A stretch of DNA of 64,000 nt from an uncultured Gammaproteobacteria bacterium. Lineage in GTDB: Bacteria > Patescibacteriota > Patescibacteriia > CAZSQN01. The number at the start of each line of letters is the position of its first letter. Position 1 is the first letter of the stretch. The translations under genes and the position numbers were made by a program. The stretch is taken from positions 88,066 through 152,065 of the forward strand of contig CAZSQN010000002.1 of NCBI GenBank assembly GCA_964609095.1, in the 5' to 3' direction. Below, one piece after another: positions 1 through 64,000 of the stretch. The notes beneath the pieces were generated by a model, which ran no database searches, was not told the DNA's origin, and saw only the letters and a list, made by a program, of their open reading frames with translations.

Positions 1-240
1 TATCTTCGCGTTTATAAAACAGTCGTTCAGACAAAAATCATAGCCGCCTTAAATCATGATTCCGTCATCCAGCAAATCAATACGGAGACATTTGAACGGA
101 TAAAAAAACTTCGCGATAAAATGGGCGGCCTAAAATCGCCGGAACTCCTTCAAAGAATCAATCCTTTTGTGGAAAATTCTGCCGTGGCGCAGGAAGAGGA
201 AAATCCGGCTCAAAATACGGTTAATCAGGCCTCCCATTAG
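1..240 (+). CDS. 3' end of an unidentified CDS (partial; start lies upstream of window)
   Basis: Frame 1 is open from position 1 to TAG at 238-240 (…VNQASH*); no family recognised. Confidence 0.35.
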   Translation, partial: YLRVYKTVVQTKIIAALNHDSVIQQINTETFERIKKLRDKMGGLKSPELLQRINPFVENSAVAQEEENPAQNTVNQASH

Positions 241-248
241 GATGAACA

Positions 249-277
249 TTGACAAAACATATCTTAATATGATATGC
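249..277 (+). promoter_or_regulatory. Candidate sigma70-like promoter upstream of rpmA
   Basis: TTGACA at 249-254, then a 17-nt spacer and a weak -10 (ATATGC) at 272-277; rpmA ATG at 319. Confidence 0.3.
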
Positions 278-318
278 TTTTTTCAAATCTAAATTCTTAA
301 TTCCAGCTTCACAGTTAT

Positions 319-600
319 ATGGCGCATAAGAAAGCAGGGGGTTCTACAGCTTTGGGCCGCGATTCCCACGGACAGCGGTTGGGAATAAAACTTGCCGATG
401 GCGCGATGGCGCATCCCGGCATGATTTTAGTTCGCCAGCGCGGCAGCAAAGTCCGCCCGGGCAAAAACGTTAAAAGGGGCTCTGACGATACCCTTTTTGC
501 CACCTCGGTTGGCGTGGTTAAATACGTTAATAAAAAAATAGAAAAATTCTACGGCAAACTGGAGTGGTCAAAATTTGTCCACGTCCTGCCGAAAAAGTAA
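319..600 (+). CDS. rpmA: 50S ribosomal protein L27
   Basis: [24 protein letters not shown]…[16 protein letters not shown]…DTLFA is the canonical L27 signature; the C-terminus is slightly extended. Confidence 0.9.
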
Positions 601-674
601 ATCCCGCTATTCACTTATTAGTACGCGTTGTTAGCGGGATGCCCACATCGAGTGGGCAAAAAAGACCCACGGCT

Positions 675-691
675 AAAAACCGGGGGTTTTT
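675..691 (+). terminator. Stem-loop plus T-run downstream of rpmA (one of several hairpins in 601-717)
   Basis: aaaaaccgggggttttt followed by ctt; two further hairpins at 601-641 and 696-717. Confidence 0.4.
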
Positions 692-771
692 CTTATGCGG
701 AATATTTCTCCCGCATCCTCCGTATAAAAATAATTACGTTCATAATAAAAAAAATAATTACTTTCATAGTC

Positions 772-801
772 CCCTATTACTTGCTATAGCAAGTAATAGG
801 G
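772..801 (-). terminator. Perfect 13-bp-stem hairpin just downstream of the pyrG stop
   Basis: ccctattacttgc-tata-gcaagtaataggg is a perfect inverted repeat; a T8 run follows on the minus strand but about 17 nt away, so it is not a classic intrinsic terminator. Confidence 0.35.
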
Positions 802-822
802 ATTTTAATGCGCTGAAAATGA

Positions 823-2442
823 TTATTTGTTAATTGATGCTTTGATAAATTCGCGGAAAAGAGGGTGCGGACTTAGCGGACGGCTTTTGAATTCCGGATG
901 GAATTGCGTGCCGACAAAAAATGGATGGTTGGAAATTTCTATAATCTCAACCAATTTATTGTCAGGCGAAGTGCCGGCAAGCAAAAGTCCGGCGCTCTCC
1001 AATCTTTCCCTATAATCATTGTTAAACTCGTATCTGTGCCTATGCCGTTCTGAAATTATCTTTTTGCCGTAAGCGACTCTTGATTTTGATTTTGGATGGA
1101 GGACGCAAGGATAAGCGCCGAGCCGCATTGTTCCGCCGTATTTTTTAGCTCTGATAATACCCTCCTGCTCCGGCATAATATGAATTACCGGATGTGATGT
1201 CTTGGCATCAACCTCCGTGGTATTGGCTCCTTTAAGTTTAGCCGCATGGCGTGCGAATTCAATGGTGGCAAGCTGCATCCCATAACAAAGCCCCAAAAAA
1301 GGTATTTTATGCTCACGGACATATTTTATGGCCATTATCTTCCCTTCCACCCCGCGCTTCCCGAACCCGCCCGGCACAATCACGCCGTCAAATTCTTTTA
1401 ATCTGGAAACCGCTTTTGGATTTTTTTCAAACTCCTCGGAATTAACCCACTGGATTTCCGGCTTTCTGCCGGCCGCCCAAGCCGCGTGCTTTACTGCTTC
1501 AATCACGGAGATATAAGCGTCGGGCAAAACAAACTCTCCGGTTTCAAAATATTTGCCTACCAGCGCCACCCGAACCGACTTTTTAACTGTTTTTATCGTT
1601 CGCACTAATTTTGACCATTGTCTTAAGTCCCGCATCCTTCCTCCCAAATCAAGTTTTTCTATAATGCGCTTGGACAGCCCTTCGCGCTCAAAGTTCAGAG
1701 GAATTTCATAAATAGAATCAACATCCGGCGCGGAAATAACATCGCGCTCGCTGACAGAGCAAAATAGCGAAAGCTTTCTTTTTCTTGGAGCGTCAAGGGG
1801 CCGCTCGGCGCGGGCCAAAATCAAATCCGGCTGGATGCCGGCGCTGTTTAGCTGATGCACCGCGTTCTGCGTCGGTTTTGTTTTCATCTCACCCACTTTG
1901 GCCGGAATGGGCAAATAGGAGACCAGCGCCGTTAAAACATCTTTTGGCGCGCGTAGTTTCATCATTCTGGCTGCTTCCAGAAACAAGATATTTTGATACT
2001 CGCCGACAGTGCCGCCTATTTCAATTATGCAAATCTCCGCGTGTGCCTTATGCGCCGCCAGTTTAATGCGACGGATAACTTCCTCCGGAATATGCGGCAC
2101 CACTTCCACGCACCTGCCGCCGTATTCCAGATTGCGCTCGCGTTCTATCACCGTCTTATAAACGCGCCCGGTCGTCATATAGTTTGCGGAGGCGATGTCA
2201 GTATCCAAAAATCTCTCGTAATTGCCAATATCCTGGTCTGTTTCATCGCCGTCATCGGTCACAAACACTTCCCCGTGCTCCACCGGGTTCATGGTGCCGG
2301 CGTCGACATTGATATAAGGGTCAATTTTAATGGCCGTAACTTTATAACCGCGCGACTGCAAAATACAGCCGATGGAAGCCACGGCCGTGCCCTTTCCCAC
2401 CCCGCTCATTACTCCTCCGGCGACAAAGATGAATTTGGACAT
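823..2442 (-). CDS. pyrG: CTP synthase
   Basis: MSKFIFVAGGVMSGVGKGT… at the N-terminus; GATase motif GLCYGMQ at the C-terminus; ORF-track start 2475 is probably an N-terminal over-extension and MSKF begins at 2442. Confidence 0.93.
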   Translation of the reverse strand: MSKFIFVAGGVMSGVGKGTAVASIGCILQSRGYKVTAIKIDPYINVDAGTMNPVEHGEVFVTDDGDETDQDIGNYERFLDTDIASANYMTTGRVYKTVIERERNLEYGGRCVEVVPHIPEEVIRRIKLAAHKAHAEICIIEIGGTVGEYQNILFLEAARMMKLRAPKDVLTALVSYLPIPAKVGEMKTKPTQNAVHQLNSAGIQPDLILARAERPLDAPRKRKLSLFCSVSERDVISAPDVDSIYEIPLNFEREGLSKRIIEKLDLGGRMRDLRQWSKLVRTIKTVKKSVRVALVGKYFETGEFVLPDAYISVIEAVKHAAWAAGRKPEIQWVNSEEFEKNPKAVSRLKEFDGVIVPGGFGKRGVEGKIMAIKYVREHKIPFLGLCYGMQLATIEFARHAAKLKGANTTEVDAKTSHPVIHIMPEQEGIIRAKKYGGTMRLGAYPCVLHPKSKSRVAYGKKIISERHRHRYEFNNDYRERLESAGLLLAGTSPDNKLVEIIEISNHPFFVGTQFHPEFKSRPLSPHPLFREFIKASINK

Positions 2443-2457
2443 ATTCTTAATCAATGA

Positions 2458-2560
2458 CCAAATCCCAAATCCCAAATTCTAAACAAATTCAAAATATGTT
2501 TAGAGTTTAGCGCTTAGGATTTTGAGTTTATTTAGAACAATTAGAATAATTAGGTTAATT
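2458..2560. repeat. Paired tandem-heptamer blocks: (CCAAATC)x3 … (GTTTAGN)xn
   Basis: ccaaatc ccaaatc ccaaatt ctaaaca…, then gtttaga gtttagc gcttagg attttga gtttatt; tctaaaca/tgtttaga are complementary. Confidence 0.7.
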
Positions 2561-3049
2561 TAATCTCTTGCGTCTTATATGCTGTTTCGCTTTAACGCGA
2601 TTTTTAAGCGCGGGAATGCTTCCCCCCAATAAAATTATAGCTTTTACTAGTAGCGGTTCTATATCCTTATAATCACTCTTGGCATAGGCCTTATTTAATG
2701 GAATCCAAATCACTTCTTGTATTTTTTCTTTTTTTTGCGGCTTGGCAACCACTCCCATCGGCGCCTCCATTAAATAATAATGAAGGAACTTGTGGACAAG
2801 CTCCCCCTTTCTTACAAATCTGTCGCGAAACCAAAAATCCGCCTTTCCAAGATATTCACGAACTTTAATCCCCTTTATGCCCATCTCCTCTTCCGCTTCG
2901 CGGGCAGCGGCTTCCTCCGTCACTTCTCCTTCTTCAACATGCCCTTTGGGAAAAGCCCATTTGCCATACGGATCTAAAATAAAGCCGATTTCAATTTGTC
3001 CATTGACTCTGCGATAAACGACTCCTCCGGCTGATACTTCAACACGCAT
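2555..3049 (-). CDS. NUDIX hydrolase
   Basis: Nudix box GHVEEGEVTEEAAAREAEEEMGI. Confidence 0.85.
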   Translation of the reverse strand: MRVEVSAGGVVYRRVNGQIEIGFILDPYGKWAFPKGHVEEGEVTEEAAAREAEEEMGIKGIKVREYLGKADFWFRDRFVRKGELVHKFLHYYLMEAPMGVVAKPQKKEKIQEVIWIPLNKAYAKSDYKDIEPLLVKAIILLGGSIPALKNRVKAKQHIRRKRLN

Positions 3050-3140
3050 AACAGTAATACTGATTATATACAGATTACATACAAATGACGCGGATTATCT
3101 GTGTCATTTGCATCCATCAGCATGTTATCCGTATTTGTGT

Positions 3141-4427
3141 TTATTTCAATTGTTCTTTTAAGATATCCAACGCTTTATCCAATTGCGGATCGCGGTTGGC
3201 GTTATAATCCTCTTCGGTTAATTCAACTTCCACATCGGGCGCTATCCCCTTCTTGTCTATGAAATTCTTTTTGGGAGTCAGCCATTCGGCAACGGTTATT
3301 TTAAGCGCGGAACCGTCGCGGAACTGCTGATAATCCTGAACCGAGCCCTTGCCGAATGTCTTTTTGCCGACCAATTTGGCTTTGCCGTAATCCTGCAGGG
3401 CGCCGGCGAGAATTTCTGAACCGGAGGCCGAACCTTCGTTTATAAGCACAACCGTCGGCAAATGCCCCAAGCGGCTGCGGCCGTCGGATTTATATTCACG
3501 CTCGGCGCCGTCAGCCATTCTTTCAATAAGCACCGCATCGTTTTCTATCCATTCTCCGGTTACGGCAACCGCGGAATCAAGAAACCCTCCCGGATTGGAA
3601 CGAAGGTCAAGGATAATAGCTTTAGCGTCTTTGCTTAAAACCTCTCTCACGGCGCGATCAAAATTCCTGGCGGTATCCTCTCCAAAATGAGTGATTTTGA
3701 TTATGGCAACGCCGTCTTTATATTGCGTCCGCACGCTTTTTACCTCTATCTGATCCCTGGTTATTTCCACCTCAAACGGCTGTTTGACTCCGGCGCGGCC
3801 GATAAGCAATTTTACTTTTGTTCCTTTCGGGCCTCTTATTTTTGAGACGGCAAGATCTATGGTCATACCCGCGGTATCCTCGCCGTCAATGGCCAAAACC
3901 GCGTCGCCAGAGCGCAATCCGGCGCGCTCCGCCGGCGTGTCGGGCAAAGGGGAAATAATCGTCACGCGATCGTTTTTAACGCCGACTTCGGCGCCAATGC
4001 CGCTAAATGACCCCGCCAGCTCTTCATTAAATTTCCGCGCCGTTACCGGTTCAAGAAACAAAGAATAAGGGTCCTCAAGAGCGGCCACCATTCCCTTTAA
4101 GGCGCCGTAAAAAAGCTTGACTTCGGGAACCGGCTGGTGCACGAATTGGGTGCGCGCCAGATTCCACACTTCCCAAAACTGGTTAAAATCAACGTCTTTT
4201 GACAAATCGGCGGGAACAACGGCTTTGTCTATAACTACGCCCTCTCGAACCGGTTCAGTTTGTTTGGAAGAAACCAAAAAACCGCCCAAAAAGGACATTA
4301 TTACAAGCGAAGCGGTTATATAACCCCAAAGCAATTTCCTTAGAATCCGCCTGGCAACGGAGCGGGTCATTGAATGAGAAGTTAACATATCACTTTTAAT
4401 TTTAAAGGAATTGCCTTCTTCCGTCAA
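3141..4427 (-). CDS. Carboxyl-terminal processing protease (S41 family, PDZ domain), membrane-anchored
   Basis: An N-terminal TM segment; PDZ-like GIGAEVG…SPLPDTPAERAGLRSGDAVLAIDGE; S41 core ILDLRSNPGG…; the start could be an internal Met. Confidence 0.85.
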   Translation of the reverse strand: MTEEGNSFKIKSDMLTSHSMTRSVARRILRKLLWGYITASLVIMSFLGGFLVSSKQTEPVREGVVIDKAVVPADLSKDVDFNQFWEVWNLARTQFVHQPVPEVKLFYGALKGMVAALEDPYSLFLEPVTARKFNEELAGSFSGIGAEVGVKNDRVTIISPLPDTPAERAGLRSGDAVLAIDGEDTAGMTIDLAVSKIRGPKGTKVKLLIGRAGVKQPFEVEITRDQIEVKSVRTQYKDGVAIIKITHFGEDTARNFDRAVREVLSKDAKAIILDLRSNPGGFLDSAVAVTGEWIENDAVLIERMADGAEREYKSDGRSRLGHLPTVVLINEGSASGSEILAGALQDYGKAKLVGKKTFGKGSVQDYQQFRDGSALKITVAEWLTPKKNFIDKKGIAPDVEVELTEEDYNANRDPQLDKALDILKEQLK

Positions 4428-4482
4428 AAAACAAAAGAGCGGGGTTGATTTCCATTCAATTTTCTGCGAGAATTAAAATGTT

Positions 4483-5847
4483 ATGTCAATCAGAGCAAGG
4501 CAATTTTTTTTCGCCATACTGGCCGCGCTTTTCATCATCTCGGCTCCTTTGGTTATCCTTTACGCGACCGGCTATCGCTATAATTTTAAAAAAAAATTAA
4601 TTGAAAAAACCGGCTCGCTCGTTCTTGATTCCGCTCCTAAAAAAGCCCGCGTTCTCATTAACGGCGAGGACGCCCGCAAAATCACTCCGGCCAGATTTGC
4701 GCGGCTTCTTCCCGACGATTACCGCATCCGCATGGAAAAAACCGGCTATCATCCGTGGGAAAAGACCCTGCCGGTTACCTCAAAACACACTACTTTCGCC
4801 ACCGATGTCACGCTGTTTAAAATCGCCTCGCCCGAAACTGTTTGGGAGGGCCGAATAAGCAAAGCCGCGCCGTCGCCGGACGGCGGGAAAATAGCCATTA
4901 TCTCCCCCGGCGCGGAAGACGAAACAAAATCAGATGATCGCCTGATTGCTTTTAGCTTATCCAAACCCGAACCTAAAATAATTTTCTCTCTTGCCAAAAC
5001 CAGGATATTGGACGCGCTTTGGTCGCCGGATGGCGAAAATATTCTTATTAAAACAGAAGGCGCTGGCGGACAGAGATTTTTTATAGTCAATCCCGCTTCC
5101 GGCGAACAAAACCAAATAAATATGACGGCAAAACAGGCATTTTCAGAGCTTGTCTGGGGAACGCGGAGCGATATTTTATTCGGAACAGTTAAAAAAAATA
5201 ACGGTTACGCCATCTACAAATTAAATCCGCGGTCCGCCGGTCCGGCCGAATTGCTCGGCCTGGGCGGCGCGGCGATTTATTCGTCAAAGCAATCAATTTA
5301 CACGATCGCCGGCGATAAAAATGGAAGCCGCCTTCTTGAATTGGCCGCAGATAAAGCCGCTTCGCCGCGCGAAATACTGCGCTTGCGGCCGGGAAAATAT
5401 AAATTCCTGCCGTCTCCCGAAAACATTCTCACGGTTGTAAACGAAGAAGAACCGCGGATGTATGTGATTAGCCCCTCGGCGGAAGATCCTGTTATTCTTG
5501 AAGAAAGAGCGCACATCGGCTCATGGTCGCCGAGCGATAAAAAATTGATTATCACGGACAATTTTGAACTGCAGGTGTTTGAACCGGAATTAAACCACAT
5601 CAAATTTATCACCCGCTACGGCAAGCAGATTAAAAAAGCGCTCTGGATTGATTCCGAAGCGCAAGTCGTCCTGCAGTTTGACGATTCCATTCTGGGATTA
5701 GAGCTGGATTCGCGCGGCGAAAGATATTCGCCGACTCTGGCGGAAGCGGAAATGATTTTTGATTTATTTTTTTCCAAAGACGGTGAGACCGCTTATTTTG
5801 TCTCCGGAGAGCGCGAGATGAAGCTTTTTAAACTCCTGATACAATAG
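4483..5847 (+). CDS. Membrane-anchored PEGA-domain protein with TolB-like beta-propeller repeats
   Basis: N-terminal TM; PEGA-like KARVLINGEDARKITPARFARLLPDDYRIRMEKTGYHPWEKTL; repeated WSPDG / SWSPSDKK propeller-blade motifs. Confidence 0.7.
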   Translation: MSIRARQFFFAILAALFIISAPLVILYATGYRYNFKKKLIEKTGSLVLDSAPKKARVLINGEDARKITPARFARLLPDDYRIRMEKTGYHPWEKTLPVTSKHTTFATDVTLFKIASPETVWEGRISKAAPSPDGGKIAIISPGAEDETKSDDRLIAFSLSKPEPKIIFSLAKTRILDALWSPDGENILIKTEGAGGQRFFIVNPASGEQNQINMTAKQAFSELVWGTRSDILFGTVKKNNGYAIYKLNPRSAGPAELLGLGGAAIYSSKQSIYTIAGDKNGSRLLELAADKAASPREILRLRPGKYKFLPSPENILTVVNEEEPRMYVISPSAEDPVILEERAHIGSWSPSDKKLIITDNFELQVFEPELNHIKFITRYGKQIKKALWIDSEAQVVLQFDDSILGLELDSRGERYSPTLAEAEMIFDLFFSKDGETAYFVSGEREMKLFKLLIQ

Positions 5848-5876
5848 ATCTGTTATTAAACAACGTATCTAATAAA

Positions 5877-6953
5877 TCAAATTTCAATATAGCAGTTATC
5901 TCCCGCGATCATTTTATGCCCCAAAGGCAGGGAAGACGAGGACGAAACAACGGTGGCTCCGGCTCCGATCAAGCTGTCAACGATTCTTGCGTTGCAGTTA
6001 ATGGAAACGCCGTCAAAAAGTATTGAATGTTCTATCTCGCCTCCGGCAATGGCGCAATTCCCGCCGATAGAAGTATAGGGACCGATATAACTTTTTTCTA
6101 TTTTGCAATTTTCGCCGATAATAACCGGGCCTCTGATCAAAACATCCGGCCCGATTACTGTTCCTTTGCCGACGGAAACCTTTCCCTGGATAACCGCGTC
6201 CGGATGCGTTTCTCCCAAATTAAGCATCGCGCCTCTCCCCAGCTCTTCCAAAATAAGCTGATTGCCGTGAAGCAAATCCTCCGGCTTGCCCGTGTCCTTC
6301 CACCAACCGGTGATTTCTTCAAAACCGACTTTGGCGCCGGCTCTGATAAGTTCGCTGTGAATATCCGAGATTTCGTATTCGCCGCGGGAAGAAGGCGCGA
6401 TTTTATCAAAAGCGTCAAAAAAAATTTTATCGTACAGATAAATCCCCGAAACCGCAAAATTGCTTTTTGGATTTTGCGGTTTTTCTTCAACCCGTATTAT
6501 CCGTCCGTCTTTTATCTCCGGCACGCCGAATCTCTGCGGGTCTTTAACGCGGGAGAGCGCGAGAAGGCAGTTCAGCCCCTCTCTTTCAAAACGTTCCACG
6601 AATTTTTTAACGCTTCCCAAAATGATATTGTCCCCGAGATAAAAAATAAACGGCTCATTGCCTAAAAACGGCTGCGCGATTTTAACCGCGTGGGCAATGC
6701 CTAACGGGCCGCCCGTTTGCTCAATATAAGTAATCCGCATCCCCCAGCGGCCGCCGTTGCCGACAATGTTCTGCAATATGGATTCGCCGGGATTAACAAT
6801 AATTCCGACATCCCTGATGCCCGTTTCGGCGATTTTTTCCAAAGCGTAAAAAAGCATCGGCTTTCCGGCTAAAGGAATCAAATGCTTGTTCCAAGTATAA
6901 GTGATGGGGCGGAGCCGCGTGGCGCGGCCGCCGGCTGTAATCAATGCTTTCAT
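5877..6953 (-). CDS. Sugar-1-phosphate nucleotidyltransferase, long form with C-terminal left-handed beta-helix (glucose-1-phosphate thymidylyltransferase-like)
   Basis: MKALITAGGRATRLRPITYTWNKHLIPLAGKPM… nucleotidyltransferase N-domain; hexapeptide repeats at the C-terminus. Confidence 0.8.
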   Translation of the reverse strand: MKALITAGGRATRLRPITYTWNKHLIPLAGKPMLFYALEKIAETGIRDVGIIVNPGESILQNIVGNGGRWGMRITYIEQTGGPLGIAHAVKIAQPFLGNEPFIFYLGDNIILGSVKKFVERFEREGLNCLLALSRVKDPQRFGVPEIKDGRIIRVEEKPQNPKSNFAVSGIYLYDKIFFDAFDKIAPSSRGEYEISDIHSELIRAGAKVGFEEITGWWKDTGKPEDLLHGNQLILEELGRGAMLNLGETHPDAVIQGKVSVGKGTVIGPDVLIRGPVIIGENCKIEKSYIGPYTSIGGNCAIAGGEIEHSILFDGVSINCNARIVDSLIGAGATVVSSSSSLPLGHKMIAGDNCYIEI

Positions 6954-6971
6954 CTTTATATATTTTTAGAT

Positions 6972-7808
6972 TTAAATATTTAAATATTCTGTTAACGCTT
7001 CCTCCCAGCTTCGGAGCGGCGGCATTTTGGTTGAAATTAATTCCGAATATGCCGGGCGTTTTGCCGGGCGCGGAAAAGCAGAGGAAGAAACCGGGCGGCA
7101 AACAGCGCCTTCTTTGGCAATCTCCAAAACCTTTTTCCCAAATCCGTACCAGGTGCAGGCGCCGGAGTTAGCCGCGTGATAAATGCCATAGGGCATTTGC
7201 TTGTCCATAATTTCTTTTGTCCGCGAAGCAAGGTCTTTAGCGTAAGTCGGAGATGAATATTCTTCATCAACCAAATCCAAATATTTTTTCGTTTTTGCCA
7301 AATCCAAAATGGCGTCGGGAAAACTCTTTTTAGCCGCGCCGGAGGCGGCCGGAGGGCCAAAAAGGCGCGAGGTTCTTATAAGATAATGCTTATCCGCATT
7401 ACGGACAAGCTCCTTCTCGCCCAATAATTTTGACCTGCCGTAAACCGACAGCGGAGCCGGACGCGCGTCCTCGGCATAGCCATTTTTATTTGTTCCGTCA
7501 AAAACATAATCGGTTGAATAGTGAATTATAGCCGCTCCGCCTATCGTTGCCGCTTGCGCCAAGTAGCTAACGGCCGTTCCGTTTAAAAGATTGGCCGTTG
7601 CTTCATCTTCTTCCGCTTTGTCCACCGCGTTATAAGCCGCCGCGTTGATAATCAAATCAGGTTTCGTCTCCAGAATCTTTTTCAAAACATCATTTTTATC
7701 CGTTATATCTATTTCCTCCTTATCCCAGGCCAAAACCTGTCCGTAGCTAAAAACCTTAACCAATTCCTGCCCCAGCATGCCTTTTGCCCCGATAATAAGA
7801 GTTTTCAT
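6972..7808 (-). CDS. rmlD: dTDP-4-dehydrorhamnose reductase
   Basis: MKTLIIGAKGMLGQEL…STDYVFDG… RmlD-type SDR. Confidence 0.85.
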   Translation of the reverse strand: MKTLIIGAKGMLGQELVKVFSYGQVLAWDKEEIDITDKNDVLKKILETKPDLIINAAAYNAVDKAEEDEATANLLNGTAVSYLAQAATIGGAAIIHYSTDYVFDGTNKNGYAEDARPAPLSVYGRSKLLGEKELVRNADKHYLIRTSRLFGPPAASGAAKKSFPDAILDLAKTKKYLDLVDEEYSSPTYAKDLASRTKEIMDKQMPYGIYHAANSGACTWYGFGKKVLEIAKEGAVCRPVSSSAFPRPAKRPAYSELISTKMPPLRSWEEALTEYLNI

Positions 7809-7819
7809 AAATCACACTA

Positions 7820-7848
7820 ATTTAAATCAATTTTACCATTTTTGTCAA
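7820..7848 (-). promoter_or_regulatory. Sigma70-like promoter of rmlD (TTGACA-17-TTAAAT); near-leaderless
   Basis: Minus-strand reading: TTGACAaaaatggtaaaattgatTTAAATtagtgtgatttATG; the -10 box lies only about 11 nt from the ATG. Confidence 0.5.
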
Positions 7849-7969
7849 CCCAGCACATAACTTCTAGTGTGAGATTTTCGCAAATAGCCGATTGTGGAAT
7901 GTATTTTATCAAAATATATTGCGACAATTTATAATTGCGCATTTTTTAATTTAAAAATTATGTGCGGGG
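7849..7969. promoter_or_regulatory. Motif-bracketed intergenic segment: degenerate CCCAGCACATAA (7849-7860) … TTATGTGCGGGG (7958-7969)
   Basis: Inverted copies of the recurrent 12-mer. Confidence 0.5.
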
Positions 7970-7973
7970 TCAA

Positions 7974-8002
7974 TAAAAAAACCGTCCATTAAGAATGGGC
8001 GG
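7974..8002 (-). terminator. Intrinsic terminator of the histidine-phosphatase gene
   Basis: Minus-strand hairpin ccgcccatt-ctta-atggacgg followed by T7. Confidence 0.6.
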
Positions 8003-8572
8003 TTACCGCTCCGGGGTTCCCGGCAATTCTACCATTTTGTACTCCCCTCGTTTCAAGTTTGGCTCTTGGCCAAGATGAAAAAGAAGGGTATTGAGACCAT
8101 TGCCATGGCCGATAAACAAAAGTACATTGCGCGGCCCGTTGCGGTGATAAAGGAAAAATCTGCGCGCTTCATCAGAAATCACCGCGCGGTGCCTGGAAAG
8201 CACGCTATCGCGGGATTCGCCGCCAAACTTCGTGAAATCATATTCGCGGGGCGTGAAAGCGCTGGCACCGGCGCCGTATTTGGCTTCAATTTCTTGAACC
8301 GTCATTCCTTCCAGTTTGCCAAAAGAGCATTCCCGAAGGCGATTATCCAAAAGAACCGGTATGCCCAGACGCCTGCCAAAAATTTCCGCTGTTTCCCGAG
8401 CGCGGGACATGTCAGAGGAAACAATCCGTCCTATGCCAAGAGGAGCCAATTGCCAGACAAACATTTCCGCCCGAGCGCGTCCAATATCATTTAAGGAAAT
8501 ATCCGTCTGGCCTTGCAAGCGGCCTTGATGATTCCAATCGGTGTCAAAATGGCGGACTAAAACAATTTTCAT
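8003..8572 (-). CDS. Histidine phosphatase family protein (phosphoglycerate-mutase-like)
   Basis: MKIVLVRHFDTDWNHQGRLQGQTDISLNDIGRARAE… matches the RHG motif family; ORF-track start 8626 looks over-extended. Confidence 0.8.
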   Translation of the reverse strand: MKIVLVRHFDTDWNHQGRLQGQTDISLNDIGRARAEMFVWQLAPLGIGRIVSSDMSRARETAEIFGRRLGIPVLLDNRLRECSFGKLEGMTVQEIEAKYGAGASAFTPREYDFTKFGGESRDSVLSRHRAVISDEARRFFLYHRNGPRNVLLFIGHGNGLNTLLFHLGQEPNLKRGEYKMVELPGTPER

Positions 8573-8856
8573 GGCGCGCTCTCCTCTTGCCGCCTGCTCC
8601 CGCTGCCAAAATCCAGCACCTGCCATTCGTAGTAGAGCGCGAGACGGCGCCTGTACCTCTTAATTTCTTCTTTGAGAATATAAATCGTCTCGCCGCAGAT
8701 GTGCTCCAAAACATCATCGGGATTCAAACTCATAAGCGGCGCCTTTAGCCACTCGCCAACTTCATGACTGTTTTGGTCAAGCAATCTGTGAATAATGACA
8801 TGGTCGGGATATTCGACCTTGACCCTTTCCACAAACTCGGCTGGATACTGCCTCAT
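8569..8856 (-). CDS. Hypothetical small protein (95 aa)
   Basis: An ORF with RBS aaaggagg upstream and a TTGACA-17-TTAAAT promoter; its stop overlaps the next start by 4 nt (ATGA). Confidence 0.55.
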   Translation of the reverse strand: MRQYPAEFVERVKVEYPDHVIIHRLLDQNSHEVGEWLKAPLMSLNPDDVLEHICGETIYILKEEIKRYRRRLALYYEWQVLDFGSGSRRQEESAP

Positions 8857-8915
8857 TTTACGCCTCCTTTTGCTGATTTGAACGGGATTGGTTTATTGTG
8901 AAAAGAACATTTGAG

Positions 8916-8944
8916 ATTTAACCAAATTCAAAGCCCGTTGTCAA
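8916..8944 (-). promoter_or_regulatory. Sigma70-like promoter (TTGACA-17-TTAAAT) for the 8856 gene
   Basis: Minus-strand reading: TTGACAacgggctttgaatttggTTAAAT; the motif palindrome 8946-8974 lies immediately upstream. Confidence 0.5.
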
Positions 8945-8945
8945 G

Positions 8946-8974
8946 CCCCGCACATAACAGAATTATGCGTTGGG
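8946..8974. promoter_or_regulatory. Compact palindromic copy of the 12-mer: CCCCGCACATAA-cagaa-TTATGCGTTGGG
   Basis: Seen in sequence. Confidence 0.5.
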
Positions 8975-9391
8975 TCAAGCCCGATAATACGGACTCGCCC
9001 GCCTAAACTCTTCGTAGTCCTCTATATAATCTTCGCGGTTAGACGAATAGTTGGTGGAAGATAGCGCCAAAATCACGCAGTCGGATGAAGCGTCTTTGAA
9101 TCCGTGCCAGATAAAATTGGGAACATAAATCGCATCGCTGGGAGCTGACAATTTAATCTCCTCCAAACCCTTGCCGCGGTCAATCACAGCCGTCGCGCTT
9201 CCTTGCGCCAATATAAAAACTTCTTCTTCTATTTTATGGCAATGCTCGCCCGTTTTCCCGCCCGCCTCAAAATCGGTTATATAATAAACGCGTTTTACTT
9301 CAAACGGAATCAAATCTTTCAGTTCAATCGGCGTCAGCTTATAGCCACGACTGGGAAATGTCTTTAATTCAAATTTTCTAAATTCCTTCAT
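8975..9391 (-). CDS. fdtA: dTDP-4-keto-6-deoxyhexose 3,4-ketoisomerase (FdtA/QdtA/WxcM-like cupin)
   Basis: …GEHCHKIEEEVFILAQG…VPNFIWHGF…; a C-terminal DYIEDYEE-type tail. Confidence 0.75.
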   Translation of the reverse strand: MKEFRKFELKTFPSRGYKLTPIELKDLIPFEVKRVYYITDFEAGGKTGEHCHKIEEEVFILAQGSATAVIDRGKGLEEIKLSAPSDAIYVPNFIWHGFKDASSDCVILALSSTNYSSNREDYIEDYEEFRRASPYYRA

Positions 9392-9398
9392 TAAATTA

Positions 9399-9497
9399 TA
9401 ACGCGAATGATGCGAATCTTATGCCAATATCACGCGAATATGCGAATATGGTATTTGCGTATTTGCGGCATTCGCATTCATTCGCGAAATTTGCGTT
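9399..9497. repeat. Paired octamer-repeat blocks: (T/C)GCGAATA x4 direct, then ATTCGCR / TTTGCG inverted
   Basis: cgcgaatga tgcgaatct … cgcgaatatgcgaatatgg tatttgcg tatttgcg gcattcgc attcattcgcg aaatttgcg. Confidence 0.65.
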
Positions 9498-9500
9498 ATG

Positions 9501-10514
9501 TTAAATAATAATGTGCGGATTTAACTCGTTTTTGCGAGCGGCAAGCAGAGAAACCCAAGCATCATTTTTCAAATACCAGTCAACTGTCTCGCGCAATCCT
9601 TGTTCAAATTTCTCCCGAGGATAAAGCGGGCTCCAGCCCAATTTCATAATCTTGCTTGCGTCTATGGCATAGCGCCTGTCGTGCCCGGGCCTGTCGGCAA
9701 CATTCATTGCTTTGATTTCTTTGCTCAATATATTTTTTAAAAGAGAAAAAACCTCCAAATTGCTTCGTTCATTGTCAGCGCCGATATTGTAAACCTCTCC
9801 CGGAGCGCCCTTGGCAAGCAATAATTCTATGGCGCTGCAGTGGTCAGCGACATGAATCCAATCACGCACATGCAAGCCGTCGCCGTATATCGGCACGACA
9901 TCGTCTTTAACGGCTTTAAAAATCGTCTGCGGTATGAATTTTTCCGGAAACTGATACGGACCGTAGTTATTGGAACAATGCGTAACAATTACCGGAGTCC
10001 TGAATGTCTGATAATAAGAGCGGCAGACCATATCGCCGCCGGCCTTGCAGGCCGCGTAAGGCATATTTGGAGCGAAAGCGGTTTCTTCCGTGAATTTTTT
10101 TTCATCGTCAAGGCCGAGCGTGCCGTAAACTTCATCAGTTGAAATTTGTATAAATAAAGGAACGTTGCGCTTCTTGGTTGCTTCACAAAGCACTTGCGGC
10201 CCCATGACATTCCCAAAAACAAAATCGCGGAGAGAACCGTGGATGGAACGGTCCACGTGCGTTTCGGCGGCAAAATTAACAATTGCGTCAGGCCGCAGCT
10301 GCTCCACCGCGGAAAAAACAGCTGCCTCGTCGGCAATATCTCCTTTTATAAAGGAATAACGCGGGTCGTCTTCAAAATCGCGCAAATTTTCAAGATTGCC
10401 GGCATAGGTAAGCTTGTCAAAATTCACGACAAACCAATCAACATGCTTGCCTAAAATATGTCTGATAAAATTTGAGCCGATAAACCCGGCCCCGCCGCAA
10501 ACAAGCAACTTCAT
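9501..10514 (-). CDS. rmlB: dTDP-glucose 4,6-dehydratase
   Basis: MKLLVCGGAGFIGSNF…DKLTYAGNLENL… RmlB-type SDR; the ORF-track start (GTG at 10523, 'MRGM') lies inside the 12-mer; the real start is ATG at 10514. Confidence 0.9.
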   Translation of the reverse strand: MKLLVCGGAGFIGSNFIRHILGKHVDWFVVNFDKLTYAGNLENLRDFEDDPRYSFIKGDIADEAAVFSAVEQLRPDAIVNFAAETHVDRSIHGSLRDFVFGNVMGPQVLCEATKKRNVPLFIQISTDEVYGTLGLDDEKKFTEETAFAPNMPYAACKAGGDMVCRSYYQTFRTPVIVTHCSNNYGPYQFPEKFIPQTIFKAVKDDVVPIYGDGLHVRDWIHVADHCSAIELLLAKGAPGEVYNIGADNERSNLEVFSLLKNILSKEIKAMNVADRPGHDRRYAIDASKIMKLGWSPLYPREKFEQGLRETVDWYLKNDAWVSLLAARKNELNPHIII

Positions 10515-10515
10515 A

Positions 10516-10610
10516 CCCCGCACATAATTTATTTAATAATTAGATAAACCGTGTTTTAATCTTTCTATTTTCCCGCACACTACTCATAATAAACAAATTT
10601 ATGTGCGGGG
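10516..10610. promoter_or_regulatory. Intergenic segment bracketed by CCCCGCACATAA (10516-10527) and TTATGTGCGGGG (10599-10610), with a third degenerate copy CCCGCACAC at 10572
   Basis: The left copy abuts the rmlB ATG; the right copy overlaps the HIT stop codon. Confidence 0.55.
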
Positions 10611-11012
10611 TTCTTTACGAATTTTTTTAGCAATCTCCGCCAGCTCATCCTTTTCCGCGGACTGGCCGTGCCAGAGCGCGTGCCCGTCGCCGGGAAATCT
10701 CGGCATGATGTGAAAATGCAAATGAGGAACAATCTGCCCCGCGTCGCGGCCGTTATTTAAACCGAGATTAAAGGCCTCCGCGCCAACCGCTTTCAATATC
10801 TTTGGCGCCAATTTGTGAATTACCGCCATAATCGCGCAGACGTCTTCTGTTTTAGATTCCTCCAAATTCCCGGCATGATTTTTTGCGATCACCAGCGCGT
10901 GCCCGGGATTTACCGGATGAATATCCAAAAAAGCAAATACTTTGTCGTCTTCATATACTTTGTGGGCTGGAATCTCGCCGGCGATGATTTTGCAAAAAAG
11001 ACAGTCGGACAT
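10599..11012 (-). CDS. HIT-family (histidine triad) nucleotide hydrolase
   Basis: HxHxHxx motif in VPHLHFHIMPRF; N-terminal CLFCKI. Confidence 0.85.
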   Translation of the reverse strand: MSDCLFCKIIAGEIPAHKVYEDDKVFAFLDIHPVNPGHALVIAKNHAGNLEESKTEDVCAIMAVIHKLAPKILKAVGAEAFNLGLNNGRDAGQIVPHLHFHIMPRFPGDGHALWHGQSAEKDELAEIAKKIRKEPRT

Positions 11013-11047
11013 AATTTCAAATTTATGATTTCAAATTTCAAATTTAG
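11013..11047. repeat. Tandem heptamer (AATTTCA)x5
   Basis: aatttca aatttat gatttca aatttca aatttag, immediately upstream of the HIT start. Confidence 0.65.
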
Positions 11048-11394
11048 TTTTTGTTGAGTTCGTAAATTATTTTGCAAACGGCGGAGCTGGCCAAAGCGGC
11101 GCCGGCAGTAATGATAATTCCGGCCTTTCCAAGATTAGCCGTCGCCTCCCAAACAAAAAATATGGTACCTGCCAAAACCGCGAGCGTCAATAGAACAGAA
11201 GCAATCGGATGCATTGTCCCGCCGTCTTTGTCGGGGGTCACAACAGAGCCGATGATAAACGCAAAAAGAAGCAAAAATAAACCGGAGAGAGAAATAAAAT
11301 TGGCGGCCGCGCCGGAACTGAACATTTCAGCGGCTCCAAATATCAGAAAAGCCGACAGAAGGCCTTTAGAAATGGCATTTAACGCGAAGCGCAT
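11044..11394 (-). CDS. Small hydrophobic membrane protein (3-4 TM), hypothetical
   Basis: Hydrophobic translation; translationally coupled to the upstream gene. Confidence 0.5.
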   Translation of the reverse strand: MRFALNAISKGLLSAFLIFGAAEMFSSGAAANFISLSGLFLLLFAFIIGSVVTPDKDGGTMHPIASVLLTLAVLAGTIFFVWEATANLGKAGIIITAGAALASSAVCKIIYELNKN

Positions 11395-11395
11395 A

Positions 11396-12781
11396 TTATT
11401 TTCTAAAAACCGCGCTTATGTATCTTATCCTCGCGCTTCCCTGACTGGAACCACGCCCGGGAAGCGACAGAAAAAAGCGGTAGCTCCCGTCCGGCTCTCT
11501 GGCAAGTTTATTCAGATCAAATTTTGCTTCGGATGCCAGATAATCTTTTTCCTCTTTGGGGACGGCGTATTTGGCTATGATGATTCCCTCTTTTGGCGGC
11601 TCTGCCCAAGCCGCAATCTCCGGCCAGGCGGGAACAAAAAAATCTTCGGGTGAAAAAGCAAAAAAACCTGAAGTTACAAGCTCAACATCGCCTTTCTCCG
11701 GCTTAATGGAAACAATGCCGCCGGGCGCTCGCGAAAGCGCGAGCTCCGCGTATTTATCGGTGCGCTTAATTTCAAAAGAGCGTCCGGCAAAAAATATTTT
11801 TTGCCACCCTTCGCGATGCGGCGTTTTGGCTCTTAAATATCGGCCGTCGCTCCAGAGAACCGGAACGATTGTTTTCCCGCCGAAACCGACATCGTCGCCC
11901 AAAAAAATCCTGTCCTCCACGACCAGACGCGCCGCTTCCGCTTTGATATTTCTGATAAAAATATCATCACTCGCGCTAAAAACAATCTTTAACGGCCCGC
12001 TGACTCCGGAAAGGGAAACCCGTATTTCTTTTGGCGCTTCCAAAAAATTGGCATTATCGCCGCCGCTGTCTTCCGCAACAATTTTTTTAATAATCTTATC
12101 TTTTGAATAGGCCTCAATGGCAATCGGGTCTTCTCCGGCGTGCCTGTTGGCATCCTGCACCGTAAAAATTATCTCCGCTTTGCCACGAGCTTCGGGCAAG
12201 GCCCAAAAAATATGGCCGCCGCGGAGATTTGCCGGAATATCCCTCGTTCGCGCCGCGCCATTGCCCATAATTTTCCCCAACCGGAATCCCAAAGTATAAA
12301 CAGGCGCGCCGCCTTCCAGAATTTTTTCCAATTCTTGGGAGGAATTTTTATTTTTAAAAATTATAAAACCGTCTTTCTCCGTCTTTTCCCAATCAGGATT
12401 TTGGAGCATTTCGGAGTAAAGAACGCGGCTGTCAATATCAACCGCGCCGGGACCCTTTTTTGCCTCTAATCGGAAGAGCGGCGCCTCGGGCTTATCATAA
12501 GCCACCCTCATTTCTATTTCCTTAAATTCCGCCGGCGGGGCAACGACAAAGGTCACCCGCTCTCCGATGATTATAAAATCGGAAAGGTTATTGGTTTTGG
12601 CCAAAGCGTCAGGCGGTCCAAAGCCGTAGATAAACGGCGACTCTTTGCCCGGAATCCATACCGCCTTAAAAACGCCGCCGGGAACGGTATTCCAAACCCA
12701 TAACAAAAACATGGCCGCGCCGCCGAATAAAACTATGATAAAAAATCGCAATGTTCTTAACGGCATATTATTTTGGCGCAA
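11396..12781 (-). CDS. Hypothetical membrane-anchored/secreted protein (461 aa)
   Basis: N-terminal TM; no recognisable domain. Confidence 0.55.
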   Translation of the reverse strand: MRQNNMPLRTLRFFIIVLFGGAAMFLLWVWNTVPGGVFKAVWIPGKESPFIYGFGPPDALAKTNNLSDFIIIGERVTFVVAPPAEFKEIEMRVAYDKPEAPLFRLEAKKGPGAVDIDSRVLYSEMLQNPDWEKTEKDGFIIFKNKNSSQELEKILEGGAPVYTLGFRLGKIMGNGAARTRDIPANLRGGHIFWALPEARGKAEIIFTVQDANRHAGEDPIAIEAYSKDKIIKKIVAEDSGGDNANFLEAPKEIRVSLSGVSGPLKIVFSASDDIFIRNIKAEAARLVVEDRIFLGDDVGFGGKTIVPVLWSDGRYLRAKTPHREGWQKIFFAGRSFEIKRTDKYAELALSRAPGGIVSIKPEKGDVELVTSGFFAFSPEDFFVPAWPEIAAWAEPPKEGIIIAKYAVPKEEKDYLASEAKFDLNKLAREPDGSYRFFLSLPGRGSSQGSARIRYISAVFRK

Positions 12782-14396
12782 GCTCGTACAATCTCTCCGC
12801 CCCGAAGCTCATTGTTTCGCGAAGCGAAAATCCGGCCTGATTGTAATTTTTGATTCTTGGGTCGTCCTCATCAAGGCGCAGGGCGTACAAATAAAGCGGC
12901 CCGATTCTGCTTAAATCCTTTAACGAGCGGATGACCGCTTCCGAACCGGTGTCCGCGACCACGCGGCGATGCGGAAAAAAAATTTTATCCGACTTGTCGG
13001 TGATAATAACGGCGTTCTCCGGAGTCGCTCCTAACACGATTTTTCTGATTGCGCCGTAGCGTCGCAATTCGCGGGAAACATACGCCAGCCCTTCGCCGGC
13101 GCCGTAAAATACGGTTCTAAACGATAAAACCGCGCCGGCCAGAAGGGCAAAAATAAGAAAAAAATTGCGCCAGCCGCGGCGGTTTATTTTTTGCGCGACT
13201 AAATCAAGAAACCACGCGCCCAAAGGAATGCCGCCGATGTAAAGAGGCAGCCAATATCTTACGGTTGAAGTGCCGATAGTTATCATCCGCGGGTCAGGCG
13301 TGTCTAAAAAATAACCGCTGCCGTAAATCAAAACCAGCGGCGCGGAAATAACGAGAAGTATGGCCGAGAGGAGCCAAAGCCCTTCCGGAGCTTGTTTTGC
13401 AAGACGCCGGCGGAGCAAAACAACCGCGCCGGCCCCGGCCGCAAAGGCATACCACCAAAAAAATAATAGGCCGTATTGCCAAATATTTCTCGCGATATGG
13501 CGAAGCGAAAATCCAAACGGAAAAAGATTAAAGCTTCCGTAACCTGCCGGGAGCAAGCTGCCGTAGAAAAAACGCGAGACAAAAACCAAAATTATTACGG
13601 ATACAAGCGCGAAACAGCCATAAACAATCCAAGACGGCTTTGAAACATGTTTTCGGTATTTCCAAAGCAAAAATGCCGCGAGCGGCAAAAGCCAGATCGC
13701 CTCAAAAGTCCGCGTAAAAATCGCGGCGGCAAAAAAACCGGCTGCCAGCGCCGCGTCCATAATTTTTCCGATTGCCGGTCCGTCCTCGGCCCGCCGCGCC
13801 GCAAACGGGCGGACAACGGCGAAAAAAAGCGCGAGAATTAAAAAATCAAGAAAAACAACGTTATGAAACAATCCTCTATTGGCGTAATACCAAAGAGCGG
13901 GATGCGTGAGGGCCAAAAGGACGGACAGCATAGCCACTCTCCGGCTGACGATTTTTTGAAGCAATCTGCCAAAAGCAATAAGAGCAGCGGCCGTAAAAAA
14001 AGGCGTGAGAAACGGCGCCGCGCGCGCTCCGATAAGCGCGGCCGGGAGCGCGTAAATAAAAATCATGCCGATAAAACTGCCGGGCACAAGCAAACCGCCG
14101 GAGACGGAAACGGAACGCGGGTGTATTAATCCGCCGGACCAGACGACGGCCGGGTCAAAAAATGCCAGCCCTTGGCCTTGGGCAAGGCGGCTGATAAAAA
14201 AAGCATTGGCCGTCTCATCCGGCGAGTTCCATATATCCGACGGAGCAAAAACAGCCAAAAAAGAATAAAGCGCGAACGCGCTCAAAAAAATTAAAAATTG
14301 AAAATTGCGCACCCGAGGCGCATCCGCCTTGGGCGGAAAAATTGAAAATTTTATTTTATGTTCCATGTGAAGCAAGCGAGAGAAGGGCGAAAACAA
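12768..14396 (-). CDS. GT-C-fold membrane glycosyltransferase (ArnT/PMT, GT39/GT83-like)
   Basis: Polytopic membrane protein; a DE motif in the first loop (SPDETANAFFISRLAQG); start possibly at MEHKIKF (14366). Confidence 0.65.
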   Translation of the reverse strand: MFSPFSRLLHMEHKIKFSIFPPKADAPRVRNFQFLIFLSAFALYSFLAVFAPSDIWNSPDETANAFFISRLAQGQGLAFFDPAVVWSGGLIHPRSVSVSGGLLVPGSFIGMIFIYALPAALIGARAAPFLTPFFTAAALIAFGRLLQKIVSRRVAMLSVLLALTHPALWYYANRGLFHNVVFLDFLILALFFAVVRPFAARRAEDGPAIGKIMDAALAAGFFAAAIFTRTFEAIWLLPLAAFLLWKYRKHVSKPSWIVYGCFALVSVIILVFVSRFFYGSLLPAGYGSFNLFPFGFSLRHIARNIWQYGLLFFWWYAFAAGAGAVVLLRRRLAKQAPEGLWLLSAILLVISAPLVLIYGSGYFLDTPDPRMITIGTSTVRYWLPLYIGGIPLGAWFLDLVAQKINRRGWRNFFLIFALLAGAVLSFRTVFYGAGEGLAYVSRELRRYGAIRKIVLGATPENAVIITDKSDKIFFPHRRVVADTGSEAVIRSLKDLSRIGPLYLYALRLDEDDPRIKNYNQAGFSLRETMSFGAERLYELAPK

Positions 14397-14928
14397 TGGC
14401 TAAAGCAAAAGTGGCAAAAGAAACATTCATAAAAAACTGAACATCGCCCCACAAGGCAAGGAGCAGCATGCTCACTCCCATCACTTCAAAAAGCATTTTG
14501 ATTTTCCCCCAGACATTGGCCGGCTGGATTATGCCTTTCTTCATGCGGAAATAACCGGCGATAATGAAAACGGACTCCAGAGCGATAATGGATAATCCAA
14601 GCCAAAAATTAATATGTTCAAAGACCACCAAAAATACCAATCCGCCGATTAAAATTTTGTCAGCCAGCGGATCGTAAACCGTGCCCCACCTCGTCACCTG
14701 CCCCCTTACGCGCGCGAGCGAGCCGTCCAGAGCGTCGGTGGCGGCGGTAAAAAGAAATACGGGCACGCCCCACCCGTAATTGCCGCTTCCGATTAAAGCA
14801 AAGACAAAAGGAGTAAGCAAAAAACGCAAAACGGTAATATGATTGGGATGAACCGTCCACGGAATCAACCGCAAAATTGTGGCGGCTAAAACCTTATCAT
14901 GAAAATACGGTTTATTGGGATCACGCAT
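14356..14928 (-). CDS. CDP-alcohol phosphatidyltransferase family protein
   Basis: TDALDGSLARVRGQVTRWGTVYDPLADK matches D-x2-DG-x2-AR…G-x3-D-x3-D. Confidence 0.8.
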   Translation of the reverse strand: MRDPNKPYFHDKVLAATILRLIPWTVHPNHITVLRFLLTPFVFALIGSGNYGWGVPVFLFTAATDALDGSLARVRGQVTRWGTVYDPLADKILIGGLVFLVVFEHINFWLGLSIIALESVFIIAGYFRMKKGIIQPANVWGKIKMLFEVMGVSMLLLALWGDVQFFMNVSFATFALAIVFALLSLASHGT

Positions 14929-14933
14929 AAATT

Positions 14934-15011
14934 TGAGCTGTTAGCTCTTAGCTTTTAGCTGTTAGAAGATTTTTATTTGCCTCTAAAAGCTATAAGCTAT
15001 AAGCTAAAAGC
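14934..15011. repeat. Paired heptamer blocks in a divergent promoter region: (GCTNTTA)x4 – spacer – (TAWAAGC)x4
   Basis: gctgtta gctctta gctttta gctgtta … taaaagc tataagc tataagc taaaagc; the blocks are mutual reverse complements. Confidence 0.75.
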
Positions 15012-15018
15012 AACTACT

Positions 15019-17181
15019 ATGCGTCTTCTTGCCAAATTAGGACTGCCTCTCCTCGCCGTCATGACGGTGATTATAGCCAATCTGCTCTTTTGGCATCAGG
15101 CGGCTATTGGCATTCCTTTTCTTGCCGGCTATGCCCTTATAATCGGTTTTTCCCTGGGCCGCAAACTTTTTCCGCGCGACGGCGCCGGAACGCAGACATT
15201 TTTAGGCGTTCTTCTGCTTATAGCCGTTTGGTCTGTTTTGGGCGCGCTTATTTTTTATTTCGGCAAATTCGGCGTTGGGGAGATAATTTTGACGCTTGCC
15301 CTACCGGCTCTGCTTTTGCCCGGCGCCAAGAGCGAACCGCGGATAAATCCGTTTCCGCCTTCCAAAATGTCTCTTCTGACTTTGTCCGCCGGCGCGGGCT
15401 TTCTCCTTTTGGAATTCGCTTCTTTTTTTATTTTAGCCAGATCGGCGACAAGCGCGGCTTTGCGCTCGCCTTGGGAGCGCGTCCCGCCGGAATTCTTTCT
15501 TATTTTTTTCCTCGCTTCGCTGGCTCTCCTGATTTTGTGTTCAGAACACCGTTTGGGGCTTGGCCGCGTCGTCCTTATCAGCGCGCACACCGCGCTTATC
15601 GCCTCCGTCGCCTTGATTGTTTTTGAAATCGGGTTTGGCTTTGACCCTTTTATTCATCGCGCCACTGAAAACTATATTCTCGGCCACGGAACAATCACCC
15701 CCAAACATTTATATTATGCCGGCGAATACGGCTTAATCGTCTTTCTTTCCCGCGGTCTTGCCGTTCCCACGGACATATTAAACAAGCTGCTGGTTCCCAT
15801 GCTCGCGGCGGTCTCTCTTCCTTATCTTACTCTGTGGGCATTTTTTACGCGCCTGCGCGAACAAGCTTCCGTCAGAGTTCTGGCGCCGCTCGCGCCATTT
15901 TTCCTTTTGATTTTTCCCTTTTCCCCGTTTATCTCCACCACGCCGCAAAGTTTGGCCAACCTTTTTTTGTTCTTTGCCGTCCTTCTCGGGTTTAGCGGCA
16001 GCAGTAACAGCCGCGGTTTTGCCGTTCCGGCTATTGCCGTCTTTACCGTTGCTTCTCTGCTCGCCCACCCAATCGGCGGCATTCCCGCGGCTATCTTTCT
16101 CGCGCTTTTTTTGATTTCAAAAATCAAACGAGGACGGATTCGCTGGCCTCTTTTAATCGCGGCCGCGGTCAGCTCATCAGCGATTATCCCGCTTACTTTT
16201 ATGGCCCTAAACGCACTGGGCGGCTCCGGCGGAGAATTCGCGCCGGGTAAATCAAGTTTGGAGCATTTGTTTGAACTGATCCGCAAAAGCGTTGGCATTA
16301 TTCCGTTCCGTTATAATTTTTTTCTTGACATGACCTACCTTTACGGATGGAACAAAGGTTTGTGGCTTATTTTAGCCGCTTTTGCCGGTTATCTGATGCT
16401 CAAAAGAAAATCCAAAGAAGCGTCAAACGCCCCTTTTATTCTCGCCTCTTTTGCCGTTTTCGTCAATTCAATCCTGACAGCTTCCATTATCTCTTTTCCG
16501 GCGCTTCCGGATTATGAACAAGCCGTCTACAGCAGCCGATTAGCCGAGATTTCTGTCCTTCTGCTGCTTCCTTTGGCCATTTCAGGAGCGCTCTGGTTTT
16601 ACAATCGCGCCAGAGAACAAAGGCACACGTTTGTGTTTGCGTTTTTATTGTTCCCGGCGCTGATTACGGCCGCTCTTTATCTTGCTTATCCGCGCACGGA
16701 TAAATATGAATCCACGCACGGATACAATACCTCTATTGCAGATATTCACGCTGTGGAGGAAATAGAAAAAGACGCCTGCGAAGCAGCCCCGTCATCAACT
16801 CCGAGGTCGCTCAGACTCGAGGAGAGCAAAGTCGAGGGGTGTCCAAAATATATTGTCTTATCCAACCAAGCCGTTGGCGCGGCCGCGCTCCAAGAATTTG
16901 GATTTATAAATTTTTATGAGACCCCTAAAGGAAAAATATACTTTTATTCCGTGCCAACCGGCGGGCCGCTTTATCCGTATTATTTAAAAATGGTCTATGA
17001 AGCGCCTTCGCGCGAGATTATGAAAGAAGCAATGAACTTAGCCGGCGTAAAACTTGGCTACATCGCCATCAACCACTATTGGACCAACGCCCGCGCCTTA
17101 ACAGAAAAATTATCAGAAATCGCGGATAAAGAAATCGTGGTGGACGGAGGAAGGGTTTATGTTTATAGGTTTAGGAAATAA
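15019..17181 (+). CDS. Large polytopic membrane protein with a C-terminal soluble domain (GT-C-like architecture; function unknown)
   Basis: About 14 predicted TM helices then a ~200-aa soluble tail; the ORF-track start 14977 reads through the repeat block, so the MRLLAKLG start at 15019 is preferred. Confidence 0.6.
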   Translation: MRLLAKLGLPLLAVMTVIIANLLFWHQAAIGIPFLAGYALIIGFSLGRKLFPRDGAGTQTFLGVLLLIAVWSVLGALIFYFGKFGVGEIILTLALPALLLPGAKSEPRINPFPPSKMSLLTLSAGAGFLLLEFASFFILARSATSAALRSPWERVPPEFFLIFFLASLALLILCSEHRLGLGRVVLISAHTALIASVALIVFEIGFGFDPFIHRATENYILGHGTITPKHLYYAGEYGLIVFLSRGLAVPTDILNKLLVPMLAAVSLPYLTLWAFFTRLREQASVRVLAPLAPFFLLIFPFSPFISTTPQSLANLFLFFAVLLGFSGSSNSRGFAVPAIAVFTVASLLAHPIGGIPAAIFLALFLISKIKRGRIRWPLLIAAAVSSSAIIPLTFMALNALGGSGGEFAPGKSSLEHLFELIRKSVGIIPFRYNFFLDMTYLYGWNKGLWLILAAFAGYLMLKRKSKEASNAPFILASFAVFVNSILTASIISFPALPDYEQAVYSSRLAEISVLLLLPLAISGALWFYNRAREQRHTFVFAFLLFPALITAALYLAYPRTDKYESTHGYNTSIADIHAVEEIEKDACEAAPSSTPRSLRLEESKVEGCPKYIVLSNQAVGAAALQEFGFINFYETPKGKIYFYSVPTGGPLYPYYLKMVYEAPSREIMKEAMNLAGVKLGYIAINHYWTNARALTEKLSEIADKEIVVDGGRVYVYRFRK

Positions 17182-17385
17182 ACATTAATAATTCCATAGA
17201 TTTCAAAACACTATGATAATACATATTATCATAGTGTGATCCGATCGGGCCATTTTGTTATCTCAATTTTTTACTTTGATTATTCAAAGAATCAAAGTAA
17301 AATATAAAGCGTCCAACAGTAAAATTCTCTTTCTTCAATTCTGCGCTATAGCACGCAATTGAAGATAACTTATTTTTTAAAAAAT

Positions 17386-17410
17386 AAAAACGGCCGTGAG
17401 AGACCGTTTA
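17386..17410. terminator. Weak bidirectional hairpin between convergent genes
   Basis: aaacgg-ccgtgagaga-ccgttt with A/T-rich flanks. Confidence 0.35.
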
Positions 17411-17421
17411 TTTAGCAATCT

Positions 17422-17895
17422 TTACTTGCGATACCTTGTTAAATCCACTTTGACATCTGCCGGGCCAAAGGCGCGGGGCAGAAGTTTGGAAATCGGAATG
17501 AGCCGATAACTATTTGCTCCAACCAAATCAACAAGCATCACTTCATCATTATTTAGCGAAGCAAACTCAAAGAGCTTTTGCCTGCATTTGCCGCAAGGCG
17601 GAGTTGCGGACAAATTCTCGGCGCTTCTTAATCCTCCAACCACGATGATATAGCCGGGGCTATATACGCCATCCGCGACCATGGCGGCTAAAGCTGCTTC
17701 TTCAGCATGCGTGCCATCATAGTCAGCGCATTCAACATTACAACCGACAAAAATTCCATTTACTGCAAAAATAGCGCAGCCAACCAGATAGTCGGAATAT
17801 GGGGCATAAGCATTGAGACGCACTTCATTTGCTGCCAGCAGCATTCTCCACACAATCTTTCCTTCAACAGTATCAAAAGAACGATTTCTGCTCAT
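17422..17895 (-). CDS. cdd: Cytidine deaminase
   Basis: …GCNVECADYDGTHAEEAA…PCGKCRQ… zinc-binding CDA motifs. Confidence 0.85.
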   Translation of the reverse strand: MSRNRSFDTVEGKIVWRMLLAANEVRLNAYAPYSDYLVGCAIFAVNGIFVGCNVECADYDGTHAEEAALAAMVADGVYSPGYIIVVGGLRSAENLSATPPCGKCRQKLFEFASLNNDEVMLVDLVGANSYRLIPISKLLPRAFGPADVKVDLTRYRK

Positions 17896-18704
17896 TACTT
17901 CTCCTTTACGGATAGCGGATATTTGCGGCTAAGCAGGAGCAGAGCAAGGAGCGCGATTCTTGCCGCGTCCTCGTCGCCAACTGCGGCAAACTCGTTGGTC
18001 TGCCTTTGGGCGTAGATGGCATCCACTGCTCCGGCCCAATATCCGCCATGGGTTGCGCACCAGACAAAAAGTGTGGCCTCTTCCATGGAGTAGAAAAGCA
18101 CTCCGCGAGCAACGAACTCTTCGTGCAGGGCCTGCAGGCGCGGAGGAACATATCCTCTATCGTCCGGCCTGACCTGACCTGGCCTGGCCTGGCCTTCGTT
18201 AAAGCAAGTGGTAGTGGCGCCGATGCCCACATAGTGCGGCAGGTTCAGTTCCTCTGCCGTGGCAACAAGCGCGGCTACCACGCGGTAGTCGGCAACTGCC
18301 GGATATTGAATTGGAGCCCAATTCTCGCTTGCGCCATCAAGCCGCACTGCTCCGGTGCAAATCACCGACTCGCCCAATTTCGGCTCTTTCCAAAGCGTGC
18401 CGCAGCTCCCAACGCGGATAAAACGTCTGGCGCCAGAGCGCACGGCCTCGGGCAAAACAATGGCCGTAGAAGCGCTGCCCATGCCGGTCGTCACCACGGA
18501 AACCGGCATTTCCGCAAAAATTCCGGTAAATGACTTCAGTCCGCGATGGTCGCCGACCTTGCGGGACAGCCGAAACATGGTTCTGGCAATCATCTCGGCC
18601 CGCTCGGGAGAGCCGACCAAAAGGCAATGGGCAGCCAAGTCGCCGGGAGAAGTTTGCAAATGATATTGCCTGCCGTCTTCGTTTACCGGCTTGTCCGCTT
18701 CCAT
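17895..18704 (-). CDS. Nucleoside phosphorylase (PNP/UDP phosphorylase family 1)
   Basis: …LLVGSPERAEMIA…GMGSASTAIVLPEAV…RVGSCGTL…; start probably MEADKP at 18704 (RBS aaggag); the ORF-track N-extension is unlikely to be real. Confidence 0.75.
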   Translation of the reverse strand: MEADKPVNEDGRQYHLQTSPGDLAAHCLLVGSPERAEMIARTMFRLSRKVGDHRGLKSFTGIFAEMPVSVVTTGMGSASTAIVLPEAVRSGARRFIRVGSCGTLWKEPKLGESVICTGAVRLDGASENWAPIQYPAVADYRVVAALVATAEELNLPHYVGIGATTTCFNEGQARPGQVRPDDRGYVPPRLQALHEEFVARGVLFYSMEEATLFVWCATHGGYWAGAVDAIYAQRQTNEFAAVGDEDAARIALLALLLLSRKYPLSVKEK

Positions 18705-18742
18705 TTGTCTTTCTCCTTGTCCCGAGCCCGTCGAGGGGCTTT

Positions 18743-19102
18743 TCACCTTTTTATCCTCGAACATGGATGCTGTATAAAAAACTTCTCCCTGGCCTCGGCC
18801 CAATCCTCCACATTCATTCCTTGCTTCATCTCCAAAATAGCTCCATCGCAGCCGGGAGAATGGCAAACTATCCTTGGCCTATGCGCTTCATCTTCAGTGC
18901 GGACAACATTATGTTCGGACAGTTTCTTGCCGCTAACCTCATCCACCTTGTCGGCAATCTGCCGCAATTCGTCGGGGCTTAAGGCCACAAATCCATTAAT
19001 GCATACGGGGCTGGAGATGAACCCGTCCTTATTGATATAGCCGAACGTCTTATCGCCAACAAACACTATCCAACCATTTACTGAACGCGCAATCCGCAAC
19101 AT
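18743..19102 (-). CDS. Hypothetical protein (119 aa)
   Basis: An ORF with RBS aaaaaggagg and an upstream TTGACG-17-TTTAAT promoter. Confidence 0.5.
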   Translation of the reverse strand: MLRIARSVNGWIVFVGDKTFGYINKDGFISSPVCINGFVALSPDELRQIADKVDEVSGKKLSEHNVVRTEDEAHRPRIVCHSPGCDGAILEMKQGMNVEDWAEAREKFFIQHPCSRIKR

Positions 19103-19137
19103 TTCTTCCTCCTTTTTGGCAAAGAGCAGCTGAACGG

Positions 19138-19166
19138 ATTAAAACACAAAATCAGCGCGGCGTCAA
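19138..19166 (-). promoter_or_regulatory. Sigma70-like promoter (TTGACG-17-TTTAAT) for the 119-aa gene
   Basis: Minus-strand reading: TTGACGccgcgctgattttgtgtTTTAAT; lies immediately downstream of 72-bp repeat copy 1. Confidence 0.5.
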
Positions 19167-19180
19167 CCGTCTTTTCGTAA

Positions 19181-19252
19181 ATTAAAAAACGCCCGCTATC
19201 GCACGCAAAATATTGCTAATAACAATTTTAAGCTATAGCTGATTTTTGTTAT
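19181..19252. repeat. 72-bp perfect direct repeat, copy 1
   Basis: attaaaaaacgcccgctatcgcacgcaaaatattgctaataacaattttaagctatagctgatttttgttat; identical to 19908-19979. Confidence 0.9.
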
Positions 19253-19280
19253 TATATTTTTATAATCTCAAACTTAAATA

Positions 19281-19310
19281 AAAAAATCCCCGCTTTTGCG
19301 GGGATTCATG
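19281..19310 (-). terminator. Intrinsic terminator of the 167-aa gene
   Basis: Minus-strand hairpin atccccgc-aaaa-gcggggat followed by T7; a second small hairpin at 19311-19330. Confidence 0.65.
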
Positions 19311-19330
19311 ACGCTCGAAAGCGTCTTACT

Positions 19331-19834
19331 TTATTGCGGACGAACCAAAAGAAACTGACAAGATTCATGAAACGGATAAAAGAGCGAGCGCAACCACAAA
19401 GTTCGTTTTAAATCCTCGCTTCTCACATCTCCACGCTGCATCTGCAAATACGGCACGGCAAATTCACCGCCGGGTCCAAGCCAAACCGAGCCCACGGCGA
19501 CAACCATTTCTTCGGGCTTAAAATCAGGTCGCGTTAAAGCAAGCTCGAAAAGATGATAATATCTTGCGGCGCTGTAGCCCCGCAAAAAATCGCTCGCAAG
19601 GTAGTAAAAGATGGAGCGCGCGGACAATCCCGCAGTAAAATGAAACAAGTCCAAAGCAAAAGTTTCCGAACCCATGCTTCTTTCCGTATCGCCCCAAGCG
19701 GGGGGATCTTGGCTTAACCAGCCATTACATCTGCAGTTTCCAACTTGCTCCAATTCCCGAAGCGTCTGCTCTCTCTTTTTTGAGAAGTCCACAGTAACGG
19801 AAAAAGAGTTAACAATGTAATCCGCAATGCTCAT
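19331..19834 (-). CDS. Hypothetical protein (167 aa), flanked by the 72-bp direct repeats
   Basis: An ORF with its own promoter, RBS (aaagggga) and terminator; no recognisable domain. Confidence 0.55.
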   Translation of the reverse strand: MSIADYIVNSFSVTVDFSKKREQTLRELEQVGNCRCNGWLSQDPPAWGDTERSMGSETFALDLFHFTAGLSARSIFYYLASDFLRGYSAARYYHLFELALTRPDFKPEEMVVAVGSVWLGPGGEFAVPYLQMQRGDVRSEDLKRTLWLRSLFYPFHESCQFLLVRPQ

Positions 19835-19870
19835 TTTTTATTCCCCTTTCGTTGTGCAAAGAACATTCAA

Positions 19871-19899
19871 ATTAAACAAGAAAATCAGACTATTGTCAA
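19871..19899 (-). promoter_or_regulatory. Sigma70-like promoter (TTGACA-17-TTTAAT) for the 167-aa gene
   Basis: Minus-strand reading: TTGACAatagtctgattttcttgTTTAAT; lies immediately downstream of repeat copy 2. Confidence 0.55.
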
Positions 19900-19907
19900 T
19901 CGTTCAT

Positions 19908-19979
19908 ATTAAAAAACGCCCGCTATCGCACGCAAAATATTGCTAATAACAATTTTAAGCTATAGCTGATTTTTGTTAT
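19908..19979. repeat. 72-bp perfect direct repeat, copy 2
   Basis: Identical to 19181-19252. Confidence 0.9.
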
Positions 19980-19985
19980 CTTAAA

Positions 19986-20010
19986 TAAAAAACCTCCGCG
20001 TTAGCGAAGG
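19986..20010 (-). terminator. Terminator of the lytic-transglycosylase gene (hairpin with a G·U pair, then U6)
   Basis: Minus-strand reading: ccttcgc-taac-gcggagg-tttttt. Confidence 0.45.
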
Positions 20011-21080
20011 TTCCAGACAGCTTCAAACTTTCCAAGGTACGCGCGCTCCGCGCGTTCGGGAGCATAGCGCCGGGCAAAAGCATAGCGGTTAAACATGCGC
20101 TGGGCATTGGAGGTGCCCGCGTTATAAGCGGCCGCGACATAAAGTCCGAGATTTAATTCGTTGCCGGAAGCGAGCAATCCCCGCCTGGCCCACGGCGGCA
20201 GGCGGGCGATGATTGAATCAATCACGCAATACATAGCCGCAACAGAATCCTCATGATCCGCCATGGCCGCGAGAAAACTCATCGGCAGCCGCGCGCGCGG
20301 GTAAGCGCGGCGCGTTGCCAAATAGGTTGCCGGCATCATTTGGCTAATGCCGCGCGCGCCGGCAAAACTCCGGGAATAGCGATAGGCATCGCCTTTGTTG
20401 GCGCCGAAGATAACGAGCGTCCGCTGGAGAAACGGAATTAAGCTTTCGCCCCTCTCCCACCGGCTTCCGTCAATATGTTCAACAAAAATCAGTCCTAAAA
20501 CAATATCTCTGGGCACGACTTCAACAACTGATTTGCCGCGGCTTGCCAGCGACGGAACCGCTCTCGTCCGCGCCTCCGCCATAGTCAAAAGCGACCGCAG
20601 ATAATCAAGTCCTTCCGTTCGTAGGACAAGAGTATCCATACCATGGCTCCATGGAACATAAACAACTCCAGTTCCCCTGACATTCCGCCTCAAGGCCAAA
20701 ACAATTCCATTTTCAGGAAAGAGAACTTCAAAATGGGAATTTACGCCGTTGCCCCGCACTTTCCGAATCGCGACACCGGGCAGGCGACTGGCTCCGGAGG
20801 CGTCAACCGGCACGGCCAATATTTCGTCGCCCGTAAGGAGCGCGAGGACGCATCCGTTTCTTGGCGCGCGCTCCCGCCGTAAAAGTTCGCGGGCGCGGCG
20901 CAGATCTTCTTGCGTCGGCCGATCGCGCGATGGCGCGTAGCCCAAATTAGGCAGATGATCAAAAGAGCTGCCGTGCGCCTCACGAGTCAAAAACAGAATC
21001 ACGGCGGCGCCGATAAAAATCAAAAGAACAATTCTTAAAAAGACCATCCAGAACCAGCTGTTTTTCATCCGTTCCTCCAC
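20001..21080 (-). CDS. Membrane-anchored lytic transglycosylase (SLT-domain) protein
   Basis: N-terminal TM; C-terminal …GARGISQMMPATYLA…AAYNAGTSNAQR… SLT-domain motifs. Confidence 0.7.
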   Translation of the reverse strand: MEERMKNSWFWMVFLRIVLLIFIGAAVILFLTREAHGSSFDHLPNLGYAPSRDRPTQEDLRRARELLRRERAPRNGCVLALLTGDEILAVPVDASGASRLPGVAIRKVRGNGVNSHFEVLFPENGIVLALRRNVRGTGVVYVPWSHGMDTLVLRTEGLDYLRSLLTMAEARTRAVPSLASRGKSVVEVVPRDIVLGLIFVEHIDGSRWERGESLIPFLQRTLVIFGANKGDAYRYSRSFAGARGISQMMPATYLATRRAYPRARLPMSFLAAMADHEDSVAAMYCVIDSIIARLPPWARRGLLASGNELNLGLYVAAAYNAGTSNAQRMFNRYAFARRYAPERAERAYLGKFEAVWNLR

Positions 21081-21107
21081 TTGCTATATACAACTTTTTC
21101 GTATTAT

Positions 21108-21146
21108 TGGCAATAAAATGAAAAACCTCATCCCGAAAGGATGAGG
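21108..21146 (-). terminator. Intrinsic terminator of the HAD hydrolase gene
   Basis: Minus-strand hairpin cctcatcc-tttcg-ggatgagg followed by TTTTTCATTTT; overlaps the last codons. Confidence 0.55.
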
Positions 21147-21868
21147 CGGATTTTCTTATCAATCCAATCTCCAACTTGCGAAAAATCTTCTGTCGTTATT
21201 ACTTCTCCCATGTAAGGAGCGACCGTATTTGCTTCTTCTTTGTCTTTAGCGATTCCCAAGCGCAGCTCTTGGCGCAATCCAAGCATATAGTCGCCAATGG
21301 AATCGCCAACCGCCAAAAGGCGCTCCGGGGCAATGCCGTAATGCTTTGCAAACACCATTGACCAAATGCCTTTATCAAAAGGATGAACAAGAGTTCGGCT
21401 ATTCCAGCCGACGACTGTTTTATTTCTTTTGTCATGGATAAGCCGCGCGGCGTAAACGCGGTGCACAGCTCCTCCAAGGCCGTTTAACTCCAGCACCCTT
21501 TCAATAAAATCAGCCACGCTAAACGAAATAACGCCAACCCGGATTCCTCTGCCGGTCAATTCTCTGATTTTATCCGCAACGCCTTCCCGGAGTTTGACTT
21601 CGTTTAACGACCTCTGCCATTGCTCGCGGCGCAAACCGCATTCGGCATAACTTTGAAGCGCCGTCCGAATCAACCTTCTTTCAATTGAAGGCGCGACCGG
21701 TCCAAGAGCCGCTTTGCGAAAATACAATTTTTTGATTCTTTCCGCCTTTTCCGCTTCGCCCTCCGGCAGGCAACATTTCTCCACGACTGTTATGAGCGAA
21801 CCGTAGTGTTTGGGCGTCAGTGTGCCGTCAAAATCAAAAACAACGCCGATGGGGTCTTTTTGCGCCAC
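21128..21868 (-). CDS. HAD-superfamily hydrolase
   Basis: Motif I VVFDFDGTLT; GTG start with RBS aaaggagcgg. Confidence 0.8.
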   Translation of the reverse strand: MAQKDPIGVVFDFDGTLTPKHYGSLITVVEKCCLPEGEAEKAERIKKLYFRKAALGPVAPSIERRLIRTALQSYAECGLRREQWQRSLNEVKLREGVADKIRELTGRGIRVGVISFSVADFIERVLELNGLGGAVHRVYAARLIHDKRNKTVVGWNSRTLVHPFDKGIWSMVFAKHYGIAPERLLAVGDSIGDYMLGLRQELRLGIAKDKEEANTVAPYMGEVITTEDFSQVGDWIDKKIRLILSG

Positions 21869-21937
21869 TTATCCGCTCCTTTTTATTTCAACGAACTGGC
21901 TAAAGTTTATTGGAAAACAGCCGCAACTGTCAACCGC

Positions 21938-23101
21938 TTATATTGCCAATAAAATTTGTTCCGCGTAATTTTGAGGTTGCGGTGGATTTGGCACAAAAGG
22001 AACCGCGACAAATTTTTCCATGGCCGCGAGAAGTGAATCAATGTTTCCGGGTGCAAAAAGCAATCCTGAAATTCCCTCATCCACCATCTCCGGTATTCCC
22101 CCGATTCTACTGGCCAAAACAGGCACGCCGTAAGAGAGCGATTCGGAAATCACTGCCGGAGCATTTTCGTAAACCAAAGAGGGAACAATCGTCGCGCGGT
22201 GCGCGCCATAAAGGCTTCCTGTTGCCCCATGCGGAACAGCGCCGAGAACTTTAACGCTTGGCATCTCTTTCGCTATTTTTATAACTTCAGGCAGTAACGC
22301 GCCGCCGCCGGCAATTGTGAGGCCGACATCAGGATGCGAGGCGGAAAATCCCTTCCACGCATCAAGCAAAAACAGTATGCCTTTGTGCTCTTCTATCTGG
22401 CCGAGGTAAAGGAAGCTATTTTTGATTGAGCCGGAAACATTTATTAAGGAACCTCTCTTAACGAGGTTTTTCACCACTTTTTTATCTGATTTTGGAAAAA
22501 ATCCGCGTTCCGAATAAAAATCCAAAAGCCATTTTGACGGAGAAACAACAACATCCGGCGAGCAGAACAAGGCGCGGGTTAAAAAAGAAAAAATTTTATT
22601 GTGTAATTTGTTTTCTTCTCCCGGCCGCAAAAGGCCTGAGGGAGAAACAAGCTGGACATCATGCGCCGTATGAATCCACTTGTACGGAATTTCTTTATCT
22701 CTTCTCACGCTATAGAGCGTGGAAGGAACGATAAGGCCAAATCCTTTAAGATTGTGAGTGGCCACGATGTCGGGCCGAACCTTTTCAAGAATATGAGCAA
22801 GACAAAAACTCGCGTGGATATTCCAAATATCAAACAGGTGCCAGAACGCCCGGAGCAAAAAATTATGTTTTCCGATATTTCCGTAAAAAAATATGTTTAA
22901 CGGAAAAAATCTATATATGATTATGCCGTTTTCAACTGTTTTCTTCGGCCACAAGCTCTCCATGCCGCTAAACGGTTTAGCCGTTATCACAATCACCTCA
23001 TGGCCGGCGCGATTGAACTCGGTTGCGGCAGATGCCGCGACCGCTTCCGCTCCGCCCCTGCCGTAAGGAGGATACAAACCGGTGATAATGCAAATTTCCA
23101 T
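21938..23101 (-). CDS. Glycosyltransferase family 4
   Basis: GT4 N-terminus (…GGAEAVAASAATEFNRAGHEV…) and C-terminus (…LASRIGGIPEMVDEGISGLLF…). Confidence 0.85.
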   Translation of the reverse strand: MEICIITGLYPPYGRGGAEAVAASAATEFNRAGHEVIVITAKPFSGMESLWPKKTVENGIIIYRFFPLNIFFYGNIGKHNFLLRAFWHLFDIWNIHASFCLAHILEKVRPDIVATHNLKGFGLIVPSTLYSVRRDKEIPYKWIHTAHDVQLVSPSGLLRPGEENKLHNKIFSFLTRALFCSPDVVVSPSKWLLDFYSERGFFPKSDKKVVKNLVKRGSLINVSGSIKNSFLYLGQIEEHKGILFLLDAWKGFSASHPDVGLTIAGGGALLPEVIKIAKEMPSVKVLGAVPHGATGSLYGAHRATIVPSLVYENAPAVISESLSYGVPVLASRIGGIPEMVDEGISGLLFAPGNIDSLLAAMEKFVAVPFVPNPPQPQNYAEQILLAI

Positions 23102-23105
23102 ACCC

Positions 23106-24239
23106 CTATAAAATAATTTTATTCCATATCTGTGCTATTCGCGGCAGGGCATAATGCTCCCGCGCTCTTTCTAACGCAGCCCTTCCCATTTCCGCGTCCG
23201 CTTCTTTGGAAAAAAATTCTTCAAACTTGCGCGCCAAAGCTGATATGTTTCCGGCGGGAACCAAAAAACCCGTTTCGTTATTTTTTATAACGGTTCTCAC
23301 GCCCGGCAAATCCGTCGCGATCGCCGCCAGCCCCGAAGCGGCCGCTTCCAAAAGTACGATGCCAAAGGCCTCCGAGCTGTCTATTGACGGAAGAACAAAC
23401 AAGTCCGCCAGATTATAGTACTTTGGCAAATCCGCTTCGCTTGCGGAACCGACGAAAATAGTTCTGGAGTCAATACCTAATTCTTTGGCGAGTTTTTCAT
23501 AAAACGGACGCAGATTGCCGTCGCCGACTATTAACAGGGTATAGGGTAGAGGGTGGAGGGTGGAGGAAAATTTTTTAAATGCATCAATCAAAACAGGAAC
23601 ACCTTTAAAATAGTGGGCACTGTCTAAGCCCCCGACAAAAAGAATGACTTTTTCTTCAGATGAGATTTTTAATCTTGCCGCAAACTCCGCATCACGCGGG
23701 CGCGGAGCAAACCTCTCCGTGTCCACACCAAGAGGAATTTCTATAAATTTATCCGATTGCGCCGCAACCAAGCCCCGAAGCGCGCCGGAATAGGCATAAT
23801 CAAGCGAAGTGACAATAACTTTGCCGGCACGGCCGAGGATTAAAGGCATTAGATATTTTTGGTGCCAGCGAAAAATTCTTCCCAGCAGTCCCTTGCCGCG
23901 CACATCCATATGATAAAAAATAATCAGCCTGGCTTTTGGCCTCATGAACAAAAAAAATTCCGCGGCGCCGAAAAAAGGATAATGCAAAATAACGGCGTCA
24001 AAGCCGCGAATTTTCCATAAAATCTGCGGAACTATGGCCGCGTTTCCATATTTTAAGACCGGCCTTAACCGTGTCAGCCGGTATTTTCCGGAACTTAAAC
24101 CATCCGCTCGGCTGTATAACGGCGAAAAGACCTCTACTTCGTGTCCGGCTTTGGCAAATGCTTCTGCCTGCTCTTTTGCCACCATTCCTATTCCTCCCTT
24201 ATACGGCGGAAAAACCGGCGTCACTATGGCAATTTTCAT
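23106..24239 (-). CDS. Glycosyltransferase family 4
   Basis: MKIAIVTPVFPPYKGGIGMV…; C-terminal EAAASGLAAIATDLPGVRTVIKNNETGFLV; ORF-track GTG 24248 ('MRGM') lies in the 12-mer and the real ATG is at 24239; contains a heptamer tract at 23530-23560. Confidence 0.85.
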   Translation of the reverse strand: MKIAIVTPVFPPYKGGIGMVAKEQAEAFAKAGHEVEVFSPLYSRADGLSSGKYRLTRLRPVLKYGNAAIVPQILWKIRGFDAVILHYPFFGAAEFFLFMRPKARLIIFYHMDVRGKGLLGRIFRWHQKYLMPLILGRAGKVIVTSLDYAYSGALRGLVAAQSDKFIEIPLGVDTERFAPRPRDAEFAARLKISSEEKVILFVGGLDSAHYFKGVPVLIDAFKKFSSTLHPLPYTLLIVGDGNLRPFYEKLAKELGIDSRTIFVGSASEADLPKYYNLADLFVLPSIDSSEAFGIVLLEAAASGLAAIATDLPGVRTVIKNNETGFLVPAGNISALARKFEEFFSKEADAEMGRAALERAREHYALPRIAQIWNKIIL

Positions 24240-24240
24240 A

Positions 24241-24376
24241 CCCCGCACATAATTTCGATATTAAAGTAATTTAGAAAATTTTTTGTTTTAATTTTAAACT
24301 CTATTTATCTATTTCACTGGTCTTAACTTGTTTCCCATCCCGTGAACGCGGGATGGAATCGAAGTTATGTGCGGGG
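24241..24376. promoter_or_regulatory. Intergenic segment bracketed by CCCCGCACATAA (24241-24252) and TTATGTGCGGGG (24365-24376); internal hairpin ccatcccg-tgaacg-cgggatgg (24333-24354)
   Basis: Seen in sequence. Confidence 0.55.
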
Positions 24377-24379
24377 CTT

Positions 24380-25480
24380 TTACCAAAAAATAAACGCTCT
24401 CGCTATAACCCAATACAAAATCAAGAGCGGATTCACGAAATAGAGAACGAAAGGATTTTTAAAATCCTGAAAAAGAATGGCGGGAGTAAAAAGGTCAACA
24501 ATTTCGCAATCGCTCTTTTTTCTGGCTTTTTGCGCCATCTGCCGCGCCTTTAGCAGATTTTTCCAGTTATTCAGAGATAAAAAATATTTATATCCTTTTA
24601 TCTTTTCTTCAAACCATCCGGAGCGCAGAGAAAAAAGCAAAAGTCCGGCTTCGGCCGCCAAAAGCGCCGGCGCAAGCAAAAGCAAGGTCGGCAATTTATA
24701 TAATTTAAACATAACCATAAACCGATTCCGCTCCATCCAGTAATACTTCTTGATGCTGCGCGAAAATTCGTATTTATGATAAATCCAGCTCCTTGGCGCG
24801 AGAATATTTTCATATCCGGCCAATCGCAGCCGCCAGCCCAAGTCCAAGTCCTCGTGATATAAAAATAATTCTTTGTCAAAGAGTCCCATTTCGGAGAGAG
24901 CCGACGCCCGATAGAGAACTCCGGCGCCGGAGCCGTAAGCTATTTTAAAATTTTTTTCAAAAGATATTTTTTCGGCTATCAGCTTTTCAACATCAGATAA
25001 ATTCATTCCGTATCCGCGCGCGTAACCAAATCCCAAAAAATGAATGGCGTTGCCAAAAGAGTTCACGGTGGTTTTGTTATCGTGTAGAAGTATAAGGGAT
25101 TGAATTGACCCTGCTGATTTTGCCTCTTCGGCTAATTTTACGGTTTCGAAAATAAAATTAGGGTCAACTTCCGTATCCTGATTAAGCAGATAAATATAAT
25201 CAAACCCAGCCTCCAGCGCGAGCCGCATGCCGATATTATTGCCTTCGGCAAAGCCCAGATTTTCCTTGTTTTCTATCAAGTTAATTTTAGAAAGCTTTGT
25301 TCCCGACTTCGGCAAAATTTCATTTTTAAAAAAAATTAAACCGTCATCGCTTGAACCGTTATCAATAACAAAAATCTCCGCGTCCTTAGCCGGATAATTC
25401 ATTGCTTCAAGCGAAGCAAAACAGTCGGCTAAATATTGCCGACCGTTATAAAGAAGATAAATGACGGCAACCCGAGGCAT
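24380..25480 (-). CDS. Glycosyltransferase family 2 (rhamnosyltransferase-like) with a C-terminal membrane segment
   Basis: …IFVIDNGSSDDG… and …LLNQDTEVD… (DXD) motifs. Confidence 0.8.
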   Translation of the reverse strand: MPRVAVIYLLYNGRQYLADCFASLEAMNYPAKDAEIFVIDNGSSDDGLIFFKNEILPKSGTKLSKINLIENKENLGFAEGNNIGMRLALEAGFDYIYLLNQDTEVDPNFIFETVKLAEEAKSAGSIQSLILLHDNKTTVNSFGNAIHFLGFGYARGYGMNLSDVEKLIAEKISFEKNFKIAYGSGAGVLYRASALSEMGLFDKELFLYHEDLDLGWRLRLAGYENILAPRSWIYHKYEFSRSIKKYYWMERNRFMVMFKLYKLPTLLLLAPALLAAEAGLLLFSLRSGWFEEKIKGYKYFLSLNNWKNLLKARQMAQKARKKSDCEIVDLFTPAILFQDFKNPFVLYFVNPLLILYWVIARAFIFW

Positions 25481-25492
25481 GTTTTAGAAGCA

Positions 25493-25554
25493 AAAATTAA
25501 GAATCAAGAATTAAGAAAAAAGTTTACTTCTTAATTCCCACTTCTTGATTCTCG
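25493..25554. repeat. Paired heptamer blocks: ttaagaa tcaagaa ttaagaa … ttcttaa…ttcttga (exact reverse complements)
   Basis: Two alternative 10-bp stems, gaattaagaa/ttcttaattc and gaatcaagaa/ttcttgattc. Confidence 0.7.
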
Positions 25555-25865
25555 CGTATTGCCAGTTCTTCCGTTATTTTGGATATGTCCCGTTCCATTT
25601 TTTCTACTCTTACCATTAATCTGAACGCCAAATAATAAATTCCCAAAACCGCCAGATACACGGCTAGGTCAGAGCCGCGCCCAATACCCACCAAATTTGC
25701 CAATCGCGTTGTCGTTTCGGGGATAGCCACAACTATCCCGGCCGCAAGCCAAAAAATCAGCCAAAGAATAAGCCATCTTACGCTAATGGCATTCCCCCGC
25801 CGCCGCAGCAACAATCTGAAAACGGCGAAAACTATAAACGACAATAAAATTATTTTAATAATCAT
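25524..25865 (-). CDS. Small membrane protein, DUF2304-like partner of the DPM1-like GT2
   Basis: Three TM segments; …VGIGRGSDLAVYLAVLGIYYLAFRL…; gene order (GT2 then small membrane protein) is typical. Confidence 0.6.
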   Translation of the reverse strand: MIIKIILLSFIVFAVFRLLLRRRGNAISVRWLILWLIFWLAAGIVVAIPETTTRLANLVGIGRGSDLAVYLAVLGIYYLAFRLMVRVEKMERDISKITEELAIRENQEVGIKK

Positions 25866-26533
25866 CTGAATAAGTCCCCCCTGATTAAATCAAGCATTAT
25901 TTTTATTGCGCCGCCGCTTCTCTGCCCTTTGCCCAGCGAGTAGGGGCTGTAATTTACAGTTACCGGAACTTCGCGATAAGCCAAATTCAGACGGCTGATT
26001 TCGCTTAAAATTTCTGAGGCGTGGGCAAACCTGTCTTGCGTTATTTTGATGCGGCTTGCGGCGCGCCGAGAAAAGGATCGGAAGCCGTTATGCGTGTCGG
26101 TTATTTTAAGCCCGGTTGTTAATCTGGTAAAAAACACGGCTAAATGCAAAAGAATTTTTCTTCCAGCCGGCATAGATACCGCCGAGCCGATAAACCTTGA
26201 CCCCAAAGCAACTTCGGCAATGCCGCCGGCTATTGGCGCAATAAGCGACGGGATATCGGATGCGTCTTGCTGAAGATCAGCGTCAAAAGTGACAATGATA
26301 TCCGCTCCGCGCATAAGCGCGGCGCGGATGCCGGTGCGCAAAGCCGCTCCCTGCCCCCTGTTTATGGCATGCCTTAAAACATTAGCGCCCGCGCCAGAGG
26401 CGCGCAGCCCCGTAGCATCCTGCGAGCCGTCATCTATAACTATCACCTCGTCCGCGTATTTCCGCGCCTCGCTTACGGCCAGGGAAACGGTCTGCTCTTC
26501 ATTGTGCGCGGGAATGACTACAATAGTACGCAT
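25862..26533 (-). CDS. GT2 polyprenyl-phosphate glycosyltransferase (dolichol-phosphate-mannose synthase-like)
   Basis: MRTIVVIPAHNEEQTV…VIVIDDGSQDAT…TFDADLQ…. Confidence 0.85.
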   Translation of the reverse strand: MRTIVVIPAHNEEQTVSLAVSEARKYADEVIVIDDGSQDATGLRASGAGANVLRHAINRGQGAALRTGIRAALMRGADIIVTFDADLQQDASDIPSLIAPIAGGIAEVALGSRFIGSAVSMPAGRKILLHLAVFFTRLTTGLKITDTHNGFRSFSRRAASRIKITQDRFAHASEILSEISRLNLAYREVPVTVNYSPYSLGKGQRSGGAIKIMLDLIRGDLFR

Positions 26534-26598
26534 AAATTTCAGATTTCAAATTTAAAATTTAAAAAATAAATCTAAAATCTGAAATCACAAATCTGAAA
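26534..26598. repeat. Paired heptamer blocks: (ATTTCAR/ATTTAAA)x4 … (TCTRAAA)x4
   Basis: atttcag atttcaa atttaaa atttaaa aaataaa tctaaaa tctgaaa tcacaaa tctgaaa. Confidence 0.75.
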
Positions 26599-27612
26599 TT
26601 AGGCGATGCCCAACAATTCTTTATGCGCGAGGGTGTAATCAATGGATTGCTTTAACCCCTCATCAAGTTTAACAAGAGGAAACCATCCCAACGTCTCTTT
26701 GGCTTTGCTTAAATCCGGCAGCCCCAAAGGAGTCATAAAAAGAAGCGGGGGTTCAAAACGGATTTTTGAGGACGAACCGGTCATCTGGATTATTTTTGCC
26801 GCCACATCAGCCAATTTCCACTCCTCGTCATTGCCCAAATTAACCGGCCCGATCCCGGAAGGCGCGCTCATAAGTTTGATAAGCCCGTCCACAATATCAG
26901 AAACATAAACAAGAGACGTCTTAAAATTGTCATCACCATAGATTACAAGGTCCCTGCCTTCCAGCGCGTCAACGATAAAATCCGGCACCATTTCGCCGTC
27001 AAAAAGGCGCTGGCGCGGCCCATAAGTGCGGAAAATACGGGCGATCTTTACATCCAGTTTATGCACCTGCTCGTAAGTGGCGCAGATTGTTTCCGCAAAT
27101 CTTTTTCCCTCGTCATAGCAAGCTCGGGGCGAAAGCTGGTCTATAGCGCCCAAATCCGTTTCCTTAAATTTTTCTTTATCCGGCCGCCGCGGCCCGTAAA
27201 CCACGGAGGTGGAAGCGTGCACGACTTTGGCTTTGTATTTAACTCCCAATTCAGCCGCATTTTTGGCAGCGGCGGAATTGGACTCCAGTGTCTGCAGTTT
27301 AAACTGGTCAAAATTTTTCGCGCTGGTGGGACAGGCGAGATGATAAATTTCCTGAATACCCTGAAATTTAACCTTGAATCTGTCCAGCTCTTTAAAACTT
27401 TCCAGCTCCAGCGGCTTGGTCATGTCGTGCCTTAAAAATTCAAAATCAGGCAATTGCAAAAGGCGGTCAATATTCCGTTCATTAGAATTGATAAAACTGT
27501 CAACGCAGATAACATGGCTGTCTTTGAGCAGCCGCTCGCACAAATGCGAGCCGATAAAGCCGGCCCCTCCGGTTACCAGCACGTTTTTTTTCTCAAAAGT
27601 TAGTTCGGCCAT
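26599..27612 (-). CDS. NAD-dependent epimerase/dehydratase (UDP-glucuronate decarboxylase-like SDR)
   Basis: VLVTGGAGFIGSHLCERLL…YHLACPTS…ASTSVVYG…. Confidence 0.75.
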   Translation of the reverse strand: MAELTFEKKNVLVTGGAGFIGSHLCERLLKDSHVICVDSFINSNERNIDRLLQLPDFEFLRHDMTKPLELESFKELDRFKVKFQGIQEIYHLACPTSAKNFDQFKLQTLESNSAAAKNAAELGVKYKAKVVHASTSVVYGPRRPDKEKFKETDLGAIDQLSPRACYDEGKRFAETICATYEQVHKLDVKIARIFRTYGPRQRLFDGEMVPDFIVDALEGRDLVIYGDDNFKTSLVYVSDIVDGLIKLMSAPSGIGPVNLGNDEEWKLADVAAKIIQMTGSSSKIRFEPPLLFMTPLGLPDLSKAKETLGWFPLVKLDEGLKQSIDYTLAHKELLGIA

Positions 27613-27618
27613 ATTTTT

Positions 27619-27723
27619 AAGAGATAAGAGATAAGAGATAAGAGTTAAGAGTTAAAAATTTAGAAAGCTCTCTCAACTTTCAACTTTTAACTTTCAGCTT
27701 ACAGCTTACAGCTTTATCTTTAT
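27619..27723. repeat. Paired heptamer blocks: (AGAGATA)x3(AGAGTTA)x2 … (AACTTTC)x3(AGCTTAC)x3
   Basis: Seen directly; the second block ends at the subtilase stop codon. Confidence 0.8.
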
Positions 27724-30014
27724 TATCGCAACACTGCCGCGTTAACGCCGCCGCGCATATCTTTGCCATAAGCGTCCACTTGCGAAAAAAGCAGCCCGTC
27801 GGGAGTAAAGGTGCGCAATATCGGATCCGCGCCTGCTCCGGCGCCGGTAATTATCTCGCTTTTGCCGTCGTTGTCAAAATCAAAGGAGGCAAGCGTGACT
27901 CCGGACGATTTGCCGTTTACATACGCCTGAAATTCGTGGCGGAGAATCCCTTTGGCGTTAAAAATCTTCACATTGCGGCGCCGACCTCCGGCCGGAGCAA
28001 TGGCTATTTCGCTTATCTTATCGCCGTCAATGTCAATTGCCTGCGCTTCCACGCCTCCCAAAAAAGATTGCTCATAGGCGAAAAACTCCGAGATTGGAAT
28101 TCCGTCTCCCTGAAAAATCTGCACATGGGGTCCGCCGCCCGGACCGGCGGAAACAATTATTTCGTCATTGCCGTTTCCTTCCACATCTCCGGCGGTTATG
28201 CCAAACGCACCCCTGAATTTGCGCGAAAAAGGAAAAAATCTGTAATGAAGCGTGCCGTCAAAACCAAAAATCCTTACCTCGGCGTCGCGGCCGCCTCCGC
28301 TCGCGGCCACAATCTCGTCTATGCCGTCTCCATTCACATCCGAAGCGGCCACGCGCACGCCTCCGCGGTAAGATGTTTCAAAAGCGAAAAAATTTTTTAT
28401 CGGCGTGCCGTCCGGCTTAAAGACGCGGATATGAGGCCCGCCTCCGGCGCCGGCTCCCGTGATTATCTCCTGGCTTCCGTCTCCGTCCAAATCGCCCGTG
28501 GCAACGGAAACGCCTCCCTTAAAAGACGGCGCGTAAGCCATAAAAGATCTTTCAATTGTTCCGTCGCGGGCGATTATTCTTACTTCCGGCGCGTATTGTC
28601 TTGCCGGCGCGACAACATAACGCGGCTCTGCCGTCGGCACCGCGATGCGGTTCCCGGCTGCCGTGCGCGTGGTATTGCCGGCGCGCAAAGCCGCCGCCAA
28701 GTCCGGTTTTCCCCGGCCGAGCTTTCCGCGAAAATTAGGGTTGACGGAATCAACGGGCACGGCATTGCTAAGGAGCAGGTCCCTCATTTCAATGTTGGTA
28801 AAAGAAAGATCAAAGGCCTTAAGCAAGGCCGCGCCGCCCGCGACTTGCGGAGCGGCCATTGATGTGCCTCGCCAGGGGCCGCCAAAAGCAAGGCCGTAAT
28901 CGGGCAAGGAGGGGTCATAATATTGCGCGCTAAAAATGCCAATGCCGGGAGCAGCCAGGTCCACGCAGCGGCCGTAATTGGAAAACTTTAATTTTTGATC
29001 AAGAGTATCCAAAGCGGCAACGGCTATGACCCAGTTTTCCCCGGACGGGCCGTCGGAGCAAGCCGGATAAACCAACACCGCGTCCATATCAATTCCGTTT
29101 TGCCCGTTCAAGGTTGAGTTGCCGGCCGCCACCACGACAAGCGCTCCGGCGTTATACGCGCGCTCAATCGCCCGCTCCAGCGTGATGCTGCGCTCCGTGC
29201 CAACAAAAGAAAGATTTAAGATCTTAGCCCCGTTTTTAATGGCGTAATCAATGGCCGCGGCAACAGTGGCGGCGTTGCCGGCGCCTTTGGAATCAAGAAC
29301 GCGCAGGGGCATAATTTTAACTTTCCAGGCAACGCCCGCGCCCTCTGAGCCGTTATTGCCGACGGCGCCGATTATTCCGGCCACCACCGTTCCGTGATTT
29401 ATGCCCGTTGCCGTGGCGCCGATGCCAAATTGCGGAGAAACATCGTTTGTTCCCTCAATAAAGTTCCAGCCATGGATATCGTCAATGTAGCCGTTTCCGT
29501 CATCATCTCGGCCGTTGCCGGCGACCTCAAGCGTATTTGTCCAGATATTGCCGGCCAAATCCGGATGGTCCAAATCCAAACCCGTATCCAAAACCGCGAC
29601 AACCGCGTCTTCAGAGCCGGTAGAAACGTCCCATGCCTCCGGCGCGTTGATTTGCGGCAGATGCCACTGCTTTGGGTATTCGGGATCGTTTGGCAAAAGC
29701 GCCATGCCGTAAGAAGCGTTTTTCTCAGCATACTCAACCCAGGGGTTGGCATTATAAATCCGCAGCAGCTCCCCGGCTCCCATGTCCGCAAAAGGCGCGA
29801 CTAAATATGGCTTTTCCCTGCTCCGAAGTTTAACCAAAATCTCTCCGCTATCTTCCAAAGACGAATCCTTATTTCCCAAAGCCAGCCCTTGGCCGGCCGA
29901 AAAGATCAAAAAAGCCGCCAAAAAGACGGCAAAGGGGTAAAAAACAAATAAAAAACGGGTAAAGCGCCGTTCGGAGGGCGCGCAGGAAAAAAATTTTTTA
30001 CAGCCAAAACGCAT
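27723..30014 (-). CDS. Subtilisin-like serine protease (S8) with C-terminal FG-GAP/VCBS repeat domain
   Basis: Catalytic triad D (VAVLDTGLDLDHPD), H (HGTVVAG), S (GTSMAAPQVAG); five or more repeats of …GDLDGDGSQEIITGAGAGGGPHIRVF…; N-terminal signal/TM. Confidence 0.88.
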   Translation of the reverse strand: MRFGCKKFFSCAPSERRFTRFLFVFYPFAVFLAAFLIFSAGQGLALGNKDSSLEDSGEILVKLRSREKPYLVAPFADMGAGELLRIYNANPWVEYAEKNASYGMALLPNDPEYPKQWHLPQINAPEAWDVSTGSEDAVVAVLDTGLDLDHPDLAGNIWTNTLEVAGNGRDDDGNGYIDDIHGWNFIEGTNDVSPQFGIGATATGINHGTVVAGIIGAVGNNGSEGAGVAWKVKIMPLRVLDSKGAGNAATVAAAIDYAIKNGAKILNLSFVGTERSITLERAIERAYNAGALVVVAAGNSTLNGQNGIDMDAVLVYPACSDGPSGENWVIAVAALDTLDQKLKFSNYGRCVDLAAPGIGIFSAQYYDPSLPDYGLAFGGPWRGTSMAAPQVAGGAALLKAFDLSFTNIEMRDLLLSNAVPVDSVNPNFRGKLGRGKPDLAAALRAGNTTRTAAGNRIAVPTAEPRYVVAPARQYAPEVRIIARDGTIERSFMAYAPSFKGGVSVATGDLDGDGSQEIITGAGAGGGPHIRVFKPDGTPIKNFFAFETSYRGGVRVAASDVNGDGIDEIVAASGGGRDAEVRIFGFDGTLHYRFFPFSRKFRGAFGITAGDVEGNGNDEIIVSAGPGGGPHVQIFQGDGIPISEFFAYEQSFLGGVEAQAIDIDGDKISEIAIAPAGGRRRNVKIFNAKGILRHEFQAYVNGKSSGVTLASFDFDNDGKSEIITGAGAGADPILRTFTPDGLLFSQVDAYGKDMRGGVNAAVLR

Positions 30015-30026
30015 GTCAAAATATAA

Positions 30027-30785
30027 TTATTCTTTAAGTTGTGAAGCGGTTTGATTTGCCAATTTCTCTTCAAGCTCCTTAATCGCGGCCTGATACGGCT
30101 CATGGCCGGGCATAATCAAAGCAAGCTTTTTATACATCTGAAGCGCCTCGGCAAACTGTTCTGTTTCCACAAGATAAGAAACATAATCAGCGGCCAATCT
30201 TAAAACCTCCTGACCGACTAAAACGGCCAAACCCTTTTGGTAAAACGCCCTTATCTCTTCCGGCGTCTTTTTAAGGTCGTAGCGCATCAGCTCTGCTCTC
30301 GCGATGTATATTCCGGCTTCTCCGGGATTGCTTTTGATGGCTTCAAGATAATATCGGTCGGCTCGCTCAAATTCTTTTAAATAACGAAGAACATTGGCGG
30401 CATTCAAAAATGGCAAGTAATTTCTATCGCCAAATTTTTTTATAGCTTTGTCATAAACGTCCAGCGCGTTGCGGTAAAACACGGCTTCAGTGGTTGCGTC
30501 GGCAACGCTTTTCCATCTAAAACCGGCTGATAAATACATTTCTAAATTATCTTCATCCTTTTTAAGGAGCTTATCGCCTTCTTTGGCCGCGCTATAAAGC
30601 TCGGACCACGCGGGATTATTTTTTATTTTTGCCGCGACGCGCCGCTCTTCTTTGAAGGCGGAGGCAATGTTTAGCGCGGGCGGGAGGAGCAGGATAAGCG
30701 CGAGAAGCAACGCGAAAACAACTAAAATCCGGCGGCGTTTCCCGGCAAAAAAATTATTAATTTGAGCAACAAATTGATTGTTCAT
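30027..30785 (-). CDS. TPR-repeat protein with N-terminal TM anchor
   Basis: TPR-like helical repeats; ORF-track GTG 30794 ('MRGM') is in the 12-mer and the real ATG is at 30785. Confidence 0.65.
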   Translation of the reverse strand: MNNQFVAQINNFFAGKRRRILVVFALLLALILLLPPALNIASAFKEERRVAAKIKNNPAWSELYSAAKEGDKLLKKDEDNLEMYLSAGFRWKSVADATTEAVFYRNALDVYDKAIKKFGDRNYLPFLNAANVLRYLKEFERADRYYLEAIKSNPGEAGIYIARAELMRYDLKKTPEEIRAFYQKGLAVLVGQEVLRLAADYVSYLVETEQFAEALQMYKKLALIMPGHEPYQAAIKELEEKLANQTASQLKE

Positions 30786-30786
30786 A

Positions 30787-30906
30787 CCCCGCACATAATT
30801 TATTTAATACTAAATAGTCAAACAACCTATATTTTAATTGTTATTTTTAACATGTCTTAATTCTTTAATCAAATAAACATGAAATATAAACAAATTATGT
30901 GCGGGG
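30787..30906. promoter_or_regulatory. Divergent intergenic segment bracketed by CCCCGCACATAA (30787-30798) and TTATGTGCGGGG (30895-30906)
   Basis: The 27 bp CATACCCCGCACATAATTTATTTAATA is identical to the sequence upstream of rmlB (10511-10537). Confidence 0.55.
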
Positions 30907-32356
30907 CATAGTATTGAATATCGGCGGTTTTTCTGGTATGATGCTTCTCGGTTATTCTAACATTAAATTAAGCCGATTTCAAGCACAAAACATGCTTCTG
31001 CGCCTAAAACAATTAATGCTTTTTACAGGGGATATTGTCATCCTCTATTTATCGCTGTTTCTTACTTTTTTGACCCGTTACGGAACGCCAACGGATAAAG
31101 AGCCGTGGCAGGACCACTTTTGGCCATTCACGGTCATTTTTTCCGTCTGGATAACAATCTTTTACATCAACGGCCTTTATGATTTGGCTTTATCTAAAAA
31201 TGACGTCCGTTTTTACCGCCGTTTTTTTGAAAGTTTGGCCATAGGCGGACTTGTCGCTATCGGCTTTTTCTACCTTACCCCGTCAATAGGCATCGCGCCC
31301 AAAACAAACTTTTTCCTGCAAATGTTGTTTTTCACCGTTCTTTTTATTCTCTGGCGGGCGCTTTGGAACAGGACGGTAATCACAGCCGTTTGGAAAACAA
31401 AAATTCTTTTTATCGGGAGTTCCTCCCAGGCGCGGGAATTATATGATGCCATCAAGGCCGTGCCTCAATACGGATTCATCCTTTGGGCGGTTTTGCCGGA
31501 CGCGCCAAACCCGTCTTTGCCAACGGATGTTAAAATTGTGCCTGACGCAAACGGACTGCCCGGCTTTATCCGCCAAGAAGGAATAATGACGGTGGTGCTG
31601 GGCGCCAAGCCGGAAGCGTCATCCTCCATCTCCAGAGCGCTTTATCAGGCTCTTTTCCTTCAGATTAATTTCGCCGACGCGGCGGAATTTATGGAATCAA
31701 TTACCGGAAGAATCCCCACCGCCCGCCTTTCCGAGGCATGGTTTCTTGAAAATCTAAAAGAAACAAAAAAATCCGCTTTCACCATTATCAAAACCGCAAC
31801 CGATTATCTTTTGGCCGTTATCCTGGGCGGCATTCTTTTAATTTTTATTCCGCTTATCGCCTTGGGCAACCTGATTGCCAATCCGGGCGCGCTGTTTTAC
31901 AAACAAAAGCGCGTCGGAGCAAAAGGAAAACAATTTTTCATTTATAAATTCAGGACAATGTTCCCCGACGCGGAGGCAAACGGAGCCGTCTTCGCGTTAA
32001 AAAACGATTCGCGCGTTACCGCTCTGGGGAAATTTTTGCGCAAGACCCGCCTTGATGAACTGCCGCAGGTTTGGAATATCCTCCGCGGAGAAATGAGCTT
32101 TATCGGCCCGCGCCCGGAGCGGCCGGAGTTTGTAGGCGAGCTCCAAGCGGCTATGCCCTTTTACAATCTCCGCCACCTTATCAAACCCGGACTTACCGGC
32201 TGGGCGCAGATAAACTTCCCTTACGCCGGCTCAATAGAAGAAAATCTCAAAAAACTCCAGTACGATTTGTATTACGTAAAAAACCGCTCCCTGATTTTGG
32301 ACTTGGCCATTCTTCTTAAAACAATAAATATAGTCGCGCGCTGGATGGGCCGCTAA
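30899..32356 (+). CDS. Polyprenyl-phosphate sugar phosphotransferase (WbaP/CpsE-like initiating transferase)
   Basis: C-terminal …KQKRVGAKGKQFFIYKFRTMFPDAE…LDELPQVWNILRGEMSFIGPRPERPEF…; the ORF-track GTG start is inside the 12-mer and the true start may be an internal TTG/ATG (30914-30938). Confidence 0.85.
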   Translation: MRGIVLNIGGFSGMMLLGYSNIKLSRFQAQNMLLRLKQLMLFTGDIVILYLSLFLTFLTRYGTPTDKEPWQDHFWPFTVIFSVWITIFYINGLYDLALSKNDVRFYRRFFESLAIGGLVAIGFFYLTPSIGIAPKTNFFLQMLFFTVLFILWRALWNRTVITAVWKTKILFIGSSSQARELYDAIKAVPQYGFILWAVLPDAPNPSLPTDVKIVPDANGLPGFIRQEGIMTVVLGAKPEASSSISRALYQALFLQINFADAAEFMESITGRIPTARLSEAWFLENLKETKKSAFTIIKTATDYLLAVILGGILLIFIPLIALGNLIANPGALFYKQKRVGAKGKQFFIYKFRTMFPDAEANGAVFALKNDSRVTALGKFLRKTRLDELPQVWNILRGEMSFIGPRPERPEFVGELQAAMPFYNLRHLIKPGLTGWAQINFPYAGSIEENLKKLQYDLYYVKNRSLILDLAILLKTINIVARWMGR

Positions 32357-32384
32357 GCGCGTGCCGCGCTCGGATGAAAATATA

Positions 32385-32420
32385 AAACCCCCCGATTAAA
32401 CATCGGGGGTTTATTATTTT
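32385..32420. terminator. Bidirectional intrinsic terminator between convergent genes
   Basis: cccccgat-taaac-atcggggg with T-runs on both strands. Confidence 0.7.
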
Positions 32421-32423
32421 TTA

Positions 32424-33329
32424 TCACTCTACTCCATTCATTTTTTTAAGCTCCGCCACGCTTGCCGCAAAATCCGCCTGCGGCCGCCAGCCAAGCAATT
32501 TGCCGGCCAAACTTATATCCGCCCTATTGCGCAAAATCTCTCCCGGGCGAGCCGGAAGATTAACCATGCTTCCGCCTATCATCCGCGCCACTTCATTCAC
32601 GCTTTTGTCGCTTCCCGCGCCAACATTAATTATCTCACCATGTCCGGCATTGCCGGAATTCATCGCCATTAGATTGGCGCGGACAACATCTTTCACATGG
32701 GTAAAATCCCGCGTCTGTTCGCCGTCGCCGGTAATAGTTAGGGACTCGCCTGCTTTCTTTTGCCGCAAAAACACGCCTATAACCGTGGCATAAGCCCCAT
32801 CAGAGGCCATCCGCGGCCCATAGACGTTAAAATAACGCAAAGAAACCGTTTCCAGTCCGTACAAATCGTAAAAAAGCTTGGCGTAATATTCGCCCGTAAG
32901 CTTCTGCAGGGCGTAAGGATTAAGCGGGGAAGGCGGCAAATCTTCCGTCACGGGCAACTTGGGCTGATTGCCATAAGCCGAAGACGACGCCGAATAAACA
33001 ACCCGTTTAACGGCTGCGTCGCGGGCCGCCACAAGCACATTTAAAGTCCCGACGACATTGGCCTGATGCGTTTCTTGCGGCGCTTCAATGGAGCGGGGAA
33101 TCCTCGGCAAAGCCGCAACATGAAATACGCCGTCAATACCATCAAAAAACGGCTTAATGGCGTTAAAATCGGAAATATCAACTTCGTGGAAATCCGCGCG
33201 AGGATTTAAGTTTTCACGCTTGCCGGTTGAAAGATTATCCAAGACCACAACCTCGTGCCCTTCGCCAAGAAGAGCGTCAACAAGATTTGATCCGATAAAT
33301 CCGGCTCCGCCGGTAACGAGATATTTCAT
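32424..33329 (-). CDS. NAD-dependent nucleotide-sugar 4-epimerase (GalE/WbpP-like)
   Basis: MKYLVTGGAGFIGSNLVDALL…YSASSSAYG…YALQK(YxxxK). Confidence 0.8.
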   Translation of the reverse strand: MKYLVTGGAGFIGSNLVDALLGEGHEVVVLDNLSTGKRENLNPRADFHEVDISDFNAIKPFFDGIDGVFHVAALPRIPRSIEAPQETHQANVVGTLNVLVAARDAAVKRVVYSASSSAYGNQPKLPVTEDLPPSPLNPYALQKLTGEYYAKLFYDLYGLETVSLRYFNVYGPRMASDGAYATVIGVFLRQKKAGESLTITGDGEQTRDFTHVKDVVRANLMAMNSGNAGHGEIINVGAGSDKSVNEVARMIGGSMVNLPARPGEILRNRADISLAGKLLGWRPQADFAASVAELKKMNGVE

Positions 33330-33334
33330 ATAAA

Positions 33335-33398
33335 TTAGCGTTTAGCGATTAGCGTATAGCGTTTAGTTTCCTAAACCCTAAACGCTAAACCCTACACC
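33335..33398. repeat. Paired heptamer blocks: (TAGCGNT)x4 … (CTAAACN)x4
   Basis: tagcgtt tagcgat tagcgta tagcgtt … ctaaacc ctaaacg ctaaacc ctacacc; the second block overlaps the last codons of the dehydrogenase ORF. Confidence 0.75.
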
Positions 33399-34262
33399 CT
33401 CGCCGTGAAACGGCGCCAGAGGCGGCGCGTATGACTTATTGTCCGTTGTCTGAGGCCGTGCTGGCGCGCCGGGCGCTATGGCTTCTTTGGCGCGCAGTTT
33501 GTTGTTAATCTCTTCCGCTTTTTTAAGCAAATCCATTTGCACGCCGATACTCTCTCCGTATTGGATCAAAGCGCGCGTGTCTTTGGGCAAGCACGCTCCG
33601 CCGTAGCCGCGATAGCCGCCGTGAAATATTTCCAAATGCGACGGCCCGATGCGCTTATCCGCCGCCACGCATTCCTTAACAATATTATAGTCAACTCCGG
33701 CGCCAACGCAGAGATCGTACATCTGATTGGCAAACACCACTTTGGCGGAAAACCAGGTGTTGCCAAAATACTTAATCATTTCCGCTTCTTTTGCGGGCAC
33801 AACGCGTTCAAACGGAGCAAGCGGCAAAATCGCGATTAGCGTCCCGGCCGCGTTATAACTTTTGGCGGTATAGCCGACTATCTGCCTGTCGGGAAAAGAC
33901 ATATCGTTATCAGCGGATGACTGAGTCAAAAATTCCGGATTGAACAAAAATTTATGCTGCGGAAATTCTTCCTGTAAGACATCGGTTGTCCCGGGAAGAA
34001 CCGTTGATTTTATAACGACTATTTTTTCTCCGGTTAACGCGCCAATTGCCGCCTTTACGTACGAAAGGTCAAAACCGCCGTTAGCCTCGTCATAAGGGGT
34101 GGGCACGCATATAAAAACAATATCGGCTCTGTTTACTTCTTCTAACGAGCCCTCATTTTTATATTTATCAAAACAAAAGGGCTGGACTCCCCGTTTTTCA
34201 AAATATCGTTTAATCGCTCCGCCGACCATGCCGGCGGAACCCACGATGCCTATCAATGCCAT
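33378..34262 (-). CDS. UDP-glucose/GDP-mannose dehydrogenase family protein, short form lacking the C-terminal UDP-binding domain
   Basis: N-terminal Rossmann GIVGSAGMVGG; catalytic GGACLPKD; only 294 aa; the C-terminal ~30 aa are low-complexity and run into the repeat block. Confidence 0.65.
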   Translation of the reverse strand: MALIGIVGSAGMVGGAIKRYFEKRGVQPFCFDKYKNEGSLEEVNRADIVFICVPTPYDEANGGFDLSYVKAAIGALTGEKIVVIKSTVLPGTTDVLQEEFPQHKFLFNPEFLTQSSADNDMSFPDRQIVGYTAKSYNAAGTLIAILPLAPFERVVPAKEAEMIKYFGNTWFSAKVVFANQMYDLCVGAGVDYNIVKECVAADKRIGPSHLEIFHGGYRGYGGACLPKDTRALIQYGESIGVQMDLLKKAEEINNKLRAKEAIAPGAPARPQTTDNKSYAPPLAPFHGEGVGFSV

Positions 34263-34283
34263 ATTTCAAGTATTAAAGATAAC

Positions 34284-36197
34284 TTAAGGCAAATACGGCT
34301 TTAATCTCTGAAGCGCCGCTCTAAAGCCCTCATAATTATTCAAATGCCCCTCCCAAATCTCCGGCGTCCATGAGAACGTCTGATTCTTCAAGATATCAAA
34401 TACCTTGCCGAATTCTATTTCTCCTTCGCCGATATTCACTGCTTCCACCGTAATCCCCGAAGCGTCGGCAATATGAATATGGTCGGTTATCGGCGCGACG
34501 GTTCTCACGTAATCCAGATAATCTTTTCCCGCAAAATTACAATACAATTTGGAGTGCGCCGTGTCAAAGCACATTTTGAGCCCGAGGCCGCGGCAAAATT
34601 GAACCATTTCTTCCGCGTCCATAAAAACCTTGTGAAACCATTGGCCGGCAAAATACCAGGCGAACGGAGGCAGGTTTTCAGGCAGGAGCGTGATACCGTC
34701 ATAAGAAAGGCGGCTTATGGCCTCATGCGCCCGCTCCAAAAGCAATTTGCCGTCCATCGGCTTCTGGTCCATAACCATACCGCCGGTATGAATGACGTAT
34801 TTGGGCGCGCCGGAAAAATAAGGCGCGAGCTGGCGCGTCAAATCCAAAGATTTTTGAATGAATTTAATTGACCTGTTCCATTCTTCGTCATCCAACGAAC
34901 AAAGGTCATTCATCCGCCTTTGCCAGTAATCGGGAGCGTGGATTACCAGCATTTGGTCGTATTTTCTCTTCGGCTCCCATCCCTCTTCCACATCGCGGTC
35001 GGTCAAATGAAACTCAAAAAACTTGGGATTAAAAAGCGCGGCAAAATCCGCCTCGTGAAAACGGGTCTTTAAACCCCACAAGGATTTATAATCATAATGT
35101 TCGGGCTTAAAATTTTCCCCGCGAAGGTCCGCCTCGGTAAAAAGATCGTCTTTGGGTATGTCGCGCAAGGCCTTGACTCCGACCAGTTCATAAATCTTCT
35201 GCGGAGAAAGGCCTTTTGCCGGACCTTTGACCGTAATCATTTCTTTGGTTATTTCCGTTCCCTTTTTAATATCCGCTGCCGCGACCAAGCTTTTGCCAAG
35301 CACTTTCCTATTCATTATCTCGCCGTGGCTGCGCACTTTGGACGGAGCGCCAAGCGCCTTTTCAATTTCCCTTATACTTTTTACCATCTGACTAAATTCT
35401 TCCGGTTCCAAACTTGCCAGATGATCCGGGCCTTCGTCATGGCGGTTTAAAGTAATATGCCGCTCAACAATGCACGCGCCGCGCGCCACGGCCGCAAGCG
35501 ACGGGTTCATCCCCCGCTCATGACCGGAATATCCGACAGGCACGCCAAAAAGCTCGCGAAGCTTGTCAATAAACAAAAGGTTTAAATCCTCAATGGGAGC
35601 GGGATAAACCCCGACGCAATGAAGAAGCGCGAAGTTCACTCCGAGTTTTTGAAGAAACTCCACGGAATTTTTTGTTTCCAAAATGGTTGAAAGCCCGGTT
35701 GAGGCGATAACCGGCTTAGAGGTCGCGGCAATCCGTTCCAGCAAAGGGAAGTTGGTAAGGTCGCAAGAAGCGATTTTATAAAAATCAACATTAAGTTTTT
35801 CAAGAAAATCAACGCTCGGAATGTCAAAAGGCGTGCATAAAAACTGCGCGCCCTTGGCCTCCGTGTATTCTTTCAGCTCCTTCATCTGCTCAAAGCTCAA
35901 ATCGCATTCGCGGTAAATCGGCAGAATATAGCTAAAGCTCTGTTCGCCCAAGTTTGGGTTTTCCAGCAATTTTTTCTGGTACAATGTCTCAAGATCGCGT
36001 TTTTGAAACTTTACGACATCGGCGCCGGCAGCTACGGCGGCGGAAACGAGTTCTTTGGCGCGCGAAAAACTGCCGTTATAATTTATGCCGATTTCGGCAA
36101 TGATCATAACCGGCTTTCCTTGCCCGACTTCAAATTTCCCCAATCTAATATTTTTGGGCATATTAAACAAGTTTATCATAAAAACCGCGCCTGTCAA
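34284..36197 (-). CDS. Fusion protein: NeuB-family nonulosonic-acid synthase (with SAF domain) fused to a xylose-isomerase-like TIM-barrel domain
   Basis: N-terminal …PVMIIAEIGINYNGSFSRAKELV…GADVVKFQ…; central SAF-like …LVAAADIKKGTEITKEMI…; the C-terminal 280 aa carry TIM-barrel metal-site motifs (…VIHAP…CFDTAH…HIHIADA…EIWEGH…). Confidence 0.7.
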   Translation of the reverse strand: MTGAVFMINLFNMPKNIRLGKFEVGQGKPVMIIAEIGINYNGSFSRAKELVSAAVAAGADVVKFQKRDLETLYQKKLLENPNLGEQSFSYILPIYRECDLSFEQMKELKEYTEAKGAQFLCTPFDIPSVDFLEKLNVDFYKIASCDLTNFPLLERIAATSKPVIASTGLSTILETKNSVEFLQKLGVNFALLHCVGVYPAPIEDLNLLFIDKLRELFGVPVGYSGHERGMNPSLAAVARGACIVERHITLNRHDEGPDHLASLEPEEFSQMVKSIREIEKALGAPSKVRSHGEIMNRKVLGKSLVAAADIKKGTEITKEMITVKGPAKGLSPQKIYELVGVKALRDIPKDDLFTEADLRGENFKPEHYDYKSLWGLKTRFHEADFAALFNPKFFEFHLTDRDVEEGWEPKRKYDQMLVIHAPDYWQRRMNDLCSLDDEEWNRSIKFIQKSLDLTRQLAPYFSGAPKYVIHTGGMVMDQKPMDGKLLLERAHEAISRLSYDGITLLPENLPPFAWYFAGQWFHKVFMDAEEMVQFCRGLGLKMCFDTAHSKLYCNFAGKDYLDYVRTVAPITDHIHIADASGITVEAVNIGEGEIEFGKVFDILKNQTFSWTPEIWEGHLNNYEGFRAALQRLKPYLP

Positions 36198-36210
36198 TTC
36201 TTTCTCTCTC

Positions 36211-37254
36211 TTAATCCGCCTTCAACGAAACGCGTTTGCCATCCCTCCACGATTCCATCGCGGCAAAGCTCGCTTCCAATGTCTTAAGCGCGTCAGCGCC
36301 GTCAATAACGGGCTTGCCGCCGCGGCAAAGAAGCTCCAAAAAATGCCATATTTCCTCCACAAACATATCATTTCTGTTCATTTCCGAAGGATATGTCTCC
36401 GTCCGTTTCGGTTCGGCATAATAAACATCAATCCTATTGGCAGACATATACGAATCCCAAAAAATTGACCCCTTCTCGCCGGTCACCCACATTTCCTTGC
36501 GCGGACGCCTGCCAAGCGCGTCAAGATGAATTGATGAAACAATCCCATTTTGGTGCAGGCAAATCAGTTTGGAGAGATCATCGGTATCCACCGTCACTTC
36601 GCCGACCCGCCCGACAAAAGCCATCACCTCTTTAACCTCGCCAAAAAGCCAGCGGGCAAAATCAATGGTGTGATTTTCATCCAAAAGCTCGCCGCCGCCA
36701 AGATTCTTATTGCCCATATACCATGCGCCGGGCTTCTCCCACGGGTGCCATCCGGGCAGCCATTCTGAAAAAGTAATCTCCGCCGCGAATATCTTGCCGA
36801 TGGCTCCGGCTTTAAGCAATTCTTCAATCTTTTTGAGCGAATCGGAAAAACGGTAAGTATAGCCGACAAAAACAAAACGTTTAGCCGCATCCGCGGCGCG
36901 CAAAAAATCAGCCACGCCTTCCAAGCGGTCGGAAATGGCTTTTTCCATCAAAATGTGAGCGCCGTGAGCCACGGCTTTATTGCCGCTGTCTATGTGGAAA
37001 GCGGTCGGATTGGCAATAATCACGCCGTCAAACTTGCCGTTGGCATAGGCCTCGTCTTCGGACGCGTATAAAACAACTTCGCCAAAACGTTCACGGAGCT
37101 CCGCCCGGCGGTCTTCGCGCGGCTCCACGACCGCGACATTACTAGCTCCAAGGCCAAGCAGATTTCCAAGATGCCTTTTGCCGATTGAGCCGCCGCCGAC
37201 AATTAAAATCTTTACCCGCTCAAGGAACTCGCGGGGAACGCGGGGATTTTCCAT
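36211..37254 (-). CDS. Gfo/Idh/MocA-family NAD(P)-dependent oxidoreductase
   Basis: …VKILIVGGGSIGKRHLGNL…; ORF-track start 37380 would overlap the next gene, so MENPRV at 37254 is preferred. Confidence 0.75.
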   Translation of the reverse strand: MENPRVPREFLERVKILIVGGGSIGKRHLGNLLGLGASNVAVVEPREDRRAELRERFGEVVLYASEDEAYANGKFDGVIIANPTAFHIDSGNKAVAHGAHILMEKAISDRLEGVADFLRAADAAKRFVFVGYTYRFSDSLKKIEELLKAGAIGKIFAAEITFSEWLPGWHPWEKPGAWYMGNKNLGGGELLDENHTIDFARWLFGEVKEVMAFVGRVGEVTVDTDDLSKLICLHQNGIVSSIHLDALGRRPRKEMWVTGEKGSIFWDSYMSANRIDVYYAEPKRTETYPSEMNRNDMFVEEIWHFLELLCRGGKPVIDGADALKTLEASFAAMESWRDGKRVSLKAD

Positions 37255-37312
37255 CCTGTTTTTCCATTTGTAGTAATCGCTATGTTCTACCCAGCCAATC
37301 ATAAAATAAAAA

Positions 37313-38059
37313 TTATTTTTCGCGCTCCAGCCGCTCGGCCATAAACTTTTCCGCCACGGCAAAGTCCTCCAAAGAATCAATGTTTACCGACTCTTCGGCC
37401 GGCATAACAAAACCAAAAATATTTTGTCCGCTCATAGAGTTCATTTCTAAAATCACTTCCGGCCTGATTACGTCAACCGAACCGTTCTGCGCAAAAACCG
37501 GCATTTTGTCCTGCAAAATTTGGCGGGCGCTATTGTAGGCCTCGGGCACTTCCGGATGCGTGAGGAGCGGAGTTAATCGCTCGCCTTCCAAACGCCACAT
37601 TTTAAGCGGATGCTTTGGCGTTGGCGTGACTGAACGGACGGAATGAGCCTCGGGGTGTTCCAAAAACATTTTAACGCCGAAATCAATGTGTTCGGCGCGG
37701 CGAAGCGGAGCAGTCGGCCGCAGCTGCACCACCGCGTCGGGCTTATAATTTTCTTTTTCTTCCAAATACCGCAGGGCGTGCTGCATCACCGGCAAATCCA
37801 AGGTCCGGTCAGCGGCCAATTCTTTGGGGCGCATAAACGGCGCTTCCGCGCCGTATTCTGCCGCGACTTTGGCAATTTCCTCATCATCGGTGGAAATAAT
37901 TATCCGATTTATGTATTTTGATTTTTTCGCCTCCAAAACCGTCCAGGCCAAAAGCGGTTTGCCGGAGAGCATTCTGATATTCTTGCGCGGCACGCCTTTG
38001 CTGCCGCCGCGCGCCATCAGCACGCACAAAATCTTCAGATTTTGATTATTTTGTTCCAT
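37313..38059 (-). CDS. CMP-nonulosonic acid synthetase (acylneuraminate cytidylyltransferase family)
   Basis: …ILCVLMARGGSKGVPRKNIRMLSGKPLLAWTV…. Confidence 0.8.
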   Translation of the reverse strand: MEQNNQNLKILCVLMARGGSKGVPRKNIRMLSGKPLLAWTVLEAKKSKYINRIIISTDDEEIAKVAAEYGAEAPFMRPKELAADRTLDLPVMQHALRYLEEKENYKPDAVVQLRPTAPLRRAEHIDFGVKMFLEHPEAHSVRSVTPTPKHPLKMWRLEGERLTPLLTHPEVPEAYNSARQILQDKMPVFAQNGSVDVIRPEVILEMNSMSGQNIFGFVMPAEESVNIDSLEDFAVAEKFMAERLEREK

Positions 38060-38064
38060 AAAAA

Positions 38065-39060
38065 TTATTTTTTAGGATGCGCGGCATACCATTCATAAGT
38101 TCTGCGCAATCCTTCTTCCAGCATTACTTCCGGCCTCCAGCCGACCAGCGCTTGCAGCTTTGATATGTCCGCCCGGCGGCGCGCCACGCTTCCGGGAAGC
38201 GAATCTTTAATGTCAATCGTCTTTGGCTTCCAGCCGGAGAGGTCAAAAAACTTTTCGGCAAGCTCACGCATGGCGATTTCTTCCGCATCGCCTATATGCA
38301 CGGTTAAAACCGGTTGAAGGTCGGTTTTGGAAGAATCCATCAGCATTTGCATCGCGCGTACCGCATCGTCAATATAGCAAAAAGTGCGCGTTTCTTCCGC
38401 GCCCAATATGGTAAACGGATCTTCCCTCTTGGCTATTTTAATAGAAAACTCCGGAATCACATGGTCATAACCGGCGCGCGGCCCGTAAAAATTATGAGGC
38501 CGGACAATCAGCGCGCGGAAATTATGCATTTTGGCATAATGAATGACAAAAAGTTCGCCGATTAGCTTGGTGGCGGCGTAAGACCACCGCGGATTATAAG
38601 GATCGTTGATAACAAGCGGCACCTCTTCCGGAGTGGGAATCGGCAATTGATTAAAGGCGCTAAGAGCGCCGGCATAGGCCTCGTTGGAGGAAGTAAAACA
38701 AAACTTTCCTTTTGGATTTTCTCTCCCAAACCATTCCAGCATATAGATAAGCGACAACGTATTGACGCGCAAAACCTCATGCGGCATGGAATAAAACAGC
38801 TTCGTGCCGTTTACCGCCGCCAAATGATAAACATGGTCATAGCCGCTGCCGAGTTTCGCATATGAGGCAGAATCGGTTAAATCCAGATTTAAAAAATTTA
38901 TCCTTTTGTCGCGAAGCAGATTTTCAAAATCATCATCCATTTTCCCGCGCTGAAGATTGTCAATCAACGTCAAACGCGCCCCCTCGCCGTACGCGGCGAG
39001 AAGATGCGACGCTAAATGATAACCGATAAATCCCGCTCCGCCAGTAATTAAAATTTTCAT
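38065..39060 (-). CDS. NAD-dependent epimerase/dehydratase (extended SDR)
   Basis: MKILITGGAGFIGYHLASHLL…; the ORF-track N-extension overlaps the next gene, so the start at 39060 is preferred. Confidence 0.75.
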   Translation of the reverse strand: MKILITGGAGFIGYHLASHLLAAYGEGARLTLIDNLQRGKMDDDFENLLRDKRINFLNLDLTDSASYAKLGSGYDHVYHLAAVNGTKLFYSMPHEVLRVNTLSLIYMLEWFGRENPKGKFCFTSSNEAYAGALSAFNQLPIPTPEEVPLVINDPYNPRWSYAATKLIGELFVIHYAKMHNFRALIVRPHNFYGPRAGYDHVIPEFSIKIAKREDPFTILGAEETRTFCYIDDAVRAMQMLMDSSKTDLQPVLTVHIGDAEEIAMRELAEKFFDLSGWKPKTIDIKDSLPGSVARRRADISKLQALVGWRPEVMLEEGLRRTYEWYAAHPKK

Positions 39061-39061
39061 A

Positions 39062-40429
39062 TCAAAGATGGCTGGGCAAACCGGGAATGTTGTCGTAGCC
39101 CAGATTGCTGTAATGAATATCGGCAAATTTGGCAATTCTATCGGCGCCGTACAATTTCCATCCGTCAAAAATCAACGCTGGTTTTTTCATCAGCGGCAGA
39201 TAACGGTGAATGTCCAGATTTTTAAAATCGTGGTGGTTGGTGGCAAGAATGGCCGCGTCCGCGCCGCGAAATCCTTCTTCAAGATTAACGAATTTGAGGC
39301 CGTAGGGAGACAGCGCCTCCGACGGCACAACCGGGTCATAGCCGCAAACGTTAAAATTTTTCTCTTGCAATTTTTTGGCAATTTCCAATCCGGACGAAAA
39401 TCTGATGTCGGAAGTCGGCGGATGCCCCTTAAAAGCCAGTCCGGCAATAAATATCTTTGAGTCCCGCGCGCTTTTGCGGCTGGCTTCCATAAATCTGCTT
39501 ACCTGCCGGCAGACATAATCAGGCATCGCCTCATTTACGGCGCGGGCTTGCGTAATCAGTTTCGGCTCAAACCCTTTAGCCAGCGACGCCTCCAGCAAGA
39601 TATACGGGTCTTTGGTTAAGCAATAACCGCCCACTCCCGGGCTTGGCTGCGGCACAGCGCTGCGCTCATAACCGAAGTTGGCCGCGCTTATGACTTCGTG
39701 CGAATCAAGATTAAATTTATCGCAAATAAGCGCCACCTCATTGGCAAAAGCAAAAGTCACATCGCGATAAAGATTATTAACCAATTTAACCATCTCTGCC
39801 GCCTCAAGCGTGGGCAAAAGCACAATTTTGTTGGTTAAAGTCCGGAAAATATCCGCGCATAGCGCCGCGCTTGCCCTGTCATAGCCGCCGATGACCTGCG
39901 GCAGGCGCCTCAACTCGTTTAGGGCGTCGCCCTCTATGGTGCGTTCCGGCGCAAAAGCAATTGAAAAATCCTTGCCCGCCGCCAAACCGGAATATTTAAC
40001 AAGCAAGGGAATAACAAAATCGCGCGTTGTGCCCGGCGGAACGGTTGACCTTAAAATCACTATATCGCCTTGGCGCAGAACCTTGGCAATGGAGATAATG
40101 GATGATTCCAAGTCATTAAAATCCGGCTTCTTGCTCTCTCCCAGTAGCGGCGTGCCCACAGCCACAATATAAATACCGGCAATGGATTCCGAAAACGCGG
40201 TCAAAAATTTAAAACCCTTGCCCAGCTCTTGGCTTAAAAGCTCATTAACGCCGCCCTCGTGAAAATGGCTCTTGCCTTCTTCAAGCTGGCTCACCACCCG
40301 TTCGCGCTTTTCAATGCCGGTTACGGAAAAACCAAGTTCAGAAAGCGTCAAAGCCAAAGTCAAGCCCACATAGCCCATGCCGATAACGCAAACTTTTTTT
40401 TCAAAAATTAAATCATTGCCGGTAGCCAT
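39062..40429 (-). CDS. Nucleotide-sugar dehydrogenase (UDP-glucose/UDP-ManNAc 6-dehydrogenase family)
   Basis: …KKVCVIGMGYVGLTLALTLSELGFSV…; full length with C-terminal domain. Confidence 0.8.
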   Translation of the reverse strand: MATGNDLIFEKKVCVIGMGYVGLTLALTLSELGFSVTGIEKRERVVSQLEEGKSHFHEGGVNELLSQELGKGFKFLTAFSESIAGIYIVAVGTPLLGESKKPDFNDLESSIISIAKVLRQGDIVILRSTVPPGTTRDFVIPLLVKYSGLAAGKDFSIAFAPERTIEGDALNELRRLPQVIGGYDRASAALCADIFRTLTNKIVLLPTLEAAEMVKLVNNLYRDVTFAFANEVALICDKFNLDSHEVISAANFGYERSAVPQPSPGVGGYCLTKDPYILLEASLAKGFEPKLITQARAVNEAMPDYVCRQVSRFMEASRKSARDSKIFIAGLAFKGHPPTSDIRFSSGLEIAKKLQEKNFNVCGYDPVVPSEALSPYGLKFVNLEEGFRGADAAILATNHHDFKNLDIHRYLPLMKKPALIFDGWKLYGADRIAKFADIHYSNLGYDNIPGLPSHL

Positions 40430-40436
40430 AATCATT

Positions 40437-41498
40437 TTATTCAAAATGCTCAAGCTTAATCTGCTCATCAACGGCTATGGCAGAAATAATTCTTTTCCCG
40501 CATAATTTTTCCGCCATCTCCGGCGGAAGTCCGCCTTTGCTTGGGCGCTTAAAGGCAATCATCTCCCGCGTCAAAATCGTTCCGGCAATCAAATCGCCGG
40601 CCGCGACCAAGCTCTGCCCGGCCCAATCTCTTTGCCGCGACAAAAAATCCAGACGCTCGTCCTCCGGTATGTTGCGAAGGGCGGATTCCATATCGCGAAT
40701 CTGCTTAACCATCAGCGCAAACTCATCAGGAAGAAGCGCGCCCGCGTTATCAAGCGATCTCGGATCGTTTTTGTCAAAAGTAAGATGTTTTTCCACAACA
40801 ACGGCTCCCAAAACAACTGCCCCAAGCGGCGCGTGCCAGCCGACAGTATGGTCGGAAATGCCTGCTGGAACTTCAAGCAAATCGCCCAAGCGCTTCATCC
40901 GTCCCAAATTCGCCATCTCGTAAGGCGTGGGATAAGCCGTCACGCAATGAAGCGCGATAATCTCTTTGGCGCCGGCTGATTTTAACGTCTCCATTGCCGC
41001 CCGCGCCTCATCTTCGCTTTGCAAACCAAAAGAGATAATCACGGGCTTGCCTCGTCTTCCGACATTCCGCAAAAATTCCAGATTATGCGCTTCGCCCGAG
41101 CCGATTTTAAAAAGCGGCTGATTCATTTCTTCATCCAGAAAATCCAAACTTTCATCATCGTGCGCGGTGGCAAACACGGCGATGCCGCGTTCTCGCGCGT
41201 AAGCAAACAATTCCTTAATTTCATCAAAAGACATTTCTTTTTCTTTGACCCGATTAAACCAATCATAGCCGAGTTCCGTCTCCAGCCGGGCGCTTACTTT
41301 TTTACTGACAAGCTGTTCGGTCCTCCAGGCCTGAAATTTAACGGCATCGGCTTTGGCCGCTACCGCCGCATCCACTTGTTTCTTTGCCAAATCCAACTGT
41401 CCGTAATTTGTCACCCCACCCTCGCAAATGACAAAAACCGGCTGCCCTCGGCCGATGTTTTTATTGCCCAATTTAACTGTTTTTATCTCTAAATCCAT
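40437..41498 (-). CDS. NeuB-family nonulosonic acid synthase (stand-alone; sialic/pseudaminic/legionaminic acid synthase-like)
   Basis: …PVFVICEGGVTNYGQLDLAKKQVDAAVAAKADAVKFQ…; C-terminal SAF domain. Confidence 0.78.
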   Translation of the reverse strand: MDLEIKTVKLGNKNIGRGQPVFVICEGGVTNYGQLDLAKKQVDAAVAAKADAVKFQAWRTEQLVSKKVSARLETELGYDWFNRVKEKEMSFDEIKELFAYARERGIAVFATAHDDESLDFLDEEMNQPLFKIGSGEAHNLEFLRNVGRRGKPVIISFGLQSEDEARAAMETLKSAGAKEIIALHCVTAYPTPYEMANLGRMKRLGDLLEVPAGISDHTVGWHAPLGAVVLGAVVVEKHLTFDKNDPRSLDNAGALLPDEFALMVKQIRDMESALRNIPEDERLDFLSRQRDWAGQSLVAAGDLIAGTILTREMIAFKRPSKGGLPPEMAEKLCGKRIISAIAVDEQIKLEHFE

Positions 41499-41696
41499 AA
41501 ATGTTTCAATTAGTGGAGTATAACCCGAAGGTTCAATTTTGGCAATATACCTAAAAATGGCTAAAATTAGCCATCTTGCCTACCTACCCCCTTGCGCTAA
41601 ATGACAAGGCGTGCTAATCTGCCCTTTCAAGCGCATTGCTTGATGCTCCGCGGCGGAGAACGCCGAAAACCGCACCTTAAAAATGGAGGTTAGCCA

Positions 41697-41996
41697 ATGC
41701 CTCTGTGGCACATCTGCTTGATTTCTTTTCATCAAGACGCGCCTGAATCAGTGAGACGGGAAATCTACGACCGCTATCAAACCCTGGACGCGGACTGCGG
41801 CGGGGCTGGCGCGGGCATCCTCTTTTGGAAAGTTGCGTGGAATCTTGATTTGCGGAAAAACATCCACCTGGTGGAAATCTCCGTGTTTACGAATAACGAC
41901 GCCCTGCAGAGATTCCGGCGGCATCCCAAGCATATGGAACTCACCGACATTTTGAGAGAAATTGCCGACTGGCAAGTCGGCGATATTCACCAATAA
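41697..41996 (+). CDS. Small Dabb-type (stress-responsive alpha/beta-barrel) protein
   Basis: About 100 aa; …HICLISF…HLVEISVF…HPKH…; RBS tggagg; the only plus-strand gene in a 30-kb minus-strand array. Confidence 0.45.
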   Translation: MPLWHICLISFHQDAPESVRREIYDRYQTLDADCGGAGAGILFWKVAWNLDLRKNIHLVEISVFTNNDALQRFRRHPKHMELTDILREIADWQVGDIHQ

Positions 41997-42015
41997 ATTC
42001 TTTAGAATAGCCAAA

Positions 42016-42046
42016 GAGCGGAAGAAATTCCGCTCTTTTTCATTTG
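42016..42046 (+). terminator. Intrinsic terminator after the Dabb-like gene
   Basis: agagcgga-agaaatt-ccgctct followed by ttttcattt. Confidence 0.65.
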
Positions 42047-42056
42047 GCAGTTTTAG

Positions 42057-42770
42057 TTATTTTTTATTCTTATGCGATAGATACGCTTCAATCAATTCCA
42101 AATCCTCTTTGTAATCTATATCCATTGAATAAATCGGCGGGACTACTATGGGATAATTCCTCTTGCCTTCCAGGCGGCCGCTGCCCAAAAGCGTTTCGCG
42201 GCTGGTAAGCCAGAGATTGGCCGCGTGATAAAATTTTGGTTTGGATTTGCCGATATCCTGATAATGAAGCTCCTCCTGCCAAAAACCGATCGTTCCATCC
42301 TCGTTCATTTTGCGCACATTGTAAGGGTGATTGATAGTATCAACCAAAGAAACTGTTACAACCGAATCGGCTTTCTTCTCCAGCGCCAAAGCAATGGCGG
42401 CTTCTATCTGTTCTGAAGCAATCAAGGGCGTAGCCGCCTGCAAAAGTATGGAATAATCAACGCGATAATTCTCTTTTTCTTCCAATTGTTCCACCGTATA
42501 TTTAATCGCCTCTATAACCGGGCTTATGTCCCCCGCCAAATCCGCCGGACGCATAAAAGGCACTTCGGCGCCGCAATCTTTAGCCGCCGCGGCTATTTTG
42601 TCATCATCGGTTGAAACAATTACCCTATCAACCGATTTCGCGCCAAGGGCGGCGGAGATTGGATAAGAAATCAGCGGTTTGCCCAAAAGAGGATAGACAT
42701 TTTTTCCGGGAAATCTTTTACTGCCGCCCCGCGCCGGAATCAAAACCACGAAATTATCTGAATAAGTCAT
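42057..42770 (-). CDS. Second CMP-nonulosonic/KDO-type cytidylyltransferase
   Basis: …VVLIPARGGSKRFPGKNVYPLLGKPLISYPI…. Confidence 0.8.
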   Translation of the reverse strand: MTYSDNFVVLIPARGGSKRFPGKNVYPLLGKPLISYPISAALGAKSVDRVIVSTDDDKIAAAAKDCGAEVPFMRPADLAGDISPVIEAIKYTVEQLEEKENYRVDYSILLQAATPLIASEQIEAAIALALEKKADSVVTVSLVDTINHPYNVRKMNEDGTIGFWQEELHYQDIGKSKPKFYHAANLWLTSRETLLGSGRLEGKRNYPIVVPPIYSMDIDYKEDLELIEAYLSHKNKK

Positions 42771-43500
42771 AAAATGTTTTGACGCTTAAAACGGAAATCA
42801 GCACGGAAACGATAATCATCGTATGCCGGGGAGGCATTCTCTTGCAAACGTAAGCCGCGAACGGAGCAGCCAGCACGCCTCCAATGAGCAGCCCCGCCAC
42901 CACCTGCCAATGAGTTATGCCGACTATCGGCGTAAGAATGACAACGATGGTCAGGGAAACAAAAAATTCAACGGCGTTTGTTGAACCAACGGCAAAACGC
43001 GGATTATTTCCGCGCGCCGTAAGCGTGCTTCCAACTATCGGCCCCCAGCCGCCGCCTCCGACCGCGTCCAAAAACCCGCCCAAAAAACCAATAGGGGCGA
43101 TTTTAGTATGCACCGGCTTGGTTTTAATAATTTTAAAGGCCTTATAAAGAATAAAAAGGCCCATGCAAAAAAGATAAACAGTGACGGCAAATTTCAAAAA
43201 TCTGCCGGAAACCAAGGTTAGGACCACCGCTCCGAAAGCTCCTCCGGCCATTCCGGGAACCAGCAATTTTTTAAATAACTGTTTGTCTATGTTTTTAAAT
43301 TTAAAATGCGAAATAGCCGAAACAAAGGTGGTGAATATCTCGGCAAAATGCACGCTGGCGCTGGTAATGGCCGGCGGCGTACCCATAGCCAAAAGCAAAG
43401 AGCTCGCGCTAATGCCGTAAGCCATGCCTAGGGCGCCATCAATCATCTGCGCGGCAAAACCCACGATAATAAAAAAGATTAAATCATTTTCTAAAATCAT
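42754..43500 (-). CDS. TauE/SafE-family (DUF81) sulfite/sulfonate permease
   Basis: Two repeated halves with Gly-rich …GGGGWGPIVGSTL… motifs; 7-8 TM. Confidence 0.75.
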   Translation of the reverse strand: MILENDLIFFIIVGFAAQMIDGALGMAYGISASSLLLAMGTPPAITSASVHFAEIFTTFVSAISHFKFKNIDKQLFKKLLVPGMAGGAFGAVVLTLVSGRFLKFAVTVYLFCMGLFILYKAFKIIKTKPVHTKIAPIGFLGGFLDAVGGGGWGPIVGSTLTARGNNPRFAVGSTNAVEFFVSLTIVVILTPIVGITHWQVVAGLLIGGVLAAPFAAYVCKRMPPRHTMIIVSVLISVLSVKTFYDLFR

Positions 43501-43515
43501 GAACGCGGATTGAAT

Positions 43516-44514
43516 TTATTTTTCAGCAAAGAACCGCAATTTTAGGCCGATGCCGAGTTCGTTCATTTTCTGTTCAAGCATCGCCACATTGTCTTTATTA
43601 GCCAAAAACTCGCGGAATTTGTCCGGAAAATATTTATTTTCTTCGTCTCCAAACGGGTCTAAAAACTGCAAATGATTAAAAATTGAATCTTTCCCGGAAT
43701 AAACCGTGTCAATCTCGCACCTATTGAATCCGGCGGTTTTAAATAACCGCTCCAGAGTGCGGCCGGAAAAATAATTCAAATGGTTCCTGCCGGTAAAAGT
43801 TCTGGCCGTTCCGTGCAAAATCATATAAGCCAAGCTTTCCACATTGGGACATCGTCCCAAAAAGATTCCTCCCGGTTTTAAAATCCTGACGATTTCTTTC
43901 ATCACGGCAAGCGGCTGGGGCAAGTGCTCTATCACGCCAAACATTGACACCGCGTCAAAACTGTTGTCGGGAAACTTGCAATCCTCAAGGAGCTTCCGCT
44001 CCACCTTAACGCCGTACATTTCCTCGGCGTAAGACGCTGTTTTTTCGTTTAATTCCAAGCCAACCGTGTCATAACCCAAGTCCTTGCCGGCTTTCAGAAA
44101 AAGGCCGATGGAACATCCGATATCCAGAACTTTGCCTCCCGCGGGTATTTTTGTTTTAAGCTTATCGTAATACGTCTTATAAAGCTCAATATCGGTCCTC
44201 TGCTGTTCCGATGAGAGAACGACCTTCATAAAGGTCTCATGCGAAGGAACATCCTCATTGTAATATTTTAATATGGCTTTTTCTTTTAACTGCGGGTTGA
44301 CGTAAACAAAAGTGCAATTTCCGCATCTAACGAAATCAAAGCCGTTTTTGACAAAAAGATGGTCAAAAAGCGGCGAAGCGCAAATCCGGCAATTTATTTT
44401 CTCCGTCAATTCAGAACGGACTTTGCCGGTTTGCGGATCTATAAGCTCTTCCAATTCCTTATCTCTATAGAAAAAAAATTCGTTCCTATGCGTCGCCTTG
44501 TCAAAATTGCTCAT
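43516..44514 (-). CDS. Class I SAM-dependent methyltransferase with N-terminal Zn-ribbon
   Basis: CRIC…CGNC; motif I VLDIGCSIGLF. Confidence 0.8.
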   Translation of the reverse strand: MSNFDKATHRNEFFFYRDKELEELIDPQTGKVRSELTEKINCRICASPLFDHLFVKNGFDFVRCGNCTFVYVNPQLKEKAILKYYNEDVPSHETFMKVVLSSEQQRTDIELYKTYYDKLKTKIPAGGKVLDIGCSIGLFLKAGKDLGYDTVGLELNEKTASYAEEMYGVKVERKLLEDCKFPDNSFDAVSMFGVIEHLPQPLAVMKEIVRILKPGGIFLGRCPNVESLAYMILHGTARTFTGRNHLNYFSGRTLERLFKTAGFNRCEIDTVYSGKDSIFNHLQFLDPFGDEENKYFPDKFREFLANKDNVAMLEQKMNELGIGLKLRFFAEK

Positions 44515-44534
44515 ATAAATTATTCTATTTACCC

Positions 44535-44607
44535 CGTTAGAAAGACCCTCCTAAATAAATCCAACGAACCCGCTTGTCATAAATTTATAGAATGGACTTT
44601 CTAACGG
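44535..44607. repeat. 14-bp perfect inverted repeat pair separated by 45 bp
   Basis: accccgttagaaag … ctttctaacggggt. Confidence 0.7.
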
Positions 44608-44628
44608 GGTTTAATTAAAATCTTAAAT

Positions 44629-45801
44629 TTAATTTTGCCGCCATTTAATCTTTGGCAAAATAACGGATTTGTCAATTAAACGTTCGGCGTTTTTAATCTT
44701 CACAAGCATGGAATTGACCAGTTCTTCAGAAAGTTTCGTGGGGACAAGGCCTAATCCCAAAAGCTTATCATTCTTCGGATTGTAATAATGCTCTTCTTTT
44801 TCTATGCGGGGATTTTCCAAATGCTCTATCTTAACGTCTATGCCCAGTTTTGCCGCGGCGCGGGCAACCGTTTCGGCCAATTCCATAATGGAAAACACTT
44901 CCGTAAATTGGTTAAAAACCCTGAATTCGCCCGGGGCACCTGGATTTAAGACGGCGAGTTCCACGCATTGCAAGGTGTCGCGGATATTTAAAAATCCGCG
45001 CTTTTGGCCGCCCTTGCCATAAACCGTTAAAGGCATTCCGGCGACCGCCTGCACGCAAAATCTGTTCAAAGCGGTTCCAAAGACATCGTCATAATGAAAA
45101 CTCGTCCTTAAATCATCATGCAAGTTTATTTCTTCCGTTTCCAGCCCATAAACAACTCCCTGGTTCAAATCAGTCGCCTTAAGTCCCCAGACGCGGCAGG
45201 CAAATTCTATATTGTGGCTGTCATGAACTTTGCTCAAATGATAAAAAGAGCCCGGCTGCTTGGGAAAAGGCAGCCGGTCGCTTCTGCCTTTATGGTTTAT
45301 TTCTATATGGCCTTCTTCAATATCTATATTTGGCGTTCCGTATTCGCCCATTGTTCCCAGCTTTACCAAATGAGCGTCAGGCAAAGAATGCCGCATGGCA
45401 AAAAGCACGTTTAAAGTGCCGATGACATTATTTTTTTGGGTCAAAACGGCATTGTGCCTGGAGCGCATTGAGTATGGCGCCGACGGCTGTTCCGCGTAAT
45501 GCACAATGGCGTCGGGACGAAACTCTTCCATTACCCTGTAGATAAAACGGACATCTTCGGCAATATCTCCGACATAGAGCTTGATATCGCCTCTGGCAAC
45601 GGTTTTCCAGGTCGCCATGCGCGCCGGCAAAAGCGGTATTGGGTAAAGAGGCGCGACCCCAACTTGCGCTTCCCAGGCGCGCTTAATCATATTGTCCACC
45701 ACGGCGACCTCGTGCCCGAGACGCGAAAAATGCATGGCCGTAGGCCAGCCCAGGTAACCATCGCCTCCCAATATAAGGATACGCAATTTTTTGTCGCTCA
45801 T
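44629..45801 (-). CDS. sqdB: UDP-sulfoquinovose synthase (SQD1/SqdB/Agl3-like)
   Basis: Long collinear match to the SQD1 signature: ILGGDGYLGWPTAMH…VHYAEQPSAPYSM…LTQKNNVIGTLNVLFA…LVKLGTMGEYGTPNIDIEEGHIEI…LPFPKQPGSFYHLSKVHDSHNIEFACRVWGLKATDLNQGVVYG…ALNRFCVQA; the ORF-track N-extension is probably not real. Confidence 0.85.
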   Translation of the reverse strand: MSDKKLRILILGGDGYLGWPTAMHFSRLGHEVAVVDNMIKRAWEAQVGVAPLYPIPLLPARMATWKTVARGDIKLYVGDIAEDVRFIYRVMEEFRPDAIVHYAEQPSAPYSMRSRHNAVLTQKNNVIGTLNVLFAMRHSLPDAHLVKLGTMGEYGTPNIDIEEGHIEINHKGRSDRLPFPKQPGSFYHLSKVHDSHNIEFACRVWGLKATDLNQGVVYGLETEEINLHDDLRTSFHYDDVFGTALNRFCVQAVAGMPLTVYGKGGQKRGFLNIRDTLQCVELAVLNPGAPGEFRVFNQFTEVFSIMELAETVARAAAKLGIDVKIEHLENPRIEKEEHYYNPKNDKLLGLGLVPTKLSEELVNSMLVKIKNAERLIDKSVILPKIKWRQN

Positions 45802-45817
45802 TTTAGTGGAATGAAAA

Positions 45818-46504
45818 TTATAAACGGGTATGCAGACCGCATTCGCCTCCCAGATTCTGCGTGCCCGTAAATCGTCCGGCGCGCTCAAACTGCCCTTGGC
45901 GGCCTCCGCCTTCGCGCACCTTGCCGCCGGTAGTGCAGGGCTTGCAGCCCAGCGACAAATAACCATGGTCATAGAGCGGATGGTACCGGAGATTATTTTC
46001 TTTTATGTACTGCCAAACATCGTCTTTGGTCCAGAAAGCAATGGGGTTTATTTTGGCGATTTTGCCGGCCTCAACAATGGGCGTATTTTTGCGATACTCG
46101 GTTTCGTCGCGGCGCAAACCGGTAATCCAGGCGTCAAAGCGCGGCAAGGCGCTCTCAATGGCCGGAATCTTCATCTCGCAGCATTTATATTGGTCGTTCT
46201 TGATGAACGAGTCCCCATATTGTTCGTCTATCCGCTTAATGTCTTCCGAACCGGGATGCAGCCATTCAAAATTTAATTTCAATTCTTCAACCAAAGAATT
46301 GCCGTAAGACAATGTTTCTTCAAATTCATAACCGGTATCAATGCCCAAAAAACATAAATCGGGTTTGGCCTTGGTGGCCAAATCCACGATGACCCGCGAA
46401 TCCTTGCCAAAAGAGCAGGCGGCAAAAATGCGCGGATAGGCCTTGACCGCCAGTTTAATTATAGTTTGGGAGAGATCGGCTTTTTCTTTTAGAGTCAAAT
46501 TCAT
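45818..46504 (-). CDS. cysH: Phosphoadenylyl-/adenylyl-sulfate reductase (CysH family, Fe-S type)
   Basis: P-loop-like ACSFGKDSRVIVDLA; Cys pairs KCCEMK and CKPC; C-terminal ECGLH. Confidence 0.85.
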   Translation of the reverse strand: MNLTLKEKADLSQTIIKLAVKAYPRIFAACSFGKDSRVIVDLATKAKPDLCFLGIDTGYEFEETLSYGNSLVEELKLNFEWLHPGSEDIKRIDEQYGDSFIKNDQYKCCEMKIPAIESALPRFDAWITGLRRDETEYRKNTPIVEAGKIAKINPIAFWTKDDVWQYIKENNLRYHPLYDHGYLSLGCKPCTTGGKVREGGGRQGQFERAGRFTGTQNLGGECGLHTRL

Positions 46505-46508
46505 ACTT

Positions 46509-47684
46509 TTAAATCAATTTTTTTCTTAAAAGCTTCTCGTCTAAAGAGATTTTTTTTAGAACGGCGACAATCTTTTCCGCGGCCCGACCGTCTCCCAGGC
46601 GATAACCGCATTTTCTAAGTTTACCCGCAAAACTCTTATCTTCTAAAACATATTTGAGCGCGCCAATGATGGATTTTGTTTTGCCGTCGGAATCAACGAT
46701 ATTCTCTTCCCTGTCTCTGCCTTCTTGCCGCCTGCCGACGTTAACCGCCCCAAGATGCAAATAAGGCGCTTCAACAAAAGCGCAGGAAGAATTGCCGACA
46801 AGCGCGCCCGCGCCGGCAAGCAGCCCTAAAAAATCAAGATTATCTATGTTTTTCCGCACCAAAAATTGCGGGTCGTCGGAAATTTCCGAAATCGCGGAGA
46901 GCACGCCGTCGTATCCCGGATCGGAACAAGGATAAATAACAAGGGAACGGCCGCCAAAACTTTTAACCGCGGCAAATATATTGCGCGCCGCCCGGTAATT
47001 GCCCGCGCTTGTTAAATACGTATCCGGATGGTAAATGACGATAAAAAAATCTTCGCTTGGCCGCAGCCCGTATTTTGGCTTAACCAAACTTGTATCAGCA
47101 TACATTTGCTTGACGATCCTGTCAATGTAAAGCGAGCCAACCGGCTTTATGCGCCAGGCCTCTTCGCCCAAACGGCGAAGGCGGCCCGCGGCAACGGTTG
47201 TCTCCGGAAAATGAAAATGCGCCAATTTGGCAATAACATGCCTTTGCACATCGTCAATATTGCCGGATATCTCCCCGCCCTGCGTATGGAAAACCGGGAT
47301 TCCCAAATTCAAGGCCGCAAACCCGACCATCAAATGTTCTCCCCTGTCGGCATGGACCATAACAATATCCGGTTTCATTTTTTTAAGAGCCGAAGCCGCC
47401 TTTTGCTCGCAAACGCCAAGATTGCGCGCGCGGGAGAGCGATGAGTCGTCGCCTCCGGTGCCCATATCAATAAGCGTTATTTTGGAACGGGGAAAAAACT
47501 TTTTCACCTCATTTGCCGTAGCTCCGAACTCCTTTGAAGCGTGCATATCGCCGAGAAGCCACTGGAGTTCCAGCGACGGGTCGCTGTCAATCAGTTTCGC
47601 CAAAGGAAAATACGCTCCGAAACCGCCCCGCTTGCCGGAGAAAAGACAGATTTTTCTTTTTTGGACAGTTGTAGCACGGGACAT
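46509..47684 (-). CDS. UDP-N-acetylglucosamine 2-epimerase (NeuC/LegG-type, probably hydrolysing)
   Basis: …VHADRGEHLMVGFAALNLGIPVFHTQGGEISGNIDDVQRHVIAKLAHFHF…. Confidence 0.8.
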   Translation of the reverse strand: MSRATTVQKRKICLFSGKRGGFGAYFPLAKLIDSDPSLELQWLLGDMHASKEFGATANEVKKFFPRSKITLIDMGTGGDDSSLSRARNLGVCEQKAASALKKMKPDIVMVHADRGEHLMVGFAALNLGIPVFHTQGGEISGNIDDVQRHVIAKLAHFHFPETTVAAGRLRRLGEEAWRIKPVGSLYIDRIVKQMYADTSLVKPKYGLRPSEDFFIVIYHPDTYLTSAGNYRAARNIFAAVKSFGGRSLVIYPCSDPGYDGVLSAISEISDDPQFLVRKNIDNLDFLGLLAGAGALVGNSSCAFVEAPYLHLGAVNVGRRQEGRDREENIVDSDGKTKSIIGALKYVLEDKSFAGKLRKCGYRLGDGRAAEKIVAVLKKISLDEKLLRKKLI

Positions 47685-47686
47685 AC

Positions 47687-49051
47687 TTAATCAAGCAATC
47701 CTACTATAAATTCTCCTATTCGTAAAGCCGCCTGGCCGTCAGGATTATTGCAGATAACTTTGCGCATAATCTCGCGGGCTTCCGCGTCTTCCTCCGGATG
47801 CCGCAAATACAAATTGATAAAATCCTTAAATTCCTCCATGCTCTTTGCCACTCTCACCCCGCCGGTGGCAACCACCCGCGTATAATAAGAGGTTTTGAAT
47901 AAATTATTTTCTATTGAATCCCTTTTCTTTAGTTTTTTATAGCCGTCAAAAGCGACGCAAATCACCGGTTTGCCCAAAGTGATCGCGTCCAAAGAGAGGG
48001 TTGAGGCGGGATTGACCGTCACATCAGAAACATTTAACAAATTCGCCAGATGAATCATATCCTCGCGCGTCGGGTCTCCAAGTTCGGTAAAAATATCCGA
48101 CCTTCTGTGCTTGTCATCAACATAAACATTGGGTTCTTTGGCGAAACGGGAAAATCTGTTGGCGCGGCCGTCGGCAAAATGCGAACGGATAATAAGCGAG
48201 CAGGGAAAAGCGGTTTCTCCGGAATTTACCATTTTTGCCAAAATATCCGCGATGTCCTCATCATTGGGGCCGAAAAATCCTCCGGAACCGAAAAAAATAA
48301 CTTTTCTTGACGGATCAAGGCCAAGCGATTTTAAGAAACTGCCGCGTTCGGCAAAAATCCGCTCGGAATAAATATCAAACTGCGGAAAGCCCAAAACCCT
48401 GATGCGCTCCTTTGGGAAAAGCTGGGATTTGGAAGCCAGCGTCTTTAAGCTTTCATTGTAAACAATGAGCCAGTCGGGAGCGACGCGAAATAAGTATTTA
48501 TCAAACGTGTCCCAGCTTTTGGGCATAGCCACGGTTTTAACACCGCGCCTTTTCGCCTCTTTGAGCATCATCATATCAACATTGCCCAAAATAGAAGTTG
48601 AAAAAACTAAGTCCGGATTATATTTGTCAAAAAAATGTTTGTAATACCTGTCGCGGTAAAAAGTATATTCCATCCAACGAAACGCTTTTTTGACCGATCC
48701 AAACCTGGAAAAAATACGTCCGCACAAAATCCAAATTAAAAAATTCTTTAAGGAGCGTTTTCTCCGTCCATTGCCGTAACGGGCGTGGATGTAAGCGGTT
48801 TCGGTATCCACCATGTTAATCATCAATTGGGTAAAGACATTGCGCCTAAACCAGCCGGGAATAATCTTTTTAATCGGCTCAAAAACAACATTGCCATAAT
48901 TAAATTCCCGGCGGTATTCGTCCGGAATGCGGTCTGGTAAAAAAATAACTATGCGCAAATTGGGATGCTCCCGGATAACTTTAAAAACCGCGGTTCGGAG
49001 CACATTTCTCGCCGGAATACCCTGGGTAATGACGATAAATAAGGTCTTCAT
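47687..49051 (-). CDS. TagF/TagB-like CDP-polyol phosphotransferase family protein (paralog 1)
   Basis: C-terminal …DVTVNPASTLSLDAITLGKPVICVAFDGY…; paralogous to 50957-52312 and 54783-56165. Confidence 0.65.
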   Translation of the reverse strand: MKTLFIVITQGIPARNVLRTAVFKVIREHPNLRIVIFLPDRIPDEYRREFNYGNVVFEPIKKIIPGWFRRNVFTQLMINMVDTETAYIHARYGNGRRKRSLKNFLIWILCGRIFSRFGSVKKAFRWMEYTFYRDRYYKHFFDKYNPDLVFSTSILGNVDMMMLKEAKRRGVKTVAMPKSWDTFDKYLFRVAPDWLIVYNESLKTLASKSQLFPKERIRVLGFPQFDIYSERIFAERGSFLKSLGLDPSRKVIFFGSGGFFGPNDEDIADILAKMVNSGETAFPCSLIIRSHFADGRANRFSRFAKEPNVYVDDKHRRSDIFTELGDPTREDMIHLANLLNVSDVTVNPASTLSLDAITLGKPVICVAFDGYKKLKKRDSIENNLFKTSYYTRVVATGGVRVAKSMEEFKDFINLYLRHPEEDAEAREIMRKVICNNPDGQAALRIGEFIVGLLD

Positions 49052-49926
49052 AAAAATTTATTGACAAATTTTGCCGGCAAATTTTTGACTTTATGGGCCG
49101 GCGGGAGCAGGGTCTCAAAAAATCTGATAATTTGGATTTTTTTTCTAAATTTTTTTAAGTCGGGCTTTATTCCAAACTCCGCCGAGGCAACTGCCGGACG
49201 CGCGTCATCCATTCTCGCGGCAATAACTCTAATCGCTCTCGCGCCATCGGTCAAAGCAAATTTGATGATTTTTAGACCGGCTTTGGAAAGAACTAAATTT
49301 AAAGTGTGGGGGCTGTAATGGAAAAGGTGCCCCGGCTTAAAATAGCTGATGATATTTTTATTAATGCTTTCCACATTGGGAACTTCAATATAAATCATCC
49401 CTCCGTTTCCAAGCAAATCGCGGAGCGCTTCAAATTTTACGAGAGGGTCAGGCAGGTGTTCAAGCACATGGCGAAGCACGAAGAGATTAAATTTTTTATC
49501 TTTATTCGTCTCCACAAATTTCGACAGCGACGAAACAACTATTTTGGCGCGGGAAACCCGGCCGGCAAACTGCGCGGCGGCGCCATCCGGTTCAAGTCCG
49601 ATAAGTTCGGCGGATGTTCTCTCTTCAAGCGCTTTGAGCAAACGGCCATAGCCGCAGCCGATGTCAGCTATTCTGTCCGCGGCGTTCATTTCCTTTATGT
49701 ATTCATCCGCGAAATCAAGCGCGTCGGCATATTTATACAATGACTTCATCAGATTATCGCTTTCATTCGGAGCCCTGTTCCATTCCAAAACAGAATAATC
49801 TCCGGAAGTAAAAAGCAGGCCGCAATTCCGGCAGCCGGCAAGAACCGCCTCCGGTTTCCGGCGCAAAACGCAAATCAACATTTTCAAATCCGGACCGGCA
49901 TTACATAAAACGCAGTTCAACCGCAT
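49048..49926 (-). CDS. Class I SAM methyltransferase with Zn-ribbon
   Basis: CVLCN…CRNCG; motif I IADIGCGYGRLL. Confidence 0.8.
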   Translation of the reverse strand: MRLNCVLCNAGPDLKMLICVLRRKPEAVLAGCRNCGLLFTSGDYSVLEWNRAPNESDNLMKSLYKYADALDFADEYIKEMNAADRIADIGCGYGRLLKALEERTSAELIGLEPDGAAAQFAGRVSRAKIVVSSLSKFVETNKDKKFNLFVLRHVLEHLPDPLVKFEALRDLLGNGGMIYIEVPNVESINKNIISYFKPGHLFHYSPHTLNLVLSKAGLKIIKFALTDGARAIRVIAARMDDARPAVASAEFGIKPDLKKFRKKIQIIRFFETLLPPAHKVKNLPAKFVNKFL

Positions 49927-49931
49927 ATAAA

Positions 49932-50951
49932 TTAAATCAATCTAAAAACTATATATTTAAAAAATCTTTTAATCATAGCCAAAACAAAGGGCCGATTCGC
50001 AAAAACGCGCTTCAAAAAGACAAAAATTGCGCGCGCTTTTTCATTTATCTTTATCTTGCGCGCAAGCCTGAGCACATCCGAACCGCGCAAAAAAAATTCA
50101 AAAGGCATCGGCGGCCGATGGTCATTTGCCGGCGCGGCGACAAAGTTTATGCCTCTTTTTAACGGCCCTCTTAAAGACGAATCGGCCGTAAAATCCAAAA
50201 TCTTGAATCCGGCCTTAAAAAGCAGGAGAAACATAGTCCAAGGACTATAAGCGTAGACATGACGGAGAGAAACATGCTTATGCCCCAAGCTGGCGTCCGG
50301 AACGGCGATGTAAACGGCGCCTCCGGGCCTAAGCAGTTTTCGCAGCTTGCCAAGCGCGGCCACGGGGTCAAGCATATGTTCAAAAACATGGTGTAAGATA
50401 ATAAAATCAAATTCCCCATTATGAGCGCCAATGGAACAAAAATCATCAAGGCCTCCATTATAAATGTTAACGCCAAAAATCTTTCTGCCTATGTCGGCCA
50501 CGCTTTTATGCGGCTCTATGCCCAGCGCTTCGCAATGATATTTATCGCGAATGCGCCGCAAGGTGGTGGCAAAACCGCAGCCGACCTCCAGCGCCTTGGA
50601 GCCGGGCTTAATCCAGTTCGCGAGAGAAGCGACAAAAGCGTCTCTTTTCGGAGAGTCGGCGTCTTCTTCTTTAATCTTCCGTTCCAAATCGTCTTCCCTC
50701 GCGCGGCGCGCTTCCTGCCAATATTGCTCGCCGTAAAACCGGCGATAAAAATCAGCGTTGGGACGCGGACTTAAATAAACCAGGCCGCAAACCTTGCAGA
50801 TAACCGCCTGGCCGCCTTTGGGCGCCTCAAGACACGGAAGATTAATAACTTCTTGCGAATCGCAAATAGCGCAAGAAACTGTTTCAAAGCCGTAATCAAA
50901 ATTTTCTCTTTGCGGAGGATCATTATAAAATGTTGTCTTGATGTTTGGCAT
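49932..50951 (-). CDS. Class I SAM methyltransferase with Zn-ribbon
   Basis: CAIC…CKVCG; motif I LEVGCGFATTL. Confidence 0.8.
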   Translation of the reverse strand: MPNIKTTFYNDPPQRENFDYGFETVSCAICDSQEVINLPCLEAPKGGQAVICKVCGLVYLSPRPNADFYRRFYGEQYWQEARRAREDDLERKIKEEDADSPKRDAFVASLANWIKPGSKALEVGCGFATTLRRIRDKYHCEALGIEPHKSVADIGRKIFGVNIYNGGLDDFCSIGAHNGEFDFIILHHVFEHMLDPVAALGKLRKLLRPGGAVYIAVPDASLGHKHVSLRHVYAYSPWTMFLLLFKAGFKILDFTADSSLRGPLKRGINFVAAPANDHRPPMPFEFFLRGSDVLRLARKIKINEKARAIFVFLKRVFANRPFVLAMIKRFFKYIVFRLI

Positions 50952-50956
50952 AAAAT

Positions 50957-52312
50957 TTACTTCAACAATGATTGCAAAAAAGCCGCGATGCGGACAGAGG
51001 ATCGTCCATCCAATTTATAGCACATTCTGGAGCGTAAAAACTCCCGCCCAGCTTTATCCAGCTCTGGGTTTTCCAAATAAGCATTGACATGTTTCTTTAA
51101 AGCATCGGGCCCATCGGCTGCGCGAACGCCTCCGCTTTTCACCACCTTCTGATAATAAGACGTATTTAAAAGCGCCGAACCGTGTTCATCCTCTTTTAAA
51201 GCCACGCAAATCACCGGCTTATCAAATACCGCGGCATCAAGCGAGAGGCTTGAAGACGGATTAATAGTCACATCGGCAGAACGCAAAAAGTTTCCGAGCA
51301 ATTCCATGTCGCTTTTTTGCGGATCGGCCACGTTGCCGTAATCAGGCAATCGTTTAACGCTGTCATCAACGTAGACATTTGGCAATCCGGCAAAACAGTT
51401 AAACCTGACGGCGTTCTTATCTAAAAAATGCGGCCTGATTATAAGCGAACATTGTTTAACAAGCTGATTATCTTTGATAAAATCGTACAAAAAATTACCG
51501 ATATCCATATCGGAAGGCCCGTACAGTCCGCCGGAACCAAAAAAGATAACCTTACGGCCCGGATTAAGGCCCAATCCCAAAAGAAACGCGTCCCTGTCAA
51601 ACGGCTTTTTCATCTGCTCAACATAAGTATCAAAGTTAGGAAACCCGGTGACCGTTATTCCAGATTCCGGCACATCCTGAGATTTTACCGCTACTTGTTT
51701 CAAATCTTCGTTTTGCGCCATAAGATAATCGGGCTTAACGGGAAAAAGATATTTTTCAAAAGTATCCCATCCTTTGGGCATGGAAACCGTAGTAATGCCC
51801 CGCCTTTTCGCCTGCTTCAAAAGCATGACATCATACTTATTCATAATAGAAGTGGAAAAAACAACATCCGGCTTATACTTTTCAAAAATAGACTCATAAA
51901 CCATATCTTCCCTAAACAAAAACATCTCCAAACGCCTAAAAAATCTTTTGACCGTATTCAAACGGCCAAAAAGAGCGGACCAAACTATAAGAAAACCCAG
52001 ATAAAATAAGCTTCTGCCCTTCCCCGCTTGCCCGTAATGCGCCTTAAACATGGCAATGTCGCTATGAATAAGCGGCAGAATCAGATTATTAAAAAAAAGT
52101 TTCAACCGCGTGGTTGATTGTTCCTCCAAGCCAATAAAGGCGACATTGGACGCCAGAAATTCCCGCTCAAACTCGGGCGGCACATGACCGGTAGTTAATA
52201 TGTATATAAAAACATCCGGCGTCTCCTTAATAAGAGGTAAAACATCCGTGCGCAAAATATTTCTGGCAACCAAACCCGGCTCAGCGCGTATAAAAATATT
52301 TTTTCTTTGCAT
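50957..52312 (-). CDS. TagF/TagB-like CDP-polyol phosphotransferase family protein (paralog 2)
   Basis: Collinear with 47687-49051 (…PDVVFSTSIMNKYDVMLLKQAKRRGITTVSMPKGWDTFEKYLF…). Confidence 0.65.
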   Translation of the reverse strand: MQRKNIFIRAEPGLVARNILRTDVLPLIKETPDVFIYILTTGHVPPEFEREFLASNVAFIGLEEQSTTRLKLFFNNLILPLIHSDIAMFKAHYGQAGKGRSLFYLGFLIVWSALFGRLNTVKRFFRRLEMFLFREDMVYESIFEKYKPDVVFSTSIMNKYDVMLLKQAKRRGITTVSMPKGWDTFEKYLFPVKPDYLMAQNEDLKQVAVKSQDVPESGITVTGFPNFDTYVEQMKKPFDRDAFLLGLGLNPGRKVIFFGSGGLYGPSDMDIGNFLYDFIKDNQLVKQCSLIIRPHFLDKNAVRFNCFAGLPNVYVDDSVKRLPDYGNVADPQKSDMELLGNFLRSADVTINPSSSLSLDAAVFDKPVICVALKEDEHGSALLNTSYYQKVVKSGGVRAADGPDALKKHVNAYLENPELDKAGREFLRSRMCYKLDGRSSVRIAAFLQSLLK

Positions 52313-52345
52313 AAAACCGGAAGCTGGAATTATTCGGACAGGGAT

Positions 52346-53356
52346 TTATTTGTTCGTAAACATGCTTTTGGCGTATTCATCCACAAAATCGCAGCTGTTG
52401 CACAGAGGATTCTTTTTTTTGAAATAAGCCCGTAAAAACGCCAGTCGCTTTGGGGCTTTCCAAACATCCTCAAGAGTTTTTTCCAAAACATTGCCCCAGC
52501 TGTATTTGCCGTCAAAATCAAAACAGCACGGCGCCACTTCCCCGCCGGCCAAAATGGAGCACTGGCTGAACTGCGGACAAAATCCCATATTCTTATAATA
52601 ACGCGAATCATCTTTATTCTGTAATCTCTGAAAATAGGCGTCGTCCGGCAGGAAGTCGGAAATCAGCTTATCCGTTTTGTCCAGTTCCCGCCCCATGTTC
52701 GGCGCCTTAATGGCGTATTCGTCAACTCCAATTTCTTTAAGAAAATCAACAATCTTTCCTATTTCGTGCTGGTTGTGCTTAAACACAAGGGTCTGGACTC
52801 TTAATCGCGGATATTTAAGTCCGCGCCTTTTTTTCTCCGCGGTAATTTTCTTGATATTTTCTATGACGACATTAAATTTTCCTCCGACGCGGTATTTTTC
52901 ATGCGTTTCCGGGCTGAAGCCGTCAAGCACCATCTGCAAACTGGTCAGGCCCGAATTCAAAATATCATCAACGTAATGCCCGACCAGCATGGTATTGGAA
53001 GAAATGTGCGTTTTAATGCCGCGCTCGGCGCAGGCCTTAATCATCTTAAAAATATCCTTGTTCAAAAACGGCTCGCCCATCAGATAAAAAGATATGGCTT
53101 TGGCATGCTTTTCTATTTTGGAAAGTATTTGAGAAAATCTTTCAAAATCCATATGTTCCAGCTTGCGCTTCATAATAGTGTGCCACGGACACATCGGGCA
53201 TTTATGATTGCAGATATTGGTGGCTTCAACAATAAAAGAAGTGGGCAACTTTCGCGCCATAATCCATACTTTTAAACCGAGCGGGAGCTTCTTAAATAAC
53301 CTGATTTTCCAATGCTCTTTCTTTGTTTTTTTATCTTTTTGAGGGCTTTCCACCAT
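52346..53356 (-). CDS. Radical SAM / SPASM-domain protein
   Basis: CNHKCPMCPW (CxxxCxxC) and a C-terminal Cys cluster (CCFDFDG…CNSCDF). Confidence 0.8.
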   Translation of the reverse strand: MVESPQKDKKTKKEHWKIRLFKKLPLGLKVWIMARKLPTSFIVEATNICNHKCPMCPWHTIMKRKLEHMDFERFSQILSKIEKHAKAISFYLMGEPFLNKDIFKMIKACAERGIKTHISSNTMLVGHYVDDILNSGLTSLQMVLDGFSPETHEKYRVGGKFNVVIENIKKITAEKKRRGLKYPRLRVQTLVFKHNQHEIGKIVDFLKEIGVDEYAIKAPNMGRELDKTDKLISDFLPDDAYFQRLQNKDDSRYYKNMGFCPQFSQCSILAGGEVAPCCFDFDGKYSWGNVLEKTLEDVWKAPKRLAFLRAYFKKKNPLCNSCDFVDEYAKSMFTNK

Positions 53357-53397
53357 AAATTTTACGCTTAATTATAAAATATATAATAACCAAAATT

Positions 53398-54771
53398 TTA
53401 GACCGCGTCAATCTTATTAGAATCCGTTGACGGACGGAATTTGCTTATAAGAAAACTGATTAACTTGCGGTCATAATTGTCAAAAACAAAGAAGCTCCTG
53501 GCGCTGATCGTGGGAAGATTGTGCTTTTTTCTAAGATGCCTCTCGCAAATAACCGTAAAGGCGGCCATGCGCAAAAATTCCGCGTAAATAATGCCGACGG
53601 GCCCGGAAAAAAACAGTAGCAAAGGCATGGAAATAAGGTATAAAACCTTGGAGATATTGGCGACGGTAAAAATGAATTTCTGGTCCTTGACCGCGTAAAG
53701 CAAATCTTCCTGGCCAAAAGCCAGAAGATGAAACACGAACATCAGCAGATAAATTTTGAAAAAAGGCAGAGCGCCGATAAATTTAGGCAAAAGCCATTCT
53801 ATGACCGGAGGCGCAAAGAAGTAAGCGCCGAGTCCAAAAACCAGGTAAATCAGCGCCAGATATTTTTTTGCTTTCTGAACTATAAAAACAGCCGTTCCCG
53901 GTTCGGATATTTTCCTTGACACCACGGGGAAAATAACAGCCGCAACCGGAACCAAGCCCAAAAGCACTTCGTACAAATCTTTGCCCGTGGCGTAAAACGC
54001 CAGCGCGGCTTTGCTGAAAAATATGCCGATAATCAAAGGCCCTAAAGGCCTGACGGCTTGGTTCAGCAATGTTTCAAAAATCCTCCACTTTCCGTGTCCG
54101 GCCACCACCCTCCACAAGACGCCGGCGGAAGCAATTTGGACGCCTCTAAGGTAGCCCAACGCCTTAACGGCAAAAGGCAAACTGACGGCTACCACGACCA
54201 TTTTTGAAAGGACATAAGAAGCAAGAAGCGTGGTCGTGTTTAATCCGCCGGTCAAAATAAAAAAACTGGCGCCGGCTAATTTGCTTGCCGATTCAATAAC
54301 CGGCAGAAAAGCAAAGTCCTTAAATCGTTCATGGCTTCTAAAAATCTGCTGAAAGAAAACCTGCGCGACCTGCAAAACAAGAAGCGCGATAAATAAAACA
54401 AAAAACAAAGTTTGCTCCACTCCGAGAACCGCTCCGATCACCGGCTTAAAAGGAATAACCAGCAGGGCAAACAGCGCGGTAAGCGCAAAAGATGCCTTAA
54501 AATATTCAAGCATCAGCCGCTTTATGACATCAAATCTCCTTTCGCCTATGAGCCGCGCCACCTCGGAAATAATAAGCTCGTTAATCCCAAAAAGCGGGAT
54601 GGAAGCAAGGGGCGAGATCAAAGAGAGCGAGAGCAGAACCGTGCCGTAATCGCTGACGGAGATATTTCTTAAAACTATAAAAGCCGACGCCAAAGAAACC
54701 AGGCGCAGGACAATGTTTGCTCCGCCAAGCCACATCAGACCTCCGACTATTTTGCGTTTTAGGGAAACCAT
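53398..54771 (-). CDS. Wzx-like oligosaccharide flippase (MOP/PST family)
   Basis: 12-14 TM; polysaccharide-biosynthesis-protein N-terminal signature. Confidence 0.75.
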   Translation of the reverse strand: MVSLKRKIVGGLMWLGGANIVLRLVSLASAFIVLRNISVSDYGTVLLSLSLISPLASIPLFGINELIISEVARLIGERRFDVIKRLMLEYFKASFALTALFALLVIPFKPVIGAVLGVEQTLFFVLFIALLVLQVAQVFFQQIFRSHERFKDFAFLPVIESASKLAGASFFILTGGLNTTTLLASYVLSKMVVVAVSLPFAVKALGYLRGVQIASAGVLWRVVAGHGKWRIFETLLNQAVRPLGPLIIGIFFSKAALAFYATGKDLYEVLLGLVPVAAVIFPVVSRKISEPGTAVFIVQKAKKYLALIYLVFGLGAYFFAPPVIEWLLPKFIGALPFFKIYLLMFVFHLLAFGQEDLLYAVKDQKFIFTVANISKVLYLISMPLLLFFSGPVGIIYAEFLRMAAFTVICERHLRKKHNLPTISARSFFVFDNYDRKLISFLISKFRPSTDSNKIDAV

Positions 54772-54782
54772 GAAACGGATGA

Positions 54783-56165
54783 TTAAGTATCGGCGCGCCG
54801 GATTTGCGCGATCGCCTCCGCAATCCGGTCGCCTACATGGCCGTCATATTTATAAACAATTTTTCGCCGCAATTGCTCGCGCTCCGCCGCTTCCGCTTCC
54901 GGATGAAGCAAATACCGGTTAATTTCGCTAATAAGCGAATCAGGACCGTCTGCCAATCTTATGGCGCCGGTTTTAAGCCAATAGTCATGATGGTCGTATT
55001 CTTTGTAAAACTGATTTTTAGAAGTGAAATACGGCGTCGGCAAAAGATCAAAATTTAAAGAAATCACCGGCTTGTCCAAGCAAGAGACGTCAAAAGCAAA
55101 AGTGGAACCGGTCATCACCGTTAGCGAGCTGTGATAAATAAGATTGGCAAGCCAAATGATATTCTCGCGAGACGGATACCATTTATCCACAAACGCGGAC
55201 TGGTCCGTGCGGGAATCATCTATATAGACCTCCGCGTTGCCGATAAATTTCTTAAACGGATTGTTCGTATCGCGGGGATGAATGCGGGCAACGATGCTTA
55301 CCGGTTTTACAAATCTATTTTCATGTTTGGCGTTTAAAAGCAAATCAACCATTTCAGCGTCATCCCGGCTTTGCGCCGCCTCTGAAGCGTAAAGGACTAT
55401 ATTTGAAGCCGGATCAACGTTGATTTTTTTGCAAAACTCGGCGCGGGACGTAAAAATTGAAGCATCGTGATAAATATCATATTGGGAAATGCCCACCGGC
55501 AAAACGCGCTCCGGCTTAAAATTATTATGCGTTAACGCCTCTTGCTTCATAAGTTCATTCCAAACCAAAAGCAAATCCGGTTTGGCTCTGATTACTCCTT
55601 TTGAAGTAAGGTTGTCTATGGAAAGCACGCAGCCGATGCTTGGCACGCCTTGCGCTTTCGCGCGTTTGATAAACCGATGCTCCATCTGAACATGAGTTGA
55701 GACGGCCGCGTCCGGCTTATGTTCATCAAAAATTTTTTTAAAAATCTTGTCGGGAAAAAATTTGTCGTCCAGCCGCCGCAATAATTCCAACGCTCTCATG
55801 TTTCCGCGCAAAAAAAAGTGCGGCATGGAAAGAGCCGCGTAGAGCAGGTATTTTTTCCTAAGAAGCATTTTCTTTTTAAACCAGCGGACTGTCCTGGTGT
55901 TTAACGTGCTGTTTATAAGCGCGACCAAAAATCTTTCGGCAAAACCGCGGCCGTGATTTATTAAATAAAGTTTGCCGTAATCCGGATAAGGAATAAGAGT
56001 TATTTTTTCTCCCTTGTAAACCTCGCGCAAAAGGCGAAAACCGCTCTCCGGAGCGGCAATAATAATGTCGCATCCGCGGGCAAGCAATTTTTCAATGACC
56101 CCCGCGGAAATCATGTTGCGCGCGGCAATGCCAAAGGGAAAAGTGATAAGAATTTTTTTGGACAT
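54783..56165 (-). CDS. TagF/TagB-like CDP-polyol phosphotransferase family protein (paralog 3)
   Basis: C-terminal …SSLTVMTGSTFAFDVSCLDKPVISLNFDLL…Y…; same architecture as the other two. Confidence 0.65.
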   Translation of the reverse strand: MSKKILITFPFGIAARNMISAGVIEKLLARGCDIIIAAPESGFRLLREVYKGEKITLIPYPDYGKLYLINHGRGFAERFLVALINSTLNTRTVRWFKKKMLLRKKYLLYAALSMPHFFLRGNMRALELLRRLDDKFFPDKIFKKIFDEHKPDAAVSTHVQMEHRFIKRAKAQGVPSIGCVLSIDNLTSKGVIRAKPDLLLVWNELMKQEALTHNNFKPERVLPVGISQYDIYHDASIFTSRAEFCKKINVDPASNIVLYASEAAQSRDDAEMVDLLLNAKHENRFVKPVSIVARIHPRDTNNPFKKFIGNAEVYIDDSRTDQSAFVDKWYPSRENIIWLANLIYHSSLTVMTGSTFAFDVSCLDKPVISLNFDLLPTPYFTSKNQFYKEYDHHDYWLKTGAIRLADGPDSLISEINRYLLHPEAEAAEREQLRRKIVYKYDGHVGDRIAEAIAQIRRADT

Positions 56166-56168
56166 AAA

Positions 56169-56831
56169 TTACGGCGCCACGCGCGCCTTTTCCTTTTCAC
56201 AAACAAAATAATATCCGCTGGACATAAGCCGATCTATTTTTATATTTTTTTTAATATTGCCGAATTCATCGCGGATCAAAAAACTTAATTTAGGCAGGAG
56301 AAATCCCAACATTGCCCAAACTAACTTAAATAATCTGTTTGGACTGCTTGTCTGAAACGCGATCCTCTGAAAAATGACCGACAGCGCGCCCAAGGTATCC
56401 GTTTCAGGGAAACATTCAACGATGCGCCATTCCCGCAGCAGATAGCGCAGGCCGTATTCGGTAAAACGCCAAAAATCCCCCGGCGCGTCATGAATGGGGT
56501 ATAAAAACCGCGTTGTTAAAATCAATTTGCCGCCCGGACGGAGAACTCTTTTCATTTCGGCGATTGCCCGCTCCGGACTCTTCAGATGCTCAAGAACCTC
56601 TATGCACAAAACAAGGTCAAAACTGTTATCGGGAAACGGCAGCGCGTGAGCGTCGCCGACAATATCTACTCCAATGCCCGGTGCCGCATCCAGACAAACG
56701 CGGCTGGGAAAATGCGGCGCGTAAGAAGCCGCCGAACCGCACCCGACATCAAGAACGCGGCCGGCGCTTCCGTGGCGCGAGATAAATTCGTCCAGATTTC
56801 TGCGGGTTAATTTTTCCTTAAAAAATTTCAT
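56169..56831 (-). CDS. Class I SAM methyltransferase
   Basis: Motif I VLDVGCGSAAS; …LVLCIEVLEHL. Confidence 0.8.
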   Translation of the reverse strand: MKFFKEKLTRRNLDEFISRHGSAGRVLDVGCGSAASYAPHFPSRVCLDAAPGIGVDIVGDAHALPFPDNSFDLVLCIEVLEHLKSPERAIAEMKRVLRPGGKLILTTRFLYPIHDAPGDFWRFTEYGLRYLLREWRIVECFPETDTLGALSVIFQRIAFQTSSPNRLFKLVWAMLGFLLPKLSFLIRDEFGNIKKNIKIDRLMSSGYYFVCEKEKARVAP

Positions 56832-56834
56832 TTG

Positions 56835-57641
56835 TTAAAACAAATAATTCTTGCCCAAAATAAAATGATAGCGCATAAACCGCCAAACGTATTTTGGCGG
56901 AAGAGAAGCGCGAAAACCGAACTTTAAATATATCACGCCGCTTTTTAGCGCTATATATACGGCTTTTAAAAAATTATTAATTGCTTTTTTTATCCGCTTC
57001 GGCAAAGGAATGGATTTAACTCCGCCGGAGGCAAGTTCAAGATAATAATTATCTTTGCGCAGGCAGCTTTCCCAATCCTCCCACGGCGACATAATCGCTT
57101 CTTGCAGATAAATTTTATTTATGCCGTCGGGGAAAAACGGCTTTTCATGAACTTTTTTTGCGCCGCCGCCGCTCTTGTAATAAATCCCGCCCTTTCTGTT
57201 CCATACCCGCAAAGGCATATCGGGATAAAAAAAGGCATATTCAATAACCTTATCTCCGATCACCGTCTTTCTGTTAACCAAGGCGGCGTCAAGAATATTA
57301 TTGCGCGACACGATGCCTCTGATGGCAGTAACAAGCTCCGGCGTCACATACTCGTCAGAATCCACGGCAAACACCCAATCGTTTTTGGGCAGAGAAAAAA
57401 GCCGGTTGCGTACCTCAATAAAATTAGTTATTTTTACGTTTTTTTCTTTCGTTTCTGTCTGCGGGTAAATAGCCGCGCCATATTTCCCGGCTATTTCTAA
57501 AGTATTATCAGTGCTATTGCCGTCCATCACGACGATTTCATCAAACTCAACCAATCCCGACAAACACCGCTCCAATGTCTTGCCGGAATTCAAAGTCAAG
57601 ATGCAGGCGGTACAAGGAATTTTTGATTTGTCTTCCGTCAT
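56835..57641 (-). CDS. Glycosyltransferase family 2
   Basis: …CILTLNSGKTLERCL…VVMDGNSTDNT…. Confidence 0.75.
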   Translation of the reverse strand: MTEDKSKIPCTACILTLNSGKTLERCLSGLVEFDEIVVMDGNSTDNTLEIAGKYGAAIYPQTETKEKNVKITNFIEVRNRLFSLPKNDWVFAVDSDEYVTPELVTAIRGIVSRNNILDAALVNRKTVIGDKVIEYAFFYPDMPLRVWNRKGGIYYKSGGGAKKVHEKPFFPDGINKIYLQEAIMSPWEDWESCLRKDNYYLELASGGVKSIPLPKRIKKAINNFLKAVYIALKSGVIYLKFGFRASLPPKYVWRFMRYHFILGKNYLF

Positions 57642-58750
57642 AATCTGAAAAACGCTCTTATTTTTTCAATAATATGGGCCTGCTCCGGCTCTCCCAATTC
57701 CGGATAAATCGGCAAAGAAACAATTTCTTTGGAGAGCTTTTCGGCAAAGGGATATGAACCCGGCAAAAGTCCCAAATGCGCATAAGCTCTCTGCAAATGA
57801 ATCGGAATCGGATAATGAATGCCTGTGGCCACGCCGCGCTCCGCGAGATATGCCTGCAGCTGCTCGCGCTCTTTTGTCTTAATTATATAGAGATGATAAA
57901 CAGGAACACATCCTTCGGTATTTTTTACCGTTTCTATCGGCAAACCAACAAAAGCGGCATCAAATTTTTTCGCCAGTTCGCGGCGCTTTTCATTCCACTC
58001 GTCCAAATGCGGCAGTTTGATATTTAAGATCGCCCCTTGCAGCGCCTCCAAACGCATATTGAAACCGATAATTTCGTGTATATATTTTTGCTTTGAGCCG
58101 TGATCTCTAAGCAAGCGGACCGCCTCCGCCAGCTCGCCGTTACTAGTGACTACCGCTCCGCCTTCGCCATAAGCGCCCAAATTTTTGCCGGGATAAAAAC
58201 TAAACGCGGCCGCGTCCCCCCAAGAGCCGGCCTTCTTTCCCTTAAAACTCGCGCCGTGCGCTTGAGCCGCGTCTTCCAGCGTAAGAAGCCCATGGCGGCG
58301 CGCGACATCTAAAATCTTATCCATCTCGCCCATAGCGCCAAAAAGATGAACTGGGATGACAACCTTCGTAACCGGAGTAATCGCTTCTTCCAGCTTGCTC
58401 GCGTCAAGCTGGTGCGTTTCCGGATTAACATCAACAAATACCGGCTTGGCGCCCGTAAGAGAGACGGCTTCGGCCGTGGCAAAAAAACTATTTGGCTGGG
58501 TAATTACTTCTGCTCCCGGACCGCAACCCATGGCGAGAAGCGCGAGGTGGAGCGCGGAGGTGCCCGAATTCACTCCAACCGCGTATTTTGTTCCGCAGTA
58601 AGCGGCAAAATCATTTTCAAATTTTTGCACTTCCGGGCCAAGGACAAAATTGCCGCTAAGAAATACGCGCTGCGCGGCGCCATCAAGCTCGCCGCGAAGA
58701 GAAGCGTATTGGGCGCGCAAATTTACAAGCGGGATATTCATGCTGGACAT
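57638..58750 (-). CDS. DegT/DnrJ/EryC1/StrS-family PLP-dependent sugar aminotransferase
   Basis: …AVGVNSGTSALHLAL…; K in …AAFSFYPGKNLGAYGEGG…. Confidence 0.88.
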   Translation of the reverse strand: MSSMNIPLVNLRAQYASLRGELDGAAQRVFLSGNFVLGPEVQKFENDFAAYCGTKYAVGVNSGTSALHLALLAMGCGPGAEVITQPNSFFATAEAVSLTGAKPVFVDVNPETHQLDASKLEEAITPVTKVVIPVHLFGAMGEMDKILDVARRHGLLTLEDAAQAHGASFKGKKAGSWGDAAAFSFYPGKNLGAYGEGGAVVTSNGELAEAVRLLRDHGSKQKYIHEIIGFNMRLEALQGAILNIKLPHLDEWNEKRRELAKKFDAAFVGLPIETVKNTEGCVPVYHLYIIKTKEREQLQAYLAERGVATGIHYPIPIHLQRAYAHLGLLPGSYPFAEKLSKEIVSLPIYPELGEPEQAHIIEKIRAFFRL

Positions 58751-58761
58751 AAAATAAAAAA

Positions 58762-59493
58762 TTAAATTAGGCGCTTTTCCCCGACATCCCAGGCAACTTT
58801 CGCCGGATTGCCAAAGACGACTTTTCCCGCCGGAACATTGCCGACCACTACCGAACCCATCGCCACAAGCGCGCCCTCTCCGATAATCGCGCCCGGAGAA
58901 ATAGACGCGTTCGCTCCAATCATGGCCCTATCTTTTACGATTGTCTTTTTGCTGGCGTCAGGAACTCTCGCGAACGAGGCGTCGGAGCAGGTAGAAACAT
59001 CAGGACCGATAAATACATAACTGCCAATCTCCATATTTTCCGTGATTTGCGAACAATTCATAATTCTTGTATGCTCTCCGATTTTAACCCTGTCCTGGAG
59101 CGAAACGGCTTTCCCCAGCACCGACTCATCGCCTATCCGACAATTTTCCCGCACGTTAGCCATATCAGCTATAAACACATTTTTGCCGATTGAAGTCCCG
59201 CGATAAATAATAACCCCGGAGCCGATAACTGTCCCGTCGCCGACGCGAAGCGGCTCCGGGGTGGAAAGCTTGTAAGTGGAATTAGGGCCTGATTTGGGCG
59301 GCCTGCCGACAATGGCGTTATCCAAAATAATAACATTGTTGCCGATAACAGTGTCCGGATAAATAACCGCGTTATTGCCCACCGATACCCCGTCCCCTAT
59401 CTTTACCCCTTCGTAAATGACCACATTAAACTCATACAAAAAATCTTTGCCCGTGATTACAGTTTCATGTTTATGCAAATTTTTATTAAGCAT
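58762..59493 (-). CDS. Hexapeptide-repeat (left-handed beta-helix) sugar N-acetyltransferase
   Basis: Repeated [LIV]G-x4 hexapeptides. Confidence 0.8.
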   Translation of the reverse strand: MLNKNLHKHETVITGKDFLYEFNVVIYEGVKIGDGVSVGNNAVIYPDTVIGNNVIILDNAIVGRPPKSGPNSTYKLSTPEPLRVGDGTVIGSGVIIYRGTSIGKNVFIADMANVRENCRIGDESVLGKAVSLQDRVKIGEHTRIMNCSQITENMEIGSYVFIGPDVSTCSDASFARVPDASKKTIVKDRAMIGANASISPGAIIGEGALVAMGSVVVGNVPAGKVVFGNPAKVAWDVGEKRLI

Positions 59494-59497
59494 ATGT

Positions 59498-60778
59498 TTA
59501 ATTTGATTTGTGAGTCGTTACCCAGCGCACAAGGCGGTCAAAAAGAAACATTCCATCCCAGGGCGATTCATAAAAAGTAAGATAACCAAGCTCCGGGCAC
59601 CTGTCTATTCCCTTCACGGTCAGCGCGTCCACATATTTAAGTTTATTTTCGGCCGTAAATCCCAGCCCCAAGGTCTGTTTTTGCCGGTCGTTAAAATCTT
59701 TTAATTCGTTAAAATCTTTTATGGGTTTTACAAAAACAACGCGGGACCCGACGCGCTCTCCCAATCCGGGCTCATTGGTATAAATAACGGTCCATTCCGT
59801 TCCCTTTGATTTAAAAACTTTTCCCTTGAGGGCGTATTTATTTCTCGCGCCGACAATTGCCGCCGCCGTTTCCGAGCCGACCGGCCCCTTGGGCATAAAC
59901 AGCCGGGAGGCGCGCTCAAGTTCCAGTGAAAGCATCTCGGCGAAAGCTGCTGCGTCCCCTTCTTTTGCTTCTTGCGCAAAGACAATGTGAGGCGAAGAGC
60001 AGGCGGATTGGTCAAAAACAGAGATATCAACGGACAAACGCCCCGCTAGCGCATGGCCGTGTTTTAGGAGCGACTCTTTGTCTATGGCCGCGTAAGAATA
60101 TTTCGGCCCGAAAATAATATCTTCGCAAAACATCTTTTTCTTTAATCCGACAATGGCGTCTATGGCTTCATATCCGCCCCAGGCAATTCTCACATCGGCT
60201 ATTTCCGAGAGAGCTTCATGGCTGCTTCTATCCTCGGCATCGGCTAAAAACACGGCTACCGAATGGCCAAAATCGCGGCCGGAGATTGCGGGCGTTTCCA
60301 CCTCGTTCATCGCGTCCAGAAAATAAATCAAATCCTCATAAGCGCCTCTTGGGGCTTTGACCAGACAAACGTTTTTGGTCAGCAGGGCGGAAAAAATGGA
60401 AAATAGCCCCAAAACGGGAGTATTGCCCGCAATCCAATGGGCCGTTATCCCTCTCGGCTGGGCGTGAAAGAGCAATTTATCGTCGCCCAAATCAATCAAT
60501 TTGTCAAGAGAAAGACGGCTGCCGTGAAGCGCTATATCCAAGCTTCGCGCCAGCTTTTTTTTATCCAAAAAATCAGAGATATTTTTTAAATAAGGATATT
60601 TTTTAAGCATCCCGGACGAACCCCATTGCCGGGAGAGTTCGCCGAAAAAATCAATAATATCATCGGCTTCTAGGCCGTGCATGTATTCCAAACGGCCGGC
60701 CATTTGCGCGGCCAGGCGGTTCAAATCAAAATTTATTTCATTTTTGCGAACGCCGTGAAAAATCAAAGTTCTTTCCAT
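59498..60778 (-). CDS. LuxC-like acyl-CoA/acyl-protein reductase
   Basis: …HWIAGNTPVLGLFS…; active-site Cys region DQSACSSPHIVF; ~430 aa, ALDH-like. Confidence 0.7.
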   Translation of the reverse strand: MERTLIFHGVRKNEINFDLNRLAAQMAGRLEYMHGLEADDIIDFFGELSRQWGSSGMLKKYPYLKNISDFLDKKKLARSLDIALHGSRLSLDKLIDLGDDKLLFHAQPRGITAHWIAGNTPVLGLFSIFSALLTKNVCLVKAPRGAYEDLIYFLDAMNEVETPAISGRDFGHSVAVFLADAEDRSSHEALSEIADVRIAWGGYEAIDAIVGLKKKMFCEDIIFGPKYSYAAIDKESLLKHGHALAGRLSVDISVFDQSACSSPHIVFAQEAKEGDAAAFAEMLSLELERASRLFMPKGPVGSETAAAIVGARNKYALKGKVFKSKGTEWTVIYTNEPGLGERVGSRVVFVKPIKDFNELKDFNDRQKQTLGLGFTAENKLKYVDALTVKGIDRCPELGYLTFYESPWDGMFLFDRLVRWVTTHKSN

Positions 60779-60795
60779 AATTTGCCGAATGAAAT

Positions 60796-61896
60796 TTATA
60801 ATCTTAAAACATCGCCGCAGCCGCGGAGTTCCGCCGCCTCTGACCTTTTCTCAAAAACAAAATATTTTCCCTTACGGCCGCAAGGACAATCATCAATGCC
60901 GGCAATACTGCCAATATCATCAGAAAGTACCGATATCCCCGGATAACTTCTCGGAATAGGGCTTAAAAATTGCATCAACCCCGATTTGCCGGGCGGAGAC
61001 GGAAGAAGAGTGTCTTTATCGCGGACAATTATATCCGAATATAAAGGCGCGTGCTTAAATCCGGCCTGGCAATCGGGATAAACGGTTCCCAGCTGTTCAG
61101 TCATGCCGTAAATATCGCGGACGGCCGCGCCGGGAATCCCCAGCGCCGCGCCCGCCCGTTCGTTAAATTGTTCGCGGCTTACGGCCATATCTTTAAGCTT
61201 TTTCCATCCGCCGATATGGAGCGCCAGCGCCTGCTTGCCCGAAGAGAGCGCGGAAAGCGATTTGAAATTTTCCTTGTTGGCCGCGTCGGAAAAAAAATTA
61301 TAAAGAAGCCAGGTAAAACCAAAATAAAACACCTTATCGGCGCGCTCTACCTCCTCGCGGGCGGCTTTAATTTTTTCGCCGTCTATCCGCAAATCATCAT
61401 CGCACAAAAATACTGATTTTTTCGCCATACCCAGCATGCCCATGACCGCGGCGCCGCGCGAAGACAGCTCCCCCGACGGGCTTTTAATGATTTTTTCGGT
61501 ATCAAAAATCAGAAAAACTCCGCGCTCGCTTCCGAAAAAATCAGCCAAAATCCTGTTAAGCGCGATTATCTGGCGGTTAGAAGTGATTCTGTCCAGCATT
61601 ATTTTGCTCGGCTCTCCCGAAGTGGAGCTTGAAAACAATGTCTTAGTAATCTCTTCCGGCGGCACGGAAGAGAGCGGCATCGCCTTAAACATGGACGGCG
61701 ACAAAAAAGGTATGTCTTCCAGAGCGTAAGCCGAAGACGGTTCAAAGCCGTCTGCCTCGCAAATCTTGCGAAAAACCTCGCTATTTTCATAATGCCAGAA
61801 AACCGCGCTCTTTATATCGCGGAAAAAAATGTCTTTTTTTTCCGCGGCGGAAAGTTCAAACGGCTTATAATTTAACGTTTCAAGCTCTTGATTCAT
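60796..61896 (-). CDS. LuxE-like acyl-protein synthetase
   Basis: P-loop-like FSSSTSGEPSKIM; adenylate-forming fold of the LuxE type; start probably MNQELE. Confidence 0.7.
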   Translation of the reverse strand: MNQELETLNYKPFELSAAEKKDIFFRDIKSAVFWHYENSEVFRKICEADGFEPSSAYALEDIPFLSPSMFKAMPLSSVPPEEITKTLFSSSTSGEPSKIMLDRITSNRQIIALNRILADFFGSERGVFLIFDTEKIIKSPSGELSSRGAAVMGMLGMAKKSVFLCDDDLRIDGEKIKAAREEVERADKVFYFGFTWLLYNFFSDAANKENFKSLSALSSGKQALALHIGGWKKLKDMAVSREQFNERAGAALGIPGAAVRDIYGMTEQLGTVYPDCQAGFKHAPLYSDIIVRDKDTLLPSPPGKSGLMQFLSPIPRSYPGISVLSDDIGSIAGIDDCPCGRKGKYFVFEKRSEAAELRGCGDVLRL

Positions 61897-61900
61897 AAAA

Positions 61901-62965
61901 TCAGATATGGCGCCGGATAATCTCCGCAACCTCATCCGCTCCCGGCCGTATTGGATTGGCAAGCGCGCAAATATCCTTGCGCACCGCTTCCGCGCAAAAA
62001 ATAACTTCCTCTTCTTTTAACGGCAAGGGGTCAAAAACCAATCCAAGCTCCTTGTACAAACCGGAGAAAACAGGCAATATATTTTGAGAATTTGCCATTT
62101 TTAATTTATCAAACTTTTTATAAACATCTCCGGAGCGCGAATTAAATTCCAGAACATCAAGAAAAAACATGGCCACGGCGCGGGCGTGCGGAATATCATA
62201 TTTAGCGCCGAAATAATGCGCCAAAGCGTGATTTAAGCCGGTGGCGGCGCTGCTCTGCGCCAAACCCGCCAGCGTGGCGGCCAATTTAAGCTGTTCCAAA
62301 ATCTTAAGGCCATCCGCCGGTTGGCGGATAGCCGCAAACTCGCGCAAATTATCATAAATGCCGCGAATGGCGCCGAGCGCCAGCGCGTCAGAAAAAGAAT
62401 TGGACATTTTTGAAAGCAGCGCCTCAACCGCGTGAGAAAGCGCGTCAATGGAATGCAGGGCGATTTGCTCTTTTGAATGGGACAAAAAGAATCTGGCGTC
62501 AATAAGCGCCGCTTCCGGCAGAAGGCGCGGCGAAGAAACAACAATTTTTTTATTTTCGCGGACATCCGAGAGAAGGGCAAACCTGCTCACCTCCGCGCCG
62601 GAACCAATGGTAGTGGGAACGGCTATCATTTGGATTTTAAGGTCGTCTTTAACGATTTTAACCAAATCAATCACCGAACCGCCGCCGATGGCCGCGAGAT
62701 ATTTGCTCCCGTTCTTCCGGCATCTCTCTCTAAGTTCCTCGCGGTCTTCCGTTTTCGGCTCTCCGCTATGCGTTACAAACTCCGCCTTGCCCAAAATTGA
62801 ACGGATTAATTCGTCTTGCCGCTTAAAAGCGTTCGCGGAGATGACAAACAAAACTTTTTCGCCGGAAAGCTTTTTCAAAAAATCCAAACTGCCCGAACCG
62901 AAATAAACGCTTCTTGGAAAATGCGCTTGGGGAATAAACGAATTTAGAAAAATTTCATCAATCAT
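61901..62965 (-). CDS. Iron-containing alcohol dehydrogenase family protein
   Basis: …AAIGGGSVIDLVK…; Fe-ADH Gly-rich motif; conserved His-rich C-terminal half. Confidence 0.75.
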   Translation of the reverse strand: MIDEIFLNSFIPQAHFPRSVYFGSGSLDFLKKLSGEKVLFVISANAFKRQDELIRSILGKAEFVTHSGEPKTEDREELRERCRKNGSKYLAAIGGGSVIDLVKIVKDDLKIQMIAVPTTIGSGAEVSRFALLSDVRENKKIVVSSPRLLPEAALIDARFFLSHSKEQIALHSIDALSHAVEALLSKMSNSFSDALALGAIRGIYDNLREFAAIRQPADGLKILEQLKLAATLAGLAQSSAATGLNHALAHYFGAKYDIPHARAVAMFFLDVLEFNSRSGDVYKKFDKLKMANSQNILPVFSGLYKELGLVFDPLPLKEEEVIFCAEAVRKDICALANPIRPGADEVAEIIRRHI

Positions 62966-64000
62966 AAAATCCTGTCTGTCTTGCCTTAAGCGCGTGGCGG
63001 ATAATTTTGCCGTTTTCAGTGCGGGGAATGCTGTCAATTCTAAAAATCTCCCCGGGCAGTTTGCTTCCTTCCAGTTTGCCTCTTAAGGCATTCCTAATAA
63101 CCTCGTCGGAAACCGGCCGCGCCTCGGTGATAAAAAGCCGCACTGCCTCGCCCAATAGCGGATCGCTCGCGCCTACCGCCGCGGCATCGGCCACTCCGTC
63201 TACGGTTTTGGCCGCCTGTTCTATTTCATAAGGAAATACTTTTTCTCCGGAAACATTGATAATATCATCCTGCCGGCCGTCAAAATAAACAAAGCCGTCA
63301 GCGTTTTTATGCCCCATATCGCCGGTATGCAGCCATCCGCCGGAGACGCTTTTTGACGCCTCGTCATTGTCCCAATAAGAATCAATGACATGGGGCCCCT
63401 TGATGCAAATTTCCCCCGTTACTCCGGGCAGTACCTCCCCGCCGGAAGCGTCCATTATCTTAATTTCCGCGCCCGGAACCGCCGCTCCCACCAATCCTTG
63501 TTTGTAGCCGGCTGTTCTGAAATTGACAAAGGCAGAGCGCGACGCTTCCGTCAGGCCGTAGTAATAATAAAAATCAGCCAGCGGAAGCGCGGAAAGAATT
63601 CCGCTTACCAATTCTTCTTCCAAAATAGAGATATTGGTCTGAACAAATCTTAATCCCCGGCAGCGCTCTAATTCCGGCCGAAAATCGCGCAGCATCAGCC
63701 GCAGAATAGCCGGCGCCGCGCCAAAAGTCGTTGCTTTTTTCTCGAAAATGGCGGCTAAAATATTTTTAAGGCCGATGGCGTCTCTGAATAAAACCGTTGT
63801 TCCTCCAGCCGCGAAAACACAGTGCAGATGCCCTAATCCGAACGAATGCGAGAGAGGCGAAACATTGACATCAATATCATTTTCATTCCATTTCAAAATA
63901 TTAATAATGTTTTTTGTCGCGGAGACCGCGTTTCTATGCCGCAATTTAACTCCTTTGGGCTCTCCCGTGGTTCCGGAAGTAAAAATAACGGTTGAAACAT
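62958..64000 (-). CDS. AMP-dependent synthetase/ligase (ANL family), partial; N-terminus beyond the window end
   Basis: The P-loop TSGTTGEPKGV is encoded at 63950-63985 on the minus strand; …WLHTGDMGHKNADGFVYFDGRQDDIINVSGEKV…GKI…. Confidence 0.8.
   Translation of the reverse strand, partial: VSTVIFTSGTTGEPKGVKLRHRNAVSATKNIINILKWNENDIDVNVSPLSHSFGLGHLHCVFAAGGTTVLFRDAIGLKNILAAIFEKKATTFGAAPAILRLMLRDFRPELERCRGLRFVQTNISILEEELVSGILSALPLADFYYYYGLTEASRSAFVNFRTAGYKQGLVGAAVPGAEIKIMDASGGEVLPGVTGEICIKGPHVIDSYWDNDEASKSVSGGWLHTGDMGHKNADGFVYFDGRQDDIINVSGEKVFPYEIEQAAKTVDGVADAAAVGASDPLLGEAVRLFITEARPVSDEVIRNALRGKLEGSKLPGEIFRIDSIPRTENGKIIRHALKARQTGFYD

Follow-up and report, generated by a model that had tools for sequence, protein, structure and literature searches.

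Inverted pairs of a 12-bp motif in the glycan locus

The window, that is, the whole 64-kb stretch of DNA that was analysed, contains the rml/glycosyltransferase region of a cell-surface glycan locus of Candidatus Uhrbacteria, and the 12-mer CCCCGCACATAA occurs in it in eight exact copies (7958-, 8946+, 10516+, 10599-, 24241+, 24365-, 30787+ and 30895-, the sign giving the strand) against 0.01 expected from shuffles. The first-pass annotation had listed all of these positions correctly and had rightly regarded the recurrence as non-chance. A literal search for the motif in the literature gave chance matches only, namely a type I-E-like CRISPR repeat and PCR primers. The copies pair as four inverted brackets of 95-136 bp and one collapsed hairpin of 29 bp; all five units lie within 7.8-31 kb, and none was found from 31 to 64 kb of the window. 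The units and the promoter-like site beside the first of them are as follows.

7819..7848, minus strand: sigma-70-like promoter TTGACA-N17-TTAAAT, abutting the left arm of the next feature and upstream of rmlD (6972-7808)
7849..7969, minus strand: ORF-less bracket of 121 bp, arms 7849-7860 (CCCAGCACATAA, 1 mismatch) and 7958-7969
8946..8974, minus strand: collapsed bracket CCCCGCACATAA-cagaa-TTATGCGTTGGG, right arm with 3 mismatches, 5-nt interior
10516..10610, minus strand: ORF-less bracket of 95 bp between HIT (10599-11012) and rmlB (9501-10514)
24241..24376, minus strand: ORF-less bracket of 136 bp between GT2 (24380-25480) and GT4 (23106-24239)
30787..30906, minus strand: ORF-less bracket of 120 bp between a TPR gene (30027-30785, minus) and a divergent sugar-transferase gene (ATG near 31003, plus)

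The four bracketed intergenic regions proposed earlier are therefore real, and as short, non-coding units with terminal inverted repeats they have the form of MITEs. Their arms are 71-112 nt apart, the perfect 12-bp arms extend imperfectly to 20-29 nt, and the spacing from bracket to bracket is 1-13.6 kb, with multi-gene operons in between. The three brackets with perfect arms have the potential to fold into long DNA hairpins, with z = -4.6 for 10516-10610, z = -6.5 for 24241-24376, where the arms are extended by pair-specific complementarity (TTTCGAT/ATCGAAG), and z = -5.8 for 30787-30906; bracket 7849-7969 gives z = -3.0 and the fold of unit 8946-8974 is weak (z = -1.8). Among the degenerate copies suggested in the first pass, those at 7849 and 8963 hold, the latter (TTATGCGTTGGG) being the decayed partner of 8946, whereas 10572 is merely an 8-nt partial internal copy, and 9511 belongs to the conserved C-terminal coding sequence of rmlB (..NPHI..), which is present in motif-less relatives too.

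Bracket 7849-7969 sits between the terminator of a histidine-phosphatase gene and the promoter-like site of rmlD, a candidate by consensus alone (10/12 match), and is flanked by a 4-bp direct repeat, TCAA on the plus strand or TTGA in the minus sense. Unit 8946-8974 directly adjoins the stop codon of fdtA (8975-8977), and downstream of it on the minus strand come TTGACA (8944-8939), N17 and TTAAAT (8921-8916). The TTGACA hexamers that had been placed beside the motif thus stand directly against an arm in both units (7848-7843 and 8944-8939, minus strand). The right arm of 10516-10610 supplies the final codons and the stop codon of HIT (..E-P-R-T-TAA), and its left arm abuts rmlB. In three brackets T-ATG adjoins TTATGTGCGGGG (minus-strand sense), the genes being rmlB, the GT4 glycosyltransferase next to 24241-24376 and the TPR protein; the reported in-frame GTG inside the motif, from which identical 'MRGM' N-termini are called, was found at each of them, with a T between arm and ATG. 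The identity of the left ends is also real, and it extends over 29 nt (10510-10538 and 30781-30809) rather than the 27 first given. Half of the copies are located at gene 3' ends, and bracket 30787-30906 has CATA as a 4-bp direct repeat on its flanks.

Insertion at gene junctions and occurrence in other genomes

In related Uhrbacteria, whose HIT proteins are 70-72% identical to that of the window, the gene order is kept. HIT and rmlB overlap by 4 nt (GTATGA) in L048-L051, free of the motif; rmlB and fdtA overlap by 4 nt in L048, L049, L051 and L052; and in L052 a NUDIX gene stands between HIT and rmlB, again free of the motif, no copy of which was found at up to two mismatches in L048-L052. 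Considering that the relatives share the gene order, have overlapping genes and lack the motif, the window copies are insertions relative to them, as judged from these alignments, with approximate boundaries given that the relatives are only ~70% identical at the protein level. The contact between arm and ATG follows from insertion at junctions whose stop and start codons overlap in the relatives (GTATGA). The comparison with related genomes that had been called for in the first pass therefore yields empty junctions in L048-L052, and also in L034, which is without both L025 insertions, so that a unit present in five copies in the window differs in presence among relatives that are ~70% identical.

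Target-site duplications had been proposed as a further check. Direct repeats of 4 bp flank 6 of 55 brackets (TCAA twice, TTGA, TCTA, TAAA and CATA), against 0.2 expected under uniform base frequencies and ~0.7 estimated when the bias of the flanks is allowed for (A before, T after the arms), and most Patescibacteria copies are without them; such duplications are weakly indicated and are not general.

The exact pair was found in 44 loci from Saccharibacteria, Paceibacterota, Harrison-, Lipton- and Colwellbacteria and from one Planctomycetota MAG and one Bacteroidota MAG; the Planctomycetota MAG alone contributes 21 of the 44, and the gene content of the MAGs carrying these two labels is not Patescibacteria-like. 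The pair is spread across phyla. Throughout the 45 sources nearly all copies form plus-then-minus pairs, either 83-110 or ~245 nt apart, in collections sampled for brackets of up to 124 bp and of 239-269 bp, and the interiors are unrelated from genome to genome. Contexts outside the window include ribosomal-protein operons, rRNA spacers (23S-5S), the inside of 23S rRNA, the surroundings of tRNA-Ala, and insertions at P12 and P3 of RNase P RNA, so the brackets are tolerated inside structured RNA genes. In L016 and L034 the motif prolongs complementary 23S flanks, the 5' side reading TTATGTGCGGGG-TGTGGTTT..AAATTTCTTAACAGG and the 3' side CCTGTTAAGAAATTT..AAATCACA-CCCCGCACATAA. No in-frame insertion into a protein-coding gene was seen among the loci examined, and a search of 2.9 million viral contigs with three spacings gave no match to the element.

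These contexts decide against two of the functions that had been considered for the motif. A shared operator of the glycan genes would not be expected to recur as the same pair in unrelated genomes, where it lies in ribosomal-protein operons, in rRNA spacers, in 23S and RNase P RNA and on both sides of a tRNA, and a conserved 5'-UTR/Shine-Dalgarno element is contradicted by the identical pair in RNA-gene contexts of such genomes. It is true that three copies stand 1 nt ahead of a start codon and that two are directly upstream of a TTGACA box. However, GGGG at 1 nt from ATG is too close for a Shine-Dalgarno sequence, the copies at gene 3' ends amount to half of the total, the same genes in related Uhrbacteria lack the motif, and the motif occurs in unrelated contexts and phyla; an operator or Shine-Dalgarno role in a glycan regulon is hardly credible. 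A single promoter role was also rejected, as the position of the motif relative to -35/-10 boxes varies by lineage: in the window and the Planctomycetota MAG it abuts an outward TTGACA, in other lineages it overlaps an inward TTGACC, and in some Patescibacteria it precedes a TATA-like box by 10 nt.

The ORF-bearing form and its probable short derivatives

The consensus arm is A-CCCCGCACATAA ... TTATGTGCGGGG-T. Where two arms stand ~230 nt apart, the space between them is filled by a complete GIY-YIG ORF in all 17 listed loci (12 distinct elements), and the complete element of ~252-259 bp has as its sole gene one for a single-domain GIY-YIG nuclease of 74-75 aa. The brackets of 254-255 bp in L025 and L045 enclose such an ORF (Pfam PF01541 only, E = 2e-11), and it is present likewise in each of the 12 metagenome loci whose arms are separated by 215-245 nt (124-139 bits). 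In the ORF-bearing loci 0-8 nt separate the arm from the ATG, and 0-3 nt the stop codon from the arm. The association of arms and ORF is also seen from the side of the protein. Among homologues picked by protein similarity alone, the one in L056, located between NusG and L11, has exact arms on its flanks; that in L055 has CCCAGCACATAA/TTATGTGCTGGG, a compensatory double change whose CCCAGCACATAA is the arm variant found at 7849; and that in L053 has CCCAACACATAA/TTATGTGCTGGG, with one mismatch left. A close empty site was searched for at the NusG|L11 junction, where spacers of 58-100 nt were found that are mutually unrelated. Neither a 74-aa GIY-YIG partner gene nor a spread over several phyla had been foreseen in the first-pass annotation.

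The GIY/YIG tyrosines, Arg, His and Glu of the nuclease are at least 95% conserved among 114 cluster representatives, and from this conservation the protein of 74-75 aa looks functional. Its best PDB match is the UPF0213 protein 1zg2 (E = 1e-3). For comparison with the Neisseria nuclease SsnA, an orthologue (SsnA_Ng) was recovered from a gonococcal chromosome; seven exact NTS repeats surround its gene, and it scores 29.8 bits with the family HMM, against 72 bits for another CPR GIY-YIG. The family may fall within the cd10448 clade or next to it. No GIY-YIG ORF of the arm-linked family was found in the 64-kb window, and for this reason the window copies may be inactive relics.

The relation between the short and the long form is best seen at the L24|L5 junction, which has the ORF-bearing form in L025 and a 100-bp bracket in L040. 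The interior of the L040 bracket aligns with the 3' portion of the element (E = 1e-16, 80% over 100 nt) and retains a peptide remnant. Since the 3' portion of the ORF has survived in this orthologously placed bracket of 100 bp, the short brackets look like deletion derivatives, and the window units are probably ORF-less copies that arose by internal deletion. A profile of ORF-bearing elements aligns 10610-10581 with element positions 1-30 and 10566-10516 with positions 214-255 (E = 0.02), and 30906-30858 with positions 1-45 (E = 0.035), both values being marginal and including the arms; the arm-less profile, a test without power on the window interiors, gave no usable score. The MITE-like reading of the first pass is thus kept in part: the units are short, bounded by inverted repeats, multicopy and absent from orthologous junctions, and the same ends bound a longer form with an ORF (~255 bp, 17/17 listed loci), but the only gene of that form encodes a GIY-YIG nuclease and not a recognised transposase.

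Interpretation and comparison with known systems

The reading that we favour, with a probability of about 0.75, is that each 12-mer pair forms the terminal inverted repeats of a very small palindromic element; the full form of these elements, ~255 bp long, contains the GIY-YIG gene, and their representatives in the window are ORF-less insertions. Such elements would have inserted at gene junctions of the Uhrbacteria glycan locus where the genes of relatives overlap or abut, and copies would persist only where both neighbouring genes remain intact; survival under this restriction could explain why an arm can give the upstream gene its TAA and stand a single nucleotide ahead of the downstream ATG. 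Homology with SsnA of Neisseria suggests that the two arms may pair in single-stranded DNA, that the paired-arm stem could be the recognition site of the element's own nuclease, and that a cut made nearby could drive copying, or else modulate recombination and transformation. The mechanism of single-stranded DNA cleavage is carried over from SsnA to the 74-75 aa family by analogy only.

This small element accounts for the identical 'MRGM' mis-starts, the donated stop codon of HIT and the spacers in otherwise overlapping operons, and gene callers should avoid starts at the in-motif GTG. Its hosts have streamlined genomes, in which multiplying DNA is unexpected, and the 12-mer becomes a candidate substrate for a putative new site-specific single-strand DNA nuclease. 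GIY-YIG ORFs occur in non-intron insertions of CPR rRNA genes (PMC11270868), and other bacteria are predicted to have received GIY-YIG genes from Patescibacteria (PMC12455944); the element links these two observations.

A further step, which we put forward only tentatively and consider doubtful, would be that the ~255-bp unit is an autonomous mobile element, whose nuclease recognises the stem into which the two ends of the unit pair in single-stranded DNA and whose cut copies the unit and its gene-less derivatives to new sites. In hosts of several phyla, the tips of hairpins in rRNA and RNase P genes would then be among the targets. A GIY-YIG nuclease is, to our knowledge, not a recognised transposase, and we know of no established mechanism that ties it to insertion at many sites. 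If autonomous, the unit would be the smallest self-mobilising DNA element that we know of in bacteria, judged by the sizes of insertion sequences; it would represent a new GIY-YIG-based transposition chemistry and would add CCCCGCACATAA as a new, programmable specificity among Ssn-like single-strand DNA nucleases.

Instead of a selfish element, the pairs could be domesticated, with GIY-YIG cleavage of single-stranded DNA at the brackets modulating uptake or recombination of transforming DNA at the glycan locus, as proposed for NTS/Ssn. The restriction of all five units to 7.8-31 kb, with none from 31 to 64 kb, would suit this role, and so would the canonical NTS-like repeats found upstream of rmlD, in the equivalent position, in the relative L048. 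The NTS repeats of Neisseria are concentrated around surface and virulence genes, and DNA flanked by them transforms less well in the presence of SsnA (PMC11893778); natural competence is reported in Saccharibacteria (PMC10187176). However, the same element occurs elsewhere in ribosomal-protein and rRNA operons, which are not surface loci, no nuclease gene was found in the 64-kb window, and five clustered copies in a single 64-kb sample are weak statistics, which leaves a host-level role rather unlikely. It overlaps in part with the selfish element, to which it adds a selected function. RNA-level punctuation, in which the arms pair in polycistronic transcripts and the 12-mer is kept for RNase III-type stems at which mRNAs are separated or the precursors of rRNA, tRNA and RNase P are trimmed, seems to us improbable. 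The motif does prolong complementary 23S rRNA flanks in L016 and L034, hairpin-tolerant sites are occupied by the brackets in 23S rRNA and at P12 of RNase P, and in CPR 23S genes the short insertions other than introns are regarded as RNase III intervening sequences (PMC11270868). Yet RNase III needs no fixed 12-mer, and this one is invariant across phyla amid differing surroundings, while its strict tie to a DNA nuclease gene argues for a DNA-level element; RNA processing more probably follows from the insertions and renders them harmless.

Recombinase sites come to mind because the units are intergenic segments bounded by inverted repeats upstream of polysaccharide operons, that at 30787-30906 lies between divergent genes, and promoter-like hexamers occur inside and beside the brackets; flipping of the AT-rich interior would then phase-vary the glycan operons, as in capsule loci of Bacteroides. 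The ORFs scanned between 4.4 and 33 kb yielded no recombinase domain, though, the brackets in an independent assembly (contig L002) have the same orientation as in the window, the promoter matches do not exceed shuffle expectation, and the same repeats elsewhere surround a nuclease gene or a tRNA or lie within genes for rRNA and RNase P, so that invertons are a very improbable explanation.

Other site types were dropped. Integron attC sites have R''/R' cores RYYYAAC ... GTTRRRY and stand in arrays of short promoterless cassettes, whereas the arms here read CCCCGCACATAA/TTATGTGCGGGG and the brackets are 1-13.6 kb apart, with multi-gene operons between them. In a Xer/dif site two 11-bp arms surround a centre of 6-8 bp, and the arms here are 71-112 nt apart, only the decayed 8946-8974 being short (5 nt); the arm resembles what we take to be the GGTGCGCATAA..TTATGT of E. 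coli dif. Tn3 ends and DNA-uptake sequences were set aside with them on account of unfitting spacing, core sequence or genomic density.

Among known systems, Correia-type MITEs of Neisseria resemble the elements in size (95-136 bp here), in having terminal inverted repeats and many intergenic copies, often beside or creating promoter boxes, in being co-transcribed as hairpins and in being polymorphic between relatives. They differ in that the partner here is a GIY-YIG nuclease and not a DDE transposase, target-site duplication is inconsistent (6/55), and interiors unrelated between genomes are combined with an identical 12-bp end across phyla. The REP/REPIN-RAYT system likewise ties hairpin-forming intergenic repeats to one small, repeat-flanked nuclease-type gene suspected of acting on single-stranded DNA hairpins. 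RAYT is of the HUH/Y1 type of IS200/IS605, however, whereas the gene here is GIY-YIG, the 5' GTAG signature of REPs is absent from the arm ends in the bracket flanks checked, and REPINs are inherited vertically within a genus whereas the 12-mer crosses phyla; the elements therefore do not belong to this class.

Rickettsia palindromic elements and 23S intervening sequences are also palindromes of ~100-150 bp tolerated in structured-RNA genes, but they have neither a nuclease gene nor conserved 12-bp ends, and the in-frame insertion into protein genes typical of the Rickettsia elements was not seen for the bracket family. Free-standing GIY-YIG homing endonucleases (phage T4 Seg, I-TevI) are nuclease genes that, as here, stand as selfish inserts between host genes. 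The nuclease described here is without a DNA-binding extension, its gene lies between terminal inverted repeats, its insertion sites are many and unrelated instead of one conserved target, and the element was not found in the 2.9 million viral contigs (three spacings).

The closest known system is Ssn/NTS, a GIY-YIG single-stranded DNA nuclease with hairpin repeats. SsnA is a hairpin-guided nuclease whose gene is flanked by its own repeats (Chenal et al., Nat Commun 2025, PMC11893778), and the IS-like architecture of Ssn was noted by the same authors. On the one hand, both systems have a small single-domain GIY-YIG gene with its cognate inverted repeat on both sides (17/17 listed loci here), a repeat multiplied as gene-less, mostly intergenic copies, and a C-rich stem core (CCCGC). 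On the other hand, the nuclease here is 74-75 aa long, against ~90-100 aa for Ssn proteins and 94 aa for SsnA, and is without the internal segment of ~10 aa and the C-terminal extension; the repeat consists of two 12-nt half-stems around the gene or an interior of 70-110 nt, whereas NTS is a self-contained 28-nt hairpin on each side; and the hosts are mainly Patescibacteria, which are unmentioned in PMC11893778 (RefSeq representative and reference genomes). The SRM pattern HGTCWYN(0-2)YYVSBRHN(0-5)WNVSBRGN(0-2)RNCYNB matches no 12-mer bracket; of its four matches over all loci, the one in L046 and both in L048 are canonical NTS-like SRMs, and that in L018 is of ambiguous nature; in some copies the 5' half, CGTCAC-CCCGCAC, does fit. 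The pairing of a small GIY-YIG nuclease with hairpin repeats, described for Ssn/NTS, would thus extend to a second, shorter subfamily with a different architecture.

Inverted 12-mer pairs at closed gene junctions

The 12-mer CCCCGCACATAA occurs eight times in the window, against an expectation of 0.01 from dinucleotide-preserving shuffles, and a recount reproduced the coordinates of all eight exact copies reported by the first-pass annotation. When up to two mismatches were allowed, the window scan added only one more convincing copy, CCCAGCACATAA at 7849; the degenerate copy proposed at 9511 is conserved C-terminal coding sequence of rmlB (NPHI..), which is also found in motif-free relatives. 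Four convergent pairs of these copies (arms), each enclosing a short interior, form the brackets that had been claimed.

Inverted 12-mer pairs in the window
7849-7969, bracket, left arm with one mismatch
10516-10610, bracket, CCCCGCACATAA...TTATGTGCGGGG
24241-24376, bracket, CCCCGCACATAA...TTATGTGCGGGG
30787-30906, bracket, CCCCGCACATAA...TTATGTGCGGGG
8946-8974, collapsed unit, right arm with three mismatches

The genes of the region, a cell-surface glycan locus, are nearly all on the minus strand; they include rmlA, rmlD, rmlB and fdtA, together with an initiating sugar transferase and several enzymes of the GT2/GT4 type. In gene sense every bracket starts past the end of an upstream gene, and three brackets do abut an ATG, as had been noticed, ending in TTATGTGCGGGG-T-ATG at rmlB, a GT4 glycosyltransferase and a TPR protein. 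The last residues and TAA stop of the HIT protein (..KEPRT*) are encoded by the arm at 10599-10610. Arm complementarity reaches past the 12-mer in a manner specific to each pair, a 29-nt stretch at 10510-10538 recurs unchanged at 30781-30809, and each of the three perfect-arm brackets is predicted by DNA folding to form one long hairpin (z between -4.6 and -6.5).

The HIT protein was named as coming from a Candidatus Uhrbacteria bacterium, and its nearest relatives in a collection of 5.8 billion proteins are only 70-72% identical. Five glycan loci of related Uhrbacteria (L048-L052) retain the gene order of the window. L048-L051 have a 4-nt overlap of HIT with rmlB (GTATGA), and a NUDIX gene lies between the two in L052; rmlB likewise shares 4 nt with fdtA in L048, L049, L051 and L052, the L050 locus stopping within rmlB, before that junction. 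The 12-mer is absent from these five loci even with up to two mismatches allowed. The comparison with related genomes that the first-pass annotation had suggested thus yields motif-free, otherwise closed junctions and, judged from sequence, shows the brackets of the window to be insertions. Insertion at closed junctions also explains their contact with start and stop codons: where two genes overlap, both would stay intact only if the insert sat exactly before the ATG and supplied the upstream gene with its stop.

Two other repeats were observed in the window. The rmlB/fdtA spacer holds another palindromic insert (9392-9500, arms CGCGAATGAATGCGAAT / ATTCGCATCATTCGCG, DNA fold z = -2.2), which the overlap in related Uhrbacteria marks as a putative second family of junction insertions. 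Two neighbouring intergenic regions share an 89-nt direct repeat (19181-19269 and 19908-19996, 91% identical), extended by BLAST to about 160 nt at 80%.

A GIY-YIG nuclease gene between the arms

Brackets of 254-255 bp in L025, a ribosomal-protein operon (4654-4907), and in the retrieved locus L045 (5275-5529) each carry a complete 74-aa ORF, which starts 2-4 nt past one arm and stops 2-3 nt ahead of the other. Pfam identifies the product as a GIY-YIG catalytic domain (PF01541, E = 2e-11, with a score above the curated cut-off). A protein search returned at least 987 clusters of relatives of 74-77 aa; the best 120 listed are 65-100% identical to the query, and those with a named source are mostly Patescibacteria. 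Across 114 representatives the GIY/YIG tyrosines, Arg, His and Glu show conservation of at least 95%, so the protein is under selection. No ORF of this family is present in the 64-kb window.

Three loci were picked on protein similarity alone and then checked for arms. The nuclease ORF of L056, between NusG and L11, has exact arms on both sides; that of L055 has CCCAGCACATAA/TTATGTGCTGGG, a compensatory double change that gives the variant also seen at 7849 in the window; and that of L053 has CCCAACACATAA/TTATGTGCTGGG, with one mismatch remaining. Where exact arms lie 215-245 nt apart, the ORF was present in 12 of 12 metagenome loci (124-139 bits with the family HMM). Arms and ORF occur together in all 17 loci listed, or 12 distinct elements once identical copies are collapsed, in tests that are partly selective, since one demanded exact arms at ORF spacing and the other began from close homologues of an ORF already found between arms. 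The nuclease gene is linked to the arms, and a double change has left arm complementarity intact.

In L029 (2480-2800) an 83-aa GIY-YIG ORF lies between the two copies of a 19-bp perfect inverted repeat, CCCCGCACCTTTTAGCCTT / AAGGCTAAAAGGTGCGGGG, at the expected position of helix P3 in an RNase P RNA gene and immediately ahead of the conserved GGAGGAAAGTCCGGGC; this RNA gene also has an ORF-less 12-mer bracket at P12. The 19-bp repeat has only the outer CCCCGCAC in common with the 12-mer, and this octamer may be the part of the arm that matters.

Further repeats were seen near the brackets. In L075 (2035-2075), L056 (4940-4984 and 5240-5278) and many further Patescibacteria loci there are hairpins whose loop is conserved, reading GGAGCGAAGCGACTA where they follow a gene and, in complementary form, TAGTCGCTTCGCTCC where they precede one. 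Their stems are either formed by the 3' end of the adjacent gene itself or stop exactly at its ATG. They lie beside many 12-mer brackets, yet stand alone in L075, and none occurs in the window; they look like a repeat family of their own. The NusG/L11 spacer of some Patescibacteria (L092 2047-2137; L093; L096) contains short tandem repeats of GCCTAGA units, and close relatives (NusG about 90% identical) have four unrelated spacers of 58-322 nt at this junction, which is therefore probably an insertion hot spot.

Spread, short forms and rival readings

In a scan of one genome per species, the exact pair with an interior of 70-100 nt was found at 44 loci, in Saccharibacteria, Paceibacterota, Harrisonbacteria, Liptonbacteria, Colwellbacteria and other Patescibacteria MAGs, and also in one MAG with a Planctomycetota label (21 of the 44) and one with a Bacteroidota label. 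The loci of the latter two encode the glycine cleavage system, SelA, 2-oxoacid:ferredoxin oxidoreductase and IcmF, genes not usually found in Patescibacteria. The 12-mer occurs in the retrieved loci almost exclusively as a plus-then-minus pair, and the interiors form families inside one genome with no relation across genomes. The units multiply within genomes and occur across phyla, and structured RNAs tolerate them at the tips of hairpins. None of the viral contigs scanned contained the element.

Contexts of the 12-mer pair in other genomes
L025, ribosomal-protein operon: bracket between L14, L24 and L5
L016: brackets immediately 5' of 23S rRNA and within it, about 270 nt from its start
L034: bracket between 23S and 5S rRNA
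L029: ORF-less bracket replacing helix P12 of RNase P RNA
L011 (6364-6483) and L032 (3956-4076): bracket enclosing a tRNA-Ala(CGC) gene

Across 238 nt the tRNA-Ala region of L011 and L032 shows 95% identity between two MAGs, one of Paceibacterota and one of Liptonbacteria, the neighbouring genes being only 66-80% identical; a tmRNA-like match on the outer flank is below threshold (19 bits). The bracket of the Bacteroidota MAG belongs to a longer repeat, which runs about 150 nt past it on one side in three copies 90-97% identical (L006 4850-5105, L015 7527-7777, L009 64-441).

The short brackets are likely internal-deletion derivatives of the ORF-bearing form. The L24/L5 junction carries the ORF-bearing form in L025 and a 100-bp bracket in L040, another ribosomal-protein operon, whose interior is 80% identical over 100 nt to the last third of the L025 element (E = 1e-16) and retains the peptide remnant MLKQDKKIRRFKKILKN. 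A DNA profile of 12 ORF-bearing elements, aligned on the gene-sense strand of the window, matched 10610-10581 to positions 1-30 and 10566-10516 to positions 214-255 (E = 0.02, arms included), and 30906-30858 to positions 1-45 (E = 0.035, arms included); the arm-free profile gave no measurable signal in the window interiors. The collapsed unit at 8946-8974 fits ongoing loss of interior sequence.

The MITE-like reading of the first-pass annotation was essentially right in describing short, multicopy insertions bounded by inverted repeats; neither the GIY-YIG partner gene nor how widely the family is spread could be foreseen from the window alone. Of 55 distinct brackets, 6 are flanked by 4-bp direct repeats, possible target-site duplications of the kind expected under that reading, chiefly in the Planctomycetota MAG and once (CATA) among the window's exact-arm brackets, and most Patescibacteria copies are without them; the 7849-7969 bracket, outside the 55 because its left arm has one mismatch, is flanked by TCAA. 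The alternative of a shared operator or Shine-Dalgarno element is contradicted by the unrelated contexts and phyla and by the motif-free relatives, and a glycan-gene regulator in particular is incompatible with copies in ribosomal-protein operons, in rRNA and RNase P RNA genes and around a tRNA. Invertons, too, are contradicted by the comparative data.

The brackets might also be under selection at the glycan locus for control of transformation or recombination, the role proposed for the Neisseria repeat NTS, and their clustering at 7.8-31 kb is compatible with this. Stems for RNA processing are plausible as a consequence of insertion; the 12-mer prolongs the complementary flanks of 23S rRNA. 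Such stems leave unexplained why a fixed 12-mer is tied to a DNA nuclease gene.

Comparison with Ssn/NTS

The finding holds and is not trivial. We identify it as a GIY-YIG nuclease with its cognate palindromic repeat, and put the probability of this identification at about 0.75. The closest published system is Ssn/NTS (PMC11893778). SsnA of Neisseria consists of one GIY-YIG domain (94 aa); in ssDNA it binds a 28-nt hairpin repeat and cleaves next to it. The NTS repeat lies on either side of the SsnA gene and is present in hundreds of copies, mostly intergenic, and the IS-like layout was remarked on by the authors (PMC11893778). By homology to SsnA, paired arms in ssDNA would be the recognition stem of the nuclease; that the biochemical mechanism carries over to the 74-aa family is much less probable than the identification.

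The PLSDB plasmid collection includes two complete Neisseria gonorrhoeae chromosomes (2.17 Mb; L062 is NZ_CP119140.1), and because they are filed as plasmids an SsnA orthologue could be recovered, with seven exact NTS copies around it. Canonical NTS/SRM hairpins (TGTCATTCCCGCGAAGGCGGGAATCCAG) were also observed as inverted pairs in L048 of a Uhrbacteria relative (13757-13842) and in L046 of the Planctomycetota MAG (4712-4785), so the published repeat is present in these lineages too; in L048 they lie upstream of rmlD, the site occupied by a 12-mer bracket in the window. Insertions with GIY-YIG ORFs, distinct from introns, are known in CPR rRNA genes, their spread by homing being judged unlikely (PMC11270868), and transfer of GIY-YIG genes from Patescibacteria to other bacteria has been predicted (PMC12455944); both studies touch on GIY-YIG genes without describing the repeats.

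The family HMM scores 29.8 bits on the gonococcal orthologue against 72 bits on another CPR GIY-YIG protein, and the best solved relative is a UPF0213 protein. The 74-aa family shares fold and core with SsnA, but is shorter and forms a distinct subfamily. The published SRM pattern matches none of the 12-mer brackets, and the layouts differ: the 12-mer arms are two halves of one stem around the gene, whereas Ssn has a complete hairpin on each side.

Follow-up and report, generated by a model that had tools for sequence, protein, structure and literature searches.

The window analysed here, a stretch of 64,000 nt of DNA, carries between two divergently oriented genes a spacer that is almost completely taken up by a single imperfect palindrome made of heptamers. 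In the initial annotation this palindrome was considered a candidate common operator of the two genes, and the locus raises the question of what such an element is: a regulatory site shared by its neighbours, a selected hairpin, debris, or something that owes its symmetry to the way in which it arose. The DNA belongs to Candidatus Uhrbacteria and is found on contig JACOZF010000008.1 of assembly GCA_016181485.1, in which the spacer occupies about 80,119-80,208. The features of the locus are given by position in the window.

14356-14928, minus strand: CDP-alcohol phosphatidyltransferase gene, 190 aa (PF01066, E=3e-29)
14937-14966, minus strand: left arm of the palindrome, evolutionarily labile (inverted-repeat search, TRF, ortholog comparison)
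14967-14981, no strand: AT-rich spacer (loop) of 15 nt separating the arms (sequence, inverted-repeat search, fold)
14974-15011, plus strand: conserved block ATTTGC[C/G]TCTA[A/T]AAGCTATAAGCTATAAGCTAAAAGC (35/38 columns invariant, three species)
14977-15005, plus strand: weak sigma-70-like candidate promoter from a relaxed scan, TTGCCT (14977-14982), 17-nt spacer, TAAGCT (15000-15005)
14977-15018, plus strand: spurious N-terminal extension MPLKAISYKLKATT, 14 residues, from an in-frame TTG
14982-15011, plus strand: right arm of the palindrome, conserved, ending 7 nt short of the membrane-protein start codon
15019-17181, plus strand: polytopic membrane-protein gene, 720 aa, of an uncharacterised Patescibacteria family (78 homologs)

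The spacer of 90 nt (14929-15018) between the CDP-alcohol phosphatidyltransferase gene and the membrane-protein gene begins with AAATTTGA, continues with GCTGTTA GCTCTTA GCTTTTA GCTGTTA GA and AGATTTTTATTTGCC, and ends with TC TAAAAGC TATAAGC TATAAGC TAAAAGC and AACTACT, followed by the ATG at 15019. An inverted-repeat search returned two arms of 30 nt each (14937-14966 and 14982-15011), 83% complementary and 15 nt apart, each made of four GCTNTTA/TANAAGC heptamers, so that 75 of the 90 intergenic bases are occupied by the element. TRF assigns period 7 to both arms (4.3 and 4.1 copies, 86-90% matches), and each holds the at least three head-to-tail copies of a 7-nt unit that define a heptanucleotide array. 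The palindrome of GCTNTTA heptamers first described between these divergent genes is thus real, and its 15-nt spacer is correct if the additional GA/TC pairs are counted in the arms; the heptamer blocks proper, of 28 nt, lie 19 nt apart. In the sense of the phosphatidyltransferase gene the left arm reads TC TAACAGC TAAAAGC TAAGAGC TAACAGC, and 8 nt separate its end from the start codon of that gene. All five mismatches of the stem fall exactly at the single variable position of each heptamer. The double-heptamer pattern GCTNTTAGCTNTTA, with one mismatch at most, has five matches in the window, all within the element, where 0.40 would be expected. Folded as RNA, the plus strand of the 90-nt spacer forms one long hairpin (-29.8 kcal/mol, z -3.3) and the minus strand reaches -32.2 kcal/mol (z -4.4); the single-stranded DNA fold amounts to -17.0 kcal/mol (z -2.6).

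Searches for known elements gave little. Rfam produced no match at gathering score anywhere in the window, and at E<=1 only sub-threshold eukaryotic miRNA hairpin models that we regard as noise; a search against phage DNA also returned no match. An intrinsic terminator was rejected, as the element lies between two start codons and has an AT-rich 30-bp stem with no T-run; the sole match of a terminator scan at the element was a trivial 5-bp stem, and canonical terminators are present elsewhere in the window. The AGCT cores were likewise rejected as a restriction or methylation site, AGCT not being avoided in the window (ratio 0.96).

The CDP-alcohol phosphatidyltransferase gene is the first of a minus-strand envelope operon. 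Its nearest NCBIfam model is pgsA, under the cut-off of that model, and its orthologs in four related loci (L001, L002, L004 and L005) are all 190 aa long with a conserved ATGCGCGATCC start. The homologs of the membrane protein are all unnamed, and Pfam, NCBIfam and PDB contain no match to it. A metagenome scan using the single protein found no relatives, and an alignment-based scan found distant relatives only, plus one partial ortholog (L164). The ORF caller starts this gene at TTG 14977, which yields MPLKAISYKLKATTM... as N-terminus. The initial annotation had doubted this N-terminus and placed the true start at 15019 (MRLLAKLG), and in this it was right: the NCBI gene call HYT45_01820 has 720 aa, and in the six closest homologs (55-61% identity) the N-terminus reads MRLLAKLS or MPLRSKLS, lacks the extension and aligns with the M at 15019. 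Nor is the extension conserved in L005, where the frame 5' of the ATG is displaced by 2 nt and interrupted by a stop. The TTG start and the MPLKAISYKLKATT extension are artefacts that result from the frame staying open across the right arm, an example of how heptamer arrays at starts and stops mislead ORF callers. Many TPA MAG records (L006, L011, L013, L015, L016 and others) that carry the membrane-protein gene are titled 'uncultured Gammaproteobacteria bacterium'. Other named relatives of the gene belong nearly all to Patescibacteria/CPR, and some of the records that look mislabelled carry heptamer arrays; the Gammaproteobacteria labels on those TPA MAG records are probably wrong.

Seven orthologous spacers (window, L001-L005 and L164) were compared, and they fall into three types.

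Type A (window, L005, L001): TAWAAGC array 5' of the membrane-protein gene
Type B (L002, L003): TTCTTRA-type arrays on both sides
Type C (L004, L164): TTTCATG/TTTAATG-type arrays on both sides

Heptamer periodicity is found 5' of both ATGs in all seven spacers and across the three unit types, and it thus persists despite replacement of the unit itself. The arms of type A have fared very differently. The right arm is identical in L005, differs at 1 position in L001, and consists of four imperfect units in all three species; in the alignment, positions 14974-15011 are invariant at 35 of 38 columns (92%; P ~3e-8 to 1e-5), against 41-53% in 120 nt of either neighbouring gene and 15-23% at the third positions of codons, between species whose membrane proteins are just 57-60% identical. 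Of the left arm, the window has 4 units and L005 has 2; L001 has no unit of it and carries a non-complementary ATAAATT array at this place. In the stretch 14929-14973, just 20% of the columns agree in all three species. Set against the third codon positions, the near-invariance of the right-arm block indicates strong purifying selection at the level of its sequence, and the block 14974-15011 appears to be the functional core of the region. Since the right arm is kept with 4, 2 or 0 units on the left, the palindrome is apparently not required for whatever the right arm does, and the conservation of the right arm supports a putative cis-regulatory role for this arm alone. At closer range the picture is more fluid. 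The proteins of L005 and L002 are 88% identical, and the array types at the locus differ; L002 and L003 (85% identical) show a 21-nt difference that is spread across both arms, which have changed together. As the inverted arrangement recurs in 6 of the 7 spacers across three unit types, and given this joint change, the symmetry of the palindrome may itself be selected. A single locus thus displays long-term conservation, gain and loss of whole units, concerted unit change and complete replacement.

What the right arm contributes may be guessed from the signals near it. A consensus promoter scan found no site above threshold in the spacer or within about 600 nt, and a relaxed scan gave weak candidates only, with nothing consistent or convincing for the phosphatidyltransferase gene. 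The best-scoring pair 5' of the membrane-protein gene is TTGCCT-17-TAAGCT, with TTGCGT-17-TAAGCT at the same place in L005 and L001; its candidate -10 matches at 3 of 6 positions, and its predicted start near 15012 would leave a leader of 6-7 nt, at the point where conservation ends. We infer that the right arm is probably the promoter or short leader of the membrane-protein gene. The entire 17-nt 'spacer' of this candidate promoter is invariant across type A, beyond the needs of a promoter alone, which hints at an extra constraint such as an additional binding partner.

Some genes of the window have canonical TTGACA-17-TTTAAT promoters with AGGAGG ribosome sites. Canonical promoters that end 9-11 nt from the ATG, and hence imply very short leaders, are found at the window gene starting at 8626 and in L002 and L003 (TTGATT-17-TAAGAT or TAAAAT). 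Among the 1,594 first-ATG ORFs with 150 codons or more in the window and the fetched loci, only about 10% are preceded by a Shine-Dalgarno-like motif, and the base at -1 of the ATG is T in 62% of the genes without such a motif, a general feature that is not specific to arrays. A small excess of TAnnnT ending at -7 in the same set hints at some leaderless genes. Start-proximal arrays as marks of leaderless promoters were rejected, there being no positional -10 signal 5' of 45 array-flanked ATGs.

The two arms belong to a larger class. An autocorrelation scan of the window found 12 period-7 arrays, against 0.1 in locally shuffled sequence, and no arrays of period 6 or of periods 8-12; about 14 different units occur in these 64 kb. 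The other period-7 arrays located by TRF in the window, of about 4-6 copies and each with its own unit, are as follows.

2458-2530: period-7 array
11013-11045: period-7 array
14287-14307: period-7 array
23536-23566: period-7 array
25486-25517: period-7 array
26534-26599: period-7 array
27618-27715: period-7 array
33335-33400: period-7 array

Via the membrane-protein family, 165 related loci were fetched from Uhr-, Falkow-, Buchanan- and Komeilibacteria and from unnamed MAGs. Together with the window (2.06 Mb in all) they hold 269 period-7 arrays, while period 6 accounts for 57 and period 8 for 51, and a 50-kb E. coli control has no period-7 arrays. In this excess of period 7 over neighbouring periods, seen in the window as well as in the 2.06 Mb, the arrays resemble heptanucleotide SSR and STRR repeats. 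They do not share the restriction to one or a few units per genome found with STRR1-3, GGGAATC or TAACTGA: the 269 arrays comprise 114 canonical units, with 23% GC against a genome mean of 43%. No further copy of the focal unit is present in the window, and among the 165 loci only the orthologs L001 and L005 have it, the other 163 having none; a REP/BIME or MITE element, which requires dispersed copies of one sequence, was rejected on this ground.

Array length is narrowly distributed. It peaks at 30-32 nt (about 4.4 units) with a sharp drop above 35 nt, whereas arrays of other periods decay monotonically, and the focal arms, at 29-30 nt, are typical of the class. The peak is equal in ORF-interior and intergenic arrays, and is also present in imperfect arrays and in both GenBank MAG and JGI assemblies. 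Collapse of de Bruijn graphs was rejected as its cause because k<=28 suffices to resolve all arrays of 27-35 nt; nor is this mode predicted by simple slippage. Most arrays are intergenic, with a density of 0.51 per kb between genes and 0.063 per kb within ORFs (8-fold). Arrays most often end 5-9 nt short of a downstream ATG (22 cases, with about 3 expected). Among 35 co-directional spacers the arrays adjoin stop codons in 14 and starts in 18, which weakens start-codon proximity as a proof of function, stop codons being adjoined about as often. This fits a picture of arrays as the main filler of otherwise very short spacers.

Pairs of contigs from the same strain with identical flanks carry identical arrays, with no copy-number polymorphism at the level of assemblies. 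Where the flanks are 74-90% identical, the length of orthologous arrays stays constant and all units change together, as in GGGTTTC versus GGATTTC (both 34 nt) and TTACTTC versus TTACTGG (both 31 nt, coding); clean differences in presence or absence of array sequence amount to +21 and +42 nt. The long perfect tract characteristic of phase variation is lacking at the focal locus, whose four imperfect units are held in three species. A Logan k=31 contig of the same strain (L168) is identical to the window over 8,195 nt and ends at window position 11016, inside a 33-nt heptamer array at the HIT junction; arrays of such size thus break k=31 assemblies.

Arrays also occur within genes. At 23534-23567 of the window, an intact GT4 glycosyltransferase gene contains CCTCCAC repeated 4.4 times; the array falls between the two domains of the enzyme and is translated as ...FSSTLHPLPYTLL... 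The intact 680-aa Falkowbacteria homolog of the membrane protein at 9785-11827 of L057 contains five in-frame arrays (similarly in L158, L084, L092 and L094-L096); their units, TTACTTC and TTACTCG, give rise to LLLTSYF and LLVTRYS repeats. Relative to its sister genome, L057 is 42 nt (14 aa) longer in one of these arrays; elsewhere the two have arrays of equal length built from different units. Downstream of the phosphatidyltransferase gene, a 532-aa membrane-protein gene starts at an ATG at 14366 that overlaps the upstream stop; in its first 30 codons (14285-14366), a segment that its orthologs do not have, two short AATTTTC/AATTTTT arrays flank a GC-rich hairpin.

An inverted partner lies near 32 arrays, compared with 6 in random pairings, i.e. 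for about 1 array in 8. There are 19 clear inverted pairs, of which eight lie between co-directional genes, four between divergent and four between convergent ones, one is intragenic, and two have an uncalled flanking gene. Several window arrays are inverted pairs that fill the spacers of co-directional envelope genes on the minus strand, the upstream stop being followed by arm, loop, second arm and the next start, and at 33378 the upstream stop codon falls within the distal arm. Four co-directional hairpins of the window have folding energies in mRNA sense and antisense of -30.7/-19.8, -19.0/-9.4, -25.3/-21.0 and -25.4/-18.6 kcal/mol, the better sense fold being due to G-U pairs. Over all loci, the bias towards the sense strand (6 of 8 pairs, mean -1 kcal/mol) is not significant and not above that of array-free spacers.

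The explanation that we favour, to which we would give about an even chance, is that the focal palindrome consists of two start-proximal heptamer arrays, of which the right one was captured as cis-acting DNA and the left one is a dispensable inverted copy. There would be two separate arrays of about 30 nt, each abutting one of the two start codons (at 8 and 7 nt) and oriented alike towards its own gene, and the inverted repeat would be no more than a consequence of gene divergence and a shared unit. Arrays of this kind would be produced by tandem duplication of 7 nt, of a replication-slippage type, which acts on intergenic and coding DNA, accumulates at about 4.4 units and lets the units of one array evolve in concert; the inverted partner acquired by about one array in eight would stem from strand or template switching. 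Once captured by the membrane-protein gene, the right array would be kept near-unchanged by selection, probably as a core promoter with a very short leader devoid of a Shine-Dalgarno sequence (TTGCCT-17-TAAGCT, start near 15012), while the left array would go on gaining and losing whole units. The palindrome with its hairpin potential would then be a by-product, or at most a modulator. Of all this, the existence and statistics of the class, the pattern of conservation and the start codon are established; how the duplications arise, which promoter is used and whether the hairpin is a by-product are inferences.

It is tempting to go further, to an idea that we hold as tentative and rather doubtful, and to speculate that an undescribed mutational regime of Patescibacteria, whether intrinsic to polymerase or repair or a dedicated system, writes length-quantised heptamer arrays (mode 30-32 nt, about 4.4 units) into genes and intergenic DNA, and that these are then recruited by selection. 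Such a regime would homogenise units at constant array length and often add an inverted partner, and its products would be recruited as promoter or leader DNA (the right arm), as intercistronic hairpins and as 7-residue repeats of membrane proteins. If this were true, these ultra-small genomes would owe much of their regulatory and protein novelty to the arrays.

A structural role is a live but less likely rival to the favoured explanation. The inverted repeat itself would be selected, as a long imperfect RNA hairpin in a 5' UTR or read-through transcript that controls translation, stability or RNase III processing, or as a DNA cruciform or insulator between the two divergent promoters; we consider this unlikely on balance. 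The fold is significant on both strands, symmetry has survived unit turnover in six of seven orthologous spacers, both arms changed jointly between L002 and L003, and the four co-directional hairpins of the window fold better in mRNA sense. Against this, L001 has an intact right arm without a complementary left arm, and covariation is absent: the variable positions of the left arm change with the right arm fixed, and all five mismatches lie at those positions. The focal element moreover has no strand preference, the sense bias over all loci is weak and no greater than in array-free spacers, and co-transcription of the two arms needs a promoter inside the neighbouring gene, where the scan found none. 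A stem of 83% complementarity with a loop of 15 nt is a poor substrate for cruciform extrusion, which counts against the cruciform variant. At the other extreme, both arms could have arisen by slippage and template switching and have no function, being tolerated in the sole free DNA between the genes. The length mode and an origin independent of context would agree with this, as would the filling of short spacers next to stops and starts (14 and 18 of 35) and the lability of the left arm; the right-arm block does not, since it is 92% invariant in three species where third codon positions reach only 15-23%, and neutral DNA would be saturated at such divergence. That both arms are debris thus seems improbable to us.

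Just as improbable in our estimation is the common operator of the initial annotation, in which a sequence-specific regulator would bind the TTAGCT/AAGCTA heptads of both arms and co-regulate the two envelope genes. In its favour, each heptad varies at a single one of its seven positions, the sequence of the right arm is conserved, promoter 'spacer' included, and there is a precedent in the tandem TTTTGAT heptads of the ctxAB promoter, which are reported to be protein-binding sites (10.1101/2021.05.14.444153). Against it, the left half-site is dispensable (4, 2 or 0 units) next to a near-invariant right one, and close relatives exchange the unit entirely. The motif is confined to this locus and its orthologs L001 and L005, being absent from the rest of the 64 kb and from the 163 other loci; no gene for a regulator or a protein with a DNA-binding domain lies within 10 kb, and a site of 75 bp would be atypical. 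Inverted heptamer pairs, besides, occur alike between co-directional, convergent and divergent genes, and the class has its 114 units in all gene contexts. No sequence-specific regulator can explain 12 arrays in the window and 269 in the set with its relatives, spread over so many units. Co-regulation of this gene pair via a common operator should therefore not be assumed.

The arrays can be placed among known heptamer repeats, with which they share period, location and probably origin. According to the accounts of Mrazek, Guo & Shah (2007) given in PMC4692102 and PMC4679880, 7-nt units are the most abundant class of long SSRs in many bacteria, and polymerase slippage with a 7-nt footprint was proposed as their origin. 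The Mrazek SSRs and the STRR of Calothrix and Nostoc are, like the arrays studied here, tandem heptamers over-represented relative to other unit lengths and mostly intergenic; unlike them, the Patescibacteria arrays have nearly an AT-rich unit each (114 in 269), a copy number held tightly at about 4.4 rather than wide-ranging, and many members in frame inside genes. The GGGAATC arrays of Xanthomonas and GGGGAYT arrays of Nostoc are intergenic, are kept between the same genes in related species while varying in length and sequence, and include inverted pairs that can form stem-loops (Rehm et al. 2015, PMC4692102). Those of Patescibacteria are likewise intergenic and retained, some as inverted pairs, but in place of one G-rich, G-quadruplex-capable family per genome they are AT-rich and locus-variable, with no G4 potential. 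TAACTGA, found in marine Beggiatoaceae, Cyanobacteria and Bacteroidetes, lies in 2-6 copies directly 5' of start codons and is oriented with the gene; occasional copies within ORFs encode 7-residue repeats, and a role in translation was proposed (MacGregor 2015, PMC4679880). The Patescibacteria arrays are similarly start-proximal and sometimes within ORFs, with a locus-specific unit instead of a unit conserved genome-wide.

The TTTTGAT repeats at ctxAB of Vibrio cholerae and the 7-bp repeats 5' of hmw1A/hmw2A in Haemophilus influenzae affect expression and are, like the focal arm, tandem 7-bp units in promoter or leader DNA of a surface-related gene. Their copy number is reported to vary between strains and they act via ToxR/H-NS or phase variation, whereas the four imperfect focal units are fixed across species, with no copy-number polymorphism among same-strain contigs. 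As with REP/BIME elements, there are many imperfect intergenic hairpins per genome; REP families share one sequence, and the Patescibacteria hairpins share only their 7-nt periodicity and arm length. The arrays also differ from known heptamer repeats in their concerted unit change at constant length. No report of heptamer repeats in CPR/Patescibacteria was found in the literature. The origin and function of bacterial heptanucleotide repeats have been open since the cyanobacterial STRR were described; Patescibacteria, with hundreds of small, diverse arrays of similar size whose orthologous sites span a graded range of divergence, make it possible to test directly how such arrays arise by mutation and how they are captured for function.

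Several other sequence features of the window were noted. The palindromic tetramers TCGA (15 observed, ratio 0.13), CTAG (0.22) and GATC (0.35) are strongly avoided, which suggests restriction-modification pressure. The motif CCCGCACATAA is present in 9 copies where 1.4 would be expected (7850-7968, 10517-10609, 24242-24375 and 30788-30905, with a single copy at 8947). Most of them are paired in inverted orientation around an entire AT-rich spacer of about 80-130 nt between genes: one member of the pair overlaps or adjoins the upstream stop (the HIT protein ends ...PRT*), and the other adjoins the downstream start (TTATGTGCGGGG). They could be a second, GC-rich repeat family, a stop-start clamp or a MITE-like element. 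A direct repeat of 89 nt, 91% identical, lies at 19181-19269 and 19908-19996, 5' of two minus-strand genes, and each of its copies adjoins a canonical TTGAC.-17-TTTAAT promoter and an AGGAGG-type ribosome site. At 9434-9467, 5' of a gene starting near 9391, two adjacent tandem repeats of 8 nt (GCGAATAT and GTATTTGC, two copies of each) resemble an 8-mer analogue of the heptamer arrays.

Follow-up and report, generated by a model that had tools for sequence, protein, structure and literature searches.

A recently copied 72-bp intergenic repeat in a Patescibacteria genome carries a palindromic unit associated elsewhere with short PaaX-like genes

The window analysed here is a stretch of 64 kb assigned to a Candidatus Uhrbacteria (CPR) MAG, GCA_016181485.1, and the locus of interest within it is a run of genes that all lie on the minus strand. 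Two of them, identified as open reading frames, encode proteins of 167 aa (19331-19834) and 119 aa (18743-19102). Among 5.8 billion protein clusters, the 167-aa protein had one homologue (P0002, 77% identity), and the 119-aa protein, which has a conserved C-terminal C-x4-C...HPC motif, had three. Neither protein matched Pfam, PHROG or PADLOC, and both genes are true orphans, as the first-pass annotation had held. The AF2 model of the 167-aa protein (pLDDT 42) was unusable for fold assignment, and that of the 119-aa protein (pLDDT 75) had no PDB fold match with E<0.03. A phage or defence origin was rejected on the lack of PHROG and PADLOC matches and on empty viral scans. The 167-aa gene segment is self-contained, with promoter, ORF and terminator.

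Two minus-strand copies of a 72-bp direct repeat flank the 167-aa gene, each with an intrinsic terminator on one side and a TTGACR-17-TTTAAT promoter on the other. Copy 2 (19908-19979) follows the terminator of a conserved 359-aa gene (19989-20014), which overlaps the last codons and the stop of that gene (gene end 20001) and is also conserved in the relatives L008 and L009. It precedes the promoter of the 167-aa gene (19871-19899), identified from the sequence and the alignment of relatives as TTGACA (19899-19894), a 17-nt spacer and TTTAAT (19876-19871). Copy 1 (19181-19252) follows the terminator of the 167-aa gene (19284-19307; a 10-bp stem with six GC pairs, then a T-run) and precedes the promoter of the 119-aa gene (19138-19166), conserved in orthologues and composed of TTGACG (19166-19161), a 17-nt spacer ending in TGn and TTTAAT (19143-19138). 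On the coding strand both copies lie 9-29 nt past the terminators, and the promoters begin 8 nt past copy 2 and 14 nt past copy 1. The two promoters, the ribosome-binding site and the terminator reported earlier are thus all present in the sequence. A consensus scanner skipped both promoters only because it requires the second base of the -10 element to be A; they have the form of sigma-70 promoters with an extended -10 and align with sequences from L001, L010 and L015. In the 64 kb, the motif TTGACN8GATTTTNTNGTTWAAT occurs only at 19871-19899 and 19138-19166.

Pairwise comparison confirmed that the two copies are identical at 72 of 72 positions. Adding the flanks lowers identity to 91% over 89 nt, so the boundaries of the repeat are sharp. 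The 72-mer occurs only twice in the window, as do, with up to three mismatches, both its 34-nt palindrome half and its 26-nt GC-rich half, and none of 100 shuffles contained any match to either half. The first-pass annotation had proposed looking further afield for additional copies; with both modules of the repeat (see below) required, the window yielded no more, and nor did the relatives' loci, the adjoining sequence L048, the GTDB representatives, the JGI metagenomes or IMG/VR, and the 72-mer is absent from 208 kb of 17 GTDB relatives.

The repeat is also visible in the reads. In at least six read sets of the same strain, Logan unitigs break exactly 30 nt (k-1) inside the 72-mer, approached from both outer flanks: at copy 2 they end 30 nt into the repeat, and at copy 1 they start with its last 30 nt. 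These breaks indicate that the repeat is genuine and that the reads contain it in two or more contexts. A misassembly, in which the segment with the 167-aa gene came from elsewhere and was threaded in through the repeated 72-mer, is almost certainly not the explanation. A de Bruijn graph cannot separate an A-X-A arrangement (72-mer, 167-aa segment, 72-mer) from A plus a separate A-X circle, and the 167-aa protein was recorded from the NCBI MAG only, not from Logan contigs of the same samples. However, the shortest Logan contigs encountered were about 1.2 kb long, so that a unitig of roughly 715 nt may be unindexed, the unitig breaks fit the assembled arrangement, and in a separate organism (L001, read set SRR22388054) a single contig has the 167-aa gene immediately upstream of the 117-aa orthologue. 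The 72-mer repeat is real and recently copied.

The relatives show that what separates a conserved 350-aa gene from PNP/cdd is a hypervariable slot. It is empty, or holds a 120-aa gene, IS30, or the 167-aa and 119-aa genes: the 350-aa gene is followed directly by PNP in L008 and L009, by 120-aa and 78-aa genes and then PNP in L015, and by the next conserved gene in L037, and L010-14 have the order IS30, 120-aa gene, PNP. The earlier suggestion that relatives might lack the inserted segment held, as there is no 167-aa gene in L008, L009, L015 or L010. The only other organism with this gene is L001, in which it precedes the 117-aa gene, with a terminator and then a promoter between them and no 72-mer at the orthologous place. 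The 72-mer is likewise missing from L008, L009, L010-14, L015 and L037.

The promoters tell a different history from the repeat. They lie outside the 72-mer, are about 70% alike, and that of the 119-aa gene is conserved in front of the 117/120-aa orthologues of L001, L010 and L015, none of which has the 72-mer. The proposal of a promoter-bearing cassette was therefore abandoned. The promoters and 5'UTRs of the 167-aa and 119-aa genes are old paralogues and, because they are conserved in relatives without the 72-mer, the repeat itself is a recent strain-specific addition. Selection on a shared operator had been offered as another cause of the perfect identity; it cannot explain it, because close relatives are without the element altogether, and a recent copy at the DNA level can. 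A simple insertion of the 167-aa segment is not supported, since in L001 that segment is joined to the 117-aa promoter without the 72-mer. Gene conversion could have been anchored in the promoters and in a terminator tail common to both sites, TTTTTTATTTAAG, but it was rejected as the only cause: the sequences that separate these anchors from the 72-mer differ, with 0 vs 20 nt intervening on the terminator side and 8 vs 14 nt on the promoter side. A MITE was also rejected. Like MITEs and Correia-type elements, miniature repeats that modulate promoters and terminators, the 72-mer is a small, non-coding, precisely bounded intergenic repeat of the kind that can adjoin promoters, but it is without terminal inverted repeats (its ends ATAACAAAAATC and ATTAAAAAACGC match at 7/12 positions, A-rich only) and without a target-site duplication beyond a trivial AT.

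The A-X-A geometry, with its 727-bp period, also raises the possibility that site-specific or homologous recombination brought a circular or donor segment, made up of the 167-aa gene and one 72-mer, into a 72-mer already present, with the 34-bp palindrome of the repeat (13-8-13) as crossover and the gene still excisable. We consider this distinctly improbable. The self-contained character of the segment, its absence from most relatives and the recurrence elsewhere of unit pairs around a small gene all agree with it, and the 34 bp with 13-bp inverted arms and an 8-bp centre, in direct repeats flanking a segment, resemble the core sites of tyrosine recombinases such as loxP and FRT. Yet the arms are symmetric at only 9/13 positions, the centre is itself palindromic and would confer no polarity, and the family described below keeps the centre while the arms of related palindromes vary, the reverse of recombinase sites. 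Moreover, the Pfam gene tables list no recombinase or integrase from window position -7445 to 29834, and L001 joins the segment to the 117-aa promoter without any 72-mer. Integron cassettes offer a further likeness in their small orphan genes, imperfect palindromic repeats of about 60-120 bp and variable slot. Here, however, each gene has a promoter and terminator of its own, the repeat stands upstream of the gene rather than downstream, no integrase gene neighbours it (none in the gene tables from -7.4 to 29.8 kb), and the outer arms read (A/T)(G/A)ATAAC and GTTATTA instead of the attC signature RYYYAAC...GTTRRRY. An attC, dif/Xer or loxP-like site was accordingly rejected, the signatures being absent and no recombinase lying nearby.

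Within the 72-mer two modules can be distinguished. Module 1 (19947-19978 in copy 2, 19220-19251 in copy 1) was delimited by family pattern match and alignment as a palindromic unit of the form TAACAA-N6-GCTATAGC-N6-TTGTTA. The 34-bp palindrome noted in the first-pass annotation exists, but the description of it as near-perfect was generous: the outer arms of 7 bp (ATAACAA/TTGTTAT) surround an inner 5+5 part that is mostly mismatched and a centre AGCTATAGCT, and about 78-81% of positions are complementary. Module 2, on the minus strand (19918-19934 in copy 2, 19191-19207 in copy 1), reads GCGTGCGATAGCGGGCG, in which a second, degenerate core of the GCTATAGC type leads into a T-run; this core, GC(G/T)ATAGC, lies 37 bp from the main palindromic core. 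Its sequence TTGCGTGCGATAGCG matches TTGCGTGCTATAGCG at 17344-17358, inside a related GCTATAGC-centred palindrome (TTCAATTctgcGCTATAGCacgcAATTGAA, 17330-17365) downstream of the cdd terminator, whose orthologue in L008 shows mirror-image changes in the arms. Another relative is a perfect 30-nt palindrome (CCCTATTACTTGCTATAGCAAGTAATAGGG, 772-801) located 21 nt past the stop codon of a gene, so that the window and L048 together (71 kb) hold two unit copies and two related palindromes.

As both copies lie 9-29 nt past intrinsic terminators on the coding strand, the module could act as RNA, being a back-up terminator, a hairpin that stabilises the 3' ends of read-through transcripts, or a small RNA. 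Module 2 forms a weak hairpin followed by U6, a unit at the metagenome locus L045 has A7 and T7 flanks and sits between convergent genes in the manner of a bidirectional terminator, and the symmetric covariation reported below would suit such a role. Against this, RNA folding of the 72-mer region on either strand was no better than in shuffles (z from -1.5 to +0.15), Rfam 15 gave no match at the gathering threshold in the 64 kb and only terminator-driven noise below it (E<1), and no promoter stands in front of the module. Units elsewhere overlap start-proximal promoter hexamers, and the N6 parts of the largest subgroup, although conserved, do not pair. A search for tRNA and tmRNA genes also returned none. 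An RNA function is in our opinion very improbable.

The unit of module 1 belongs to a Patescibacteria palindrome family, ATA-TAACAA-N6-GCTATAGC-N6-TTGTTA-TAT, of which we collected 17 copies at nine metagenome loci. The pattern TAACAA-N6-GCTATAGC-N6-TTGTTA retrieved 10 metagenome stretches, and a local scan of the loci so found for CTATAG added five more, degenerate, copies. Both window copies match the blocks TAACAA, GCTATAGC and TTGTTA exactly, with 6-bp spacers. Features that the search pattern did not impose are conserved as well, namely the ATA/TAT flanks and an A at -17 in 32 of 38 half-sites, and the window units have this A on both sides. The intergenic placement some 10-30 nt past a terminator, seen in the window, recurs with the same layout in L039 and L044. 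On other contigs units occur roughly once per 25-50 kb (1-3 per 40-100 kb).

At several of these loci the units bracket, on both sides, genes with a PaaX_M domain: in L041 and in the orthologous trio L039/L044/L047, whose PaaX-like proteins share 31-33% identity with that of L041. The sources of the PaaX-associated loci are Patescibacteria MAGs, and one of the genes is annotated as PaaX family. The bracketed genes encode proteins of 176-195 aa with an N-terminal winged helix and a Cas2-like domain; they match PF20803 PaaX_M (E about 1e-21) and Cas2 weakly, and are without the PaaX C-terminal domain. A profile of them had no match among PDB sequences, and literature searches for the unit motif, and for PaaX together with Cas2 or Patescibacteria, yielded nothing relevant. 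The paired units stand 575-694 bp apart in the PaaX loci vs 727 bp around the small gene here, and module 2 has its counterpart in the second of the units that precede the paaX-like genes of L039 and L047. The possibility that the 167-aa or the 119-aa protein is itself a diverged PaaX-like protein was rejected (hhalign probability <1%).

Between genomes whose PaaX-like proteins are 82-86% identical, the orthologous units in front of the paaX-like gene agree at 38-40 of 40 positions, a degree of conservation that suggests purifying selection. In the L039/L044/L047 group the N6 spacers are conserved and not self-complementary, and the conservation is therefore not explained by pairing alone. The unit in this group also overlaps a promoter-like pair of hexamers (TTGCTA-16-TATAAT) that points towards the paaX-like gene, and a site over the regulator's own promoter is what autoregulated repressors usually have. 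Hexamers at the -35/-10-like positions of the window unit, as taken from the JGI group of units, are poor (CAGCTA, TTAGCA), and a promoter role of the unit in the window was rejected.

Other properties of the family point to a hairpin. Across 18 units, 82% of cells in mirror positions are paired vs 69% in shuffles, and 14 pairs have changed on both sides, with 0/500 shuffles as high. Four copies from Hainich are perfect palindromes with an identical 32-nt core and differing complementary outer arms. The main rival to a protein-binding module is a REP-like selfish or neutral palindrome with no role in the control of the orphan genes. It would be spread or kept up as a hairpin by the PaaX/Cas2-like protein whose gene it brackets elsewhere, and would have landed twice in "safe" gaps between terminator and promoter. 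This reading deserves serious attention, although we regard it as somewhat unlikely. Besides the covariation and the Hainich arms, it accounts for identical copies with sharp edges and different flanks on both sides, for presence and absence among close relatives, and for units homogeneous within a genome and diverged between genomes. It also agrees with the REP/BIME (REPIN) and RAYT systems of Proteobacteria, in which short imperfect intergenic palindromes, often just past terminators, show the same homogeneity and divergence and bracket one gene on both sides. In those systems, however, the bracketed gene is a Y1 (IS200-like) transposase, and here it is a PaaX-family winged-helix/Cas2-like protein; here, too, the copy number appears low in the 71 kb read (two, plus two distant relatives), whereas REPs are dispersed in tens to hundreds per genome, the centre and the TAACAA arms are conserved and the 6-bp spacers variable, no Y1 transposase is associated, no GTAG-type 5' signature is present, and the 72-mer ends display no terminal inverted repeats or target-site duplications. 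The near-identity of units at orthologous positions likewise argues for function and stability rather than mobility. We also know of no Cas2-fold protein that mobilises repeats, which we count against this rival.

The 72-mer palindrome is most likely a protein-recognition site that lies upstream of the promoters and outside them. Our preferred, though tentative, reading is that it is a binding module for a PaaX-like protein that has been copied at the DNA level. The 72-mer is a two-copy, strain-specific intergenic module whose recent copying placed it in the hypervariable slot, in the gaps that separate a terminator from each of two paralogous promoters. Its core, a single unit of about 40 bp in which the half-sites GCTA and TAGC meet, may be recognised by a short PaaX-family protein encoded elsewhere in the genome. 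The blocks TAACAA and GCTA, about one helical turn apart, would suit a dimer, and the unit could be read as a duplex or as an extruded hairpin. When bound by the protein, the module would lie some 60-105 bp ahead of the two start sites, just past the upstream terminators, and might serve the 167-aa and 119-aa genes as shared upstream control or as an insulator. The data show the repeat, its absence from relatives, its membership of the family and the association of that family with PaaX-like genes at other loci; that such a protein binds the module here, and that this affects regulation, is what we infer.

Several observations weigh against the binding-module reading. Neither the 64-kb window nor a further 7.4 kb nor the relatives' loci yielded a PaaX-like ORF, which leaves the 71 kb of genome read without a candidate partner. 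Relatives have the same promoter without a unit, so that the unit is dispensable. The independent associations with PaaX-like genes number only two, and the covariation and the Hainich arms are more easily reconciled with a hairpin-type or mobile element than with a plain duplex operator. The window unit is neither promoter-like nor overlapping a promoter: its centre lies about 98 bp upstream of the predicted start site of one gene and about 104 bp upstream of the other (start sites 19864 and 19131), a 6-bp difference in helical phase, and it is therefore not a classical promoter-overlapping operator. PaaX operators of E. coli and Pseudomonas share with the family a palindrome beside or overlapping the regulator's own promoter, and a protein with the PaaX central Cas2-like domain (PF20803). 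They differ in that the proteins bracketed here are half the size and without the C-terminal domain, that units also stand at the 3' end of genes, and that the window unit has no regulator gene nearby and lies about 100 bp upstream of the start sites. To our knowledge, the unit motif is also unlike the E. coli PaaX box. The palindrome-binding factor postulated in the first-pass annotation has in this way gained a candidate, the PaaX family. The co-regulation of the two genes is better supported by the paralogous promoter and 5'UTR that, in the 64 kb, they alone share.

The genomes of CPR/Patescibacteria are tiny, with many orphan genes but few regulators that can be recognised, and we know of almost nothing on their cis-regulatory DNA. 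A broader reading, rather improbable in our estimate, is that the unit and the short PaaX/Cas2-fold gene constitute a Patescibacteria repeat-protein partnership analogous to REP and RAYT, with a Cas2-fold protein instead of RAYT. Such proteins would recognise, copy or maintain the units as hairpins, and units could seed promoters, operators and boundaries around small orphan genes in variable slots, the 72-mer pair on either side of the 167-aa gene being a fresh footprint of this process. The family offers a concrete, searchable motif and a candidate partner family and, if the link between protein and motif is true, it would be among the first regulons or repeat-protein systems defined in this radiation. 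The variable slot between conserved genes, for its part, gains orphan genes that each come with their own promoter and terminator.

The two copies of the 72-bp repeat (72-mer; 19181–19252 and 19908–19979) were identical at 72 of 72 positions, as the first-pass annotation had claimed, and on the minus strand each reads ATAACAAaaatcAGCTATAGCTtaaaaTTGTTAT-TAGCAATATTTT-GCGTGCGATAGCGGGCG-TTTTTTAAT. The 34-bp palindrome that it had called near-perfect is present but imperfect, being ~78–81% complementary. The edges of the repeat are sharp, since identity fell to 91% over 89 nt in a pairwise comparison that included the flanks. When each half of the 72-mer was queried alone with ≤3 mismatches, exactly two occurrences apiece were found in the 64-kb window and none in shuffled sequence, so that a search for more copies returned only the two already known. 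The repeat does not stem from an assembly quirk: same-strain Logan unitigs, drawn from at least six read sets, stop exactly 30 nt (k-1) inside the 72-mer where they carry the 359-aa gene and start with the last 30 nt of the 72-mer where they carry the 119-aa gene. Such breaks are the pattern of a genuine repeat longer than k, and an assembly artefact is extremely improbable.

The window corresponds to contig JACOZF010000008.1 of a Candidatus Uhrbacteria MAG (GCA_016181485.1). All genes around the repeat lie on the minus strand, in the order HAD hydrolase, 359-aa protein (with a weak SLT-like match), intrinsic terminator (20014–19989), 72-mer, promoter, 167-aa orphan, intrinsic terminator (19307–19284), 72-mer, promoter, 119-aa orphan, PNP/UDP phosphorylase and cytidine deaminase (cdd). 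The TTGACR-17-TTTAAT promoter proposed after each copy is present in both places, also on the minus strand. That of the 167-aa gene (TTGACA 19899–19894, 17 nt, TTTAAT 19876–19871) begins 8 nt past copy 2, and that of the 119-aa gene (TTGACG 19166–19161, 17 nt, TTTAAT 19143–19138) begins 14 nt past copy 1. Both promoters are paralogous together with their 5'UTRs (TTGACn-N8-GATTTTsTkGTTwAAT ... TGTTCTTTG ... AAAGGAGG); this motif occurs in just these two places in 64 kb and is kept upstream of the 117/120-aa orthologues in three relatives' contigs (L001, L010 and L015), all without the 72-mer. As the promoters are ~70% identical to each other versus 100% for the adjoining 72-mers, the promoter duplication is old and the 72-mer copies young. 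Judged from the sequence, the two promoters are independent of the repeat.

Strong selection on a shared operator, which the annotation had offered as a cause of the perfect identity, was not borne out, because the adjoining promoters are old and relatives lacking the 72-mer keep the promoter. A recent copying at the DNA level does account for the identity. Simple gene conversion with its anchors in the flanking sequence is an unlikely route, as the sequences from the shared anchors to the 72-mer differ between copies, with gaps of 0 versus 20 nt on the terminator-tail side (TTTTTTATTTAAG) and 8 versus 14 nt on the -35 side. That the repeat is a scar left by recombination is quite unlikely. 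The 5'UTRs (19100–19137 and 19835–19870, and those of L001, L010 and L015) have in common a TGTTCTTTG(C/T) box that lies downstream of the -10 and ahead of the ribosome-binding site, and in the promoter spacer of the 167-aa and 119/120-aa genes GATTTT is conserved; the true control site shared by both genes could be either of these, independent of the 72-mer.

Structure and HMM searches assigned neither family nor fold to the 167-aa and 119-aa proteins: there were no family, phage or defence matches, and structure models gave no usable fold assignment. In the 119/120-aa family (18743–19102 in the window) the C-terminal block RP(K/R)(L/I)VCx(S/T)xxC...EM(K/R)xGM(N/S)VEDWAEAREKF...HPC is invariant. 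A second partial paralogue of the family's C-terminal half, with a stop codon inside, directly follows the 117-aa gene of L001 (1037–1270).

The slot between the 359-aa gene and PNP differs widely in content among relatives, which identifies it as an insertion hotspot. Among the closest relatives PNP is 82–85% identical and the 359-aa protein 62–67%. In L008 and L009 the slot holds nothing but a terminator, the palindrome CCCCTATT-N16-AATAGGGG and the PNP promoter; in L015, a 120-aa orthologue of the 119-aa gene and a 78-aa gene; in L010–L014, an IS30-type transposase end and then the promoter and 120-aa gene, every contig breaking in the IS. L037 has no slot genes and is missing PNP and cdd too. 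The sole other contig carrying a 167-aa gene (77% identity) is L001, where a terminator, promoter and 117-aa orthologue follow, the 72-mer is absent and the two genes are 123 nt apart versus 228 nt in the window. Most relatives lack the 19253–19907 segment, a point that the annotation had proposed to check: L008, L009, L010–L015 and L037 are without the 167-aa gene, and L001 has it without the 72-mer. Across relatives the 119/120-aa gene has a patchy distribution, the 167-aa gene is rarer and the 72-mer is found in the window's strain only. The transposase C-terminus (…LNNRPRKRLNYKTPNEV…) occupies the first 100–220 nt of L010–L014, immediately upstream of the 120-aa promoter, with breaks at this end in three NCBI metagenome assemblies and two Logan contigs; since all break there, the slot is also a target of a genuine IS.

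The palindrome centre GCTATAGC occurs four times in the window versus 0.6 expected, always intergenic and at the centre of a longer palindrome: in the two 72-mers, in a perfect 30-mer (772–801) and in TTCAATTctgcGCTATAGCacgcAATTGAA (17330–17365). The last has an L008 orthologue with mirror-image changes in both arms, and the second half of the 72-mer also contains its TTGCGTGC(T/G)ATAGCG. One more palindrome of this type terminates the L001 contig, and GCTATAGC was absent from 208 kb of 17 more distant GTDB relatives. The outer arms of the 772–801 palindrome (CCCTATT...AATAGGG) recur around a different centre, CGCGACCGCG, at L008 ~2010–2045 and L009 ~1190–1225; there the palindrome directly adjoins the PNP/cdd promoter at its -35, which makes it a candidate operator for the nucleoside-salvage genes.

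A search of JGI and Hainich metagenome contigs for the unit TAACAA-N6-GCTATAGC-N6-TTGTTA gave 10 stretches, and a CTATAG look-up within their loci added degenerate copies. One stretch (L042) resembles an ordinary GC-rich terminator, may be a chance match and was left out, the set being 17 other units plus the window's. Flanks read ATA/TAT, a feature that the pattern does not require (32 of 38 half-sites have A at -17), and the TAACAA and GCTA blocks lie 11 bp apart, centre to centre. Co-variation between halves was strong across the 18 units, with 82% of cells paired versus 69% in shuffles, 14 pairs changed on both sides and a covariation score of 0.39 versus 0.15 (a level reached by none of 500 shuffles). 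In the largest subgroup (L038–L040, L044, L047) and in the window, the inner N6 stretches show conservation without complementarity. An RNA hairpin or terminator is a very unlikely identity for the unit. A perfect 32-nt palindrome, TAACAATTATTTGCTATAGCAAATAATTGTTA, is identical at four Hainich sites (L041 1845–1876 and 2539–2570, L045 4615–4646, L046 1686–1717) on contigs differing in coverage (9x and 45x), each copy being lengthened by its own 7–15-nt pair of outer arms that complement each other, as though older hairpins carried the unit in their loop or the palindrome were growing outward.

In L041 a 195-aa gene is bracketed by two units; in L039, L044 and L047, an orthologous trio, greA is followed by one or two units, a 176-aa gene, a unit overlapping its stop codon, and lysS. 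Both proteins match PF20803 (PaaX central Cas2-like domain, E ~1e-21) and, weakly, Cas2 and TIGR02277; those of the two lineages are 31–33% identical. The sources are Patescibacteria/Parcubacteria MAGs, one gene being annotated 'Transcriptional regulator, PaaX family'. Units around the PaaX-like gene are 575–694 bp apart versus 727 bp in the window, and orthologous units are identical at 38–40 of 40 positions where the proteins are 82–86% identical. The trio's units overlap promoter-like hexamers (TTGCTA at the centre, 16 nt, TATAAT directly past the TTGTTA arm) that appear aimed at the paaX-like gene or lysS, and such overlap at the paaX-like gene is the standard layout of autoregulated repressors. 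RAYT genes are likewise bracketed on both sides by the dispersed REP palindrome, and a REP-like, selfish unit family with no regulatory role here is somewhat unlikely.

The window's unit does not look like a promoter. Measured from the predicted start sites, the unit's centre is ~98 and ~104 bp upstream and the degenerate second core ~62 and ~68 bp upstream, so that any regulatory effect would be that of an upstream site; the helical phase relative to the start site differs between the 167-aa and 119-aa genes. No PaaX-like ORF was found in the window, in the 7.4 kb further left or in the relatives' loci, and the orphan proteins, unrelated to PaaX-like proteins, were rejected as PaaX relatives. 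Neither Rfam nor the searchable literature yielded the motif, the unit family or the PaaX/Cas2-like link. We tentatively favor a 72-bp module that was copied recently and lies within the hypervariable slot, upstream of both paralogous promoters; its core, which belongs to a palindromic unit family of Patescibacteria, is most likely the site that a short PaaX-family protein recognizes. The annotation's observation is thereby upheld and its interpretation right in part.

Other repeats were present in the window. Between the convergent 734-aa gene and cdd (17182–17421) there are three successive AT-rich palindromes (17208–17237, perfect 14+14; 17269–17302; 17321–17376), none of which has a downstream T-run; the real terminator of cdd is separate from them. 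A second dispersed intergenic repeat, ACCCCGCACATAATTT / AAATTATGTGCGGGGT, lies at 7945–7970, 10510–10538, 10583–10611, 24235–24263, 24357–24381 and 30781–30809; two of its copies agree at 29 of 29 positions, and inverted pairs formed by several of them extend across an entire intergenic spacer. On the coding strand the ATG of glycosyltransferase-type genes (GTGCGGGGTATGAA) marks the end of its 3' arm, and the predicted hairpin would therefore bury their ribosome-binding site and start codon. Finally, a conserved 40-nt hairpin (ATCCCGCyAAC...TAATAAGTGAATrGCGGGAT), located directly past the L27 gene in the window (~605–645) and between the 350-aa terminator and 120-aa promoter in L015 (1920–1960), may be another small dispersed element or a new RNA motif.
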